The notes: a model not told the origin generated them from the letters alone. A DNA stretch of 64,000 nt from Perkinsus chesapeaki ATCC PRA-425 (GCA_013115145.1 JAAPAO010000025.1:1-64000), one strand, 5' to 3'; positions 1 to 64,000 are shown, counted from the first letter of the stretch. Translations and numbers: made by a program.

Positions 1-13
1 GTAGTATTGGTAT

Positions 14-24
14 TCTGGCTCAAG
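14..24 (+). other. Partial spliced-leader (SL) relic
   Basis: TCTGGCTCAAG matches the 3' end of the Perkinsus SL (short variant ...CATCTGGCTCAAG). Only 11 nt and at the window edge. Confidence 0.3.
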
Positions 25-559
25 CTCCTTTGTTGTGTTATTCTTCAGAGTTCATCAACTAATACCGCGACACGGGAGCGCATGCGGGCGCTTGAAGCGC
101 CGCGCTTCCACTGTCCCCTTCGCTTTCTCGCGCCGACTCTCTACCTAGTCAAGAGGCTCTGGCAAAGCAGGACTCTGGGCATCACGAGTTTTTGACGAGG
201 CAAAGAGTTGGGCATATGGAGGACCTCCAGCGGAGATTTTGGCAAAGCATCAAGCCTGCAGGTACACGCAAGCGCAAAGTAGACAGTTTGTGTTGTGGCG
301 TACAGTACATGACATGTACAACATTGTTGTGATGTTGGTTATCGGAAGTCCCAGCACATTTGACATGCCGCGTCCTCAGTTGGCCTCAGTTTAACTCAAC
401 AGCCTTTCGTAAACTAGCACTCACTGCAACAAATTTGTGACGGTATACAGTGTATACTATACACAGCCTCGTGTTCAAGGGCTAGATCAACTGTGGAACG
501 ACAGTAACTCAACAGACAACAATTCTATCTCTACCACAGTCTGTTAGGTGTTATTAATA

Positions 560-964
560 ATGCTATTGATCGTACTTCTCGTCCAACTAATCATTCTCAC
601 CCCTGCATGGCATATCCCTGATGGGGAGTTCGACGGTCAAGCTTCGAACCCTTACATCAATCTCAAGTGCCACTTCGACACCACAGGCCCAGAGCCTACT
701 GTCGTGATTGAAGCGAACTGTGATGGCAGAGAATGGCACAAGACAGGGTTGCCCCTCAAGTTGAAAACATCAAAAGATGGAATATTTGTTATCCCCAATA
801 TTGGAGCGAAACCCGTATATCGGGCGTTTATTGGCTGGCTCAGATTCAGATGCGCCGGAAGGTTTAAAGAAGGCGATTTCGCGACTTACAAAGTTACCTC
901 TGTTGGTAACCAGGTGAAGATATCTGAAGAAGGACGATGGGTTGATATTTTCAAGGCCCGTTAG
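560..964 (+). CDS. Secreted hypothetical protein with signal peptide, Perkinsus-type single module
   Basis: Intronless ORF; first ATG at 560. Hydrophobic N-terminus (MLLIVLLVQLIILTPA) followed by a beta-rich domain with two Cys. C-terminal GDFATYKVTS resembles motifs in the 25788 ORF. Confidence 0.7.
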   Translation: MLLIVLLVQLIILTPAWHIPDGEFDGQASNPYINLKCHFDTTGPEPTVVIEANCDGREWHKTGLPLKLKTSKDGIFVIPNIGAKPVYRAFIGWLRFRCAGRFKEGDFATYKVTSVGNQVKISEEGRWVDIFKAR

Positions 965-1300
965 GTCAGCTACTGGTATGTGCCAAGCCTCCACATACCA
1001 GTATAGAGTACCAGCATATCATTAGACTTACCGTATGTCTACTTAATCACTCCTTTACGTAGTATCGACGGTATTCTTTCAAAGGCGCTCCCTGTGAGCT
1101 TAGGCCTATTTCCCTCTGAACACCATGGGCTGTGGAGTTGAATATAATGATGGTACATATTGTAGAGTACTATTGCTGCTCCATCAGCCAGGTACATAGA
1201 GACAGTCACCATAATGTACACGCGTGCAGCTTATTCCCTTGGGCCTGCGTGCCTCAGGGTTGTGATAGACGTTCTGGGAATTGCTGACTGTTGCCCTTGT

Positions 1301-1322
1301 TCCGTAGCCATCTTGGCTCAAG
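1301..1322 (+). ncRNA. Full-length spliced-leader sequence (SL RNA gene or SL relic of a retroposed mRNA)
   Basis: TCCGTAGCCATCTTGGCTCAAG, immediately followed by GT (1323-1324), then ACTTTTGG. ATG at 1363 opens a 29-aa ORF. Confidence 0.8.
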
Positions 1323-2113
1323 GTCTCAGTGTACTTTTGGTTGACCTGTATCCCTCTAGCGTATGGCGGGTCGCGTTCTCTCCAGTGACAGCCCGGGGGC
1401 TGGTACCAACAACAGTACCCTGGCTGCCAGGAGCTGCCATTGCCATTCATAATGCAATCGTGAGTTATCAATCTGTAGCCTTCGGTGTGCCTCGCCCTTC
1501 TCCAGCAACTTATTTAAGCGTACTCATTAAGCGTACTCCATACTTTTTACTTATTTCGGCCTGTGTTGCTATCGTGACTGAGTAATGTAATAGGGCAATG
1601 ATTTAACTGAGAGTAACTGTGTCGCTGTCAACAAGGCCTCGCCGTGGCTCCGTCTTTACGCAACTTCTCCACGGACGATCCTCGTTTTCCACCGAGTGGG
1701 CCACTCCGTGGTGACTCACCATTCACTTCATTCGATCCAGCACCCATTTTGGGGACGGGACGTTGATACTTTAGTAATTTGAACACCGCCTCCATAACAC
1801 TCGAATCAAATACCCCACCAGATTTCTCGGCGAGAACTTTCAGTCTGACATTCGTCAACTCAGAATGCCATCAAAAGTCATGGCATCGTCAAAAGTGAAT
1901 TACTCAGGTATGGTTCATGAATTGAGCTTCGTGAAGCACCTCATGGTATGAGGTGCTCTTCATAGGTATTCAAAAAATAAGCTGTTCAACTAACTCAATT
2001 CCGCAACAACAGGAATACTATAAATTGAATGTACCGATGAGAGACTGGCGAACATTAGAAGCCCGGACTCGAAATCGAAAATCCTAACGGCGAAAGTGAT
2101 TGTCCTACCCAAT

Positions 2114-2219
2114 GTTCATTGAACCAATTCTGAGATTCAGAATCGATTCCAGCAACGCATTTTACGTGTAAAAAGCAGTTCTGGAATCGATTCTGAATTT
2201 CAAAATCGGTTTATTGAAC
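2114..2219. repeat. ~106-bp foldback hairpin (MITE-like)
   Basis: 18-bp perfect inverted repeat ATTCAGAATCGATTCCAG (2135-2152 / 2181-2198), extended imperfectly to 2114-2219. The spacer is also self-complementary. Confidence 0.7.
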
Positions 2220-2749
2220 GATCCCCTAATCGCGAAAAACTGATCGTAGATCTTCCCGTTTCAGATTCATACGCTCAAATACGCTCGTCGAGACACAATC
2301 CGAACCTGATGTTCAAAAGGTGTGGTGAGATCCAACTTTTTATTCACCTCATCTTTAATATTTCAATTCTGATCAAACTGTGGGCTGTCTTCAGCTTTAG
2401 TAACCCATTTATACATTTTTATCACTGCATTCGTTTACTACCCGGCTGGTAGTACCAGCCGCAACTCGGGAACCCGGATATAAGGTCACCTCTCAGTAAC
2501 TGGTATACTACATTTGTTCGACTAGACATAGTAGATGGGTCCAGAATCTGGACTTCAGATATATAGAATCGGTCACTCACGCCTTCCCTCCCTCGACGAC
2601 ATACCCGACAAGCAGCACGGCGTGGTCTGGGTTTCCCTTGCAATTTGAGACTAGCAATAGCCTAATCACGTAGTGTAGCAGACACGTCGGGAGCTACTTT
2701 CTACAATTCCGCTACGGTAGTAGATGAACTCGGGAGTATTGACGAATAA

Positions 2750-3450
2750 TGTTAGAGGCTCTCACAGTGAGAGCGATGGGGTCAGACTGCAGCTCTTGGA
2801 TGAGCACATCCAGCCTCCGACTGGGGATAATCACACTTTCCTTTCTTGAGTAGGTCACTAGCCTGGACCATACACTATCTGACATACCATGCTCATCCGT
2901 ATCAGCTCCCGCTATTAGCGGGGTTCGTTGAGAGAGCTCACGTTAAACGTCAACGGAGGAGTAATAACTTAATATCGTACGTAGAGATCGAGGCATGTCT
3001 TATCGTAAATTACACTGCTGCAGGGATGTCTCTTGGTAGCATAGTGATAGTCCTTGTCCGGCATAATCTGTCATCCGTGCTACCAATTGAAACACGTACT
3101 TTGCATCTTCTCAAAACATTGACTCGTTCAGTGCTAACGATGAGTGAGTTAGCGAAAGTGAGTTCCGCTGAGCGGAATTGCTCTTTACGCTTCGCAGAGA
3201 GAATCCCTGTTATAGTAGTAAACAAATCATCATTAGCTTCGATTGCTGACCTCGGGAACTTCCTCAGGTAGCTTCGATGTGGGTCTGTACTACAGAACCC
3301 ATCGCGCCATTTTCCCTTCTCATCTTCAAGGAGTAGGCGCTTGAAGGGGAAATGAAACGGTGAAAACCGTGGCTAGCTAAGCCGTCTACGTCATGGGCAG
3401 CTTCGTACATGCTTTATAACGTGTCCTTGACGGACTCCTCAAACCACACT
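2750..3450 (-). pseudogene. Degenerate LTR-retrotransposon gag/protease remnant, possibly BEL/Pao-like
   Basis: Stop-riddled minus-strand translation gives GHVIKHVRSC, then STDPHRSYL (cf. DSGSQRSY), LIAGAD and PVGGWMCS (cf. LGWVLSG) in the expected order. Confidence 0.3.
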
Positions 3451-3939
3451 ATTCTCGACAACAATGCTCATGAGCCATGCTGGAGGGTAGAGCCACCACT
3501 AGAGCGCTGTATGCATTATACAGTATAATAACTCAACGCTCAATCCATGACAACAAAGACTGATCACCAGTTACGACGTGATAGATATTCATCATCAGTC
3601 GACATGAACGATCTTGCCTGAGACGGGACCAAATGATGGAGTAATGGAAAGTATATAATAGGCTACTAGTGTATTATCATTATCAGGGAGTCATAGGAGA
3701 ACATTTGGTCTAGGAACTCATTTTCTACCAAAATTCCCTTACATCTCTTCCGCATCAGGAACGCGTTCCTGTGGGGCAAGATGACTCCCAGATCATTATT
3801 TTGGGCTCATTATATTCAATAGGTGTGCATCAATATATCAAACATGAACATATATCATATATGATATATGATATATCGGACAGATATAATAAATCTGGAT
3901 GCACAATTCAACTACCAAGTACGTGCTATATAACTAGTC

Positions 3940-6900
3940 CTAGTTCAAAAGGAGCAATTCCAGTGCACCAGTATCCCATCCTTCACCTTCTTTCACAACG
4001 TAATGAACGTCATGCACGTCGTTGAGCTTCTCCGTATTATGACTAACCGACAACACCCCTGTCGTCGGCGGTAGGTTTTTCCTTAATGTCTTGTAAAGCT
4101 CAGCGTGCTGGTCAGCCGCGAGATTACTGGTGCCTATAGCACGGAATTATGCCACGCAAATTCATTGTGTAAGTCTTTACTTTCGTCAAGAAAGAGCCAT
4201 TCGGGCTTGCTGAGGAGCGCGTGCGCGATTTCCAGGCGTTGCGCTTCGCCAGCCGATAGGATCATGCTCCAGTGCTCTCGACGGTCCAACGGGTGTGGTG
4301 GCAATAGCGTGGCTTGCTGGAACTTCGGCGATTCTCCGAATAGTGGCAGTTCTAGCGGAGTAGGAGGGGCGAAACTCGTGGACAGGAGCTGCAAAGATTT
4401 GCGAATCGAATCAAGGACAGAGTGACATTTCAAAGAGGATCGAGGATTTCGCATTAAGCGTGTGAAAGAGCACTATTCTGTAGAACAGAAGATTGCAGAA
4501 TCTGTACTCGTTATAAACAACTCTACAAATGATAAGATCCTTATTATAATAACCATCACCTTCTCCCTGATAATCTTTTATTGAACGACATTGTGGAAGT
4601 CCTCGCAGTGAGGGTTCGACATTTCAACAGGAAGAGCCCAATAACATTTTCTCAGGTCCAGCAAGATACGGTAATGTCACCGTAACGCGCCACAACACGG
4701 TCAGCCATCGAGGGGAGGCAAGATGACTTACGTGCGTGAGACCAACAAGATGAAGTACACATTCAATTTGACGATCAGAATAAGCCTCGGGATCGTCGGG
4801 ATAGCAGACTGCTTCACGCAGCGAGCCTGGGCAAGAACACATTGCAAAGTAAGACTTCGGCAACAACTTACCATCTCTTAAAGGAGCTTTTCGCGAAGGC
4901 AGAAAAAGTGACTTGTCCTTCGGCGGCATGCTGAGCCGAGATCTTGGACCAACGAATCTGATATGGCATTGACAACGTACAGTGGGAATCTGAGCTTACG
5001 GCCAGACTCCAGCCAAAGCACGCAGGAGACTTGTCTTCCCACTGCCTTCTGGGCCGCTCAAGAGGGCCCATTGCCCTTTGCCGAGTTTGAAGTTGACTTT
5101 CGTTAAGAGAGCCAAATCATCTTCTTTCTTGCCCGGGAGGAAAAATAGACCTTTTGACTCAGTGGGAGTGTAGATGTCGCACGAGTCGAGTGTTAACGAA
5201 TCGTCATCGCCTGAAAATTGATCGTCAAAGTTTATAAGTCCATGCGAATAAGAAGCATGTCTGAGAAATTTATCGACACCAAAATGCTGCATTGTTCATG
5301 AGACACAGCATCGTATTTATACTAGTTAAGTACTCCACGTGGCAGTATATGATATCGAGTATCTATTGAAACCAAAAGCCGAAACACATAGTGGCCACTG
5401 GCGACTATGTCAGCATGTCCCGACTTTTGGCGACTCGCCACGGTGACACAGGGAAATGAAATTTACTTGGCGAAGTATTCATGAAATTTCTCGGAATTTT
5501 TCACGGCTCCCTCAGCTCGTCAGGATCGAGAGATTCAAAACTGATCGACACTCCTCCGAGATTGATCAACTATATCGATCTTTTTTCATTCTTCTTCTCA
5601 TCGTTATCAGATCACAAACCCTTACCAGCAACTGGCTTAAGACCGCTCCGAGTTTTAGACAGGAGATTGAGAGCAGATTCAAACTCAAATAGCCGATTTC
5701 CCGCAGCACGCCATTTGATGATGATACCTAAACAGAGCCATAAAACCCGCACAGATCATCAATCAAGGTGCGTATACGATATTCGCTCCGAACAACCAAA
5801 TTTGGATCACTTGGAATCACTCGACATGTTCGGCAATCTATAACATCGTTCAGTTCCAACATAGCGATCTCCTGCGAAATTATCCATACTTCTCGGCAAG
5901 AAATAACTATTTATAGTTTTTGCACAGCCAAGCTCGCCTACCGTAAGATTGAACGAACCATCTGAGGGCCTCTAGCACATAGCGTAGAGCATGCACTGTC
6001 TGATTAAGATGCCCTAGAGTGATCTGGCTCGAGAAGTAGGCGCCGGAAAGCACCTGGCGAGAAAAATACGACAACGGTTCGGATTGAGATGCAACTTACG
6101 AACAGGGGGAAGATATTGCCGGTGTACTCGAAGAAGGAGTCAAATAGCTTCAAGCGTTTGGTGACAAACATAGATTCATATCTGAGATGCGCTCACTGGG
6201 AATCGAACCCACGCCCTCAACAAGCCTCACGTTATCCGTTTTATATTCATAAAACTTCTCTCGAGTCTGGATAATTCTCGGCCTAAAAGTCGCTGGAGAT
6301 TCTCCAGGTAAAGGCGGTTACCTTGCGCGTGCAGCATCGCGACATTTTCTCCGTGATCTCGAATTCTAATAAGGTCCGATCGAAAATCGGCCTCAACTCG
6401 CTGCGCCGCGTAATCCAGAACCTACCAAGATCACTGTGTGATTTGACAAGGCGACAAAGGCGCTTACAATCAATTGCTGACCAACGAGATGGGTACCGAG
6501 GGATCCTAGTAGACAGTAGACGAGAGAAGTGTACCTGAAGCAGTACAATGTGATAACGACGTATAAAAGAATGTTACTAATGCGGAGATAGATTAATAAT
6601 ATTGATAGAAAATCAGTTACTAATGCGGAGATAGAATAATAATATTGATAGGAAATAAGTTACTAATGCGGAGATAGATTAATAATATTGATAGAGAATA
6701 AGTTACTAGTGCGGAGATAGATTAATAATATTGATAGAGAATAAGTTACTAGTGCGGAGATAGATTAATAATATTGATAGAGAATAAGTTACTAGTGCGG
6801 AGATAGATTAATAATATTGATAGAACATAATTTACTAGTGCGGAGATATATTAATAATATTGATAGAAAATAAGTTACTACTGTGGAGATATATTAATAA

Positions 6901-8883
6901 TATTGATAGAAAATAAGTTACTACTGCGGAGATAGATTAATAATATTGATAGATAATACTGATAAGTCCCTAAAGCACAGTGAAACACGAAATGCATTCC
7001 TTCTGGGCATGTTTAATAGCTGCTTACAAAAGCCAACCGGGCATTCTCAGTCCATGAACACCAAAGGCGTCTTGAGGGGACAGTCGGAATAGAAGAGGTA
7101 AGAAGACAACTGACACAATATGATGGAACATACTCAAGCAGGTTCACTTACGCAAAGTGCCTCCAGAAAGCATCATGCCCGATACCAGAGACCAGCTCGC
7201 ATCTGTAAATACGTTAACCTGAGGAAAATCTTTTCAATTGGAAGGTTTAGTGGTGCCCGACATCGTTAGCGATACGCTGGTCAGGGTTGTCCAGAGTTGT
7301 GGCCTTGGTCGTTGAGCCTTCCAAACCGACTAGCTGCATACGGTAGTGACTGAATGAAAATATACGTATGAAGGGTAGAGTACGAGAAGCCCTCTAATAT
7401 ATAAAATAAATAATAGCTTTACATATACAAAACATTATACAATACAAACATTACCTACAATACATTTTACAAATTTTGTATATAAAACAAAGTGCCAAGG
7501 GTATCCGATGCTCCACTAATCTGACTAATTACATTGCTTGGATGTTATCCTAGCAAATAGATAACAAAACATCAGCTGCAAGTTAAAATACGTTGTGTGC
7601 TATAATATAGCACACAGTGCTCACTTCATGATTCATATGAGTTATTCAGTAACTGAATATAAACTTAATAATATAACAGAGCTTCAGTTATATAACAATG
7701 TAGCAATGAATGTACCGCCGCACCTCACCACAGCATTTTACCCCACCATCAAATAGAGTCTATTTGATAGACCTTGCGACCATCGAATAGACGTATTCTA
7801 ATAATACTTCATCACCGGAAGTCATTGACATTCAAACCGCCAAGTATAAAATATGTCGTCTTACGCTGAGTCCTTCAACCACATCCTCTGCAACCTATCG
7901 GTATGATGAGCTCGCCATTCCAACAGGAACATTGATCGAAGATACATACCGTATGCAGTGAGGAGAATGTCACCGAGGACGCAGAAGATCTAGACTCAAA
8001 ATATCGAGGAGGAATCTCCGATTGTTTTACAAAGTTGAAAATGTTGAGGAGGAAGTTGTCGAAGTCCTTCGCTTGAATGCAGTTCCAGTAGCGCGCAGTG
8101 ATATCGTTGACGAGGTAGGACAGTCCCACATTACACAGTGATAGCAGGGTAAGGACCTGAGAGCGCCGAGGTTGTGAAGCGCTACACCATATCGGCTGTG
8201 TGGTCTAGTGGTATGATTCTCGCTTAGGGTGCGAGAGGTCCCGAGTTCAATTCTCGGCACAGCCCTTCATCCACCTTACAAATGCATATCTCCATGAGCT
8301 CTTCTTCCCTGTCCTTCCAGAAAAGTACGGTTTGATCAGAGCCAGCATCTTGCCCAACTCTAGCGGGCTCGTGCTCCCTGAAGACATCTTCCATTCATCA
8401 GCTAACTTCCACCATGCGAGACTCACCTCCTTGAGTGTTCTCCTGTGGCGTTGTTAGCTCCTCATCGAAGTTCGTTTCCGACCACCGCAGATGAAGATAT
8501 TCGAACGCGACCACCGCAGCCTAACAGATGGATTCCTCTCTACAGCCACTGCCGTCTCGAACAAATCCTTTTTAAAGTATTATAGATTAAACGGTTTGGC
8601 GAATGTGTTCGATTTATACACTATCTTATATCAGACACTGCGGAGAACATAATAATGAAACATCATGTCCAATCGTATAGCCAGGCAGTTAGACCGCAAT
8701 TCCTCCGGAATTTACTCATCAGTCTTGAGGAAGTGAACCCGGTTGACTTAACCAGACGTATATATCCCAACGATGTGTGACACTGCTTACCACCAAAACT
8801 GCGAGCATGGCCCCATAGATCGGCCAAGGTTGAGCAGTTCTTCGTCCTTCATCATCGCTATCGCTCGTCAAAGCAGGAATAAC
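3940..8883 (-). CDS. ABC transporter, ABCD/YddA (SbmA/BacA-like membrane domain + ATPase), multi-exon; further N-terminal exons likely up to ~9600
   Basis: Exons give LIKPYFSG, RYWNCIQAKDFDNF, DNPDQRIANDV, EAA-like EADFRSDLIRIRDHGENVA, Walker A GPEGSGKT, signature LSAGEAQRL, Walker B WLFLDE, D-loop STSNL, H-loop SVSH. Stop TAG ends at 3940. GT-AG junctions checked for several exons. Confidence 0.92.
6182..6230 (-). pseudogene. 49-nt intron containing a tRNA 3'-half remnant
   Basis: GTGAGG-CTTGTTGAGGGC-GTGGG-TTCGATT-CCCAG-TGAGCGC-A-TCTCAG. T-stem 4/5 paired. Removal joins ...MNIKRIT|YESMFVTKRL in frame. Confidence 0.75.
6573..6959. repeat. 43-bp minisatellite, 9 tandem copies, in an ABC-transporter intron
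   Basis: Unit GTTACTA(A/G/C)TGCGGAGATAGATTAATAATATTGATAGA(A/G)AATAA. Copy 9 starts at 6917 = 6573 + 8x43. Confidence 0.95.
8194..8265 (+). tRNA. tRNA-Pro (anticodon AGG), antisense inside ABC-transporter intron 8157-8279
   Basis: GGCTGTG/CACAGCC acceptor stem, CTCGC-TTAGGGT-GCGAG anticodon arm, CCGAG-TTCAATT-CTCGG T-arm; 72 nt. Confidence 0.95.
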
Positions 8884-9604
8884 CTACCAAAAAGCTATCA
8901 GCTGCAGTAATACAAACCATCTATAGCGAACCATATGATTATCTGTAGACGCTCGACATTATATGGCAGTGATGGTAGATGCTCTAACAGTAGGCTCACA
9001 GCAACCCACTGTCAGTAGGCTATGCAGTGTTGTAGCGTAAGGGATATTTGAGCGCAGCATACCGATGCTCGTGCATTCGCTACAGTATAATACATTCCAA
9101 AAAATTTGAAGGAAAATGTAATTAATGAAAAACTATTTGCATTTCCAGTGCATTCCGATGTATACCAACTTTCCTTTCCAGCGATGTTCGTTATACAGAT
9201 TGGTTGCACAGGATGTGGTTCAAGCACTTGAGGAAGTAAGACCTATTTCATACTGGCTTCTATCTTGGGCGGCCAGAGCGACGGGATATAACAACCGTGA
9301 AGTACTTGGTTAGAAGCGGCGTTCAGCGGCACTGAGTCGGATTAAGGCAGGACACGGAGTTCATCACAAAAACGAAGGGATTAGCAAGCTCATTTCGGTG
9401 ACACTGATTCCACCTCAACAATACTTGAATTTGTGAACCACAGAAAATGCCTACCGGTTGAGTTCCGTTCGCGACGGGCTGCTCGCCGACCAGAGCGCTC
9501 ATCAAAAGACTGTCCGTGCTGATCAGAGAAGACTGCATTCCATGCTCCCACAGCCCGGCAGCTCCCACAGCCAAGTCTGTTCCCCGAAGGGCTCCAACCT
9601 ACAA

Positions 9605-9640
9605 GACCCAAGTTCGATCCTCGGATGCGTTATTTTTATT
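9605..9640 (+). pseudogene. tRNA T-arm-like remnant
   Basis: CCAAG-TTCGATC-CTCGG (4/5 stem) followed by a T-run; no recognisable 5' half. Confidence 0.35.
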
Positions 9641-10799
9641 CTTACTGTAGATTGCCCTGCTTCATCCTCTATATGTATAGGTGCTTTGTAGGGCGGTAAG
9701 CCCCTTACTTGACTGCATGGACTGGTAGAGGTATCATCACAAGGTGGAGGGTCGACGAGCGGCTCACCACAGACAACCTAATAGAAGAATCACTACTGGA
9801 GTCATGTGACGACGAATGCTATATAAACGGTCACATAACGGCCGTCAAGCACGACGACCAAATGTCACCATAATGGCGATTATCTTGTTTTCGTCTTTGC
9901 TAGTGTTGATAAGATGGGATAAATAATATTATATTAGTATCATAATAATGAGTATATTATTCGATTTTTAAATGTGAGCAAACGGAGTGTCGCGTTAGTA
10001 AAACCCGTACGGACAGTGGGAGTGGCACGCCCGCGCGCCCGGGACACAATGGCGGTGCGCAATAGTTCTATCCACTAGTCGCATACAATATATATTTTAA
10101 TGTTGCTCGTAAAAATATATTATTCTATTCAAAAATGAAAAGATTCTTTTCTCGCCATTTTTTTATTTTTTTCTCGTGAAATGGGTGCTGCCCGAGAAAG
10201 AATATTTATGAGAACACGCTTCCTACAAAGCTCTATACAAATACAAGTACTATTATAAACTAGTTTATATAGTCTAATATAAGTTGTATTAAAGAACCAA
10301 TATACCATTTTACATAATTATAAAATATCCACAATTCAGACGAAACTAAAAATCCTCTTTTCCTCGACAACGTAGCAATTATATCCGCCCTACCTCCGCA
10401 AGCAGTACAAGTCCGCAGACCAGACCAGGGACAGTAATTATAAACACTTTGAGATGAATACAAAAGTGTATTGGCTGCAACAACAATACTCCACTACTCA
10501 TTAACCACGCAACTCAGTGCAATAATACGGAAATAATATCATCTCATTTATCATGCTCATCATCGGCATCCTCGGCTATATAAGGCAAGTTGCTGTCATT
10601 TAACGTACTGAAATAAAATGTAGCAGAAATACTAGCACTGTCATAAAGTGTCCCTGACGTATCCTAGGTCGATTCGTGCACTGGGAACCATAAAGGAGCA
10701 TAAAATGCAACTCTCCTGTTTAAAATACAAATAAATTTCCTGACAAAACTGCTACTATACTTTCGCATTACGAAGCTCGATGAACACATTTCCGGGACG

Positions 10800-13700
10800 C
10801 TAGACGATTCCTTCAATGCGAGGCAATCCTGTCCACATGTTTAAAAGGTCACCGATGGCTCGCCCACTCAGCTGTCAGCTTTCTTCTAGGAACTTGCTCT
10901 GCCTTAATCTGCGTCGTACTGGAGCCAAATATCTTACCAGCTTCCGATACCTTTTCCACCTAAAATTCATTCCTCCCAGGAATCGAACCCACGCCCTTCA
11001 GCATGGTAAACAACGACCGTACCCGCTTGAACAACGAGCTCGACGCAAGCTTTTGGCCGACGAAGCCCGCGAAGGTTTCGATAACATCTTCATCATCATC
11101 GTCAAATATCCCAACCTCTCCATCAAGCTCACATTTATTAATCATTTGTATCACCCCGTAAACCTGTACAACTGGATGCGAGGAGGATACGTCACGCGCC
11201 AGGAAATTCGCTCGCACAATAGGTTCAAGTCTGAGCCATGATAGCTGGTCACCAAACCAAAAGCTTGGTCCCACAACAGCTTTGCGGTGAGCCACGGAAA
11301 ACGCTGACAAATGCCCAGCAGTGAACAAATAACGATTCAAAAAATTTCCAAGATCAAGCATTATCCACATCTTGTCATCGCGTCGCATCAGACATGAAGA
11401 TCATTAGTGTTATCGAAAACAAAAGTCTCGTCGTAGTGTTAAGCTCTGATCGAGAGGAAGCTGACCATACGGTCTCGATATAGCCCAGCTCATTCCCTCG
11501 AGCCTATATCAAGAGGATGACATGGATGCATTCCAACTGCCATTTTAATCTACAATTTCTCACCTGACCATCCTTCTGGATGGGACACACCAGCACGCTT
11601 CTGGTTCGATAACCAGTTTTCACGTCCATCTCAGAATTGAACCTATTACACAGCGGAATTTCCTGGCGCGTGACTTATTTACCTCTCATCTTCCCAGGCA
11701 TCGAGGATATTAATAGTCTTCCTCTCTCTAGCGCATTCTCCCGCGATCCCTTACATCATTACCAGTCCAACGAGTTAAGCATTCAAGCTCCCATCCCAAT
11801 GGTCGTGGGTTCTATCCCCCCACTTGCCTTTATTCCACGATATCCGTATCTCTTTCATACTATCCGTCGCTATGCTCCACAACTGCTCCTTATTATGATC
11901 AACTAGATACACTGTTGAGCGATCAGCCGACACCTACTCAGACCTCAATCGCCCTGCCACTCATCCAACCTTCGCACCACGATTACTCAGTCCGCTCTGC
12001 CTACACAGCTGGACGCGATAAAATAACTTAATCACTATTTTCGGTATTAAATCCCCAAGACCATTAGGTCTCAAACACCATTATAACTCTTCTCTAACAT
12101 CATTCTACTCCTGCTTATTTCTCGCCCGCAGCACGGCCTATAAGGCCCTACAGCCGCCTCTATCCCACATCGCATCATTAAAACAAACTCCGCGAACCCC
12201 CATATGCCCCCGCCGCATTACCAGTTCATTAGCGTGCATCGCTATCGTCAAAATTGTGCTCTGTGCCCCGAGGTCTTGACTCAGCCCCGAAAGTATCCTC
12301 ACCAAACCTTCAGACTTCTCCAAAGACTTAACTGCTAGTCCATACAGCTCAGCATTCCTATCGCAGCAATTTCATGGCGCGCGACATTCCACTACCGCAA
12401 GGCGATGCCGGCTTGTTGCGCTAGATGCTCTGCTACGAGCTGATCGGATGAAGTGAACGGCTCCAAGTCATCATCTGCAACAAACCGAACCGCGTTTCAA
12501 GAATCATGAGCAACGAAGTAAGAAGTTCATACTAAAACATAGTCATCAGTCTGCTAACAAGTATCATAGAAAAGCTACCATATCCTCAATTACGCGGTCA
12601 TACTCACCCATCATATACAACACAGGAACTCTCCAGTCCCTTACGAGATAACACCTTCTTCTATGATTCCAAGTAGTCTACTAGTAATTCTGAAAGTCTC
12701 TATGAAGTAAACCAACCATACTGACCAATTACATAAAGCCCTATCCATCATATGTTTATATAACTAGCGTAACACAGCGTGATGGCATCAAGCAATGAAT
12801 CCCTAGAGTTCCTCCATACCAACTTTCCCCCAGATTCCCTCTTGATAGTACCATTAGCCTTATTCATTATCTGCAGAACTCCAACTGCCTCTCCATTGAA
12901 GTCCACTACGGGAACAGCAAGCAACTGTCTCGTCCTATATCCTGAACCCAAATCGATCGCCCGATCGATAGCTAGATACGCAACTGCCACGGAGCAACCC
13001 TACCAGTCTTTTTATCAAAGTCGCTGTCAAATCTCGTGTCCTTGTAGCAGTCTGCTATATTAACCTTGAATTCAGGTTACAACCGCGGAAGAATCTTTAC
13101 ATTCCGCCACGATCACGCTTCAACCTAATCTTCAATTTTCCCTCCCCACCAACTTACCGTCTCTTTACTGGCAAACACATGACCAGCAATGCCCTGTTTA
13201 GGATGCACCTACAAACCTCTCCGACTGCCAATCCCGAGCGCCACAAGATTGTCCCACTCGTATAGGTTTGGCTAGATTGCTCGCTGTCAAGGTCAGCATT
13301 TTTGTGTGTGGATTGTAGATGAAAAGCGACGCTCGATCACTTCGCGTTAATCGTAGTGCTTCTCTAATAATCGCATTAATGGTCTCCTTGGGTACCTGTA
13401 GGAGGGCTCCATCCAACGAACCAGAAGCCTAGTGCGGAAAAGATATAATAAAAGGGCGAGATAGGTTCCTAACCACAGAATAGAGATGGAATACGTACCC
13501 CTACGTATAATGGAATACGATGCCCTTGGTCTATTAAATCACCTTTGCAACGACCCTAAATCCAGATACATTGACGAAAGTATCAATAGGTCAATAATGT
13601 GAAATTGAGCAAAGTATATAGTTAAGATTATTCAGCCCCATATTACAATTTCTTTGTTAATTCGTCTAGTCGCCTCCAACAGCCCCTTTAATACGTCCCC

Positions 13701-14218
13701 ATCCATCTCTACAGCCGCCCTCCCTTTGCCGTACTAACTTAACCTTCAACGAGCAGCACGAGCAGTCGGTATTATCACCTCGGTGGCAAACGTTTCATCG
13801 CTGTTCTCCAACATCTGTAACCAATACCTACCATAACAGTTCTAGCCTCGTGGGTGTTATTCGGCCATACTAGCACAGCACAAGATGCACCCACGCCATC
13901 TGTTTGACTATCTCGATTAATCTAGAATGTTTTCGTAGTAAAAACTTTGATAATGCAGACTTTTAAAGCGCTGATGTATTGACAATTACAAACCATAATT
14001 TACCATAGAACAGTCAGAAGTAAGAAAGAAAGGTTAAACTACACCACCATCATTGGGCTCTAACGAAAGGGTATGTCTAGCTCTATTCGATATTCAATTG
14101 TAGCTGATTACTTTTTTGGATTTGTCGGTTTTTCTATCAGAATGCCTTCTATCAGGTTGGACACCATATCCTGTATACGATGCTCCTTTATGTACTGTTG
14201 CAGGCTGAGTCCATCCAT
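10800..14218 (-). CDS. Protein with RIIa/Dpy-30-like dimerisation-docking N-terminus and two GAF domains, multi-exon; 3' end uncertain
   Basis: MDGLSLQQYIKEHRIQDMVSNLIEGILIEKPTNP. GAF1 exons: SDRASLFIY, QGIAGHV, YKDTRFDSDFD, GYRTRQLLAVPV, GVLQIMNK, FTSSDQLVAEHLAQQAGIAL. GAF2 exons: ADRSTVYLVD, GIAGECA, FNSEMDVKTGYRTRSVLVCPI, GVIQMINK, FDDDDEDVIETF. Confidence 0.85.
10960..11022 (-). pseudogene. 63-nt putative intron containing a tRNA 3'-part remnant
   Basis: GTACGG...ATGCTGAAGGGC-GTGGG-TTCGATT-CCTGG-GAGGAATG-AATTTTAG. Shares 19 identical nt (AGGGCGTGGGTTCGATTCC) with intron 6182-6230. Confidence 0.65.
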
Positions 14219-14504
14219 CGAACAAGTGAATACACGCATGCGGTCGCCAGACCGCGCATTTTGCAAAGTTATCGATTGGAATGGCGAGCGCGTTATGAAT
14301 TCTGACGTGGTCGGATGAGTCGCACGGCTGAACCGTGACGGCCCGTCTTTGACGGGAAGTACTCGCCGTGGCAGCTCGACAGTCACACGTTGGACGGCTA
14401 TGTACTACATAGTCTTAGTGGAGGTCCAGGACCTCCTGCATGGCAGAGGCTTTGACTCAGAGTCGATGCAGGTTCGGTCACGTAACGTCATTGAGGTTTA
14501 GTAC

Positions 14505-14827
14505 TGTGACGGCTACGTGCAGAGGAGACATTACCCACACAATGCAAGACAGAAGATATGCATGAAGAATATTCAACTAGCGTCATTCATTATTCAAGCT
14601 AATTAGTATGATGATTATACCGTATATATTGTGATGAGATAACGCACTGAGTTTGGTATTTCTTTCATTTGTTTCGTGCAGGGTGTTTTCCATTCCCTTC
14701 TGAACCTGTGACGTAACCATCGTCCATTTTGTGAATGCTCCCAAGAATGTAACCAAACGTCTAAGACGCAACTCTGAGTGTAGATTATAGAGATGAGGTG
14801 ATGACAGTCAGAGGTACCGCGTGAGCA
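14505..14827 (+). repeat. Rearranged 5' LTR: segment A direct (14505-14704) + segment B inverted (14707-14827)
   Basis: A matches 18780-18979 with 1 mismatch in 200 bp. 14707-14827 is the exact reverse complement of 18992-19112. Confidence 0.95.
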
Positions 14828-14828
14828 A

Positions 14829-15389
14829 GAAAACAGACATCGTCACAACATACAACGGGGAGGTCACCGAGATGCTCTTGAACCAGTTGCCGGTCACCAG
14901 CTACAAGTATCTGAGAAGGTTCGATTGGGTATATATATCGAAGATGAATTGGCACTCTCCATTGATGCCTATCCGACAGACATGAGTCACATGTGTGTCG
15001 ATGCCAATGTTATTCTTGGTAGCGACAGCATGAAGAGAATGGGGGCCATAGTCGACTTCGCCGAGGGTATCCTTGATACCACCGATTGTGACCTGAAGTT
15101 TCCCTTGATCGGTTTGACTCAGCGTCATGCATCTCCGGTTTACACCACATTGACCAGCGCCACTTCTGATGAGTTCTCTTGCCATCCATTAGATAGCCTT
15201 GAGGCTCGATTCGCCAATGCCGATGAAGCTGACATCACCGCTTTCTGCGAGTCGCGTCTAGAGGGAAAAGAGCTTCCCGAGTTGACGTTTTCTCTCAAGC
15301 CTGGCACACACTGTTACCAGACAGTGTCCAGTACTCCGTCCCGAGTGGGTTACGAGAGGCCACTGATCGTGCCATCGACGAAGAGATAG
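14829..15389 (+). pseudogene. C-terminal half of retrotransposon aspartic protease plus linker; frameshifted relative to RT
   Basis: KVRLGIYIEDE...VILGSDSMKRMGAIVDF; no D(S/T)G active-site segment visible. Frame switch near 15320-15330 leads into QYSVPSGLREATDRAIDEEIAKGHW. Confidence 0.7.
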
Positions 15390-18300
15390 CAAAAGGCCAT
15401 TGGATTGAACTCCAAGAGTCTGATCTCGAAGTTGATGCTTGGGTATCTCCGGCCTTCAGTAAAGCCAAATGCCGTACTGAGGATGGTTTGCCGAGAGTGA
15501 GAATCTTGGTAGATTTGAGACTGCTCAATAATGCCATAAGCATTGACAGTCACTACCGAGAAGGCCAACTTCTTCCTTCCCAAGAGGCATTCATCAGAAA
15601 TATACCGTCTTGTACGGCATCGTACTCACTGGTGGATGTATCCTCGGCGTTCCATGGCTGCCGTGTCAACCCTCAAGTTCAACGACTTCTGACTTTTCGG
15701 CTGAATGCGCGTCTCCTGAGGGCTAAGACTCTACCGCAAGGCCTCGGTATAAGCGCCCTTTTCTGGGGGCGGCATCTACATACTGCGCTTTCTCTAATAT
15801 ATGGTTCACTTTGGACCAAATGGCTGTCACCGTACGTCGATGATCTATTAATATTTGCCGAGAGCCCCACGCGCTGTAAATGGCGGCGCTCCTTGATCAC
15901 CTGCGCTCTAAGGGCGATGGGCAAAGAGATAAGCCTCAAGGTCGGTTCTGAGGTGACACCTGCCATTGACGCCATTGGCCTACATTTTGATGGTCCTTAC
16001 TATCGGTTATCAGACGAGAACTTGGATAAGCTCAGAGCCCTGTTTGTGCATACCCCGCGTAACCAGCAGGAGGTTCGCCGCCTAATTGGTACGATATTAT
16101 GGAGCTCCCTCGCCTTCAGAGGCGACCGTCTGGTTGACTTTGGTGAATGCCTTCGGTCTCTGAATGACCTGTTAACTATCCCTTCATCGGATTTCGAATG
16201 GGCTAATTCAAATGGTCCTCCAACGGAAAAGAAGTTGATGACTATGCTCACCCGCGAGAATCTTGCCCTCCATAGTGATCTGGAGGAAGCTACTGGGGAA
16301 TCTGGTGGTTATGTGTGGTTGGTTCAGTCTGATGCGAGCGACGTTGCCGTCGCAGGAGCTCTTTACAGGGCAAGAGCTAATATCGTCTATGGTACATGCC
16401 GAGACCCCCAGGAGAGACTGCAGGATGCCTCACTCGTGGCCCTGTGGAGTAAGGCTTTATCCTCCGTCCAACAAAGGTGGCATACTATAGAAAAGGAGGC
16501 TTATGCTGTCTACTGCTGCATATCTAGATGGGGGCGGCTCTGGCTGTCAACCACTAGGAATGCTCATATGGTAAAACCCGATAGAAAGTGTGGTCCGGCG
16601 ATACTCTTCCAGTCGGACAGCCAAACGGCTATCCGGCACTGGGAAACCCTAAAGGTGCCTCATGATCCTGCCATTTCCCTCAAGGGGAAACGATTTCTAT
16701 CTTGGGTCGAGAACGTCTCCTTCATCTCCTTTATGGATCATGGTTTCGAGCACTTGCCTGGCTCTTATAATTCTGTGGCCGATATGCTCACTAGAGTCGG
16801 AGCATTCTTATCGACTCCAGGTCCAGAGTTATTGGGTCATGGGTCTGTATACTCTTTAACTCCAGCTACTATGAAGTCATCGTCGCTGAGACCAGCTCTA
16901 CCTTTGTCCGATACAACGATAAGAAACGTTGGGCTCGCTTACTACGACGATGAGACACAGTGGCAAGGAGTTATGCTACGAGAAATCTTCATAACCTTGC
17001 TGTCGAAAGTCAAGCCTACGGATTTGCCTTCCGGTGTGGTATTTCCTCATGGCCGTCACCTCACTCAAATTGAAGCATGGTTACAGGCTGGCCTTTTCGT
17101 TCTCTCGGACGACAACCTGATGTTCACCGCGGCGACTCTAACATCCTCTAAGGCGCTGTACGTTTTGGTTGTACCTGCTTCGTGTGAGGCCGATCTGGTA
17201 GATTCGTCTATCGTCGATGCGGCGACCGCATGTGACGACCCATTTGATCTTCGCCGACAGATTCTGTTTTGTACCCATGACCAGATCATGAGCGGTGCAA
17301 CCCATATGAGTCTGGGTGCCGCCCTTAAGGCTTTATCGGACTCAGTCTGGTGGCCGGCTATGGTTTCCGCTATGCGTGACCATGTTTGGTCTTGCCCGGT
17401 ATGTTGCACGACTTCACGACGACGAGGAAAACAAGTCCCTGCTCGACCTGTACTAGCTACGACTCGGTTCAAGGAGATCCAGATTGACCATAAGGAGATT
17501 CCTCTACGGCTAAAAGAACGAATTGAAGATCTTCCGGCAACTGCGGCCGTTTTAAGCATCGTTGATAGGTGCACTGGGGAACTCTGCATTGAATTGGTGC
17601 GGGATAAAACTGCGCTAACTACGGCCCAGACTCTGGTACGTCGGTGGATGAGCAAGCGTGGTGTACCGGCAATCGTATCATGTGATAATGCCTTTGCTAC
17701 AGATCTTGCGAAGATCGTGTCTTCTCTTCTTGGGTATAGAATGACCTTTGCATGTGCTCGCCACCCTCAAGGTTCTTCAATGGTCGAGAGAAGCCATGCA
17801 TCTATATCTACTGCCCTGACATATATTGAAGAATCCGGCGACTGCGACTCCGCCTATGATCTGGAGCTCCATCTTGCTTCGGCTGAGTTCTCCCATAACG
17901 CGAACTCTGGTGTCTTCCGCAGGTTATTGGGTGAAGATGTACCGAAACCTCTTTCTCTCTGTGGAGTTTCTTCTGATGGTGACGAGCTGGTAACCTTGAA
18001 TGGTGTTGATGAAACGAAGTTCGTTAGAAGGTTAACTGCTCTGGTGGAAGACGAAGTTCTCGAGCATATTGTCGGCTCGGCCATTAAGGGGCATTATAAC
18101 CTTTTTGACAGGGTTGCTAAGACGGCCCCTAAGAATGGGCGCCGGCTGATGTGTGACGTTGGTGACGTTGTCCTATACCAGGGTGCAGAAGATGTAGTCG
18201 TAAAGATCTCCTACGACGCGTACTCCGGCCTTCCCTTGGTGGTGAAATTGGCATCAGGCACGAAAGTTCACCCCACGGAGATATCACCTGCTGGTGATAG

Positions 18301-18754
18301 TCGCCCTGTAAGCCAGCCCACTATTACGGCCCGCCGTGCCGCTGTTATGAAATCCCCCGGCTCCCAACTGCGTTGGAACAGTGGTTACATCCTCTTCAAG
18401 GTTTCGAAGGCAGAGTTCGATAATCGCGATGACAATGTTGAGAGCCTGTTTATGATTGGCAAGGTTTTAGACTCGGAGCCCAATTTCCTCAAGGTCCATG
18501 TGTATGATGGCGGTAAAACATCCCGCTACTTCCTACCCTTGTGGACCTCTTCGATGAAACCCCATCCGGTTCGGTCTAAAGAGGCACCCCAAGATTATGA
18601 GCGCTTGATTCGGGACGTTCCTTACTGTGATGTCCTTTTCTCGGTTGACCTTACCGACAGCCTCCTATTGACGGCGACATCTCGTGCAAGGTTGAATGCC
18701 GCCTCTATTGGTAAGTGGATGTCACCCTCTGACACGGTCGCGTCTGATATGTAG
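15329..18754 (+). CDS. pol: Retrotransposon Pol: reverse transcriptase, RNase H, integrase and extra C-terminal domain
   Basis: ORF 15488-18754 is open upstream to ~15329. RT ILVDLRLLN and YVDDLL; RNase H QSDASDVAVAGAL, EKEAYAV; integrase H-H-C-C (WWPAM...SCPVC), IQIDH, VSCDN, MVERSH. Confidence 0.93.
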   Translation, partial: QYSVPSGLREATDRAIDEEIAKGHWIELQESDLEVDAWVSPAFSKAKCRTEDGLPRVRILVDLRLLNNAISIDSHYREGQLLPSQEAFIRNIPSCTASYSLVDVSSAFHGCRVNPQVQRLLTFRLNARLLRAKTLPQGLGISALFWGRHLHTALSLIYGSLWTKWLSPYVDDLLIFAESPTRCKWRRSLITCALRAMGKEISLKVGSEVTPAIDAIGLHFDGPYYRLSDENLDKLRALFVHTPRNQQEVRRLIGTILWSSLAFRGDRLVDFGECLRSLNDLLTIPSSDFEWANSNGPPTEKKLMTMLTRENLALHSDLEEATGESGGYVWLVQSDASDVAVAGALYRARANIVYGTCRDPQERLQDASLVALWSKALSSVQQRWHTIEKEAYAVYCCISRWGRLWLSTTRNAHMVKPDRKCGPAILFQSDSQTAIRHWETLKVPHDPAISLKGKRFLSWVENVSFISFMDHGFEHLPGSYNSVADMLTRVGAFLSTPGPELLGHGSVYSLTPATMKSSSLRPALPLSDTTIRNVGLAYYDDETQWQGVMLREIFITLLSKVKPTDLPSGVVFPHGRHLTQIEAWLQAGLFVLSDDNLMFTAATLTSSKALYVLVVPASCEADLVDSSIVDAATACDDPFDLRRQILFCTHDQIMSGATHMSLGAALKALSDSVWWPAMVSAMRDHVWSCPVCCTTSRRRGKQVPARPVLATTRFKEIQIDHKEIPLRLKERIEDLPATAAVLSIVDRCTGELCIELVRDKTALTTAQTLVRRWMSKRGVPAIVSCDNAFATDLAKIVSSLLGYRMTFACARHPQGSSMVERSHASISTALTYIEESGDCDSAYDLELHLASAEFSHNANSGVFRRLLGEDVPKPLSLCGVSSDGDELVTLNGVDETKFVRRLTALVEDEVLEHIVGSAIKGHYNLFDRVAKTAPKNGRRLMCDVGDVVLYQGAEDVVVKISYDAYSGLPLVVKLASGTKVHPTEISPAGDSRPVSQPTITARRAAVMKSPGSQLRWNSGYILFKVSKAEFDNRDDNVESLFMIGKVLDSEPNFLKVHVYDGGKTSRYFLPLWTSSMKPHPVRSKEAPQDYERLIRDVPYCDVLFSVDLTDSLLLTATSRARLNAASIGKWMSPSDTVASDM

Positions 18755-18779
18755 ACTGCTCCTCTAGTCTAGGGGGCAC

Positions 18780-19112
18780 TGTGACGGCTACGTGCAGAGG
18801 AGACATTACCCACACAATGCAAGACAGAAGATATGCATGAAGAATATTCAACTAGCGTCATTCATTATTCAAGCTAATTAGTATGATGATTATACCGTAT
18901 ATATTGTGATGAGATAACGCACTGAGTTTGGTATTTCATTCATTTGTTTCGTGCAGGGTGTTTTCCATTCCCTTCTGAAACGCCGAGTACCTGCTCACGC
19001 GGTACCTCTGACTGTCATCACCTCATCTCTATAATCTACACTCAGAGTTGCGTCTTAGACGTTTGGTTACATTCTTGGGAGCATTCACAAAATGGACGAT
19101 GGTTACGTCACA
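18780..19112 (+). repeat. Intact 3' LTR, 333 bp
   Basis: Starts TGTGACG, ends CGTCACA; preceded by the PPT and followed by the TSD. Confidence 0.95.
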
Positions 19113-19961
19113 GTACACGCCTGCAATGAAGAGGAGTGCGATGCTCTCTGGAATTGGCTTTCACTGGAGTGAGGGTCGTATTGTGAAATGAAGCTATGCT
19201 AGCTCCGAGCTAGTAGCTCGTGAAATACTTATTCATGTAGCCTAGACGGTGTAGGCTGCGGTGTTGTCCTCATCTGTGGCACAGATTCTGTGCAATTGCA
19301 ACTCATACAGTTTTGAGCCGTACTGTACGGCTACGAATCGATTCTAGAACGATTCTTACAGCCAGCGCTAGGTTGATTACGCTCGATATCGAATAATTCT
19401 TCATAAGCTGTTTCTGCAAAACTGTTGGCAATGAGTGCCGTCACTCTGCAGAACTATATCCCATAGCCTACACGCACGAATCGAAGCGATCGGGAAGTTG
19501 TGCGGGTGGTCCTCATGAACGAAACAGGCAATGATGGGCCGACAGACACTGTCAGAGAATGCGGCTCCGAAAATGTCAACAAAAAGGGGGTCCCCCTTAG
19601 GGGTCATCCCGCGATATGCGCCAGCATGCGAAACCTTAGCAGCTAAAGCTTAGCTCCGACTCTAACACCGTGGCACCAACGACTCATGGGGATGCCTGAT
19701 CGAGTGAAGCTGTGTGGCAAGACTGAATACTTCGAGTCCTAGAGATGAAGCTTGTGGTCTCGCACCTTGGGAGCCATTGTGTTTTGGTAGTTGTACACTA
19801 GCCCTTGGTTGCGTAAATGAATTCTGCTAGGAGGAGTAGGATCTCTTGAGACTAGCTACATTCGTTTTTGGTAAACCCTACAGTGACAATAACAGTTTAG
19901 GTATTAAACTCTCGCTCGGAAGCTGCACATAGTCTATGTGACATAGAATGGATAGTCTAAC

Positions 19962-20602
19962 TAAGACAATTTCGGCGTTGGACTATAAACCCTCACACAC
20001 ACACGCACCAACGACAGCGCTACAAGGTGGCCGTCCGTCCAGTAGCTGGACTCCAGTTCGACAGAGTTGTTCCACGCGCACTGTGTACACCCTTTCTCCG
20101 GTATATTCCTCCGCCGAAACCGTCGGACGACGCTCTGGCTTCAGAGGACTCTCTGCAGTGGGCCACTGCGAGCGCAGTGCTTACCGGGGCTCGCCATGCC
20201 GCTCCCACCACTGTTTTACGCATAACTAAACCTACGGATTCTACTCAGGATAGTCGGACCAACAGTCTTGAAGATTTAATCATCTGCGTGTAAATCCTAA
20301 AGGTGCCCCAGACAGCTTGTCTGTGTGTCTGCGTCGTGCCGACGACGATGTCATCGTCAGAGAGAATCTTATACCGCTTTTGAGCTGCGGAAATGATAGG
20401 ACTAACCCCTGTGTATTTGCTGGCGAATGAAGCGAAGCCGACATGTCATTAACAGTCACAGAGGGAGTCCATCTTAACGGCATAGAATGGGACAACCTGC
20501 ATGTCTTGCAAAGTGTCACGGATCCGTGACACCGTTAGTAGATCCACCGCGCCACGACACGTGGTGTGTGTGAGTTTATAGTCCAACGCCGAAATTGGCT
20601 TA
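19962..20602. mobile_element. ~640-bp MITE-like element with ~29-bp terminal inverted repeats
   Basis: CAATTTCGGCGTTGGACTATAAAC (19967-19990) / reverse complement (20574-20597), extendable to TAAG ends and inward over (CA)n. Internal 20-bp palindrome GTGTCACGGATCCGTGACAC (20513-20532). Confidence 0.75.
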
Positions 20603-20818
20603 CGGACTCTTGAGTTTTGAGGCGACATGAAAGAAGTCCATGTCGTAATGTTTATGCGACTCGTGGGCTAGAATGCAGCTCCTGAATTCAATGACAGGAA
20701 ATTCCAATCTGGACTACAGACTATGGAGCAAGCTCGACTCGGAAAAGCCAAACGTTTTCACTGGAACCCTGAGAACTTTTCAGGGTGTTATCTTCGTTGA
20801 TCGTAAGCTCCACCTTGT

Positions 20819-22306
20819 ATGTCCAACCCACTCCGCCTTCCCAGACAGAGCGACGCGGTGGAAACTGTTTCCCATGCTTGGGATTCACTGAGAGGTTGCT
20901 CACTATCATCGCTACTTCTTAATCGGTCTCTCCTCCGGAGCTCTGAAGACCATAGCTCTGCCTCCACTATGTCAGTTCCAGTAGACAACCTCGATATCTT
21001 TTTAAGTCATGCATGGTGTGACAGTGGTTTGTGGAAGCAGCTCGCACTCGTATTATTGTACAGCCCGCCAATCGCCTACAAGGCTGCAGCTTTATCATCC
21101 ATCCTAGGAGCTTGGTTCCTGTTGGGGCGGTTTCCTTCGCACGTGTGGTGCAGAATTGGGGTTCTCATACTCAGTTCCGTAATATTCGTAATCTGCATCA
21201 TACTGTTTACATTATATAAGCATCGCAACACTATGGTATTTCTTGACAAGTGTTGTATAAATCAAACAGATCTTGTTGATAAGGCAAACGGTATTTCGAA
21301 ACTATCCGATTATCTCAAAAAGTCAGACAAGCTCGTCATCCTCTGGACCCCCAATTATCTCAATCGCCTATGGTGTGTCTATGAGTTAGCCGTCTTCATG
21401 CAAACGCATGAGACTAAAGATGTCATTGTAGTGAATCTTGGTCATGTCAGGCTATGTGTATCTTTACTGGCAGTTCAGCTACTTGGTACCATTGCACAAT
21501 GTCCTTCAATCCGGCTTGCTGGTGAATCGGTTCAATATATCATTATGTCCTGTACAATTTGCGGAGCATTCGTCTCTTGTATGCTGGGGGCCAGTCAGGC
21601 ACATCGCTGTCTCGAAGAGTGGACAACCTTTTTAATGAAATTGGAGTCATTTGATGTAAACGGAGCCGAGTGTACATTATATGAAGACCACAATAAACTG
21701 AAGCAACTTATCCGTAAGATGTATCGCTCAGAGGCTGATTTCTCTGCATTGGTGAAGCGTCTATTTTTGAGAGAAGAAGAGCACGAACGCTCACTGGCCT
21801 GGTTCTTATCCCAGAGCTCGAGAAGAATCATGTCTGCCCCGTTTGTGCCTGCTATAGCTGCAGGTGCCGCCTCCGCATTTTCACTTGTCTTCTTGGAGCA
21901 GTCGAGGCCATTGACGAGGATTGTTCCAGAAGGATCTGTTTGGGAAATGCCGAGTACTTTGGCGACTCTTGCATGGGCGATTCGCACACACCTACTACCT
22001 GAACTATTACTTCCTTTTCGGGTGCAGTTGACGCTGTCCTTAACACATAAACTCGCGGGACAGCGGCTAGGCCTACGCAGTCGTTCGCTATTTAGAATCC
22101 AATTTACAATTGCATTTGTTGCATTCTCATTGTTGAACAGAGCTTCCTGTGGACTCGGTGTTTTTCACATTCCTTTATCGGAAGCCACAGTGAAAGGATT
22201 ATCTGACGAGGTTCTATCGCTTTCAGCTGGACTTATCGCACTGTGGGTGGTTTGGTCGATATCTAAATGGATCAATTTGTTTAGGGTGCCTACTCACAGA
22301 TCTTAG
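20819..22306 (+). CDS. Intronless multi-pass membrane protein with a TIR-like (TIR_2) domain
   Basis: DIFLSHAW, two TM helices, then VFLDKCCINQ...LKKSDKLVILWTPNYLNRLWCVYELAVF, followed by several more TM segments. Confidence 0.8.
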   Translation: MSNPLRLPRQSDAVETVSHAWDSLRGCSLSSLLLNRSLLRSSEDHSSASTMSVPVDNLDIFLSHAWCDSGLWKQLALVLLYSPPIAYKAAALSSILGAWFLLGRFPSHVWCRIGVLILSSVIFVICIILFTLYKHRNTMVFLDKCCINQTDLVDKANGISKLSDYLKKSDKLVILWTPNYLNRLWCVYELAVFMQTHETKDVIVVNLGHVRLCVSLLAVQLLGTIAQCPSIRLAGESVQYIIMSCTICGAFVSCMLGASQAHRCLEEWTTFLMKLESFDVNGAECTLYEDHNKLKQLIRKMYRSEADFSALVKRLFLREEEHERSLAWFLSQSSRRIMSAPFVPAIAAGAASAFSLVFLEQSRPLTRIVPEGSVWEMPSTLATLAWAIRTHLLPELLLPFRVQLTLSLTHKLAGQRLGLRSRSLFRIQFTIAFVAFSLLNRASCGLGVFHIPLSEATVKGLSDEVLSLSAGLIALWVVWSISKWINLFRVPTHRS

Positions 22307-22420
22307 GCGAAGCAGCCTCTAAGCCGTTGCGGGGCTTTTAGCTTATCACTTGGCTTGCTAGTGTCGAGTTTCCGAGTATTGGTGGGGGTCGCATTTCATC
22401 AAGTGAAGTGGTTTACTTCT

Positions 22421-23799
22421 GGGCCGGTATGCGGATCCTGATCCATGGATCAAGCCGATGATCCAGATCACTGATCAAGATCTGGATGATAGATTGGATC
22501 ACTTGTCTAAGATAGATTGGATGATAGATCCAGATCAAGGGGCTGGGAAATTCTCAGAGACTTTGAGAAACTTCGTTGATCCGTGATCCATTTTGTCTTG
22601 GCAGATCATCCTCTGATCCAGATCAACCATTGGATCGAGCTCCTGATCCACCTCAAGGATCAGACATCGGATCAATGGCACTTTACGTGGTAATCCACGG
22701 TGATCCTGTAACGGGGCCCTTTGGCACCGTTACACTCTTCGCGCTCTGTGATCCTGATCCGAGTCGCGAGTTACCTGCGGCAGGTACCAACATCGAGATG
22801 GAGTTGGCGGGAATTGGGCTAGGGTTATACGAACCATGGACCAGAATACCATCCATTTGCCCTGTAGAATCAGATGAAGATTGCATTCCATGATGATGCT
22901 ATTTCAATGATTCGAGTAGACTGTACATCTGTTTATCTCTCACACAATTAATTACTCACTCGGATGAATTTGTAGGCGAAAACTGTCGCTGTTGAAACGG
23001 CCGGAAGATTCCCCGGCACCATCTCGCGCTGTGGGATTGCATAGCTTTTTCCTCTGCCCAACGGCGTGCTATTCCGTCACGTCACTCTGCTAGTGACACG
23101 TCTACATTTTGCAAGCCACTAAGGTTATCGTATATTTGATTATATACTAGTTTGGTGGTTATTGTGTTCTTTAGTCTATACTCATAAGAAGACTAAACAC
23201 CCATAAAGTCCGCTTAAAAAGCAACTCTCGATTCTTCTGGTGCAATACTTAGGGTCACCAGGCTAGTGATATGTGTCAAATTTGGTGGAAATTGTCCTAT
23301 ACTGAGGTTTCCATAGTCGTTCAACAATATCACGTTGTTGATCGGGAGTGTTGTGAGTCATCGGCGATGATTGGGGTGATAAGGAATTGAGAGTCTCAAT
23401 TTGAGAGACAAGTTGTGCCACAAAAGACACAATCAGTTTATAGTATATAGTACTAGTACTAGCATTGGCCGTACTACAGCTGCTGCAGCAGTAGGCTACC
23501 ATTAGGGACTACTAGGGAGCGATATAGCTTCGGCGGAGTGATTCATACAATTTGTGCGGAACAATGATCCATCAGTTATATGTCGTTGATCCGTGATTTA
23601 CGATCCTGATCCAAAACTGACAGGATCATAGGTGCTGTGATCCATAGATCATCCGAATGATCTCTGATCCTGCTACGTGATCCCGAATTTATTGATCTGA
23701 GCCAAAAAATCAGGTTCACGGCAGAAAATCAGTGCGTTGATATTTTTCCGTGATCTTTTTCTCGGGATCACGTGTGGATCAGGATTCGCATACCGGCCC
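22421..23799. mobile_element. ~1.38-kb non-autonomous DNA transposon with GATC-saturated subterminal regions
   Basis: 25-bp TIR GGGCCGGTATGCG(G/A)ATCCTGATCCA (22421-22445 / 23775-23799), 1 mismatch. Dense GATC(C/A) motifs at 22433-22760 and 23565-23790. No TSD seen. Confidence 0.8.
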
Positions 23800-24437
23800 T
23801 GATCAAAGAGAGGTTCGGAGCTGAGCCAAATCGGATCACCGCCCGGACTACAAGCGGTGATCAGAGTCTTCGAGCCTTGGAGTAGAGACTCTCCACCGAA
23901 AAGGCATCGTGCAGCTTACTATTTGTATTAAAGTATCAACCTTGCCACGACACATAGTTTCTGTTGACGACTCATCATTGATGAGTCATCAACACATCAA
24001 TTGGAAGTGGCTCGGAGCCACTTCCAAGCTGACGAGCTTATAGCTAGTCATTGGCGATATAGTTGGTAACTATTGGGGCCCCCAATAGAAAAACCGCTTC
24101 ACTATCGGATCCATCGGAGCTCTATTTGATCCCGCATCAAAGTGATGTGATGTCTCCGTGATCAAGGATTTAGTGATGTACTTTTATTCGCACGAGTTTA
24201 GAAAAGTCCACATGAGGAATGGCGAACTTGACCGTATATTTTTACATTGTATCGTCTATTATATAGGACAGAATGGCCCCTATATACCACCGATTTTTCT
24301 CAGTGGTAGGAGCCTCCTCACCCTGCATTGCAGGGCCTGAAATGAATATTAAACGATAATATCATCGAATCCGCATTGGCTAGACTGAGGCCGATTTCGG
24401 GGCTACAGACTCTAGAAGATCTTACTGGGATGCTTAC

Positions 24438-24863
24438 TTGTCGTCAGGACTGAATCTGGCAGGGTGAGCGCTGAAGGTGGGCTGCTCGGCATCGGAACCT
24501 ACAGCAGAAAGAGGCAATAGAGATTAGGAGTTAGAAACGACGAACGCTATATCACTTCCCGCACATGATGTTCATGCATGTAGATTGAGATGATAAACAT
24601 CCGGATATTTGTAAACAGTGACGATCCGAACAAAGCTATGCGAAACATAAGGGAAGTAAGATAGGAGCTTACGAAACAGTAATATACAAACAGAAATATA
24701 GGAGCACGAAAGTAGACCTTAGGGCTCTGGAAACAAGCGTAATGAGAACCAGCTCTAGTAAGGCCTTTCGCTGAAGGAGCCACTTACCGTCATTGGCAGG
24801 TACAGACTGCTTTAAGGTGTAAACGCGTTTACCTTCATTATCGAGATAGAAACGAAGCAGCAT
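24438..24863 (-). CDS. NOP10: H/ACA snoRNP subunit Nop10 (first two exons; last exon not identified)
   Basis: Exon 1 MLLRFYLDNEGKRVYTLKQSVPAND + exon 2 (24498-24438) GSDAEQPTFSAHPARFSPDDK; SAHPARFSPDDK is the Nop10 signature. Confidence 0.85.
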
Positions 24864-25787
24864 GGCGATGAGGGAGTAAACTAGGGTACCACTACTGAAC
24901 AGAGTTACTCTGTTCAGAGTAATACAAGGGGAAGGAGAATCATTCTCCTTCCCCTTGTATTCAAGCTGGCCGCCATGAAATCCACCATAAAACTAACCAC
25001 TAAACTAATACTTCACGCCCGAGTCAGGGCTGAGCTTCGCCGGCCTCCTAGGTCGGAACAATGGGCCCTAGAGAAGTACAGACAGGTTGAGACGCTCAGG
25101 GCGGAGATTCTCGGGCGAGGGCTGATGGACCAGTCGAGGCGAGGCTGCTGGGGAAGACCGAGGTGCATCTAAGGTCGAAGCTTGCATCTGGAAGGAAGAA
25201 GCTGAAGGTCGAAGCTCGCAACAAGTGTTCTCTCATCCCCTTTCTTCGACGTCACGGTGAAGTCTTCACCATGTCACAGCGGGACAGTCCCGCCTTTCTT
25301 AGAGGATAGTACACTTTGATGTACCCCACCAAACGGAATTGAATGACTGAGCTTCATGTTCGCAACTTTTCATGCCTTCGCTCATTTTAACGGTTCTTCG
25401 TTGCTGATGTATATAACAAGAACAATACCATATGCCGCGATCGGGAAAGCCCGCCATGGACCGTGTCATTCTGTCACTGCCGTGTCCCGCTGCACCGATG
25501 CTGTCTGGTAGACAAGCGTAAAGTTTGAATGGTTCCTAAGTAGTTGCCATCTTATCTCATTTTTCATTCAAATGAGTCTCATTTTCAAATTGTCTTCACA
25601 CATGTTGCGCGCGGGATGCAGGAGTGCAAGAACCGGCCATCTTCAGTCAAGGGAACGCTTACACAATATATTCCACAGATATATTGTCTAAGCTCCGGGA
25701 GCCGTAATTCCCAATAGGAATAGACCATTTAGGCAAAATGTGGGTAAACGGAAATCACTCAGACAGTTGGCCCTCTTATTATAATCG

Positions 25788-26528
25788 ATGATGTTCTCAT
25801 CTATTTGGTTCGCAGTATTCGCTCAAGCAGTTCTCACTACTGTCGCCCAGCCCTCAGGCAGATATCGCTACCGCGATGGTGAAACCTACTTCGAGTTTCT
25901 TATCACGAATAATCTGTTGGAGAGGTTTGAGTACTTCACCCCAACCTCTTATTTCAGCGCCAGCGATTACCCACTGCGCGAGGTATCCCTTGATAGATAT
26001 GTCATTGATTTCACTCGCTCTACTGTGGGGATCAATGACTGGTATACGGGAATAATGCCCGAACTCACTAATGTAGCAATTCAGGATGGTGACCTTACAA
26101 CTATAACTTTCACAAGTGATGATTCTTGCTATGTTATGTTGGGTGGGAGAAGAAGGCACTTGACCAGGCTAACATTCCCCGCAACACAGGGAACGTTTTT
26201 GTACACTTCGACCCACTTTCCTGTTGTTATGAACTTCACCGTTGATACTGATAACAGTCTTATTAATATGCAATTCTCGTGCAGCGGCACACTGGTGGGT
26301 CCTGAAACGTTTGAACTCGTCGAGAACAGCGACGCTCGTGAACTCGAGCCGTATGGTTTATCTCCTGTCTCCGCTGTCAATGCGTTCGAGGACCTCGTCA
26401 GGGATGCCTGTCCGATGCTATGCATTCAACAAAGTGACCTCGCTCAAGTTGTCTTCTCGTATCCCACAGAGCTTTTCATTGTCCTCGGAGGGTGGCGATT
26501 CACCTTTGTCAAAGACGAGGTTCTGTAA
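25788..26528 (+). CDS. Secreted hypothetical protein with two internally related ~110-aa modules
   Basis: Intronless 246-aa ORF; signal peptide then QPSGRY. The two modules end GDLTTITFTSDDSCYVMLGGRR and SDLAQVVFSYPTELFIVLGGWR. Confidence 0.8.
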   Translation: MMFSSIWFAVFAQAVLTTVAQPSGRYRYRDGETYFEFLITNNLLERFEYFTPTSYFSASDYPLREVSLDRYVIDFTRSTVGINDWYTGIMPELTNVAIQDGDLTTITFTSDDSCYVMLGGRRRHLTRLTFPATQGTFLYTSTHFPVVMNFTVDTDNSLINMQFSCSGTLVGPETFELVENSDARELEPYGLSPVSAVNAFEDLVRDACPMLCIQQSDLAQVVFSYPTELFIVLGGWRFTFVKDEVL

Positions 26529-27099
26529 TCCATGCGTAGGCCCCCTATTCTGTACCGCTCCACTAGCTGTTACCTCAACATCTCGTCTCCTATAATGGCA
26601 CTCTTGCATGGAAGTGTCTAATGGTGAGTTTTTGAAAAATTTTTTTCTCTGGCATTCGCTGTCAGTGACTGATTTCACCAAATTACACGAGATGATCTAT
26701 CGTTAGACAAGCATTCAACCTGATTAGCAAACATGCTTCAGTATTAAAATAAAGTAGTGTTGTTTTCAGTTTCACATACTGTGTTCTATCCAGTGTAGTG
26801 AAGTAGGAAGGAACTTGACGCGCTACCGCATCAGTTGACATTGAAATTTTCAATTTGAAAACCTCACCTTTCCGGTTCATGCACTTACTGTGGTTTTCTA
26901 TTAGCATTTCTATACTCTTCTCCACGTGGCATCATTACTTGCTACACTATCAATCGTACTCTACATATAGTGACACTTAAGATGTTAAGGACGGAGAACC
27001 CCAGGTCAGTCTGCTCGGCGGAAAGAGAGAGGATACATCTCACCTAAACGCCTTTACCCAGGAAACCGCTTCACAAATTTCTAACAATACTTTAGTCTC

Positions 27100-30000
27100 T
27101 ATGCTCTGTATGATCCGATAACATTGACGAACTGGGCAAACGTGCAATGCAGGACCTGCATCGAGGTCAGGATATACTAGCAGCAGGCCCTACTGTCTCG
27201 TGTCATCGCTGGACAATCTGGCATACCAAAAGTGTCCTTGATGGGATCATGTGTCTAAGGCGTACGTGCTATAGTGATCAGTAGTTTTTAGCACCTTCAA
27301 ACGAGACGATGAGGGAGGTAAATTTCTTGTCCTACAATCCCGCAAGCGTCGTGTTGCTTTTTACGAGTATGGGTACCGAACTGGCATAAATGCCACGGCT
27401 CGTGTTATCAAGTGTAACCACTGTGGAGTGAAGGATGATAGCTCGCATCCACTGCTCGATTCAATCGGTCGCTTTTTTGGCCTTTCTTTGTGGACTAGAA
27501 CTCACGGCAAATAACACTCAATATTTCACGCAGTATCCGTGAATTTCAGGGCGTAGAATAATGAGCGGTTAGCGATAACCATAGTCGATAGCGCGAGTCC
27601 CGCAGCAGGACCATATCGCTCGTGAATCTCAAACGGATCCTTATCCGATCCAGAGATGCAATCGTCGGTGAGCTGTGACAGTTCTTCGCGCGTCAGGCAT
27701 ACTTTATTATAACAAGCTCAACCCGAAAAGGTTCACGAGACTGAACTCTTGGGCGAAGCGGTAGGTTGCACGCTGGTTGCCGAGGCAAAAGGAGGAGGGC
27801 GGTATCTTCGCTGAGCTACAGCCTCGAGATCGGCCCAATCTAGACAGTGCGAGGCCACTGCAGTGGCCAGAATCTCTTCTAGTTTACCTGATAAAGCAAA
27901 ATAATCACAAGTCTAGTACAACAGCGTTCCTGGACGGTTGCTCAACACTCCTAAAAGCGATCGGATCGCTGCGATCCCCCCACCTCGTATGGAGTTATCG
28001 TCTTCAATGTTTAGGATTGCCCGCCTTCGATGAGGATTATAACGTAGCGAATTCTGCTCCAAGCACCGAAGGAACTCATGCGTATAATAACGACTCTGAA
28101 ACTCCTCCACACATCCTCCATAATGTTCTAGGATCAACAGCCTACCGGTCTGCCGTGTGCCCCTACTGGTGGAGCTCGGGGGCACAGTTGTGGAATCTTA
28201 TCCGCGGCTTTGGACAAGTAGTACATTGTCCTCTTTATTTCCTGAGATCAGATACATCAAAACCGTTTGCATTTAATCCACCGTAAAGTTTCAAAGTGCT
28301 CTCAAGAAGTATCGGCTCCATAGCGCAATAACGTGACTCCGCACCAACTGCTCCAATATGGACACTCACCTTCCTAGCAATGTGCTTGCATGTCTGACTT
28401 CGCAGCGACCCACTCAGCATTGTCTTGCATCCTAGCAGATTCTTATACCTACATTACAGCCCAGGGAGGGATGAACTACCCAACGCAGTCATCAACGCGG
28501 ACTCACCGGAAGTAAATCTCTATCATCTGCCCCGTAGTAAGACGATCACTGCCAGCTGCCATCCGACGAAAATCTTTCGGGAAAGAAACGAGCCTTTCCA
28601 AAAACTTCTTAATATCAGCATCAGTCGGTTGCGTGAGTTGCAGAAAATATCTGACAACATACTTAAATTGGCCGAATGAATATTTGCCCGCTCAGAGCTA
28701 CTCTCGGTTAGCTGCAGCAAGATCGGGGACTTCTCGGTTGGTATCCAAAAAGGCGACGCTCGATCCGACCGTAGAATAATCGAATATCTCCAGATCTGGT
28801 ATCACGGCACGTTTCTCGGCTTCATCATCATCGACGTCGTCTTTCTGCTGCTGCTGGTCGTCCGAAGCGGCAGCCTGTGTAGGAGTGTCCTTCCCTGCCG
28901 ACCCCTGAATAGTGAAGAAACAACTATTCCAACTGCTGTCCATTCACATCACGCGGTCCATACATCTACTGACCAAGTGGTATCTATCCTATTGGTGCCT
29001 GGAAGAGCAACCCACCTACCCACAATGTTAAAATATCTATCAGACTTCTTAATCAACTGAGTTATAAAACTTCCTAATCCGAGTGTCGAAGAGAAAAACC
29101 TCTTCGTTGACCAACGGTGCAGTGAATTCGACACCACTCTGTGAAATTCCTCCAGGCATATAGGCCAATGCTGCTTAATGCCCTCTATTTACAACGCAGT
29201 GAGTGATTACAATTCTAACACCTCCTCATACCTGACCAGTTCGTCTTCGGTTCCGCCCGGACTGGTTGCGCGGGGTGTCCCTATCCGACGATACTTCTGA
29301 GAGAGAGCAACGGTTCCACTATTTCAACCACTGCAAGCGCAGTAGCCGTTGTAGCTAAATGATCGAGGAAATGCCCTTACCAGTTTTGCCACTCGAACTC
29401 GTCCCCTTGAGCGCCTCTGGCATTCTGGGGTGTTGCCGTCCACGAGCTCTCGCGTTCATTATAGAGCATCCGCCACCAAACCCTTCACTGCTGCCCAATA
29501 GCAAATAATGTTGGGACCTAAACCCGATACCAGCAATCCCGCACAGGTTCGATCCTGGCAAGGTCGACTTGCCTTATTCGGTGCTCAAAAGTCTTTTTGT
29601 CATCTCGGTCATATGGAGTAGTGTCCAGCGCTCGAATTAAGTCGGTCTGCTTGTGACCAAAAACCCCGGAGAGCTCCAGGAGCTCCCTCTGCCGTGCCTC
29701 CGCTGCCTTCGACCACGATCCGTATGCCCGGACATATCTTAAAGTCGAGTCGTGAAGATACGAATTGGGTCAGGTTGTCCTCACTCTCTGGCGGCCGGTT
29801 CCAAAAGCTCCTTGCGTACATCTACGCTTCGCCGTGAGAATTCTTCCGCCACTTCAGGCAAGCCGGGAACAGCCGACATCTTCGAAAATGGCATATCGCT
29901 CGGGATCGTGATAGTCTCGGTGAAATCATCAAAAAACCTGAAGATGTGGGAATTAAGTCAATTCAATTGATTCAAGTGGCAACTTCAAGTACGAAGATTT

Positions 30001-30339
30001 GTCATCGAGGTGTTACTTGGCAGGCATTACAATGGCTCCAAGGGATTTCCTTCGTTCAGGAGAACAATGCAGTAAGAGCGGGGGTTCGCTCCCAGTCGGT
30101 GATTTAAGAAAGGAAGCTTGAACATTGACAAATATTGGGAATAAATAAAACAAATTAAGTTGAGAAAAAATGGAAAACGCTCCACGATGGGTTCGAACCA
30201 CCGACCTTGTGGTTAACAGCCACACGCTCTGCCTACTGAGCTAGCGGAGCCACATCAACATACTATGCTTCCACAATACGACCGAGCATTGGTATAGACA
30301 GCTTATCTTACGGTTCAGCACGAATTCTGATTCCGCCAT
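27100..30339 (-). CDS. Hypothetical multi-exon gene (possibly two genes); 3' end uncertain
   Basis: Phase-consistent exons from ATG 30339: MAESEFVLNP|SFLKSPTG...AIVMPAK|FFDDFTETI...EPAARE|YVRAYGSWSKAAEARQRELL...; later exons include YFLQLTQPTDADIKKFLERL. No family recognised. Confidence 0.6.
30178..30250 (-). tRNA. tRNA-Asn (anticodon GTT), sense inside intron 30117-30311
   Basis: GCTCCGC/GTGGAGC acceptor, GCTC/GAGC D-stem, TGTGG-CTGTTAA-CCACA anticodon arm, GGTGG-TTCGAAC-CCATC T-arm; T-tract terminator follows. Confidence 0.96.
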
Positions 30340-30399
30340 TCTTCACTAACTCCTCATTCTGTAGCTCCAACGTTCCATTGATTGGACTCCAATCAGTCT

Positions 30400-32400
30400 C
30401 TTCGAACCCACCTGACATCAACCCACTGCAAAACTAATGCACGCAATCGAACAGTACCTAAACGCAGCGGCACTGAGACCGGTTGCCCAGTGTCGGCAGT
30501 GTGGCCTCGCACTGTCATCGAGTGACTTGGTAGCTCACTCGACATCTTATTACCGAGGACAATACTCATACCTGAATAAACTACATGAACCACCTTCAAA
30601 GAAAACATGAACCGACAGCGATATTTTCACTAACGGAAATCTGCTGCTTGATGATAGTTATGGAGGCTGCCAGAAAACCAACCCGACGTGAAGCAGCTTG
30701 AACCTCCACAAGCTACCTGCATCCTCGTGCTGGATCACCGAGCTTCCAACAAAGATGAACAGCACGAATAGCAGGAATGCATTTGATGTCATTTCCAACT
30801 TTCTAACGCATCTTTGCACTACAAAACGCACTCCGACCTCTGAAGATCATCTTGTTCACGACACGTGAATTACGACCCTGGATGACTCCTTGATTCGTGC
30901 AAAGCTTTGAAACATCGACAGCCTCGAGGTAGCGGAAACCCAGTTGAATGTAATGACTGACCTACCCCTTTCGAGACGTCTTTCCACATCGGTCATCGAG
31001 CTCTCTGAGTCGCTCCGACAACTGGAAGCCGATGACTCAACCGCCGATGCCAGAACTGCAACATCAAAAAGCGAACGGGCAACCCGGTAAGCATGAATCG
31101 CTTCGCTCCGCCTTCCTCACCTCCCCCAGCTTTCACTGGTTCCGCGGATATCGGGCAAATTCGGAACATGTCCGACACAAGCTGGAGTTGATTAGCCTAA
31201 AGGAAGAGACTGGTAGAAATTCAATCCAGGCGACCTCGAGAGAAATGCTTCTATCAGCCGTTCATCAGGAACCTGCATACCGTTCACTTGCCCGTAATAA
31301 ACAAAATGAAAACGATATACAACTACCAAAAACCGACTGGATCAATAAAGATAATCTCGATCAAGCAAGCAATAATATATAACGCCGGACGACACGGCGG
31401 AAGCCCGCAAACGATTCTTCCTCCCAAATTCCACAGTCAAAGAAAAAAGACTGAAACTGAAAATGCGATAACTAACGTAATCGATCACGCGATCGATTCC
31501 AAAGCTAACCTGTGCAATGAGTCTACAGTCCTGTAATATACTTCGAGTCAGCTCGTTATCGCAGTCGTCAAACGCGGTATCCAGCACGGTTTCTGAAAAG
31601 TAAAGATTAGTTTTCAGTGGAAGTGGCGGTGAGAAGTAAGTGAATTTTCACAGAAGGCCACAGCGAACATCCAACATGGGGAATAATTGGCACGCAATCG
31701 GGTTCGAATCCCAGGGCCGTCACTTACCGGCAGGACTGTCAACCATTTCTTCATCCTCGCCATCGTTTCTGAAAATGGACTTCTGATAAGTGCAAATTTT
31801 TGAATCATTATTTCAGACATTTCAAAGTCAAAAGTTGCTCATGACCTGGAATGCCGAGTGAAGTTATGTTATTTTCCGCTCAACGATGATCAACTTGCGT
31901 GCACGAAATCTCCCCCAGTCGGAGCCTGTAATTATTTTTCAGTTTTTTCTGCGTTTATTCGTCATTCACAAAGCGGATGCTTGGCGGAAACACCATTCAC
32001 AGCGAATGACCTCAGTTCACCTTATCGACGATAATTGCTATTTATCCACCACAAAGAATTACTCCCATGAATCTTCCCAATTATAAGTGATTATAAACTA
32101 ACAAAAATTATCGATTGAAGAATGAAGATTATCGGATAACCTTCGTAGACACTGTACATAATAATAGTACTCATGTTGGCTGCATGAACCCAAACGAAGT
32201 GTAAAATAGCATGCCGTATCTAATAATCGATTATTCCTAATATGTGAAGGCTCTAATGATTATTCTTTACCAGTCAGGGGTTTTTATAATGATATTATTC
32301 AACATAGTTCGGCTCACCTGTTGGCAGTCCGCGAAAGATACTCCTTATACGCTTCTGTCGAGGGGAAGTCAGACTCGGGACGGAGACATTGGGAAGACAT
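30400..32400 (-). CDS. Hypothetical multi-exon gene
   Basis: Exons MSSQCLRPESDFPSTEAYKEYLSRTAN, NDGEDEEMVDSPA|ETVLDTAFDDCDNELTRSILQDCRLIAQ|VPDERLIEAFLSR with GT-AG boundaries. Not fully assembled. Confidence 0.55.
31653..31722 (+). pseudogene. Degenerate tRNA, antisense in intron 31593-31727
   Basis: Acceptor GAAGGCC/GGCCGTC (6/7) and T-arm TCGGG-TTCGAAT-CCCAG at near-tRNA spacing (70 nt); D and anticodon arms lost. Confidence 0.55.
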
Positions 32401-33364
32401 AAAAACAACTTGAATTGTCATACCAACTTTTCCACAAATCGTGTCTATCGACAGGGGAGCTGCACGACCAATTTTGCAGATCTCTAGTGTCACTAGAATG
32501 CCGTAAATAACGATCGACATGCGTGTTCAAATTTTGCGTCGAGCGCCAATATTATCATCTCCCTTATACTGAATCGTAGTTCACGAATTTAAGAGAGTCG
32601 ATTCGTGAACTACAATACAACTATAATCGCTAAAAGATAATAAAATTCAATCAAGTCATAAAATACGCAGCCCGACGCAATGAAGTAGAATATTTCGTAT
32701 CCTTCCGAATTCTCCCTCAATAGCAAGCGTTGTGATGTGAATCCTCAAATACGAATATTATCATAAAAACACGACTCGGAATCGATCAACCGTTTCATGA
32801 CTAACTATTGATATCTTGGTTCGCGAAGTTTTCTAGGCGTATTATAAATTATAATAATCATAACTATAAAAGCCACTGCACAGATTATTGCTGTACAATA
32901 TTCTATATTCCTTAGTTTCATCATACCTTCCAATCCTCAAATAATCCCACTGTATGGCAAGCAGCCATACAGCGACAGTCACATCAGGGAGGGAGTCGTA
33001 CAAATTCATCCCTCACGGATGGGAAAGTGTCCCTAATACGAAGATACGCTGTTAGTTTTGGTAGAAAACATGTTCCTAGGAAGCATAAAATGCATGCTTT
33101 TCGGAGCATCCGATGTTCCCCTATGGCTCCCTGAGTCACAGTATAGGTACTAAACCCCATCAGGTGCTATTGGACGTAGAATGGAACAGTCTAAGCCCTA
33201 TCCGATAGCGTTGGGCTATAGAAAACACACATTGAATTTCGGATAGTTTTCAACAACATTCGCCAGATTGTACCGCACACTGAAAAAGCCTGAGAGGCAT
33301 CACTAAAAACACCTTCAAATAAACGGGGAAACGTTTTTTCTCTCAAGAACATGCATTAATAGAA

Positions 33365-35850
33365 TCACAGCTTTCGCAGTCTAGCTCTCCTCTGCCTCTC
33401 AAGCTCGAGGAGCTCGTTCCAGATTTTCTCGTCGAACTCGGTTCGCCCCCGGCTGAGCAGCATCGGACGTAGAAGAGTTATCCAAATGAAGAGGTCTGTC
33501 TGGGAGATGCTGGGATCATCCGTTCGAGCTGAAAAAGTTAAAACCACGTATCCTAGGTCGATGCGTGCACTGGACGCCATCAAAGAACCTAAAATATTTT
33601 TCCTCTGATGTTAGCTCTAGGAATACATTCTCCAGCCGAGCTTCTATTATATCATCATAAAACTGTTTTGCTAAGCCACGCCTACCATTATTTACTCAGT
33701 ATTATTGTAACACCAGTTATCGGACTATTAATTTTTACTCATACCAACTTACGCACACTTTTTGAACACATTTCTGTGACATAGTTTCCATCAAAGACAA
33801 AAAGAAAGCATAGGCTTTCACGGTAAATGAAGCACCAACGCGAATACGATCAAGCGAGATGGGAAAGAAAAGAACCAACCTCTGTGCCATGCATCAGGAA
33901 TGACATCATCTCCAAGTTGACCAGATAAGTCAACCTGTTCCCTCAAAGAGGACACAATCGCAAGATACGCTCTTAACGCTCCCAGAGGATCTGAACCAGA
34001 AATCTTCACTGTGCGCGAAGAAATGCGATCCTTACATGAGCTCTTCTGTGCACATTCGTCAACATCGTCGATAGAAGGTACGAGAGGAAGATGCACAGAG
34101 CAAGGCCCGGATGCGCCGCCTTTAGAGAGAATCTACAAACAAGGAGACTCTTCCGGGTTTTCGGGTTTTGCAGAGTATTCGGGAAAATACAATTGTAAAG
34201 TCGATAAAAGATGCTCCATTAAGCCTCACCGATTCCGAAGTTGATAGTGTAAGACAGTTAACTTCGGTTGGAAACTCAATCCTGGTCGGTCCGAAATCGA
34301 CGCATATCTTTTGGTCGCGAACCTGACCAAGAAAGAATCTTTGCAAGATACTCCATGATTCTACAATAAACAATGTATTATTCAGGATGCGGAATATGGG
34401 CTTACCAAAAGTTGAATCGCCCGTAGGTTATCCACGTTGAAGCGTCCGGGGTTTAATCGGGTTTCATCGAACACGAGATAGGTGCGAGGGGCAATCTGGA
34501 GATCACCGGCGACTGAAAAAGTACAACCGATGCAGAAATACCAAGTACACGTTTGGAGAGGAATTTATTATTAATAATAATAAGTTATTATAAACGTATA
34601 CACTATTCTAATACCGAAACGAATCTCTAAATGAAGCAATATTTTGCGGAAAAATGCAAGTCCCGGGGATCGAACCTCCGACCTCTTCAACCACAGTGTC
34701 GCTCACCCTGTTAAAGCTTCGGCAGAAGGAAAGAGATGAAGAAAAGATGTCGAAGCCTGGTTTTAACTTCTATACCATAACAGCAGAGCCGCTACGGGCC
34801 CTGAAACTAATGCGCGCTTTGGCCGCCCAGTTCAGCGAACATTGCACCACAGATCCCACTGCATCTTTGAGTCCAGCAGTGCTCAAAGTGAGTTTCAAAT
34901 GTTGCAGCCAGGCGTAATAAGTATATATATCGCCGTATACCGGTACAATGTGATAGCTACCATTATATAACAGAATAACCTGGTAAATTGACTAGAACCT
35001 TCACATATGAAAAAGGACTCCTATAGGGACATCAGATTTTCCTACGAGGAACACATTAAAGTTTTTCAACTTATTTTTCACCAAACTTTTTATCATATTT
35101 CTGTATCGGGAATATTTTCTCATCTTCTCAAGGGTAGATGGGCCCCTTCATGCGAACTCACCAAGTTCGTCGGTCTCATAATTTTTCCTCGGGACTAATT
35201 TATCAGAGTTCAGCGCCTCCACGTTAACATCCATTTCTTTCACTCTCGGAAGCAGATCTCCGATGCATCCTAACAATGGACCGCTGCAACCTCGCCTTCC
35301 AATGTGACTCTCACCTGCCAACCCCCTAATGGAACCACCATCGTTGCCTGACAATATGAAACGCCATAATCGATTAAGCGATCGATTATTCCAGCTGACA
35401 TTCACCTTGGGGAAATCCAGATATATTAAGCGGCCAATGTCCAATAACAACGCCGCTGTCGCGGATCGAACCCGGGTCGATTCCTGTCACGTGACGCGAT
35501 ACCATATGTAGCAGGAGATACTCGGCAGCGAGACGGTCACCTTGGAGGGACCTGGAGATTCTATTCCTTTCAGCGGCGCTGCTCGCTCTACCTGCTCAGG
35601 AATCTTATGAGCTCCCCGCGCACTCTTTCAGTGACAAGTTCTTTTTTCATAGATTCGTTTAGAGGCATCTGTAGCATAACATTTGACAGTATAAAGTTTG
35701 TCGTATAATAACACAGATATCATTGATACGGTATCAACTTACCGCTGGGCTCCACTCATTCAATCGTTGGAATGTCAAGACTTGAATGCGACAAGTCGAT
35801 TTCGACGCCGAGGCGCTTGAGAGCTCTGAAGGTTAAAAGCAAACTGTATC
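33365..35850 (-). CDS. MCMBP: Mini-chromosome maintenance complex-binding protein, multi-exon; N-terminal exons probably further upstream (to ~37 kb)
   Basis: Exons SLQGDRLAAEYLLLHM, VVIGHWPLNISGFP, LNSDKLVPRKNYETDEL|VAGDLQIAPRTYLVFDET, DQKICVDFGPTRIEFPTEVNCL, ALRAYL, DDPSISQTDLFIWITLLRPMLLSRG...LELERQRRARL are colinear with remembered MCMBP motifs (GDSLAAEYLILHL, FIPHKDYTANRLVSGLLQL, VIDET). Confidence 0.88.
34650..34700 (-). pseudogene. tRNA 3'-half remnant, sense in the long MCMBP intron
   Basis: GAGGTC-GGAGG-TTCGATC-CCCGG-GACTTGC-A-TTTTT; shares TTCGATCCCCGG...TGCATTT with the 46091 intron. Confidence 0.55.
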
Positions 35851-37499
35851 GACTGTGTAAATTGACGATATGATATACATTACGTAACACGTGACAAGCC
35901 CAGACCAGGGCTCTATGTGAGGTCATGTCAATCTGACAATGTAGCCTTGGTGTGTCATTACGATGCTGATATGTAATTGTGCGCGCCCCTGGGGCGCCGG
36001 CGGCGCCGCGCCGCCCCATCGGCGTCGTGGCCTGATCTAGGCTGGATTACGTTATTATTATTATTCGACGTATAAGCGAGATTCCAGATTCTGCAGTGCG
36101 CCGCATCCCTCGCTAGTAACGCGTGTACAATACACGGTGTACTGGGCCTTTGATGGAACGCCCTTCCCTGGGGCCTTATTTACCCTTTTGCCGTTGCGCG
36201 GGTGCCGTAAGTAAAGCTTAGCTTCACTCGCCATGTGTTCGCGCACCCCCCAGGAAGTTGCGGAGGAACTCTCGAACGGCCCATTGTATTTTGACCTCTC
36301 TAATGGTCTTAGTCATTGTTATCGCTAATTATTATCATCCTCATTTCCTAATGAATGACTCCAATCCTCATGATGTTGCCGAGTTATCAGTATGACAGTT
36401 TCATCCGATCTATAGGGGGCAGGCGCAGATGGCTGAGCTGGTAATTGACAGCTACAAACCGAGCATATTCAGGATGATGATTCACCATTGGGGAAGTTCG
36501 AATAACTAACTAGAGTGTGCCATCCATCGGTGGTCACGCGTGACTTGTGATAGCTCCCGCCCTCGAGAAAGTCCTGCTGCGACATTCGTGCGAAACTTGA
36601 AATCTCGCAATATGAAGTTCACAAGAATCAATTGTTTGCTAAGAATCGTTTCACCGTCAACGCTAAATCATCGTAGCTGTGGAGTTCTCCATAAGTAATC
36701 ATGCAATGCGAAGTGGGGGTGGCGGGTAGTGCAATGCTCCTCTGGATTAGCCCCATTTGAGAGTGACCCGACACCCGCCGTCTGGGACGGACAGGGGTAC
36801 TGCAGAGCTGCCATGTCGGTACAACTTGTAGTATCTTCTCGACGCGTCGCGCGCCGCGCGTGCAAAAAGCGTACGGGAAGGTATCAGAATATCTCCTGAA
36901 TCTTATTGAAGCAATGCAAAAGACTATCTGGAATATCTGGTGTATTTTCGTCCTCAGAGACTCTATCGCTCTAAGGAACACCGGCTATGATGACAAGGGA
37001 TCAGTGTAATAATTCCAACGTATGTGGTATTGGAATTGCTCTGGTCTACTCAGATTACAAGAACCAGCCGCTATACGGCCTACTGGAGAACCATGTAGCT
37101 ACCAACAATAACACTTCAGTGATTCGACTTCGCCACAGATATGTACACCAAACCAGACGGAGACTGTCGGATACTTGAAGACGGAGAGACTGTTGGTTGC
37201 AACTGCCACGGTTGCATTGCGTTTTGCACGGTATGCAAGCCTCCCTGACTTCTAGCTCCCGAGCACATCGAATTCCTTCAGCCGAATATTTGGGGCAATC
37301 ACATGTATTGCTTTTGCACCGACCGTTGTGATCATTTCGCTAACTAAAAGTGCCCGAAAGCTTCGTCAGGAAAAGCTAAACCCTACTGCAACCGTGGAGA
37401 CTGTGTCCTCGGTTGTTTTGTAAGTTTCGAATGTTCAGACTTTCTGTCTTTCATTCCCTCAGGGGTTAAAAAATGCCCTGATGACATGCACTGCACCGA

Positions 37500-40400
37500 T
37501 GATGGTTTCCACGGCTCGACTATGGACTGCTTTTACCATTAACACATCACAGTGGGGGTGGGGCTCATCATTGCTCGTCATTCATCCTTAATGTGAATGG
37601 CGATCCTTTGTTTTGCGTAAGCTGAAGCTTGTAGGTGTGTGTGAGTGATTTGTAATGCAGGTACTTAACATGTCCACTGCTGCTCCGACGTCGCCGTTCG
37701 CTGAATCTAACTTGCTCTCCCCAGCACGCAAGCTCATTTATTGGTTGGCCAAATAGAGCAACTCCCCATTTCTTTTCGAAACAACTCTGGCTGTCTTGGG
37801 TTACCATGAGATCAACGAATGCGGAGTAGCCGCTGCACGTTTGGTAGCATGTTCAATACCGTTAGTGCTCCTGGAACATGTTATTTTACACTGGACTAAA
37901 ATGGACTAAATAGAAGGCTCCTCTATCTATACTTCTTAACCGCCGCTTTATATCCGTCAAACACAGCACTTGTGTGCTGCTTAGTTTTTTATGATGCTTG
38001 GTTCAGTTCCAACAAGGGGGTCATAGAGGAACACCAGATGCAAGGCCGGCGGGAGGAATGCACTTGAGGTTTCCTCACGGAACATTTTGTAGCAAAAATT
38101 TCATTGTATCTCATTGTATCAAAATGTGCTCCTACTTTAGGAGCACATTTTGGTCTCCAAGAAACATAAATAGAAATTAAATCGAATAAAGAATAGGAAT
38201 GATAATAATAAATTGTCAATAATAGCCTGAGCCGTAGCAGCTCGAGCCGCTATATATACCTCAGAGGGATAAAGCGGTTACATTGGTTACATTGAAGGGA
38301 TACTGGAACAACCTTATTTATTCACCAATTTACACGACGCTGTACATCGAGCCGCAACCTATTTTAAGCTTCAAGTTGAATTGAGGCGTTCAATTAAATC
38401 GGCAACTTATCCGATAATCGGTATGTGATTATCGCGGACTTCGCGATATACCACTTCTGGAATAGCACAAATCAATACAACCCAGATCGCATTTCGATAA
38501 TAATCGAAGTGCGCACCATAAAGAATCTTTATCATTCCAATCATTGTTGCATATCTCGACTCACCCTCACTTTCCTCAGCAATCGGCGGCAAACACCCAT
38601 TGGACACTAAATCGTTCACCCCAACGCAATCAAGAATTCCAGTAACTTCAACAACCTGAATGAGCAACCAGAATTAGGGACAACCGAGCGACCGACTTTA
38701 CCTCATGCAATTTTAGGACATCCTTTTCCATCTCCTCCACATCATATACCTTCACAATAGCTTCAATGCTGCTGCACTGGGACCTGTCATGACGTTTAAT
38801 ACGTAGGAGAACCGTCGAGTACGTAGCGCGGTCACATTTGTTGGGCGGCAAGTCGTTAAAAATGCAACGTCTGACTCGTGAATCATAACGATTTGGGTCG
38901 ACTGCGGAGACAGAAAAATCTCGCTCGCCCAAATAATCGAATTGAGTGACAAAACGGTCATGATATTATAAAGTTTACTTCTAACTGTTACCATCGTACT
39001 TCCAAGTTTTATGTTCTAAGCCCTAAAACTAAAAAAGTTATACCAAAAAAACGAATTTGCATAACGGTTTGGTTCGCACTGTACATTCTATCATATACTA
39101 TCATATACCATTACAGTATATCCTATTATACACTATTATTATAAGTTAAATATCCGATATACCTCAATATAAGTCCATTCACTATTAGTATACTTCTTCA
39201 ACTCCCAGCTTCCCCATCTCACCTGCCTCCATCACATGCACCAACCCAGTCGCTCTCCCCCGGAACACTCACACAACGAAATACTTGTCGCTGGAACAGC
39301 AACCTCGACGACGACGACATCAGGTCGACAAAGTTTACCATATCGAAGCCACCTCGCGATGCACATGTATCATGTATCTCATCATCAACCGCTTCGACTT
39401 CCCGGAATCTACCAAAACCACGACGACGTCCAGCAGAAAGAAATTACAGTGAAATGGAGGCCAATAATAAGTATAAAAACAATGGCAGTGAAAACTTCCG
39501 GTCAACCTTCAGACGCAAACTTATAAAATCAGAGCACCGAGGTAACGATATTGACATCTAAAATTCAATATAATATTTATTACACATTATAAATGCCAAA
39601 TGGGGGACTCAGTCGCGATGCATGTATAGATGATTATTTTATACCACAGCAACATGCGCCGAATGGAGAGCACCACTGCATAATGGAGATGATGCTGAGG
39701 AGGAGGAGGAGCCCAAACCATCCGGGGAAGCTTCTCCGAAAATTTGTCAAAGAATCTGTAATCGAATTGAAATTCTGGAATTTCACTGAACCGTGTGATT
39801 TTCATAAATAGTTTTCCCTTCAACGAGTACATTCCAGTTGGCAAAATATTGGGGCGTGTATATAACATACTAATACGATCAAGTTTGCAGCTATTAAGTC
39901 TGCCAAATAATTGAAATGATTCCTCCATTCTTGCCAGTGCGATCAAAAAGTGTCCAGAGCTGTAATGGAGTTAACTAGATTTAGAGCCCAAATTACATTT
40001 ACTATAATCCTCTACTACTGTCGGGTTACTTTACCCCTGCAAATGAGCATACTAGATTCAACCCTAAAGATAAGCGAACGAGTCCCCCTGTTCCCCATCT
40101 CACTTCCCACAGTGCAGCGCTCCATCACTCCCGCTCATCACCGTTTGATATACTTCCGGATTTCGAACCTTGAATGGCGACTTCTATCAATGCTTGAAAG
40201 GATAGGAATGCAGTTCGGCAAGATCCCGGTTAAAGTAGGCTTTACTGTAAAGCGTTTAATAGTGAAAAGCTTTACCATGTGATTCCTCATTATTACTCCA
40301 GCAACATGAGCTCATCTCCGCTTTATATTTCCACTACTGAATGTGGTTTTATATTCGGGTGTCGCGGTGTAACCGCCGCGAGTACTGCACAATATGCACA

Positions 40401-41600
40401 CACATATCTTCCTCTTCATCTTGTCATCTCATTACATTTCCAACGACAGACAGAAATGTGTTATTGTGAAGAAAATATCATTTCATTTCTGACACTAGAA
40501 TTAAGACTAGTACGCCCGAATAAGTTGTATTCGCTGATCTCGGCGGAGGCCTCAGAAAACGACTCGCATCATTTCATATTCAACCCACTCCTCCCCATTT
40601 ACTACATCTTGAACCATGCATCTGAATCTCACAACCTTCCCTAGATCTCCGGACGTCTCATCCCTGGTCATATTATTAATCAATGGCACTTCCCCAGTGG
40701 CGGCTAGGAAAGAATCCACCAACGCTAAGGACCTGTGTAAGCATTAATTCAAATTACGATTCAAGGTCTAATAATAATATTTGATCCGAAAAAGCCAAGT
40801 TAAGGTAGCTCTGGCATTCGGAAGGTCCATGGGACGAATCTCAGACGGAATAAGCAACATTAAAAAATTTATGAAACATCAAAATTATCGATGCTGGTAG
40901 CACGTCCAGTCCAACTTAGTTCCAGGCAACCAGATAATACTATTTATCCTTGTCACAATCATACTACGGTATAGCGGTCCTCTTTTAGACAACTGGAAGG
41001 CTGCTTACCTCTCAACTGTGATGGAGGAGCCGTCACGCAAAGCTTCGTCAAGGGAGGCGAATAGAGTTGATGCCATGAATAATAACAACAACACGCTGTG
41101 AACAAGATATTAATAGTGTATTCAACAGAGGGAGCCAGCATCGAATTATCACACTCCTAGCACTGACTAGGTATATAAACTCAGCCTCAACTTAGCTACT
41201 TACTACTCCTAAATGGCAGTAGTTTAACCTTCATCTTTATCATACTCTTCGCTTACCGAACCGCGCGGCTTTTGAAGGCTAGACACTCTCGACAGCTTCC
41301 GAACGACGTATCTGTCGCCAAAGTATCATGCCTCCTGAAAAGTTGTCCAAGATTTGGGACACCCTGCAGATTCAATGATTACATTCCTCAAACGCTTCAT
41401 TTAGCATATCGATACGAACGCATCAACTTCTTACTCTACAAACCAATCGATAGTAGTTCAGATCCATTTTTCATCATTTTTCCCTGCATTACCCTTACAA
41501 ATGACCTCAGACCACAATTCCCGCGTTCTCTTCTTCGGGCATCAGCCCACAGCTCTCCCACAAGACTCGTATAGTTCACCTCCCGCTCTCTCAACACCCC
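37500..41600 (-). CDS. Unassigned exon-like coding fragments (one or more genes)
   Basis: Protein-like segments ending in GT donors (AIVKVYDVEEMEKDVLKLHE, EIPEFQFDYRFFDKFSEKLPRM, PEVFTAIVFILIIGLHFTVISF); not assembled. Confidence 0.3.
38120..38152. repeat. Perfect 15-bp-stem hairpin preceded by a 10-bp tandem duplication
   Basis: CAAAATGTGCTCCTA-CTT-TAGGAGCACATTTTG; (TCATTGTATC)x2 at 38101-38120. Confidence 0.8.
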
Positions 41601-42181
41601 CAAGCATGCTCAGTGTCCAGCGCGTTTATAATAGCTTTTCAGCAAGTCTATAATTTCCTACGAAAGCTTTAAAGTGTGGCTCAGTATGAGTAATGCTAAG
41701 CATCATATAAAAGCATTATCACTTCACCAACGACTGCAGTAAAACAGTACCTTATGTCCGTGGCCGTTCTTGAGGGATTGCCACATCAAACGATTTATTA
41801 AATGATAAGTATGTCCTTCTTCATTCACTTTCGATGTTAACAATTTCTCTCATCGCCTTCTCCGCCTTGGACCCTAATCGGCAGCATTAATTGATCAGCA
41901 CTTCATCTTTATCGCATATTCGATTTTATGCGAATAATGCCGATCGGCCATCAACATACATTTCCCCTCCCGTGACGTACAATTCTAACGCTCCCTTGAT
42001 CATCGCCTATCGCGTCTATTCGCTCAACAACAGCAACAACTCAACATCACCTTCCAATACGCGAGAAGCGCAATATTTCCTAAATGGCAACATCGCCCCC
42101 CGTGACCGTCGTGAAGCTTATAGAAAAATGATCAGCCATTCGATGATGATAAACGAGGATGCTCCTGTGCAGAGAGATCTT

Positions 42182-42217
42182 GTCGTCGTCGTCGTCGTCG
42201 TTGTTGTTGTTGTTGTT
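42182..42217. repeat. Compound trinucleotide microsatellite (GTC)6(GTT)6
   Basis: Read directly. Confidence 0.9.
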
Positions 42218-42565
42218 GACGGTGATATCCTTCAACTGGCCTCCTATCAGCATCTTTCATATCGAGTGAAGAGCCCCCACGGGCAGCAGCAGCAGCAGTC
42301 GCAACAGGGGATTTGTTGTTGTAATAGTACTTCTGAATGGAGCCATCGGGAGCGATTGAGACATCCATAAAGGGTCATGACAATAATAATAATGATGATG
42401 GAATTTATAACCTCATATATGCACACCAGAAGCTAAGCTAGGTCGCATTTGCAGCAATATAAATATCAAGCCGACCGGGAGGAGGAGGGATTAGTCGGCA
42501 AAAATAATTTGTCGGCAGCAATAACTGATAACACCATCTCGAGGGCACTATTACCATAGGAGAAA

Positions 42566-42598
42566 GACGACGATGATGATGATGATGATGATGATGAT
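42566..42598. repeat. (GAC)2(GAT)9 microsatellite
   Basis: Read directly. Confidence 0.9.
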
Positions 42599-42939
42599 GA
42601 CGAAGACTAGACCATCAAACAAGTAGGGGCAGCAGGGGACTGCTACTACTACTACGTCGTCATCATCATCATGATCGAACAAGTATCAAACCGAGAATCG
42701 TGAGAGCAAGGGCAAGTGTACAGCAATAACAGCAACCATCCCTGAAGGCATTAATAGATCCAAAACATTAATCATTCTTACCGAGTACGAAGCAGCTCGG
42801 GAATGGTGGGTGGTGATAAAGATAATCAGCCGATATCGATTAATACAGCCCATGCGCTGTATCCGACCGTAATGGAGCAGCAGAGTTGATAACATCTAAA
42901 ATGATAGACGACTAAGCAATAAGAGAACAAGTTGTATTA

Positions 42940-45050
42940 CCGCCAGCTCCGGCGGCGGCGGCGAGCAAGCTCAAATCTTGCACGCCCCAGACTTCTAAGG
43001 GGTCCATAGTTCTGAGAGGATTAAACGTCCCAGCCGAGAATCGAACCTGCGCTCCACCAAACTTACAGATACTGTGTCGTTATTGGCAACGCGGTGGTGC
43101 CTCGGCGGCGTCTTTGCAACATATAAAGTGGATGTCCTGAAAATCGATATGAAGAAGACACAAGAAGACATTGTCCTCTTTACGATCTGTTATCTCACAG
43201 CATTCAGTCATCTTAACAACTGTATTATCACGAAATGGTTAAGTTGGTCAATGATTCAGTTTGAACCAAAGAGTCGATTAGTAGACTACAGCCGCAGCAG
43301 CAGCAGCAGTAGGGGGTAGCTTACTTTCCTGATTCAAGTGCTTAATAGTATCCTCTCGACCCTGGATGTGCGCAAAGAATAATTGGCAACTTCTCCGTGC
43401 GGTGTTATAATGCAGCCATTCATGGTTCTGAAACAACCGCCACAATTTGTCTAAAACACCCCGAGTTCGAAAGAAAAGCGCCGAAAACATTATGATATCG
43501 TCGTACTTGAAATAGCCTGGCGAAGATGTAGAGATACTCCGCCGATTTGAGGTTGATGAATGCGTAACCTCTGTTGGCATCTTTGGTGGCATCGGCGGGC
43601 AGATACCTGTTCGGGGAGGAAAGAGTGATGTTTATTAATTATTATCATTACAATAAGTCATAACTGTCGGCCAGTCCGGGAAGCATTGCTATCTCTTGAC
43701 GAAGAAGTTGGAGGGAATACCTTTCAAAAATGAGAGACCTCAGAATCGAACCAACGACCTTCAGCATTGAAGTGCGACAGGATAACCACTACGCTGATAT
43801 GGCGGTGAGGGATTGAAAGGAAATGAGAAGCTCCTATTTCGCTGCTTACTTCCGAGGCACACTTTTTATCATCAACGTCGTCCGATCATCCCCTTGACTA
43901 GCCAACTCATCGAGGTCGATGAGCTGAGGCTTCATGCCGATTGTTAGCGTACGATGGCACCCCGGTGGCGCCACTTTAGCAACCTAAAAAGGAAATAACC
44001 CCCCCCCCCGACAATCAGAAATGAACCCACGCTTTTTTCAACGTGCCGACTGGATCGGGACTCCCCATTAAAGGGTGGCTGCAGCCGCGGAGGCACATGC
44101 GATGATGATGCCGCATAGGCCTCTGAAAGGGTTGGATTAGCCTCAGCGTTGGTTGATTGGCTAGTCCCACCTAAACTGGGTACATGGCCGGCTTGTCTTG
44201 GACCCTCAGCCCGATGATCAGCTACGACGCCCTGATGCAACGGTGATGGACTCCTTAAGACATGCTACAACGTACCCTAGTTCGAATGCTGTCGATTGTT
44301 GCTGTTGTTGCAGACCCTCGTCCAGTAGCTGAGACCAGATGAAGTTATTAATGTATTCATTAGTACGATGATGATTCCTTACCCAGGGAAACCAGCTTAA
44401 GGAAGTTATCAGCAACGTCCTGTGGGCGAATGTCCGACCAGTCCAAGCTGCTACCATCACCATCGCTGAGCGCCTAGCACCATAATTCAGTGAAATCAAT
44501 GTGGCGCCGCCCTACCGTCTCCTCACACTCTCCTCCTTCTTGATGCCCCCCGGGGGGCCCCTCCGTCGGCTCTGATTGCCTTAGAGGGCACAACACGCCG
44601 CTCTCCATGGCATGGTCCGATAATACCAAAGGCGTTGAACGACCTAGTGTATCTCCTGCATTGTAGCCAATGTACTGAGGATTACTGGAAACAGAATATC
44701 TGAGGTTCAAGCGCGCATGATACATAACAGGTGGCTTTGTATGCTACCCTCCATTGTAATGTCTGTCAGAAGTCCCCCTTCCTCGCTGGGAATAAGTCGG
44801 GAAGGAAGCCATAATACAATATTTCAATACCTACGATCTTCTAAAATCTCAGACTCCGCGAACGCCACTCAACTGGCTAAATTCAGCGTGCGCACGCGTG
44901 CAGATTTCTTCGCCCGCGTCATGTCACCGATAACGCCGGTAGGTTGTATGGAAAACCCCAGCAGATGGCAATCATCCGACCGAAGGCTTCGGTCAGTCAC
45001 TGATGCTCGAGACCGACTCGACCACCTTCCGTCAAGTACTTCAAACACAA
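42940..45050 (-). CDS. Mei2-like RRM protein (C-terminal Mei2-type RRM), multi-exon; ends approximate
   Basis: Spliced: DDRTTLMIKSVPRK|YSLQLLRQEIAMLPGLADSYDLL|YLPADATKDANRGYAFINLKS...WLHYNTARRSCQLFFAHIQG, matching Mei2 RTTLMIKNIPNKY...YDFLYLPID...NVGYAFIN...YARIQG. Confidence 0.85.
43012..43066 (-). pseudogene. 55-nt putative intron with a tRNA T-arm remnant
   Basis: GTAAGT-TTGGTGGAGC-GCAGG-TTCGATT-CTCGG-CTGGGAC-G-TTTAATCCTCTCAG. Confidence 0.55.
43731..43803 (-). pseudogene. Full-length (73 nt) degenerate tRNA in Mei2-like intron 43721-43849
   Basis: GCCATAT-CA-GCGT-AGTGGTT-ATCCT-GTCGCA-CTTCAAT-GCTGA-AGGTC-GTTGG-TTCGATT-CTGAG-GTCTCTC-A-TTTTT. A and B boxes recognisable, stems broken. Confidence 0.75.
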
Positions 45051-45145
45051 GTCCGAAAAGAGTTCAGAAAACTTCTGTTGGGATAAAGTTTTACCGCCTC
45101 ACATGGCGACCGCAACAACCCTAGCATTGAAACTAATGTTGAGCA

Positions 45146-45225
45146 CCACCTTACGCCGAATCGAACCCACGACCTAAGGAGAAGAGACAGTGATGCACCT
45201 TATTGCCTTAGACTGCTCAACCCTT
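45146..45225 (-). pseudogene. tRNA-Leu-like remnant immediately after the KH gene stop
   Basis: GAGCAGTCTAAGGC (cf. Leu D-arm GAGCGGTCTAAGGC) ... GTCTCTTC ... GTCGTGGGTTCGATTC; begins at a GTAAGG donor-like site (45227). Confidence 0.55.
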
Positions 45226-45228
45226 ACT

Positions 45229-48200
45229 CTAGTGTTTCTTGCTCGGGCGGAACTTGGCCTTCTTCGGCTTTCCAGCTGGGTGGGCGCCAAGCGGCGGGAA
45301 CTGCTCCGTCGAGGCGAGATCTACCGGCTCCTCCTTAGAACTCTCCGAGGCCTGCTCACACAATCTACAAAAGCTTTCTAATCCCATCGCCTACCTTCTC
45401 TGAGTGACCAGCATCTCGTCTGGCAAACAGGAACGACTTGGTCTCTGGAAAACCAAAGCCATGCGGATGAACCTCGGCTACTCCTCCCTTACCAGCATGC
45501 GCGGGCTCGTTCTCCTTTTCGGCATCAGGAGACTGTACAGTTATAACATCCTTACGAGCATCTGCAACAATAAAAACATTATCCAAGGCCCGAACGAAAA
45601 TGGTGACCGAACAGAGAGACAACTCCGAACCACGTAACCGCGATGATGATGAAGCCCGCAAGATATTTGCACGAAAAGTGCATGAAAACCCTCCTGATTT
45701 GAGAAAACAGATGTTGAACTCGGCGAGTGAAATTACACAGTGAATGCCAATAATTGAAAGAACTTTTGTAACGAGTATAAAACACAGTTCATCACACCGA
45801 GGAGGTAGCACAAAGACTTCAATCGCAGCTAATAAAATACAACGTTAGCTGCGCTCAAACGCATTCTACACAAGTATCTAAGCTTGAAGCGTGCACGCGA
45901 GTTCCCTGCTCCTCACTCAATTCTTCCTCAATCATAGTGACTGCCTTATCGACAGCCGCCGGTAAGCCAGTAATGGTGACCTGAGCAAATGATGACGATC
46001 CTGGAGCGCAAGGAGAAGGGCGGAGACGAACTTACTATCTGATCTTCACCAACACGAATATCATGACAAACAGATTCTTCAGTGATTCGCCTGAAATGCA
46101 GCAACCGGGGATCGAACCGGGGACCTTTCGGTTGTTGCTGCTTACCTGATAGTGCGACCCTTTGGACCGATCAAAATACCCATCTCATCAGATCGCAGCT
46201 CAATCTGTTTGATCGTGTACTTGGACAACTGCTTCTGTAAACCATCCAAAAACCTGATCAAAATGAACAACCATCACAACTGCGGCGGCGGCCATTTAGG
46301 ATGTGAATCATGCAGGGTGTATATGAATATAACGCACAATCGCAATCGTTAACCCTCTATTGGAGAGAGAGCTCGAATCAAGGAACCAAACAAACAGCTT
46401 ATCTCGGTGGACGATGAAACTGGTGAGACTCTTCTCCCAATTCTCGATCCCCGTCATGTCCTTAGTTATAGCATAAATCATATAAAGTATGTCATAATAA
46501 AACATAAGTTGCCCTCTTACTTATTAAAGTCGGCAACAGCCTTATCCTTGTTCGGTTTCAAGCCATAAACGAAGACGGCTCCATCCGGCTTAGAGTAGTA
46601 CAGAGAAACCGCAGCATCTCTCTGAAACAAAAATACCCTAACCCGGGATAGATCACACGACCCCTCCAAAGAAAGGCAGCCCCCTTAACCGGTAGACCAC
46701 AATAGAACGCAAAATCTCACCTGAATGTCCTGCAAAACCTTGCACCTATCTTGCAGCATCGGCTGGACTGCTTCTTCGGGCACCGCGACACTCACCGGCG
46801 CATAGAACTGCTTTAACTGAAAATGACAAGATAAGCCTCATCGATACCCAGCAAGCGAGAACCTGCTGCTCCGCTACACATCAGCTTCCACTGAGAAAAT
46901 ACTTCCTATCGAAATCTTTATTATTGCATTGACTCCTAGTTCATGCAACGGAAATGAATTATGAAAATATAAGACAACGAGTTGGAATAAACTTACAATT
47001 TTATAAAATTCGGTCTTGTGATTTATTACATCGCATTTGCTCCCCGAGGTAGAAAGTAATCGTTAAAAATATTCCGCACAACGTTCAGGATCCGTGGAGT
47101 ATCGAAACCCGCACGCGCTAGATTATCGTTACCAATTCCTTAGCACGCTCGCGTCCCTCTTGAGTGCCCCAGATATCCATGTAGCTCTCCTCATCCTTAT
47201 TCTGCGCCCTGAAAGAATAAAAAACATCATAGCTGAGAGACGAACCCAGGACCTGCGGATTACTAGCAGCTTATTATACCGCTAGGCCAAACAATCCGAT
47301 GCTTACCGACGGAAGAATATCATAGCCTCTCCATTCAAGGCATTATTGACGCTCGTAGTAGTGGTTTCGCCCCACGTCTTAGTGTGAGCCCTACAAGCAA
47401 ATCTCGTCGGTAGCAAGCCTCACCAACTTACCTCGGCACTTTAACGGTCTCGGTCGTGAAGGAGCACTTCCTGATGAGATCCAACACATCATCTCGAATG
47501 CGAGGGAACTCCTTTCTGGCCGAGTCATCAACAATTATGCCAATCTAACAGCACCAATTTACAAGGTTCTATTTACAATGAGACCTACTTGAGATGCTTC
47601 TAAGTTTTCTGGGTTGGATCTAGCAATCGTTACACCAGGCTCCTTGTTTTTAAGATGGGATACGCGACCAAGCATGTATATCTGAAAACACTCGAAACAC
47701 TCAAACTGGGTAGGATACAAATTATAGAGATACCACTAAACTGCAGCATAGTAGGATTTGATCTACGAGATAGCTTATCATCCCACAAGTGTGATGCTGT
47801 GGGTTTCTGATACGTGGAGATACAACGAATTTTTCAAGAGAAATTCTTTCGTTCCAGAAGGCATCTCTTCCGGACCCAACATCCAATATATGTACTCATG
47901 CTTCTCAGCGATGATGATAGGGCATACAGCAAGCAAACGCACAAGCTCCTTTAATGTAGACCCACCTCTTCGATGGTCTTGTCAGGGTTCATAGTGGTAT
48001 CGAACAGCTTGTCCAAAACCTCATCAGTCGTGTCGATCAGTTCGACATGAAAGCCGGCAAGTATCTGCAATAATAATAATTCCTAAGAAACTATTCACAG
48101 TAGGCTTCATTACCTTAGCGATGACCTTCGATGCGGCCAAAGCTTGGTCTCGTGATGGAGCTCGGCAGTTCACCACAGCACCGTTGCCGCTGAGGGGCGC

Positions 48201-48500
48201 AACAGACACACTGACACCGTACTTCGTTTTCATCTGATAATAAACTATAACGATAAGGATAACGTTGCGTCGGTAGGATAGACTTCAACAACTAGGTCGC
48301 CAAGAAAGTGGATCCGTCGTGCTCACCATTTTAGCGTAGTTATTGCCCATAGAGTCACTCTGGAAGGCTCGGCCTCGGAAACAATCGGTCTGAACAGGCT
48401 CATTGACCATCGGTGGGCCCTCAAACTTGGTCTGTCCTGCTGAATCACCATTACCTGAACACCAAATGTCGCACATGTTTGTATCTTGCACGGATCAACC
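45229..48500 (-). CDS. Multi-KH-domain RNA-binding protein (vigilin-like arrangement), multi-exon; 5' end uncertain
   Basis: MGILIGPKGRTIR|RITEES (GxxG loop), VTITGLPAAVDKAVTMIEEEL, YMDIWGTQEGRERAKEL, VSVAVPEEAVQPMLQDRCKVLQDIQ|RDAAVSL, MKTKYGVSVSV; stop TAG ends at 45229. Confidence 0.8.
46091..46145 (-). ncRNA. 55-nt intron forming a tRNA acceptor-stem/T-arm minihelix
   Basis: GTAA-GCAGCAA-CAACCGAA-AGGTC-CCCGG-TTCGATC-CCCGG-TTGCTGC-A-TTTCAG: 7/7 acceptor-like stem, 4/5 T-stem. Splicing restores IGPKGRTIR|RITEES. Confidence 0.65.
47209..47306 (-). pseudogene. 98-nt KH-gene intron filled by a degenerate tRNA (Thr-AGT-like loop)
   Basis: A-box TGGCCTAGCGG, loop CTAGTAA, AGGTC-CTGGG-TTCGTCT-CTCAG, T-run. 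Splicing joins MIFFRR|AQNKDEES in frame. Confidence 0.7.
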
Positions 48501-49661
48501 TAAGATTCTCACGTGAATTCCTCAATCCAGGAGTGAGTTTCTCACCTTGAGCGGCTGCTTGAGGATTCAGTAGATTTGGCTTGATAAGCAAATTTTGCCC
48601 CTTCATATTTTAAAAGTATGTAAGTTAGCGTCATCCTCGGCCCAGCCTCCATCTTCAGTATCGATTAGACTGGCGCGCGCTTTCTGCACTGCGCATGATT
48701 GCTTGTCACACAGGAGCTGTTGAGCTGGAGCATCTTCCAGCTGATTCTCGTTCTAATTGGGGGCTGATGCACGCTGATAGGCTGTATCTCGCAGAAGCCG
48801 ACTAGTATGGGTTGAGTTCCTACTATACTTTCAGAACTAAACTCAAACCCACATGCGTAAAACCTTCATCTAGCAACGCAACGTGGACCTGTATTATCTA
48901 ATGACAAGTTCCGTCAGTATCTTGTTTGGGTATTCTTATGGTCTAAACTTCTACCATGTATCTACGCACGTTGAACCACTAGCCATCTGTTACATCTGAG
49001 GGTTTCCCTTATACAAGCATGAACCTCTGTAACGACGCCCTATAATCAGCTTTGTAATAACAATCCTCACCGAACACGGTGTGCGCAATGTTTGCACAAA
49101 TCACACAACGAAGTGCTTTTGCATGATGAAAACACCACCAACGTGGTAAGCGTGTACTGCACTTTAAGAGTGGTGCCATAGGTTTATATTGCTAAAGGCG
49201 GGACTTTTATTCCATTTTTCGACTTAGCTAATATTCGTTTGTTAGTAGCTAAGCAGCGTAGCCTAGGCTAGCAAACAGCACGCGCATAAATGGCTGGAAT
49301 CCCGGGCGGCGGCCGACCCTTTGAGGCAAATACGGCATAACCTCACTGAGTACTTGTACACAAGCATCTTTAGTAAAGCGAAAAGCCTCGAAGATACGCG
49401 CATCCGACAAAGCTTCGAAAGGGTTATAGTGATCACTGATCAGCCAGGGGATACCCGTGAAGGACACCAAGAACTGCTATGTCTTCCGCCTGCTCCACGT
49501 CTTCTTCGTCTAAACGGTTGGGAAAGGGCTGCATATGTGCCTATTGATGTGTGTTGAGCTTTCGATTGGGTTTGTGTGTTGAACTACTTAGTTTTTGAGA
49601 TTAAGCCCCACCCAGCCGACTCGGACCCGCACAAGACTTCGCGACATGAACTATTTGTGTA

Positions 49662-49735
49662 GGTGGCTAGCGTAGTTGGTTAGGATACTTGGCCGCTGAG
49701 CCAGAGACGTAGGTTCGATCCATAGATAAATCTTT
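49662..49735 (+). pseudogene. Degenerate tRNA
   Basis: A-box TAGCGTAGTTGG, B-box GGTTCGATCC, T-run after; acceptor stem broken. Confidence 0.55.
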
Positions 49736-49774
49736 TTAACTAGCCTCCACGACGGAAATCGCGCGTAAGGCGTT

Positions 49775-49899
49775 AGGTGAGGTGCACCTCACCTTGCTCC
49801 TTATGATTAGGTGCATAAGGTGTAAGGTGTGAAATAGGTCGCCTCACACCTTAAGGCACCTTGCGCCTCGCACCTATTTATAAGGAGCAAGGTGAGGTG
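49775..49899. repeat. AGGTG-rich foldback
   Basis: 20-bp palindrome AGGTGAGGTGCACCTCACCT (49775-49794). 20-bp perfect IR CACCTCACCTTGCTCCTTAT (from 49785; partner ends 49899) with inner AAGGTGTGA/TCACACCTT pairing. Confidence 0.8.
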
Positions 49900-50209
49900 G
49901 CAGCGTTGTGAAATAGGCCCAAGATTGCTCGAGTTTTAACATGTCGCTCGCCAAATTACTATTTTTCTGCAAGATGCGTAACAGCGCATTCTCCAATCGA
50001 ACTACCGCCCCCTTCATATAGCCATCACTCGATCAAACGGCGGTACTGTAAGCCCCTTAATGCCCCTCGACTTTCACCCACTGTAGAACTAACAGCTTTA
50101 ACCGCTGACTACTGAGCCAACGTTTATTTTCGCATTTTCTCCGGCAGGTCTTCGCATCGCCAGAGCGTGTTAATTAGCTAAGTGCACTTCCAATCACCAC
50201 ATCTTCATA

Positions 50210-51950
50210 ATGGAGGTTGTTATGTGTGAATGCCCTGCACTCACTTTTGGTTACACCTTGTCATCATTCTCGACCAAATCTATTATCCTTAACATCTTCG
50301 TCTATGTGCCGCTGCTCGTACTGATACATGAAGACCCTTTGATCTTTTTTCGCCGCGCTCTACTCATTAGAGTCTTCTGAATGCTCAGTCACAAGTTGTG
50401 ATTACGGAACCCCTAATACGGCGGCCACTAGTCTTTAGTGCCGGTTATTCATTCTGCTCAGTTAAGTTGATTTTCTTCCGCGATGTTCCACCGTCTGATC
50501 TGCTCGTTCATCCTCTTGGCTGTCACCGCTCATGCTCTCTCCGCTCCCTCCAAAAACGTAAAATATGCTTTGATCGCTCAGTTAGAGATCAGCGGCTCCT
50601 TTTAAGCATCCAGCTTTGCGCACTCATCAGAACGAAAAGATTCTTTAAACTTGATTTGGATTGAAATATTAACCAGCTTACCTATTGCTATTGTCTGACG
50701 ATGTTTTTCAGGAAAAGAAGGGTCCTTTTACTGATGATGATTGGGTTGCCGGGGTAAGTCTGCATCCACTCACTTCGGAAGTAATCCTTCATTTTGTCAG
50801 ATAAAGAAATCGGTAAATTCGTCCCAACACTGAAGTGATATTTGTTCCATCAGAACGCAGCTATGTCAGAAGACGAAGCTCAGGCCTATCTGGAGAAAAA
50901 CAAGGCTAAGATGACCGAGGTGAGGTTGCTTTCGAGTTGACAAATAGCTGAGTGTCTCTCTTTATTTCAGATTGAGGAGCAAGTAGGACCCCTCTATCCT
51001 GTGCGCCTGGGAACCTTTCCTTTTAGTTCCCTGCTTACACTGTGGAGAAGATCATTAATCAAGTGGATGCTGAAGAAAGGGTGGGCCCTAAGCTCCGATA
51101 TGCACACGATTTTACCTCCTTTTTAGAATGAGAAAATGAGGAAGGAACTCAGGAAAGACGACCCGTCGGTTGAATTGCCGGAATCACTTGAAGAGCTTGT
51201 GAGCTAATTCTGTCCACTCGAAGTACTCGGTATGATTTCATTCTCTTCAGAGGCACAGACTAGTTGCAGAAAGAAGAAAATTTGTAAGCGTCACAATGTC
51301 GATTGTGAGCATCGCGATGCTTTTTGGTTCAGAATGATCATCTGGCCGACAAGAACCGCAAGAAGGTCTGGGCTGAGGACGTCGAGCTATCTCCTCGGTG
51401 GCAGGAGCACCGTGAGGCCTCGCAGAAACGGTGAGTATTTCAGCGGCGGCGTGCTGAGTTTGCCACTGTTATGGCAGTCTGGACAACTTGATGAAGAGGC
51501 GAGCTGAGCCGCTACATGTAAAGCAACAGAAATTGGAACAGAGAGATCAGAATATGCAAAATGCTGCTAAAATGGCAAAAGTGAGAGCTGCGCGTGGGTC
51601 GATAATATATTTATTAATTACTGTAGATGAAGAGTGAGGCTGAGGAGAGAGTTAAAAGCTATATTACTGGACTCGTGAGAATGATGCATTAAGTGTATAA
51701 GATACGTATGTTACATCAGGATAAAGGCAAGCGTAGTGAAGCAGTAATGCAGTCCAAGGGAATGAATGCTGAGAGATTGGCAAAAGTAACAATCGGTGAA
51801 GTTCAGCCTGGTCAACGTGGCTGCTGATTTAGATCAAAAAAGACGCTGAAGAAAGGGTTAAGAAAACATTGGAAAATAGCGTAAGTATCGATAATGGGAG
51901 TTCGGCTTGCAATGTAAATGTTGGGCAAATAGAGATGCACATGGAAAGAA
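50210..51950 (+). CDS. Coiled-coil hypothetical protein with many short exons
   Basis: GT-AG-bounded exons EKKGPFTDDDWVAG, NAAMSEDEAQAYLEKNKAKMTE, NEKMRKELRKDDPSVELPESLEEL, RHRLVAERRKF, MKSEAEERVKSYITGL, IKKDAEERVKKTLENS. Start uncertain. Confidence 0.65.
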
Positions 51951-52585
51951 GATGACGGATTATCTTTCAACAATTGATGTTACAAAGGAAGTGATCAGAA
52001 CTTATGCCGCATAAGTTGAAAAGAACTATTTTCAGGGTTCGACCGCTGCGGCTTACTAATGGATGATTTATCTTAAAAGACTGTTTATCGTAATGTGTGA
52101 TGTTATCGTGTGATGATGGTGTTGAAAGAAACGGTGTTGAGATAAGTGTAGTCATACACATTCTGTGACAAACATGATAATTTATCACATACTGGGTCTC
52201 ATATGGCGTTCGGATATACCAACAGTACAGAATATGGTATCGAAAAGACAAATAGACAAACCTACGGCTTGAAGTGTACATCCAAGCACAAGTGTTTTCG
52301 GAGACATTAACGCCGCCCTCCGATCAACCACATAATAAAATTGACAAGCTACCTTCTTTAAAAGCCAACTGTTCCTTTAAATGTACCAACACCAGTCTTT
52401 GCGTCGACACAATGTCGTAATTATAAGACCCACATTGCTATAGGATAATTTGCCTGCCCTTCAACGTCGGATCACTCCTGTCCAGAAATTATCCGATACT
52501 TCCGAGAAATCCCGAGTGTTTTTCCGGCACTGTAAAATAACACTTGACAGAAAGAGACGTTTGATTATGGTAAATGATTGATACG

Positions 52586-53050
52586 TTAATGATTCGAAAC
52601 CTCTTGAATGAGTTCTTCTTCATCCTTCCCAGCAGCCACAACGGGGACATTCTTTTTCCTCATCTGCTCTTCAACAGCACTGGAATCGCCTTGGACATCA
52701 AACACTCCGGCGGTGACGTCAATCTCGACGGCTTGTTCCTCGGGAGAGGCGCTTCCTCGGACCAGGACTTGAGCGGAATCACGGACGACTTCGGGATCAC
52801 AGTTAACTTGAACGCCTGCAGCAGTTGCTGGGGTGGCGAGAAAGTTCTTTACACGCGATAGGAGATCATCGACTTTCGGAACAGGACCGAAGTTTGGGCG
52901 TCCTGAGCCTTGGGCACGGGGCGTCGAGACGGAAGAATCAGAGTCCGAGGAGCTAGAGGTGTCAGAATTATTTACAAGTAGACTCAGAGGAACCGAAGCT
53001 TCGCCGAAGTTCTTGAGTGACTCGTCGGTAGTGTTGTTGTCGACAGTCAT
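52586..53050 (-). CDS. NOPCHAP1/C12orf45 (DUF4598)-like protein
   Basis: Ser/Asp-rich tract, VDDLLSRVKNFLA (cf. LL..V..FLP), AVEIDVTAGVFDVQG (cf. IEMNLGLGVLE), C-terminal EELIQEV. Confidence 0.55.
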   Translation of the reverse strand: MTVDNNTTDESLKNFGEASVPLSLLVNNSDTSSSSDSDSSVSTPRAQGSGRPNFGPVPKVDDLLSRVKNFLATPATAAGVQVNCDPEVVRDSAQVLVRGSASPEEQAVEIDVTAGVFDVQGDSSAVEEQMRKKNVPVVAAGKDEEELIQEVSNH

Positions 53051-53692
53051 AGTAAATTGGAACTTGCACAGCGTCGGATTATGAGTGAACCAACAGAGCC
53101 CCTTGGTTTATACCAGCATCAAGTTGAGAAGGGAGATCGAAGAAGTGATAGTTGGTGAATATTGATTCACTCTCTCCTAGAAAAGTAATAGATTCCGTCA
53201 TCTCGATATCCTTTATCTTGGTCTCTCTGATAAAGGGCTAGAGATTTCTAGAGCGGAGCCGCGGGATTGATTTCTGCGAGCTTCATGGATGCCCCGACGC
53301 AAGCAGCGTTTTGCCAAGTCGAGACTGCAGCGGTTTTTCGTGCACTTTGCAAGAAAAGATTGTTTGCACCGCGGCGAGACGTCCATGCAGCAAGGAGCTG
53401 TTTGGTCCTTTGATAAGGAAAGTTCCAAGCTGACGTGTGTGATAGATAAATCTTAGTGGGTACCACACATGGTATCTGAGGTCTTACTTCTGTTTAATAC
53501 CGTGCATCTGCTGTACATGATTTTGCTGTATAATCCTTCAAGAGCTTCGGCTATTCAATCGCCGTGGGAATTCCCTCATTTCTAGGATTTCTCTTCAAGT
53601 TTTATTCTCCACGCCCAATTCGAGTACCCTCTTCTCGCGGAGTCGATCAGTTTCCATGATCCGAACTTTTAATGCAGGTAAGTTCCACCGTA

Positions 53693-54732
53693 ATGGTGGA
53701 AACGATTTCCACCCAATTCGACTACCTCTCCCTTTTAGGAACTTGTTTCTGTGCCAGCCTCCGTACCGGTATGTTCATCTGCATATTAGTAATCCTCATT
53801 ACCGGCTTAATCGACTTAATGTGGCGATGCAGAATCTACTTCCACGAGAACGCGATACTCGTAGGTGCTCTCTCACCGCCCACATTTTTGCGAGAACCCG
53901 GAGAGTCGGCCCTTGTCAATTGCTAGTGTGTTCCTTTTTCAGTACCCGATCGTCAAAGTGATAATGTTTGACTTCGCTCCTATAGTACTTTACATTCTCA
54001 TTGGGCTTAACTTCCTCATTGGCTGTGCAACTATAGTAACGGACTCGGGGAATGCCAAATATCAATTGAGCAAGGTAAAACACAAAAAGTTGCTATAGAT
54101 ATCCGGCATCAATTCAAGGCGTCATACGGGCACTAAGTGAGTCCTACTTCGTTGCTCTTCAGGTATGGTTGATATGCCTGGTTCTTACCTGTATATGGTG
54201 GATGGTGGTCGGAGCTGACCTACCAACGAAGCTTAGGCAACTTCGACAACAGTTCGGTTTGTCTGGTGCACTCGGCAAAGCACAAGAACATCCATCGAGA
54301 GTTGGAAAGCTGCTTCGAGGGAAGAGGAGGAGCACCGTTCTTCAAAGCGCTGCTTTCGTGGCTGATCACACGGTTGTGTCTGTTATGTCCGAAACATTAC
54401 CGGAGCCTCTTGGTGAGCTGCTCTGGCTTAGCATGCATTCCCCTATTGTCTTGCTTATATTTGGCATTTTACCTTCATTGATAGTTTCTAGTACTATAGT
54501 GTATGTGGGCAGCTATGCTCATGTGGTATCGCGAGGTGGAGACGGTACGGAATGCGTGAGTGGCGAACGAATTGACCGTTTTTACGAAGTGTTGGCTGAG
54601 GACGAGTAGGCTACAACTACGTACGTGTCGTGCTCACTGTTCTTCAGAATTCTCGATGCTAGCGAGTCGCAACTGCCGGTTGATTCGCCCGATGAGTATC
54701 CGACCTCCGAGGACTACCCCGAAGAAATATGA
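53693..54732 (+). CDS. Small multi-pass membrane protein, multi-exon
   Basis: TCFCASLRTGMFICILVILITGLIDL, LYILIGLNFLIGCATIV, LLIFGILPSLIVSSTIVYVGSY, acidic tail ending EDYPEEI. Confidence 0.55.
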
Positions 54733-55685
54733 GGGTTGACGGGACAAACTACAAATTGTATGAACTAAGGAAGCTGCATGATGTTACAGGAATCGTATGT
54801 TGTTCACTTTGTTGCACTCCGGGTTGTGTTAAGTTCAAAACGTGGCTAAGAAGGGTGCGCCCAACTGTGCGCTGAAACAATAAACGGGACTGACATTTGC
54901 AGCAGCACTGCAGCTTGATGCAGTATGGTAAAATGAGACGAGGCTCAATTGCGAGTAGTACTCAGCGTACTACACTTAGTACTCTGCGCGATGAGTCGAT
55001 CACCCAATCGATAGCTGATTGTCGATAGTTCATGTGTGCGTAAGCGCATTAATGAAACACAGCAGCACACGAAGGACATGCGAGCCGCTCCTCGACATGT
55101 TCCCAGATTTCTTCTGTCAGCTTAGCCGGCCATTACTAGTCTGATAATACTAGGTACCTCCGAGTCGTCGGCTTTTAAAAAGCCGCTTTTTCTTCCTACT
55201 CAACCCTCTTGCAAGAAGTAGCCGATTAAAGAATTGGCTCAAGGACCTCCCTGAGCAACTTCAGTACTACTTCAGTATGTTAGCCAGCACCACTCTTGCC
55301 GCTCCTTTTTCTAGTCCCTTCCAAATGAATTGTCAACACAATTCTTCCTTCCCTGACGATCAAATCCGATCTAAGATCGGTGGGAGCAAGACTTGCTCCC
55401 ACCGAGTGCTAGTCTGTATAAACTGACAGTTTGTGAGAGCTAACCATGCCCCAAGGCGAACTTGGACTGTCACGATCATCTAAAACTCGGTGGGACCTCT
55501 TCCGGGTTGTTGTGGGTTGGGTAACCCAACTTGGGTTAAAATCTTCTGCTTAAACGGCAATGCAGCCGGATTGACCATCAGGTCGTACAAAGTATGCCGC
55601 GAACCTGAAGACTTCAGGTACCCGACATTTCCTCAAGGAGTTCCGATCATAACACAAACTGTCGGGCACGGGGGTGTTCACGTCT

Positions 55686-57560
55686 CGTACACTGAAAACT
55701 CGTACATCTTCGACTCTGAGTCGACGACTCATGTCTCCAATACTCGTACACTTACAGCCCGTACACCGAAAAGCCGTACACTTTCAACTCGTGCACTAAA
55801 TACTCATATAGCGAACACTCATACACATAATACTCATGCATCGAATACTCGTACACATAATAACAGTATACTTTAAACTCGCTTACAAAATAATCGTACA
55901 CCTTTAAGTGGTACACCGAAAACCCGTACACTTTCACTTCGTTCACACTCCCACTGATCTGGCAGATCGGATCTGCCGACTTTGCCAGCATTCAACAATC
56001 GAACGCGGCATATAAAATAGTATTCGAGGTATGCCACTCCGGAATAGAAATTAGACATCGGGGCGATGTCGAATCATCCATCGATGTCTCTGCCGATATC
56101 ATCACAATGCCGATCCGGCATACCGGGCGCAAAAGAGTGGCACAGCCCAAACCACGTAACGTGTTGAACCTGAAATCGATGTTGGAATGAATGATTTAGT
56201 TTATTTTCCCTGAGGTTTGAACTCACGGCCATTCGTGAAGTAGCAGTGCTACTGTAGCACCACATTCTCACACCGCCACCATGACAGCCATAAAACTTCA
56301 CTGCTAGGAAACCTAAGATGGGGGTTGCATGGCTGCGGAGTATACGAGTTCTCGTTGTGCCCGAATTGACGGTGTACGGGTTCTCGGTATTCGGATTTTT
56401 GGTGTACGAATTTTATGTGTCCGATTGTTATGTGTACGGGTTTTGTGTGTACGGGTTTTATGTGTATGAGTTTGGGGTGTACGAATTGACGATGTACGGA
56501 TCCGAGGGGTGTACGGATATTCAGTGTACGAATGGTGAACGAAGTGAAATTGTACGAGTTCTCGCAACGTATGTCGTTTCGTAAGCTGTACGATTCTTAG
56601 CCGAGTTTTATCTGACCGGTGACGGGTCTGCTAAAGGTGACAGGTCTGCCGTCACCTTAGCTCCTTGGCGTGACCCGTCAGGGGGCAAGTCGCTTCACCC
56701 CACCCACCCCCAACTTGGACTGCGGGAGAGCTTCTCGCTAGCAAGAAAGGACCCCTTGCTGAAGGCCAGAAGCTACACGCTCCGGATCGCTGCGCGCCAT
56801 CACGGTGATGGCATCGCCTGCGAGGTACACTCAGTGTACTACACTGCCGGCGCGTCTCTACCTCCCATTTCCCGCAGTCGAAGGTTTCATTCTAACCGCT
56901 CATGAACATGGGGGTGTATAACGATTGGTGCACTGTGAAGTATCGGGGGTAGCCAGAATAGAACTGTAAAAGGGCTAGGTTGTCAAAGGGGTGGTTCTCG
57001 ATGTTCAAGAGTCCTAGTCGGCGTCTGATCCCAATACTTGGGGAGCTCAAAGTCTGCTGGTGTAGAAAAGTCGATCGAATGGGCAATATAACCAACGAAG
57101 GAGGGAATCCCACGATGGTAATCGAATCAAAGAAATAACCTTGAGCCAAGATGGCTACGGTATCACAATCTCAATGACTCACAATCACAGATCAATCGTT
57201 CAATTAGTAATACTAAGCTTCAACCCCCCAAAAAAATGAAACGGCTGGCACGCATACACATCACTGCGCGCGCGTCTCTCATCAACAAGCTAATACAGAT
57301 AAGCCTCTCCAAACGGCGGTTCTTCACAGCACATAAATTACGTACACATGAAACTCGTACACGGAATTCTTGGCCTTCAACTATTGTAGTACACCAAATT
57401 CCCGTACACTCAAATCTCTGTCGACGAAATGTGATACACCAAAAATAGGTCCAGGGCCAAGTAGTACACAAAAATCTCGTTCATGAGTGTCGTACACGAA
57501 GATTTGGTTCAGTTTGATTTCGTACTCCTCGAACTCGTACACCCGATGGCTCGTACACTC
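55686..57560. repeat. Three arrays of a CGTACAC core with ~15-bp periodicity: + (55686-55931), - (56375-56590), + (57341-57560)
   Basis: e.g. GTGTACGGGTTTTGT GTGTACGGGTTTTAT GTGTATGAGTTTGGG GTGTACGAATTGACG; the period appears as 5-aa RTHKT/VYGFC repeats in the ORF track. Confidence 0.85.
57141..57162 (-). ncRNA. Perfect 22-nt Perkinsus spliced-leader sequence
   Basis: ACCGTAGCCATCTTGGCTCAAG on the minus strand, followed by GTTATTTCTTTGATTCGATTACC-ATC. Confidence 0.85.
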
Positions 57561-59665
57561 ATGTGAAGTTATTTCAGTTCAGTAGGGACTCCCTACTAGG
57601 GAGATCACTACAGTAGTTTGTTAATCCAGAGGTTTAGCGTTCAATTCCCAGAGGCGGCATAACCGGCAATCTTTGTCTAATAGACAATGTCTATCCGGCG
57701 GAGGGATTTGCAATTTTCGGGGGATCAATATTGAGTCAATGCGACATTGAATTGCGTAACAGCTCTACTAGAAGTTCTACTCGAGAACTGCATGCGTGCA
57801 CTGAGTGCACTGCACTCTCCTCCCCGTAGGTTTCAACTATCGCTACGTTGCACTGCGCTTACAAAAAATTCGCAGTGTGGTAATGCATGAACTATTAATG
57901 AAGAGCATGCGAAGATGTGCGCTCTACTGATGATTGCTTGCTTGATTTGAAAAGCACGTGTGCTGAGAGGTACTACGTGGACGTAAAGACGTGTTCGAGC
58001 CGGAGTCAGTTCCTTGTCCTGTCCCATTGTGTTATAGTCACGCAATGCTAGTGCAAGTCAGTCTAGCAAGTCACGGGGTAATTACGTTCAGTGGCTAGCT
58101 GGTCCATTGTTATTTCACCCATTCCCTAACTGCTACGCTAATGCGACTCTTAAGAGTACTGACGTGGCTCTAACGGTTAGAGTCTAACCTGCCTCTGAAA
58201 CTGCAGCCACGCGTCAAAGTTATGATTCCCCCGGGGAATCCATATGCTTATCAGTCATTAGTAATCACTTCTCTCATAGTTGTTTTTATTTCCCTTGCCC
58301 TACATGTGTTGGGAGCCGTTAGTGACTTCTTGCTCAATGTCGTCGATGCTTCTTATTAAGAAGTTCTTAAGGAATTGCTCATAACACTTTATAGAATAAC
58401 GCAACCAAGGATAATAGTGATTAATACCAATAAATAATAATACCCACCTAGCCTTCGGTATTGTAATAGAGGGGGTGCTACTAACTTATAGTTGGATATA
58501 CGTAACGTATAATACGTGAAACACGTAAAATACTCATATATTAACTTTATTATAGAGTTCACTTATGATATGTGACTTATCTCAGATCAATGCTAGAGCT
58601 AGCTTGCACAGCTTTATCAAAAGCGCACGCCCAAAAATACATTTGTGCGCTCGCAACACATGTTCGATCCAGCTCATATCTTGTTGGAATTGAGTCAATT
58701 CAATTGACCCAAGAGCCTCAAGTCATCGGCATCCTTGAAGGATGATCCTTCCCACGTTCGTCAAAAACACTCAGTGAAAGAAGATCGAACTTGGTCGAAG
58801 CGTATTATCACACGCTTAACGATTTGGGTTAGTATACGTCTTCCCGGGTTCTACCAACTCGCTTTAGTTATCTCTGACCAATATGATGAATATGACCGAT
58901 TATTTCACGGACTGGGATGTGGGGACAATCATCGAAAACCCACTACCAACCGTAAAGAGTGTGAACTAACACTTCAGCGAACCTGTACGGCTAATTACCC
59001 ACAATATTGTGGAACTGCTTGACACCCCTCCCCCAACTCTCTACCTGATTATCAATACACGTATCACTTATCTTAGAACCTGCAGCTCTGTCCTAACCAG
59101 AGCTGAGAACGTCCCGCGTCAGCAAGGGACGCCTACGATGAGGTTCACCCTGCAACAGCCTGTTGCCAACAGGCTCCAACAGCTCTTCTGCAGCCGCATC
59201 TTTCTGATGTTTTAACATGTGTGAGCTTTGTTAAGTTACGTGTACTGCGGTATCGTCATGGTTGCTAAAGTTGTATCATACTATGAACTATGCTTTGCTA
59301 TGAACTGTTCAATGAACAGTGTTCATACTGTGCTCTACCATAGTTGAGTTGAAGCGGGACTTATACGGTGGATGAAATGGTACCATTTCATCCAACGTAT
59401 AAGTAACTAGACGAGCACCTATGAAACGCTTTTCTCTTCTAAAACGACAGCAAAACTGCCAAGCTGGGCGAATTAACGATGGATGAAACAATGATGGATC
59501 AACAGAGAAGAGAAAGTGATACCACTGGACCAGCTGGCCACTGGACGTAATTATACTAGATCAGATGAGATACACCCAGCAAGTCAGACTAGCTAGTGAG
59601 TGTGTGCTTCAACTGTAAGTTGAATGCAGGTCAACTAGCTGTATTTGCTCCTTATACATCGTGTA

Positions 59666-59678
59666 ATCTTGGCTCAAG
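59666..59678 (+). other. Partial SL relic upstream of a gag-like ORF
   Basis: ATCTTGGCTCAAG, a 13-nt exact match to the SL 3' end, ~90 nt before ORF 59770. Confidence 0.5.
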
Positions 59679-59769
59679 TCGAGGCATCGTAACTGTTTTT
59701 TTCTACTTCTGGTTTCTTCTGGCACATTTTCTGCGGTCGAATATTGACTAGATATCTATATTTATACTC

Positions 59770-60706
59770 ATGATACTACTGTTGTATGTATATATATACA
59801 TTCCAGGAGACCCACCATTGGATATAGTCGGTCCTGGATCAGTTGCAAGCTCATTTATGGCTCCCGGTATTTCAGCTCTCGACTTGGAGAGAATTCGTGA
59901 TGCGTCTTTCAAGCGTGCCAAAGATATTCAGTTACCTGTTGGTGGTGCTTTCAAAGGTCATTCTGATAGCAGGTCAGTTGATATGTTTCTGCAAGAAGTG
60001 AGGCGTACTCCTGGTTGGCCAGTTAGTGTCATGCCCGAGTTGTTTCAGCCGTATTATTTGGAACTCCCGCTTGATACTTCAGTACGAGGTGTTATTATGG
60101 GTATGGTTGAGACTAACCTTAAGGACTGTGGTCTTGATGGTTATGAGGCTCTCCGAGCCAGAGTGAAGGCTATTGAGGTTGCACTACGTACCCGATTTGA
60201 CTCTATTAACTCCCATCGCATCTTGGCTGATAAGTGGGAGAGTATGAAATGGGATACTACTAGTATCCCATTTCATACTCTCCCACTAGTATCATACTAG
60301 TGAAGACTTTGCTGAGTTTTATCTACGGTTTCAACAAGTCCGTGACTCTTATTCACGGCAGCGTGGTCAGGAGCTCCAAAATGCTGATGTGGTTGAGAGA
60401 CTCTTTGGAGCGTTACCTAAGGACTATGGTGATCGCCTTATTAGACAACATGGTGTTAATCCCGATGAAAACAAAATATTAGAGTTTTGTCGCCGTGAAA
60501 ATATGGTACTTGTACGCAATCGCATTTCTAAAGGTGGTTCGTCTCACAGCAATTTGCGGTCAAATGTCCACTCCGTTACCGAAGAAGATGGCCTAGTAGA
60601 GCGCACTGATGGTTTCTTTGTTATGCCTGTTGAACAAGCCACATCTCCTACCCAAACTAATAATCGTTTATTTGTATCTAATTTGGCCTGCCTAATTTGT
60701 ATCTAA
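59770..60706 (+). pseudogene. Gag-like retrotransposon ORF, frameshifted
   Basis: FKGHSDSRSVDMFLQEV...EALRARVKAIEVALRTRFDS...LADKWESMKW, continuing in another frame as VERLFGALPKDYGDRL. Capsid-like helical pattern next to integrase fragments. Confidence 0.5.
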
Positions 60707-60781
60707 TACATACCGTATGTCGGTGACATGATGTCGCTCCTTCAATAATAAGTGTAATGATGAGCTCCCATATTACTGTAA

Positions 60782-61276
60782 GTGTTGAGTAACCCGACGA
60801 CGCCGGCTTATTTAACACCTTCGAGCCGACGCTCACTATATCGGCGACTCGCCGATGAGTGGAACGCCATTGTGGTAGCTGCTCCTCCAAGAGGAGAAGA
60901 ACTCCGTGGATGGGGAGAACGTGCTCACCGAGATGTCCATGCTGTCTTACGAGGTTGCCTTTGGGATCTATCGGCAGAGCGAAGATTACCTAATGAAGAT
61001 GAGTTCCTTCGACTGGTCAGTAGAGCTGTGACTATTGTCAATATGCCGCCTTATATTAATGGCTCTCCACGTGGTCCTCTCTTAGTATGTAGAGGACACA
61101 ATCGTATGATTGGTGACCTGAATGCTAGGGCGGAGGTCGAAGATATTAGAAAGGCTATATTGGATGGCCTGGAACCTTGGTGGACTGAAGAGTTGGCCAA
61201 ACATTATCGAGGACAAACTGATGAAGGACATATGGATGCTTTGAAGGAGCTTGCTCTGCCGTTCCTTTGGTCATAG
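60782..61276 (+). pseudogene. Retrotransposon integrase core fragment
   Basis: WGERAHRDVHAVLRGCL...LVSRAVTIVNMPP resembles the post-catalytic-Glu helices (ER.HR.L...A....N..P). Confidence 0.45.
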
Positions 61277-61502
61277 CGCAACCAAGGATAGGTAAACCAA
61301 AAAGTTATATATAGTTTCTAAATGACTCTGTTACGATCATGAGTATCCGAAACGGTTGCAGTTTCATACACTGTTTCAGATGAGGGCGATCGCTGAATGC
61401 ACTTCGCTTCGGTCATGTGAATGACACACTCCCGGGGACAGAAATCTTATGAATTAATAATAAAAAAATATACGTGAAATTGCACACACAAAAAACACGC
61501 TC

Positions 61503-62700
61503 TCAGTCATCACAATCATATAGGTCAGGGTTGTCTCCTACAAAGTTGATGATGAAGTTCTTAATGGATCTGGTCATCCGCAAAGGGGCCTCGTAGTGGG
61601 CGTCGACGTCACACATATACTGGGAATCGACGTGGTCATTTAGGATTTCAGTAGATCCATCGAAGTGAACTCTCCTCAGACTCATCCTTCTCAACTCGGC
61701 GTCGTAGTGGCCAAAGGCACGATGTTCATGTCCTTGACTGTCAATCCATCGGAAACAATAGAAGTCACCGTCTTTCAAATCTAATGTCGTGCCATCTTCG
61801 GAGGTAGTCGATTTAGAGGTTGATGACTCGACAGTCACCATGTCGCTGGCATGATACTGCTTAAGATTGAAATAGCACTCCTGGAACTTGAGCTCAGTGC
61901 CGGTCTCGATCTCTTGTAAGCGGTATAGCATTTTGTCCTTGGTAACGGCGACGACTCTGTAAGGGCCCTTCCATGACACATCTTGCTTGAGGGGAGGAGG
62001 TACAAGACGAAGGACGAGTGATCCGACATCAAAGGTCTTGAAACCGGGTTGATGAGGAAGCTTGGAAGCTCTAGCTCGGATTCTATCCTTCGCTTCTTCC
62101 AATAGTGTGAAGAAGTCGAGTAAGCTTCGAGTACGGCGTTCTCGTAACTCATCATAGATGTTCTTCAAGGTAGTGGGCATTGGCGGTGGCTGACCTTCCA
62201 TGATACTCGGAATCCATACCTCAAGCTTAGATCGAGACCAATCTTCTAGGTCCTCCGCAGGGGCGAGTAGTCGGGGTCGACAACAGTAAAAGAGTTGAAA
62301 GGCTGACAAAGTGCCCAGGTCATGACGAGGTGAGCAGTTTATAGCATACACAGCTTCCGCGATTATGTCTACTAGGAGACGTGGTTGGCCTTGTTCTTGT
62401 AGTAAACGATGACGTAGTTGGCTCAGTAGAACTCCATGCCCTCTTTCGTAGACCGCGGCGATGAACTTGGACTGCCGGGGAAAGACCGTAAATGCGATTG
62501 ATCTCGTCACTCAAAAACCTTCGACAGCGCGACTGGTCATGGCTGATCCAGCATCAACAGTGATGCACGCCGGGTCGCCTACGATGGAGAATAACTGGGC
62601 CAGAGAATAGCTTATAGAGGTGGCTGTAGGGGACGTCGTGGTGTGACACCACTGGTGTCGTACAGTAAGAAGCCGGATACAGGATGTTTGGTGGATGAGA
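61503..62700 (-). pseudogene. Gypsy-type integrase core and C-terminus with one in-frame stop at 62511-62513
   Basis: FSIVGDPACITVDAGSAM, YERGHGVL, AVYAINCSP, SAFQLFY, FDVGSLVL, VSWKGPYRV (GPY module). Confidence 0.8.
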
Positions 62701-62946
62701 AGACGTGATGTTAGAAGCAAACTTCTGAGCCGTGTTCAGCGACATGCGAATAGAGATTTGAAGGAAGGATCGAAAGTTTACCGTTGGCGACCTACACTTG
62801 GCAAGTTTGGAAAGCTGAATAGTGGCTGGTATCCTGCTATCTTGGTGAAACGGCTAAGTGATAGTGTCTGTAAGATCCGCCTACCTGATGGAAAAGAGGC
62901 GACTGAGAGCGTGTTGAACATTAGGCCGGCGGGAATGTGCCGGTAA
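62695..62946 (+). pseudogene. C-terminal fragment of another integrase
   Basis: RDLKEGSKVYRWRP...KLNSGWYPAILVKRLSDSVCKIRLPDG (GPY/SH3-like tail). Confidence 0.55.
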
Positions 62947-63486
62947 CGGCATTCATGTTATTATCGTGCACCACAATTTCTCTCTGTGCTGACGTTATTT
63001 CTGTCCCCAATTTTGTGCTGTTTTTCCGCGCCATTTGTTTCCCACAATTATGTGCTAGATTCCTAGCGTCCAGCTAGTGGACTCGGTCCATAACTCATAA
63101 ACAACGTATAAGTCTTCTAAGCTTTCTACGGTATCGACCTCATCACCTACGAACCATTTGTATCCTCAGACGGAACAAGTTTTTGAGTTATTATTGCAAT
63201 AATCCGTCATATGTACTATAATGTGCAGCACACTGTGTGGCGGTGCTCCGCTATCGGCACCAACTGCAGAAAAGCCAGATGATTAACCCATGAATGTATT
63301 AAATGTTGTGTTACAAGGATCGGCTCGCGGATGCGATGATACTGTAATGTAATGCAAACTGATATTTACCACCCAACAAATGGTTGTGTCAAACCGTAAA
63401 AGTGGCAAGTGTCAAAGCCACCCTAAGGAACCGCAGGTTGATAAAGCGACCTTACTGGCTCGGGGCCAGTGGCTGAGTTATTGACC

Positions 63487-64000
63487 TTAAGTTCCATACG
63501 AGTATGCTTGGCGAAGGACTATTATAAGAGCTATGACATAAATCATACCGAAGTAGAATATGGTAGGGGAGTCCCAAAGTAACCTAGCTTCAACGGTGAG
63601 CTCAAACAGATACCTACCACATACGACTTGCTTCATCCATATATACATGAAACTGAAACTAATAATAGACACCTTTATGAGGGCTTGCGATACATTCTTA
63701 TAATGTCCCAAGACAGTCAATTTGTGAGCCACGAGTAAGAGAACAGGCGTCTGGCAACATAGTAAGATTCGGGAGACAATCGACGCCTGCGATGAGTATA
63801 GAGCAAAGAAGGGTTTGCTCATTACCGGTGCCGGCGAGCCTATGACGCACATGGGCATCGATGTCCCGTCAAGACCATAAAAGGCTGATAATAGTGCACC
63901 TTCAATAATATAAGGAATAAATGGTACGGAAAGCATGCGGAGGGTCGCCTTGGAGAAAAGCCAAGTTGGGTTATGGCCTAATTCATCATCACCGAGGCAT
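63487..64000 (-). CDS. C-terminal part of a paralog of the TIR-domain membrane protein; runs off the window
   Basis: Frame is open to the edge: DDELGHNPTWLFSKATLRMLSVPFIPY aligns with EEEHERSLAWFLSQSSRRIMSAPFVPA of ORF 20819; TM-rich and intronless. Confidence 0.65.
   Translation of the reverse strand, partial: CLGDDELGHNPTWLFSKATLRMLSVPFIPYIIEGALLSAFYGLDGTSMPMCVIGSPAPVMSKPFFALYSSQASIVSRILLCCQTPVLLLVAHKLTVLGHYKNVSQALIKVSIISFSFMYIWMKQVVCGRYLFELTVEARLLWDSPTIFYFGMIYVIALIIVLRQAYSYGT

Follow-up and report, generated by a model that had tools for sequence, protein, structure and literature searches.

Perkinsus chesapeaki is a parasite of shellfish. The stretch of its genome analysed here, 64,000 nucleotides of JAAPAO010000025.1 (the window), holds six short minus-strand introns, all GT..AG, in genes with GAF and ABC, Mei2-like and KH domains, together with two intact tRNA genes and about twelve tRNA relics (Table 1). 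Some ten introns of the window are built largely from worn tRNA genes that keep the B box. A preliminary description had assigned the six short introns to four genes; the NCBI gene calls on JAAPAO010000025.1 place all six within annotated genes and unite the ABC and GAF segments in a single gene of 1238 aa (GAF+ABC), so that the hosts number three.

Table 1. Introns, tRNA genes and tRNA relics of the window (sense and antisense refer to the host gene).
Feature	Position	Strand	Length (nt)	Phase	Host and remarks
Intron 1	6182..6230	-	49	2	GAF+ABC gene
Candidate intron with tRNA-Pro	8157..8279	-	123		GAF+ABC gene
Intact tRNA-Pro(AGG)	8194-8265	+ (antisense)			3' end 14 nt from GTAAGG donor
T-arm relic	9590..9645	+ (antisense)			inside GAF+ABC gene
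Intron 2	10960..11022	-	63	0	GAF+ABC gene
Annotated 670-aa gene	27733-32400	-			
B box/T-arm GGTTCGATCC	29530..29570	+ (antisense)			4/5 stem pairs; inside 670-aa gene, exon or intron
Intact tRNA-Asn(GTT)	30178..30250	- (sense)			within 670-aa gene range; followed by T4 and T6 runs
tRNA ghost	31655..31727	+ (antisense)	~66		perfect B box
Intron with sense relic	34513..35161	-	649	1	T-arm ~34660-34685, then T5
Intron 3	43012..43066	-	55		RRM_2/Mei2-like gene; B box with 1 mismatch
Intron 4	43721..43849	-	129	2	splits Mei2-type RRM
tRNA ghost	45095..45228	-			rearranged, class-II-like; 8-bp acceptor pairing; B box with 1 mismatch
Intron 5	46091..46145	-	55	2	splits KH_1
Intron 6	47209..47306	-	98	2	KH gene
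tRNA ghost	49650..49735	+			near full-length; perfect B box; T5

A sequence check across the 64-kb window confirms the core observation that the six introns carry sense tRNA 3' ends: each runs from GT to AG, excision joins open frames, and the T-arm features are as first described. The open codons on the two sides of the junction number 63 and 58 for intron 1, 126 and 36 for intron 2, 44 and 23 for intron 4, 42 and 47 for intron 5, and 37 and 29 for intron 6; intron 3 is predicted from its reading frame alone. The exon preceding intron 1 matches ABC_membrane_2 positions 188-229, the exon after intron 4 matches Pfam RRM_2 positions 34-64, and intron 5 divides KH_1 between profile position 22 and the exon carrying 48-66. 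The junction at intron 4, ...TTLMIKSVPR/K/YSLQLL..., lies in what we take to be the start of a Mei2-type RRM. Intron 2 falls between FKR and VEK, colinear with FKR/KEK of an intron-less homologue (P0025/L007), which may be a transcript and has a GC content of 61% against 46% for the window. By their ends, restored frame and domain colinearity, the six belong to the spliceosomal GT-AG class, with junctions that are predicted.

Further searches returned little. Words from 42.5-47.5 kb did not occur in two P. chesapeaki RNA runs, and a scan of JGI metagenomes gave no match. The sole match to the GAF exon was a 616-bp contig, and BLASTP similarity ended at the junction. An exhaustive protein search, with a query that was only one-third exon, matched solely an unrelated bacterial repeat protein, and a scaffold-plus-exons alignment for KH, Mei2-like and GAF+ABC orthologues was scattered and was dropped. 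Dynamic-programming gene models were set aside as proof of introns: codon bias was weak, the unconstrained version chained the whole window, and models constrained by annotated product length changed with the intron penalty.

Each of the six introns contains the 3' third of a tRNA in sense orientation: the variable loop, the T-arm and its B box, the acceptor strand and a tail rich in T. Introns 4 and 6 also retain remnants of D-, anticodon- and T-arms and a T5 or T6 run, which upholds the earlier derivation of the inserts from tRNAs; a D-arm remnant is likewise kept in the 49.7-kb ghost. In intron 1, GTGAGG and 12 nt lead into the T-arm, whose B box (6199-6209) is perfect; TGAGCGC follows as acceptor strand, then the discriminator A and TCTCAG. 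The whole of intron 2 corresponds to tRNA positions ~19-73 followed by AATTTTAG, and its B box (10979-10989) is perfect. The tRNA register of intron 2 seems to extend into the exon (A-box-like TTCAAGCGG), but this part matches coding sequence conserved in the homologue, where it reads LFKR, and it was rejected as not being tRNA-derived. Intron 4 has a 45-nt leader, a near full-length tRNA ghost, T5 and GAAAG; intron 5 has GTAA, a minihelix of 7-bp acceptor stem and T-arm, A and TTTCAG; and intron 6 has GTAA, a full-length tRNA ghost with a decayed B box, and T6ATTCTTTCAG. From introns 1 to 6, A58 of the T-loop lies 21, 23, 29, 25, 21 and 31 nt from the exon, and in intron 6 it is a T. The preliminary description had the T and the first five distances right and gave 30 for the last.

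The in-register tRNA layout exceeds chance, and the inserts of the six introns are tRNA-derived relics. In the 64-kb window chance would give 0.19 copies of the signature RGGKCNNNNGTTCRA (RGGKC-N4-GTTCRA), yet there are 9, and shuffled sequences never exceeded 2. GGTTCGANYC was observed 13 times where 0.63 were expected, and GGTTCGAWTCC with at most one mismatch gave 10 matches where 1.98 were expected. Overall, the motifs are enriched 20- to 50-fold. This enrichment is confined to tRNA 3' parts, A-box patterns numbering 15 against 11.6 and 6 against 2.05 expected. In nine relics a B box stands by itself, without a working tRNA, and departs from the consensus GGTTCGANNCC at one position at most. 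Only tRNA-Pro and tRNA-Asn are called as functional (ARAGORN or RF00005 cloverleaf); the Rfam RF00005 tRNA model reports no relic at E up to 10, even in searches of 4.5 kb or 0.2 kb. ARAGORN with lowered thresholds yielded noise only (42 and 238 calls). Among eight folded relics, intron 5 alone is unusually stable (z = -2.76; 2 of 200 shuffles), the other seven (z from -1.55 to +0.99) being no better than shuffles.

The relics have independent origins. In an all-against-all BLAST their similarity spans 10-35 nt, mostly less than 25, around the T-arm, and the acceptor strands are all different. The best pair is introns 2 and 4, with 25 nt at 92%, and the 19 identical nt reported earlier for two introns are common to introns 1 and 2. 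Direct inspection of the flanks of the six introns revealed no target-site duplications, and poly-A and a common body are absent among the relics.

Outside the six introns, the discriminator and a TTTTTAT run of the 9590..9645 relic abut a minus-strand GTAAGA donor, and the discriminator of the 31655..31727 ghost touches a minus-strand GTAAG donor at 31723-31727. The 45095..45228 ghost starts directly after the KH stop codon and is therefore intergenic or in the 3'UTR, not intronic, and the 49650..49735 ghost is intergenic, between the KH gene and a 267-aa gene. The relics at 9590..9645, 29530..29570, 45095..45228 and 49650..49735 add to those listed in the preliminary description. A ghost at ~24950-25010 has a decayed B box. 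A B-box match at 35472 lies within a conserved coding exon and was put down to chance; two others, at 49997 and 40169, are questionable.

Introns make up ~37% of the non-coding DNA in the annotated portion of the window but hold five of the six relics there (P ~0.03 by a binomial estimate). The sense orientation that had been presented as general does not hold, as there are seven intronic sense cases and three antisense ones (tRNA-Pro, 31.7 kb and 9.6 kb), a ratio that is not significant, and the antisense three directly adjoin GTAAG donors. Of the 10 resolved intronic cases, 9 have the tRNA 3' end directed toward the nearest exon; its distance to the 3' splice site is 6-16 nt in six of the seven sense relics, and its distance to the donor is 0-14 nt in all three antisense cases. 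The described placement of the remnants at intron 3' ends stands for the six introns, in which the T-run and pyrimidines past the discriminator continue straight into the AG. Relic-free neighbouring introns carry CTGAG/CTGAC/CTAAG-like motifs at -13 to -27, and the earlier suggestion of A58 as branch point is for that reason not favoured. In introns 4 and 6 such a motif (CTGAG and CTCAG, respectively) lies in the T-stem's 3' strand and follows A58 by 6 nt.

Comparison across species covered one relic, that at 34.67 kb. P. marinus has a 315-nt intron (L004, 13956-14270) at the same position and in the same phase as 34513..35161, and no B box or T-arm match better than chance was found in it. 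Since both species have the intron and only P. chesapeaki the relic, the 34.67-kb relic did not create its own intron, and for this relic, the only one with an ortholog to consult, the earlier notion of tRNA inserts as a source of introns does not hold. At this sole relic tested, the B box is not conserved between the species above its flanks. When synteny was inspected, the KH/Mei2 block was missing from the neighbourhood of the 154-aa gene in both P. marinus and P. olseni.

We consider it somewhat more probable than not (roughly 0.55) that the relics are ordinary tRNA genes of many kinds, nested in spliceosomal introns, that then decayed and shrank. The overall interpretation of the preliminary description is partly supported. 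tRNA genes would have sat inside introns, tRNA-Pro and tRNA-Asn being surviving intact examples, with the tRNA 3' end and T-run terminator packed against the nearest splice site and the 5' leader in the intron interior. In sense copies, which would adjoin the 3' splice site, T-run and pyrimidines may have been reused as polypyrimidine tract; antisense copies would present their 3' end to the 5' splice site. After loss of tRNA function, internal deletions would have shrunk the introns toward ~45-60 nt, the typical size here, while sparing the portion at the splice site, from the variable loop through the T-arm and its B box to the acceptor strand and T-run. In support of this, the relics form a graded series from full-length ghosts (introns 4 and 6, 31.7 and 49.7 kb) to bare 3' thirds (introns 1 and 3, 34.67 kb), as expected of progressive decay, and decay is further indicated by the silence of Rfam and by the single stable fold among eight. 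The intact tRNAs within gene ranges, in both orientations, the differing acceptor strands and the T-arm-confined similarity also speak for this reading, as do the motif enrichment, the tRNA 3' ends facing the nearest exon, the intronic excess and the 34.67-kb intron that P. marinus shares.

Counting against such a history, numbers are small, and introns 2, 5 and 6 are end to end one contiguous piece of tRNA gene plus trailer, as an intron-creating insertion would leave. tRNA-gene copies, 5'-truncated or not, could have entered coding exons with their T-run trailer and been spliced from the start, the 5' splice site being a GT at or near the 5' end of the insert (GGTA of the D-loop in intron 2, GTAA plus tRNA G1 in introns 5 and 6) and the 3' splice site being formed by T-run and AG at the opposite end. 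We regard this as unlikely. The excess of tRNA 3' over 5' parts would fit, as would the position of intron 2 exactly between codons that are adjacent in L007; however, that homologue is possibly a transcript, and the exon part of the tRNA register is conserved coding sequence. Moreover, target-site duplications, poly-A tails and near-identical copies are missing, donors fall at differing tRNA positions, decay past Rfam reporting means that any gains are old, and the sole relic with a P. marinus comparator sits in a pre-existing intron. It is similarly doubtful that tRNA genes are a recurrent raw material for introns in Perkinsus, each copy with its terminator a ready-made mini-intron (GT in or before the D-loop, pyrimidine run and AG after the acceptor), with surviving B boxes as TFIIIC sites. 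Enrichment of 3' parts only is not predicted by neutral shrinkage alone; it suits insertion of 5'-truncated copies, or selection for the B box.

Such selection, an alternative already raised in the preliminary description, would extend the nested-gene reading and not exclude it, and may have kept B boxes as putative TFIIIC landing sites in Pol II genes, much like extra-TFIIIC sites or old tDNA relics, with a role in chromatin, Pol II passage or local Pol III transcription; we hold this tentatively, at rather less than even odds. The B box has 0 or 1 mismatch in 9 of 12 relics despite lost stems and acceptor pairing, the A box is not comparably retained, and yeast offers precedents in ZOD1 and the ETC loci (PMC5356446). 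Yet the B box served to find the relics, and part of its good preservation is thus ascertainment; some ghosts (intron 6, ~24950-25010) have decayed B boxes, and the relic is absent from P. marinus in the sole orthologous comparison. A function of the RNA itself strikes us as highly improbable, whether a T-arm or minihelix in the pre-mRNA presents A58 as branch point or approximates the splice sites. The stable acceptor-stem and T-arm minihelix of intron 5 and the 21-31 nt between A58 and the 3' splice site would suit it, but seven of eight folded relics are no more stable than shuffles, T-stems contain mismatches, most acceptor strands lack a partner, A58 is T in intron 6, and UUCGAU is unlike the motifs of neighbouring introns. 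That RNase P/Z excises a small tRNA-like RNA is scarcely credible either, as the cuts in intron 5 would leave GTAA and TTTCAG, with an in-frame TAA, in the mRNA.

Several known systems resemble the nested, decayed tRNA genes that we favour. In budding yeast, the Pol III machinery occupies ZOD1, described as an ancient tRNA-Ile gene, and TFIIIC alone occupies the ETC loci (PMC5356446). Like the Perkinsus relics, ZOD1 and ETC1-8 represent degenerate remnants of tRNA genes or B boxes standing alone, which outlive the tRNA and in which the B box is best kept; the yeast sites number ~10, are mostly intergenic and have measured TFIIIC occupancy, whereas the ~12 Perkinsus relics lie in 64 kb, mostly form the bulk of short introns and are known from sequence alone. 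tRNA genes also lie nested in introns of protein-coding hosts, e.g. in C. elegans (PMC4999229 uses the phrase 'tRNA genes within introns'), and tRNA-Pro and tRNA-Asn resemble such nested genes in lying within Pol II gene ranges in either orientation; in contrast, the relics are dead copies that fill nearly the whole of 49-129 nt introns.

Introner elements occur in Micromonas and dinoflagellates. Those of Amoebophrya (PMC7789003) are also non-coding inserts whose ends are intron ends, in alveolate relatives; however, introners form near-identical families with terminal repeats or target-site duplications, whereas the Perkinsus relics share only the universal T-arm, differ in acceptor strands and lack duplications, which sets them apart from that class. 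tRNA-derived SINEs and TFIIIC-bound Alu likewise have Pol III A/B-box heads in Pol II introns, and SINE/Alu B boxes can bind TFIIIC (PMC7014570). The SINE-like origin once suggested for the Perkinsus inserts is nevertheless not borne out: beyond 10-35 nt of T-arm similarity there is no tRNA-unrelated body, LINE-like tail, poly-A, set of similar copies or target-site duplication, and the tRNA sources are many, with no master element. Our literature search found no paper describing introns built mostly of tRNA-gene relics.

Altogether, these relics touch on two old questions, the origin of new spliceosomal introns and the content of very short ones, since in an estimated 5-10% of the window's introns (a rough figure) most of the sequence comes from tRNA genes, a recognisable and datable class. 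Annotators should expect tRNA or SINE scans at low threshold to flag introns, and relic geometry allows intron ends to be predicted. Given that the parasite is culturable, both the birth of introns from Pol III genes and the retention of B boxes for TFIIIC are testable in P. chesapeaki.

The coordinates used here are those of record JAAPAO010000025.1 (GCA_013115145.1), and gene ranges and product lengths come from the NCBI gene calls on that contig. The six minus-strand introns in which the preliminary description placed tRNA remnants all run from GT to AG as drawn, and excision of each would fuse two open frames. They do lie within genes, as described, but in three hosts rather than four, because the "ABC" and "GAF" genes of that description are a single annotated gene. 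The exon preceding intron 1 matches ABC_membrane_2 positions 188-229. Intron 2 closes with an in-frame TAG and falls precisely between FKR and VEK; an intron-less homologue with 72% identity has the corresponding codons side by side, as FKR-KEK. The exon after intron 4 matches Pfam RRM_2 positions 34-64, and the junction, TTLMIKSVPR/K/YSLQLL, is what we take to be the start of a Mei2-type RRM. Intron 5 has on one side an exon that covers KH_1 positions 3-22 and on the other the exons with the remainder, positions 48-66 coming two exons further, and intron 3 is supported by reading frame only. None of the sampled window sequence words was present in two RNA runs of P. chesapeaki.

Host genes, introns, tRNA genes and relics (decayed tRNA-gene remnants, or ghosts) in the window
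Feature	Position	Strand or orientation	Remarks
GAF+ABC gene	ends 14218	(-)	1238 aa; product matches GAF, ABC_membrane_2, ABC_tran
670-aa gene	27733-32400	(-)	NCBI call
RRM_2 (Mei2-type) gene	42840-44608	(-)	307 aa; NCBI call
KH_1 gene	45229-48606	(-)	479 aa; NCBI call
Intron 1	6182-6230	(-)	GAF+ABC gene
Intron 2	10960-11022	(-)	GAF+ABC gene
Intron 3	43012-43066	(-)	RRM_2 gene
Intron 4	43721-43849	(-)	RRM_2 gene
Intron 5	46091-46145	(-)	KH_1 gene
Intron 6	47209-47306	(-)	KH_1 gene
Intact tRNA-Pro	in candidate 123-nt intron 8157-8279	antisense to host gene	3' end 14 nt from GTAAGG donor
Relic	about 9.6 kb	antisense	adjoins GTAAGA donor
B box (tRNA promoter motif in T-arm)	29.5 kb	antisense	
Intact tRNA-Asn	within range of 670-aa gene	sense	
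Ghost	31.7 kb	antisense	discriminator contacts GTAAG donor
Relic	34.67 kb	sense	inside long intron
Intergenic ghost	45.1 kb		directly after KH stop codon
Intergenic ghost	49.7 kb		

Several features of the genes and their surroundings deserve mention in their own right. The annotated protein at ~3000-14218 (-) joins N-terminal GAF domains to an ABCD-type half transporter (ABC_membrane_2 + ABC_tran), an arrangement that is either unusual or the result of gene models having been merged. Directly upstream of the start of this gene, at 14982-18754 (+), is the pol gene of a retroelement (RVT_1, RNase H, integrase). A fast-evolving family of TIR-domain genes has two members here, at 20807-22893 and 61503-64000, with paralogues within P. 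chesapeaki 35-56% identical and best P. olseni matches at <=48%; the ORF at 20.8-22.3 kb matches P. chesapeaki protein FOL47_004382 at 100% identity. Just downstream of the Mei2-like gene, a near-palindromic hairpin (42578-42679) reaches ~30 bits (E about 0.03) against the mir-598 model on each strand, and antisense within that gene is a weak C/D-box snoRNA-like match (Afu_513, 18.9 bits; 44098-44219, (+)) with AUGAUGA and a terminal UGAUC.

Each of the six introns carries the sense tRNA 3' part that had been reported, running from the end of the variable loop through the T-stem, a TTCGAT-type loop, seven bases and the discriminator to a T-rich tail and AG. T-stem pairing is 3 or 4 of 5, and 5/5 in intron 6 counting G-U. 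T-loop position 58 lies 21, 23, 29, 25, 21 and 31 nt from the next exon; the first five values agree with those already described, the last having been given as 30. Across the window, GGTTCGAWTCC with one mismatch occurs at 10 sites (1.98 expected), GGTTCGANYC at 13 (0.63 expected) and the signature RGGKC-N4-GTTCRA at 9 (0.19 expected; no shuffle above 2). A-box patterns in the same test showed no clear enrichment (15 vs 11.6 and 6 vs 2.05), in agreement with inspection, by which only 5 of about 12 relics retain a recognisable D-arm. One further B-box match, at 35472, was dismissed as chance, since the coding exon in which it falls is conserved in P. marinus.

The sense orientation of the six is no general rule: within genes there are 7 sense and 3 antisense cases. 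The tRNA 3' end faces the nearest exon in 9/10 intronic cases that could be resolved. Where the window is annotated, introns amount to about 10 kb and intergenic DNA to about 17 kb, and 5/6 relics there are intronic; the binomial estimate (P about 0.03) is no more than suggestive. The exon below the candidate intron that holds tRNA-Pro weakly matches the start of ABC_membrane_2. An A-box-like TAGTTTAGTGGTTA in unannotated DNA at 24950-25010 (-) comes about 40 nt before a degraded B-box-like GCTTGAATAC, and the pair may be a tRNA ghost whose B box has decayed. Two unrelated relics, one antisense in the GAF+ABC gene and one sense in the KH gene, have the string TTTTTATTCTT in common in their trailers (9633-9645 (+) and 47209-47224 (-), respectively), which may reflect a tRNA 3' flank common to both or a coincidence in T-rich DNA.

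The suggestion that A58 of the T-loop serves as branch point fared poorly against 16 relic-free introns of neighbouring genes, whose provisional models were constrained by annotated product length. About half of these have CTGAG, CTGAC, CTAAG or CTCAC at -13 to -27, a pattern that UUCGAU does not resemble. The T-stem of introns 4 and 6, however, has on its 3' strand CTGAG (at -20) and CTCAG (at -26), respectively, which makes position 64 a better branch-point candidate than A58 in these two, judged by eye on few introns.

Nor do the relics behave as the SINE-like inserts once proposed. All-against-all BLAST recovers similarity only over 10-35 nt (mostly <25) at the T-arm, best for intron 1 with intron 2 (19 nt, 100%) and intron 2 with intron 4 (25 nt, 92%), which is not the picture of a repeat family; acceptor strands differ in all relics, and no target-site duplications or poly-A tails were seen at them. 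Folding of eight relics gave a single one, the 55-nt intron 5 with its minihelix, that is more stable than its shuffles (z = -2.76; the remaining seven range from -1.55 to +0.99). Nor are the relics working tRNAs: the Rfam tRNA model reports none of them, even in 4.5-kb or 0.2-kb searches. With repeat family, folded RNA and working tRNA set aside, it follows that many tRNA genes left these relics, independently of one another and long ago.

Comparison with other species was anchored on the 154-aa gene at 52.6 kb, whose orthologous loci in P. marinus and P. olseni align with the window at 33.4-40.7 kb and 52.6-54.7 kb. The KH/Mei2 block does not align to these loci; the comparison therefore covers one relic, at 34.67 kb, and not introns 1 to 6. 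The phase-1 intron around this relic (34513-35161, 649 nt) recurs at exactly the same position and in the same phase, between conserved exons, in the P. marinus locus L004 (13956-14270, 315 nt). No B-box match in the P. marinus intron exceeds chance: the best has 3 mismatches, also the commonest value among 500 shuffles. A tRNA insert thus did not give rise to this particular intron; its relic was either acquired by an already present intron on the P. chesapeaki branch or has disappeared from P. marinus. Ghosts also occur in P. marinus, one example being, at L004 18260-18350, a sense ghost with TTTGATTTGTTCCAAG after it. The syntenic P. marinus locus (L004 10447-10600) lacks the window block 41000-52500 (Mei2-like, KH and 267-aa genes) and has the MCM_bind and 148-aa genes about 150 bp apart, a difference due to either a rearrangement or an insertion of about 11.5 kb. 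The intergenic DNA of the P. olseni locus L006 has, at 5290-6370, an intact tRNA-Arg(TCG) beside a T-arm relic and a 46-nt T-arm-like unit in tandem duplication.

The bolder proposal, that the introns themselves were born from tRNA-gene inserts, draws on introns 2, 5 and 6, each of which is end to end a single contiguous tRNA-gene piece, and on the great excess of tRNA 3' over 5' parts; given the shared P. marinus intron at the one relic compared, we consider it unlikely. Full-text literature searches returned no description of tRNA-derived spliceosomal introns, in Perkinsus or elsewhere. The well-preserved B boxes would fit putative retained TFIIIC binding, in likeness to the yeast precedents of ETC sites and the ancient tDNA ZOD1 (PMC5356446); since it was the B box that led to the relics, this preservation is partly circular as evidence, and the sole orthologous comparison, of the 34.67-kb relic with P. 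marinus, shows no B-box conservation.

Our preferred interpretation is that tRNA genes nested within introns have decayed into the relics. Intact tRNA-Pro and tRNA-Asn would represent the starting state, and the ghosts with T5/T6 runs (introns 4 and 6, and 31.7 kb) the intermediates. Internal deletions would then lead to an end state of 49-63 nt introns consisting of the 3' third of a tRNA. Close packing of the terminator against a splice site would account both for the survival of the tRNA 3' end and for the way in which the T-run of sense copies continues into the AG.
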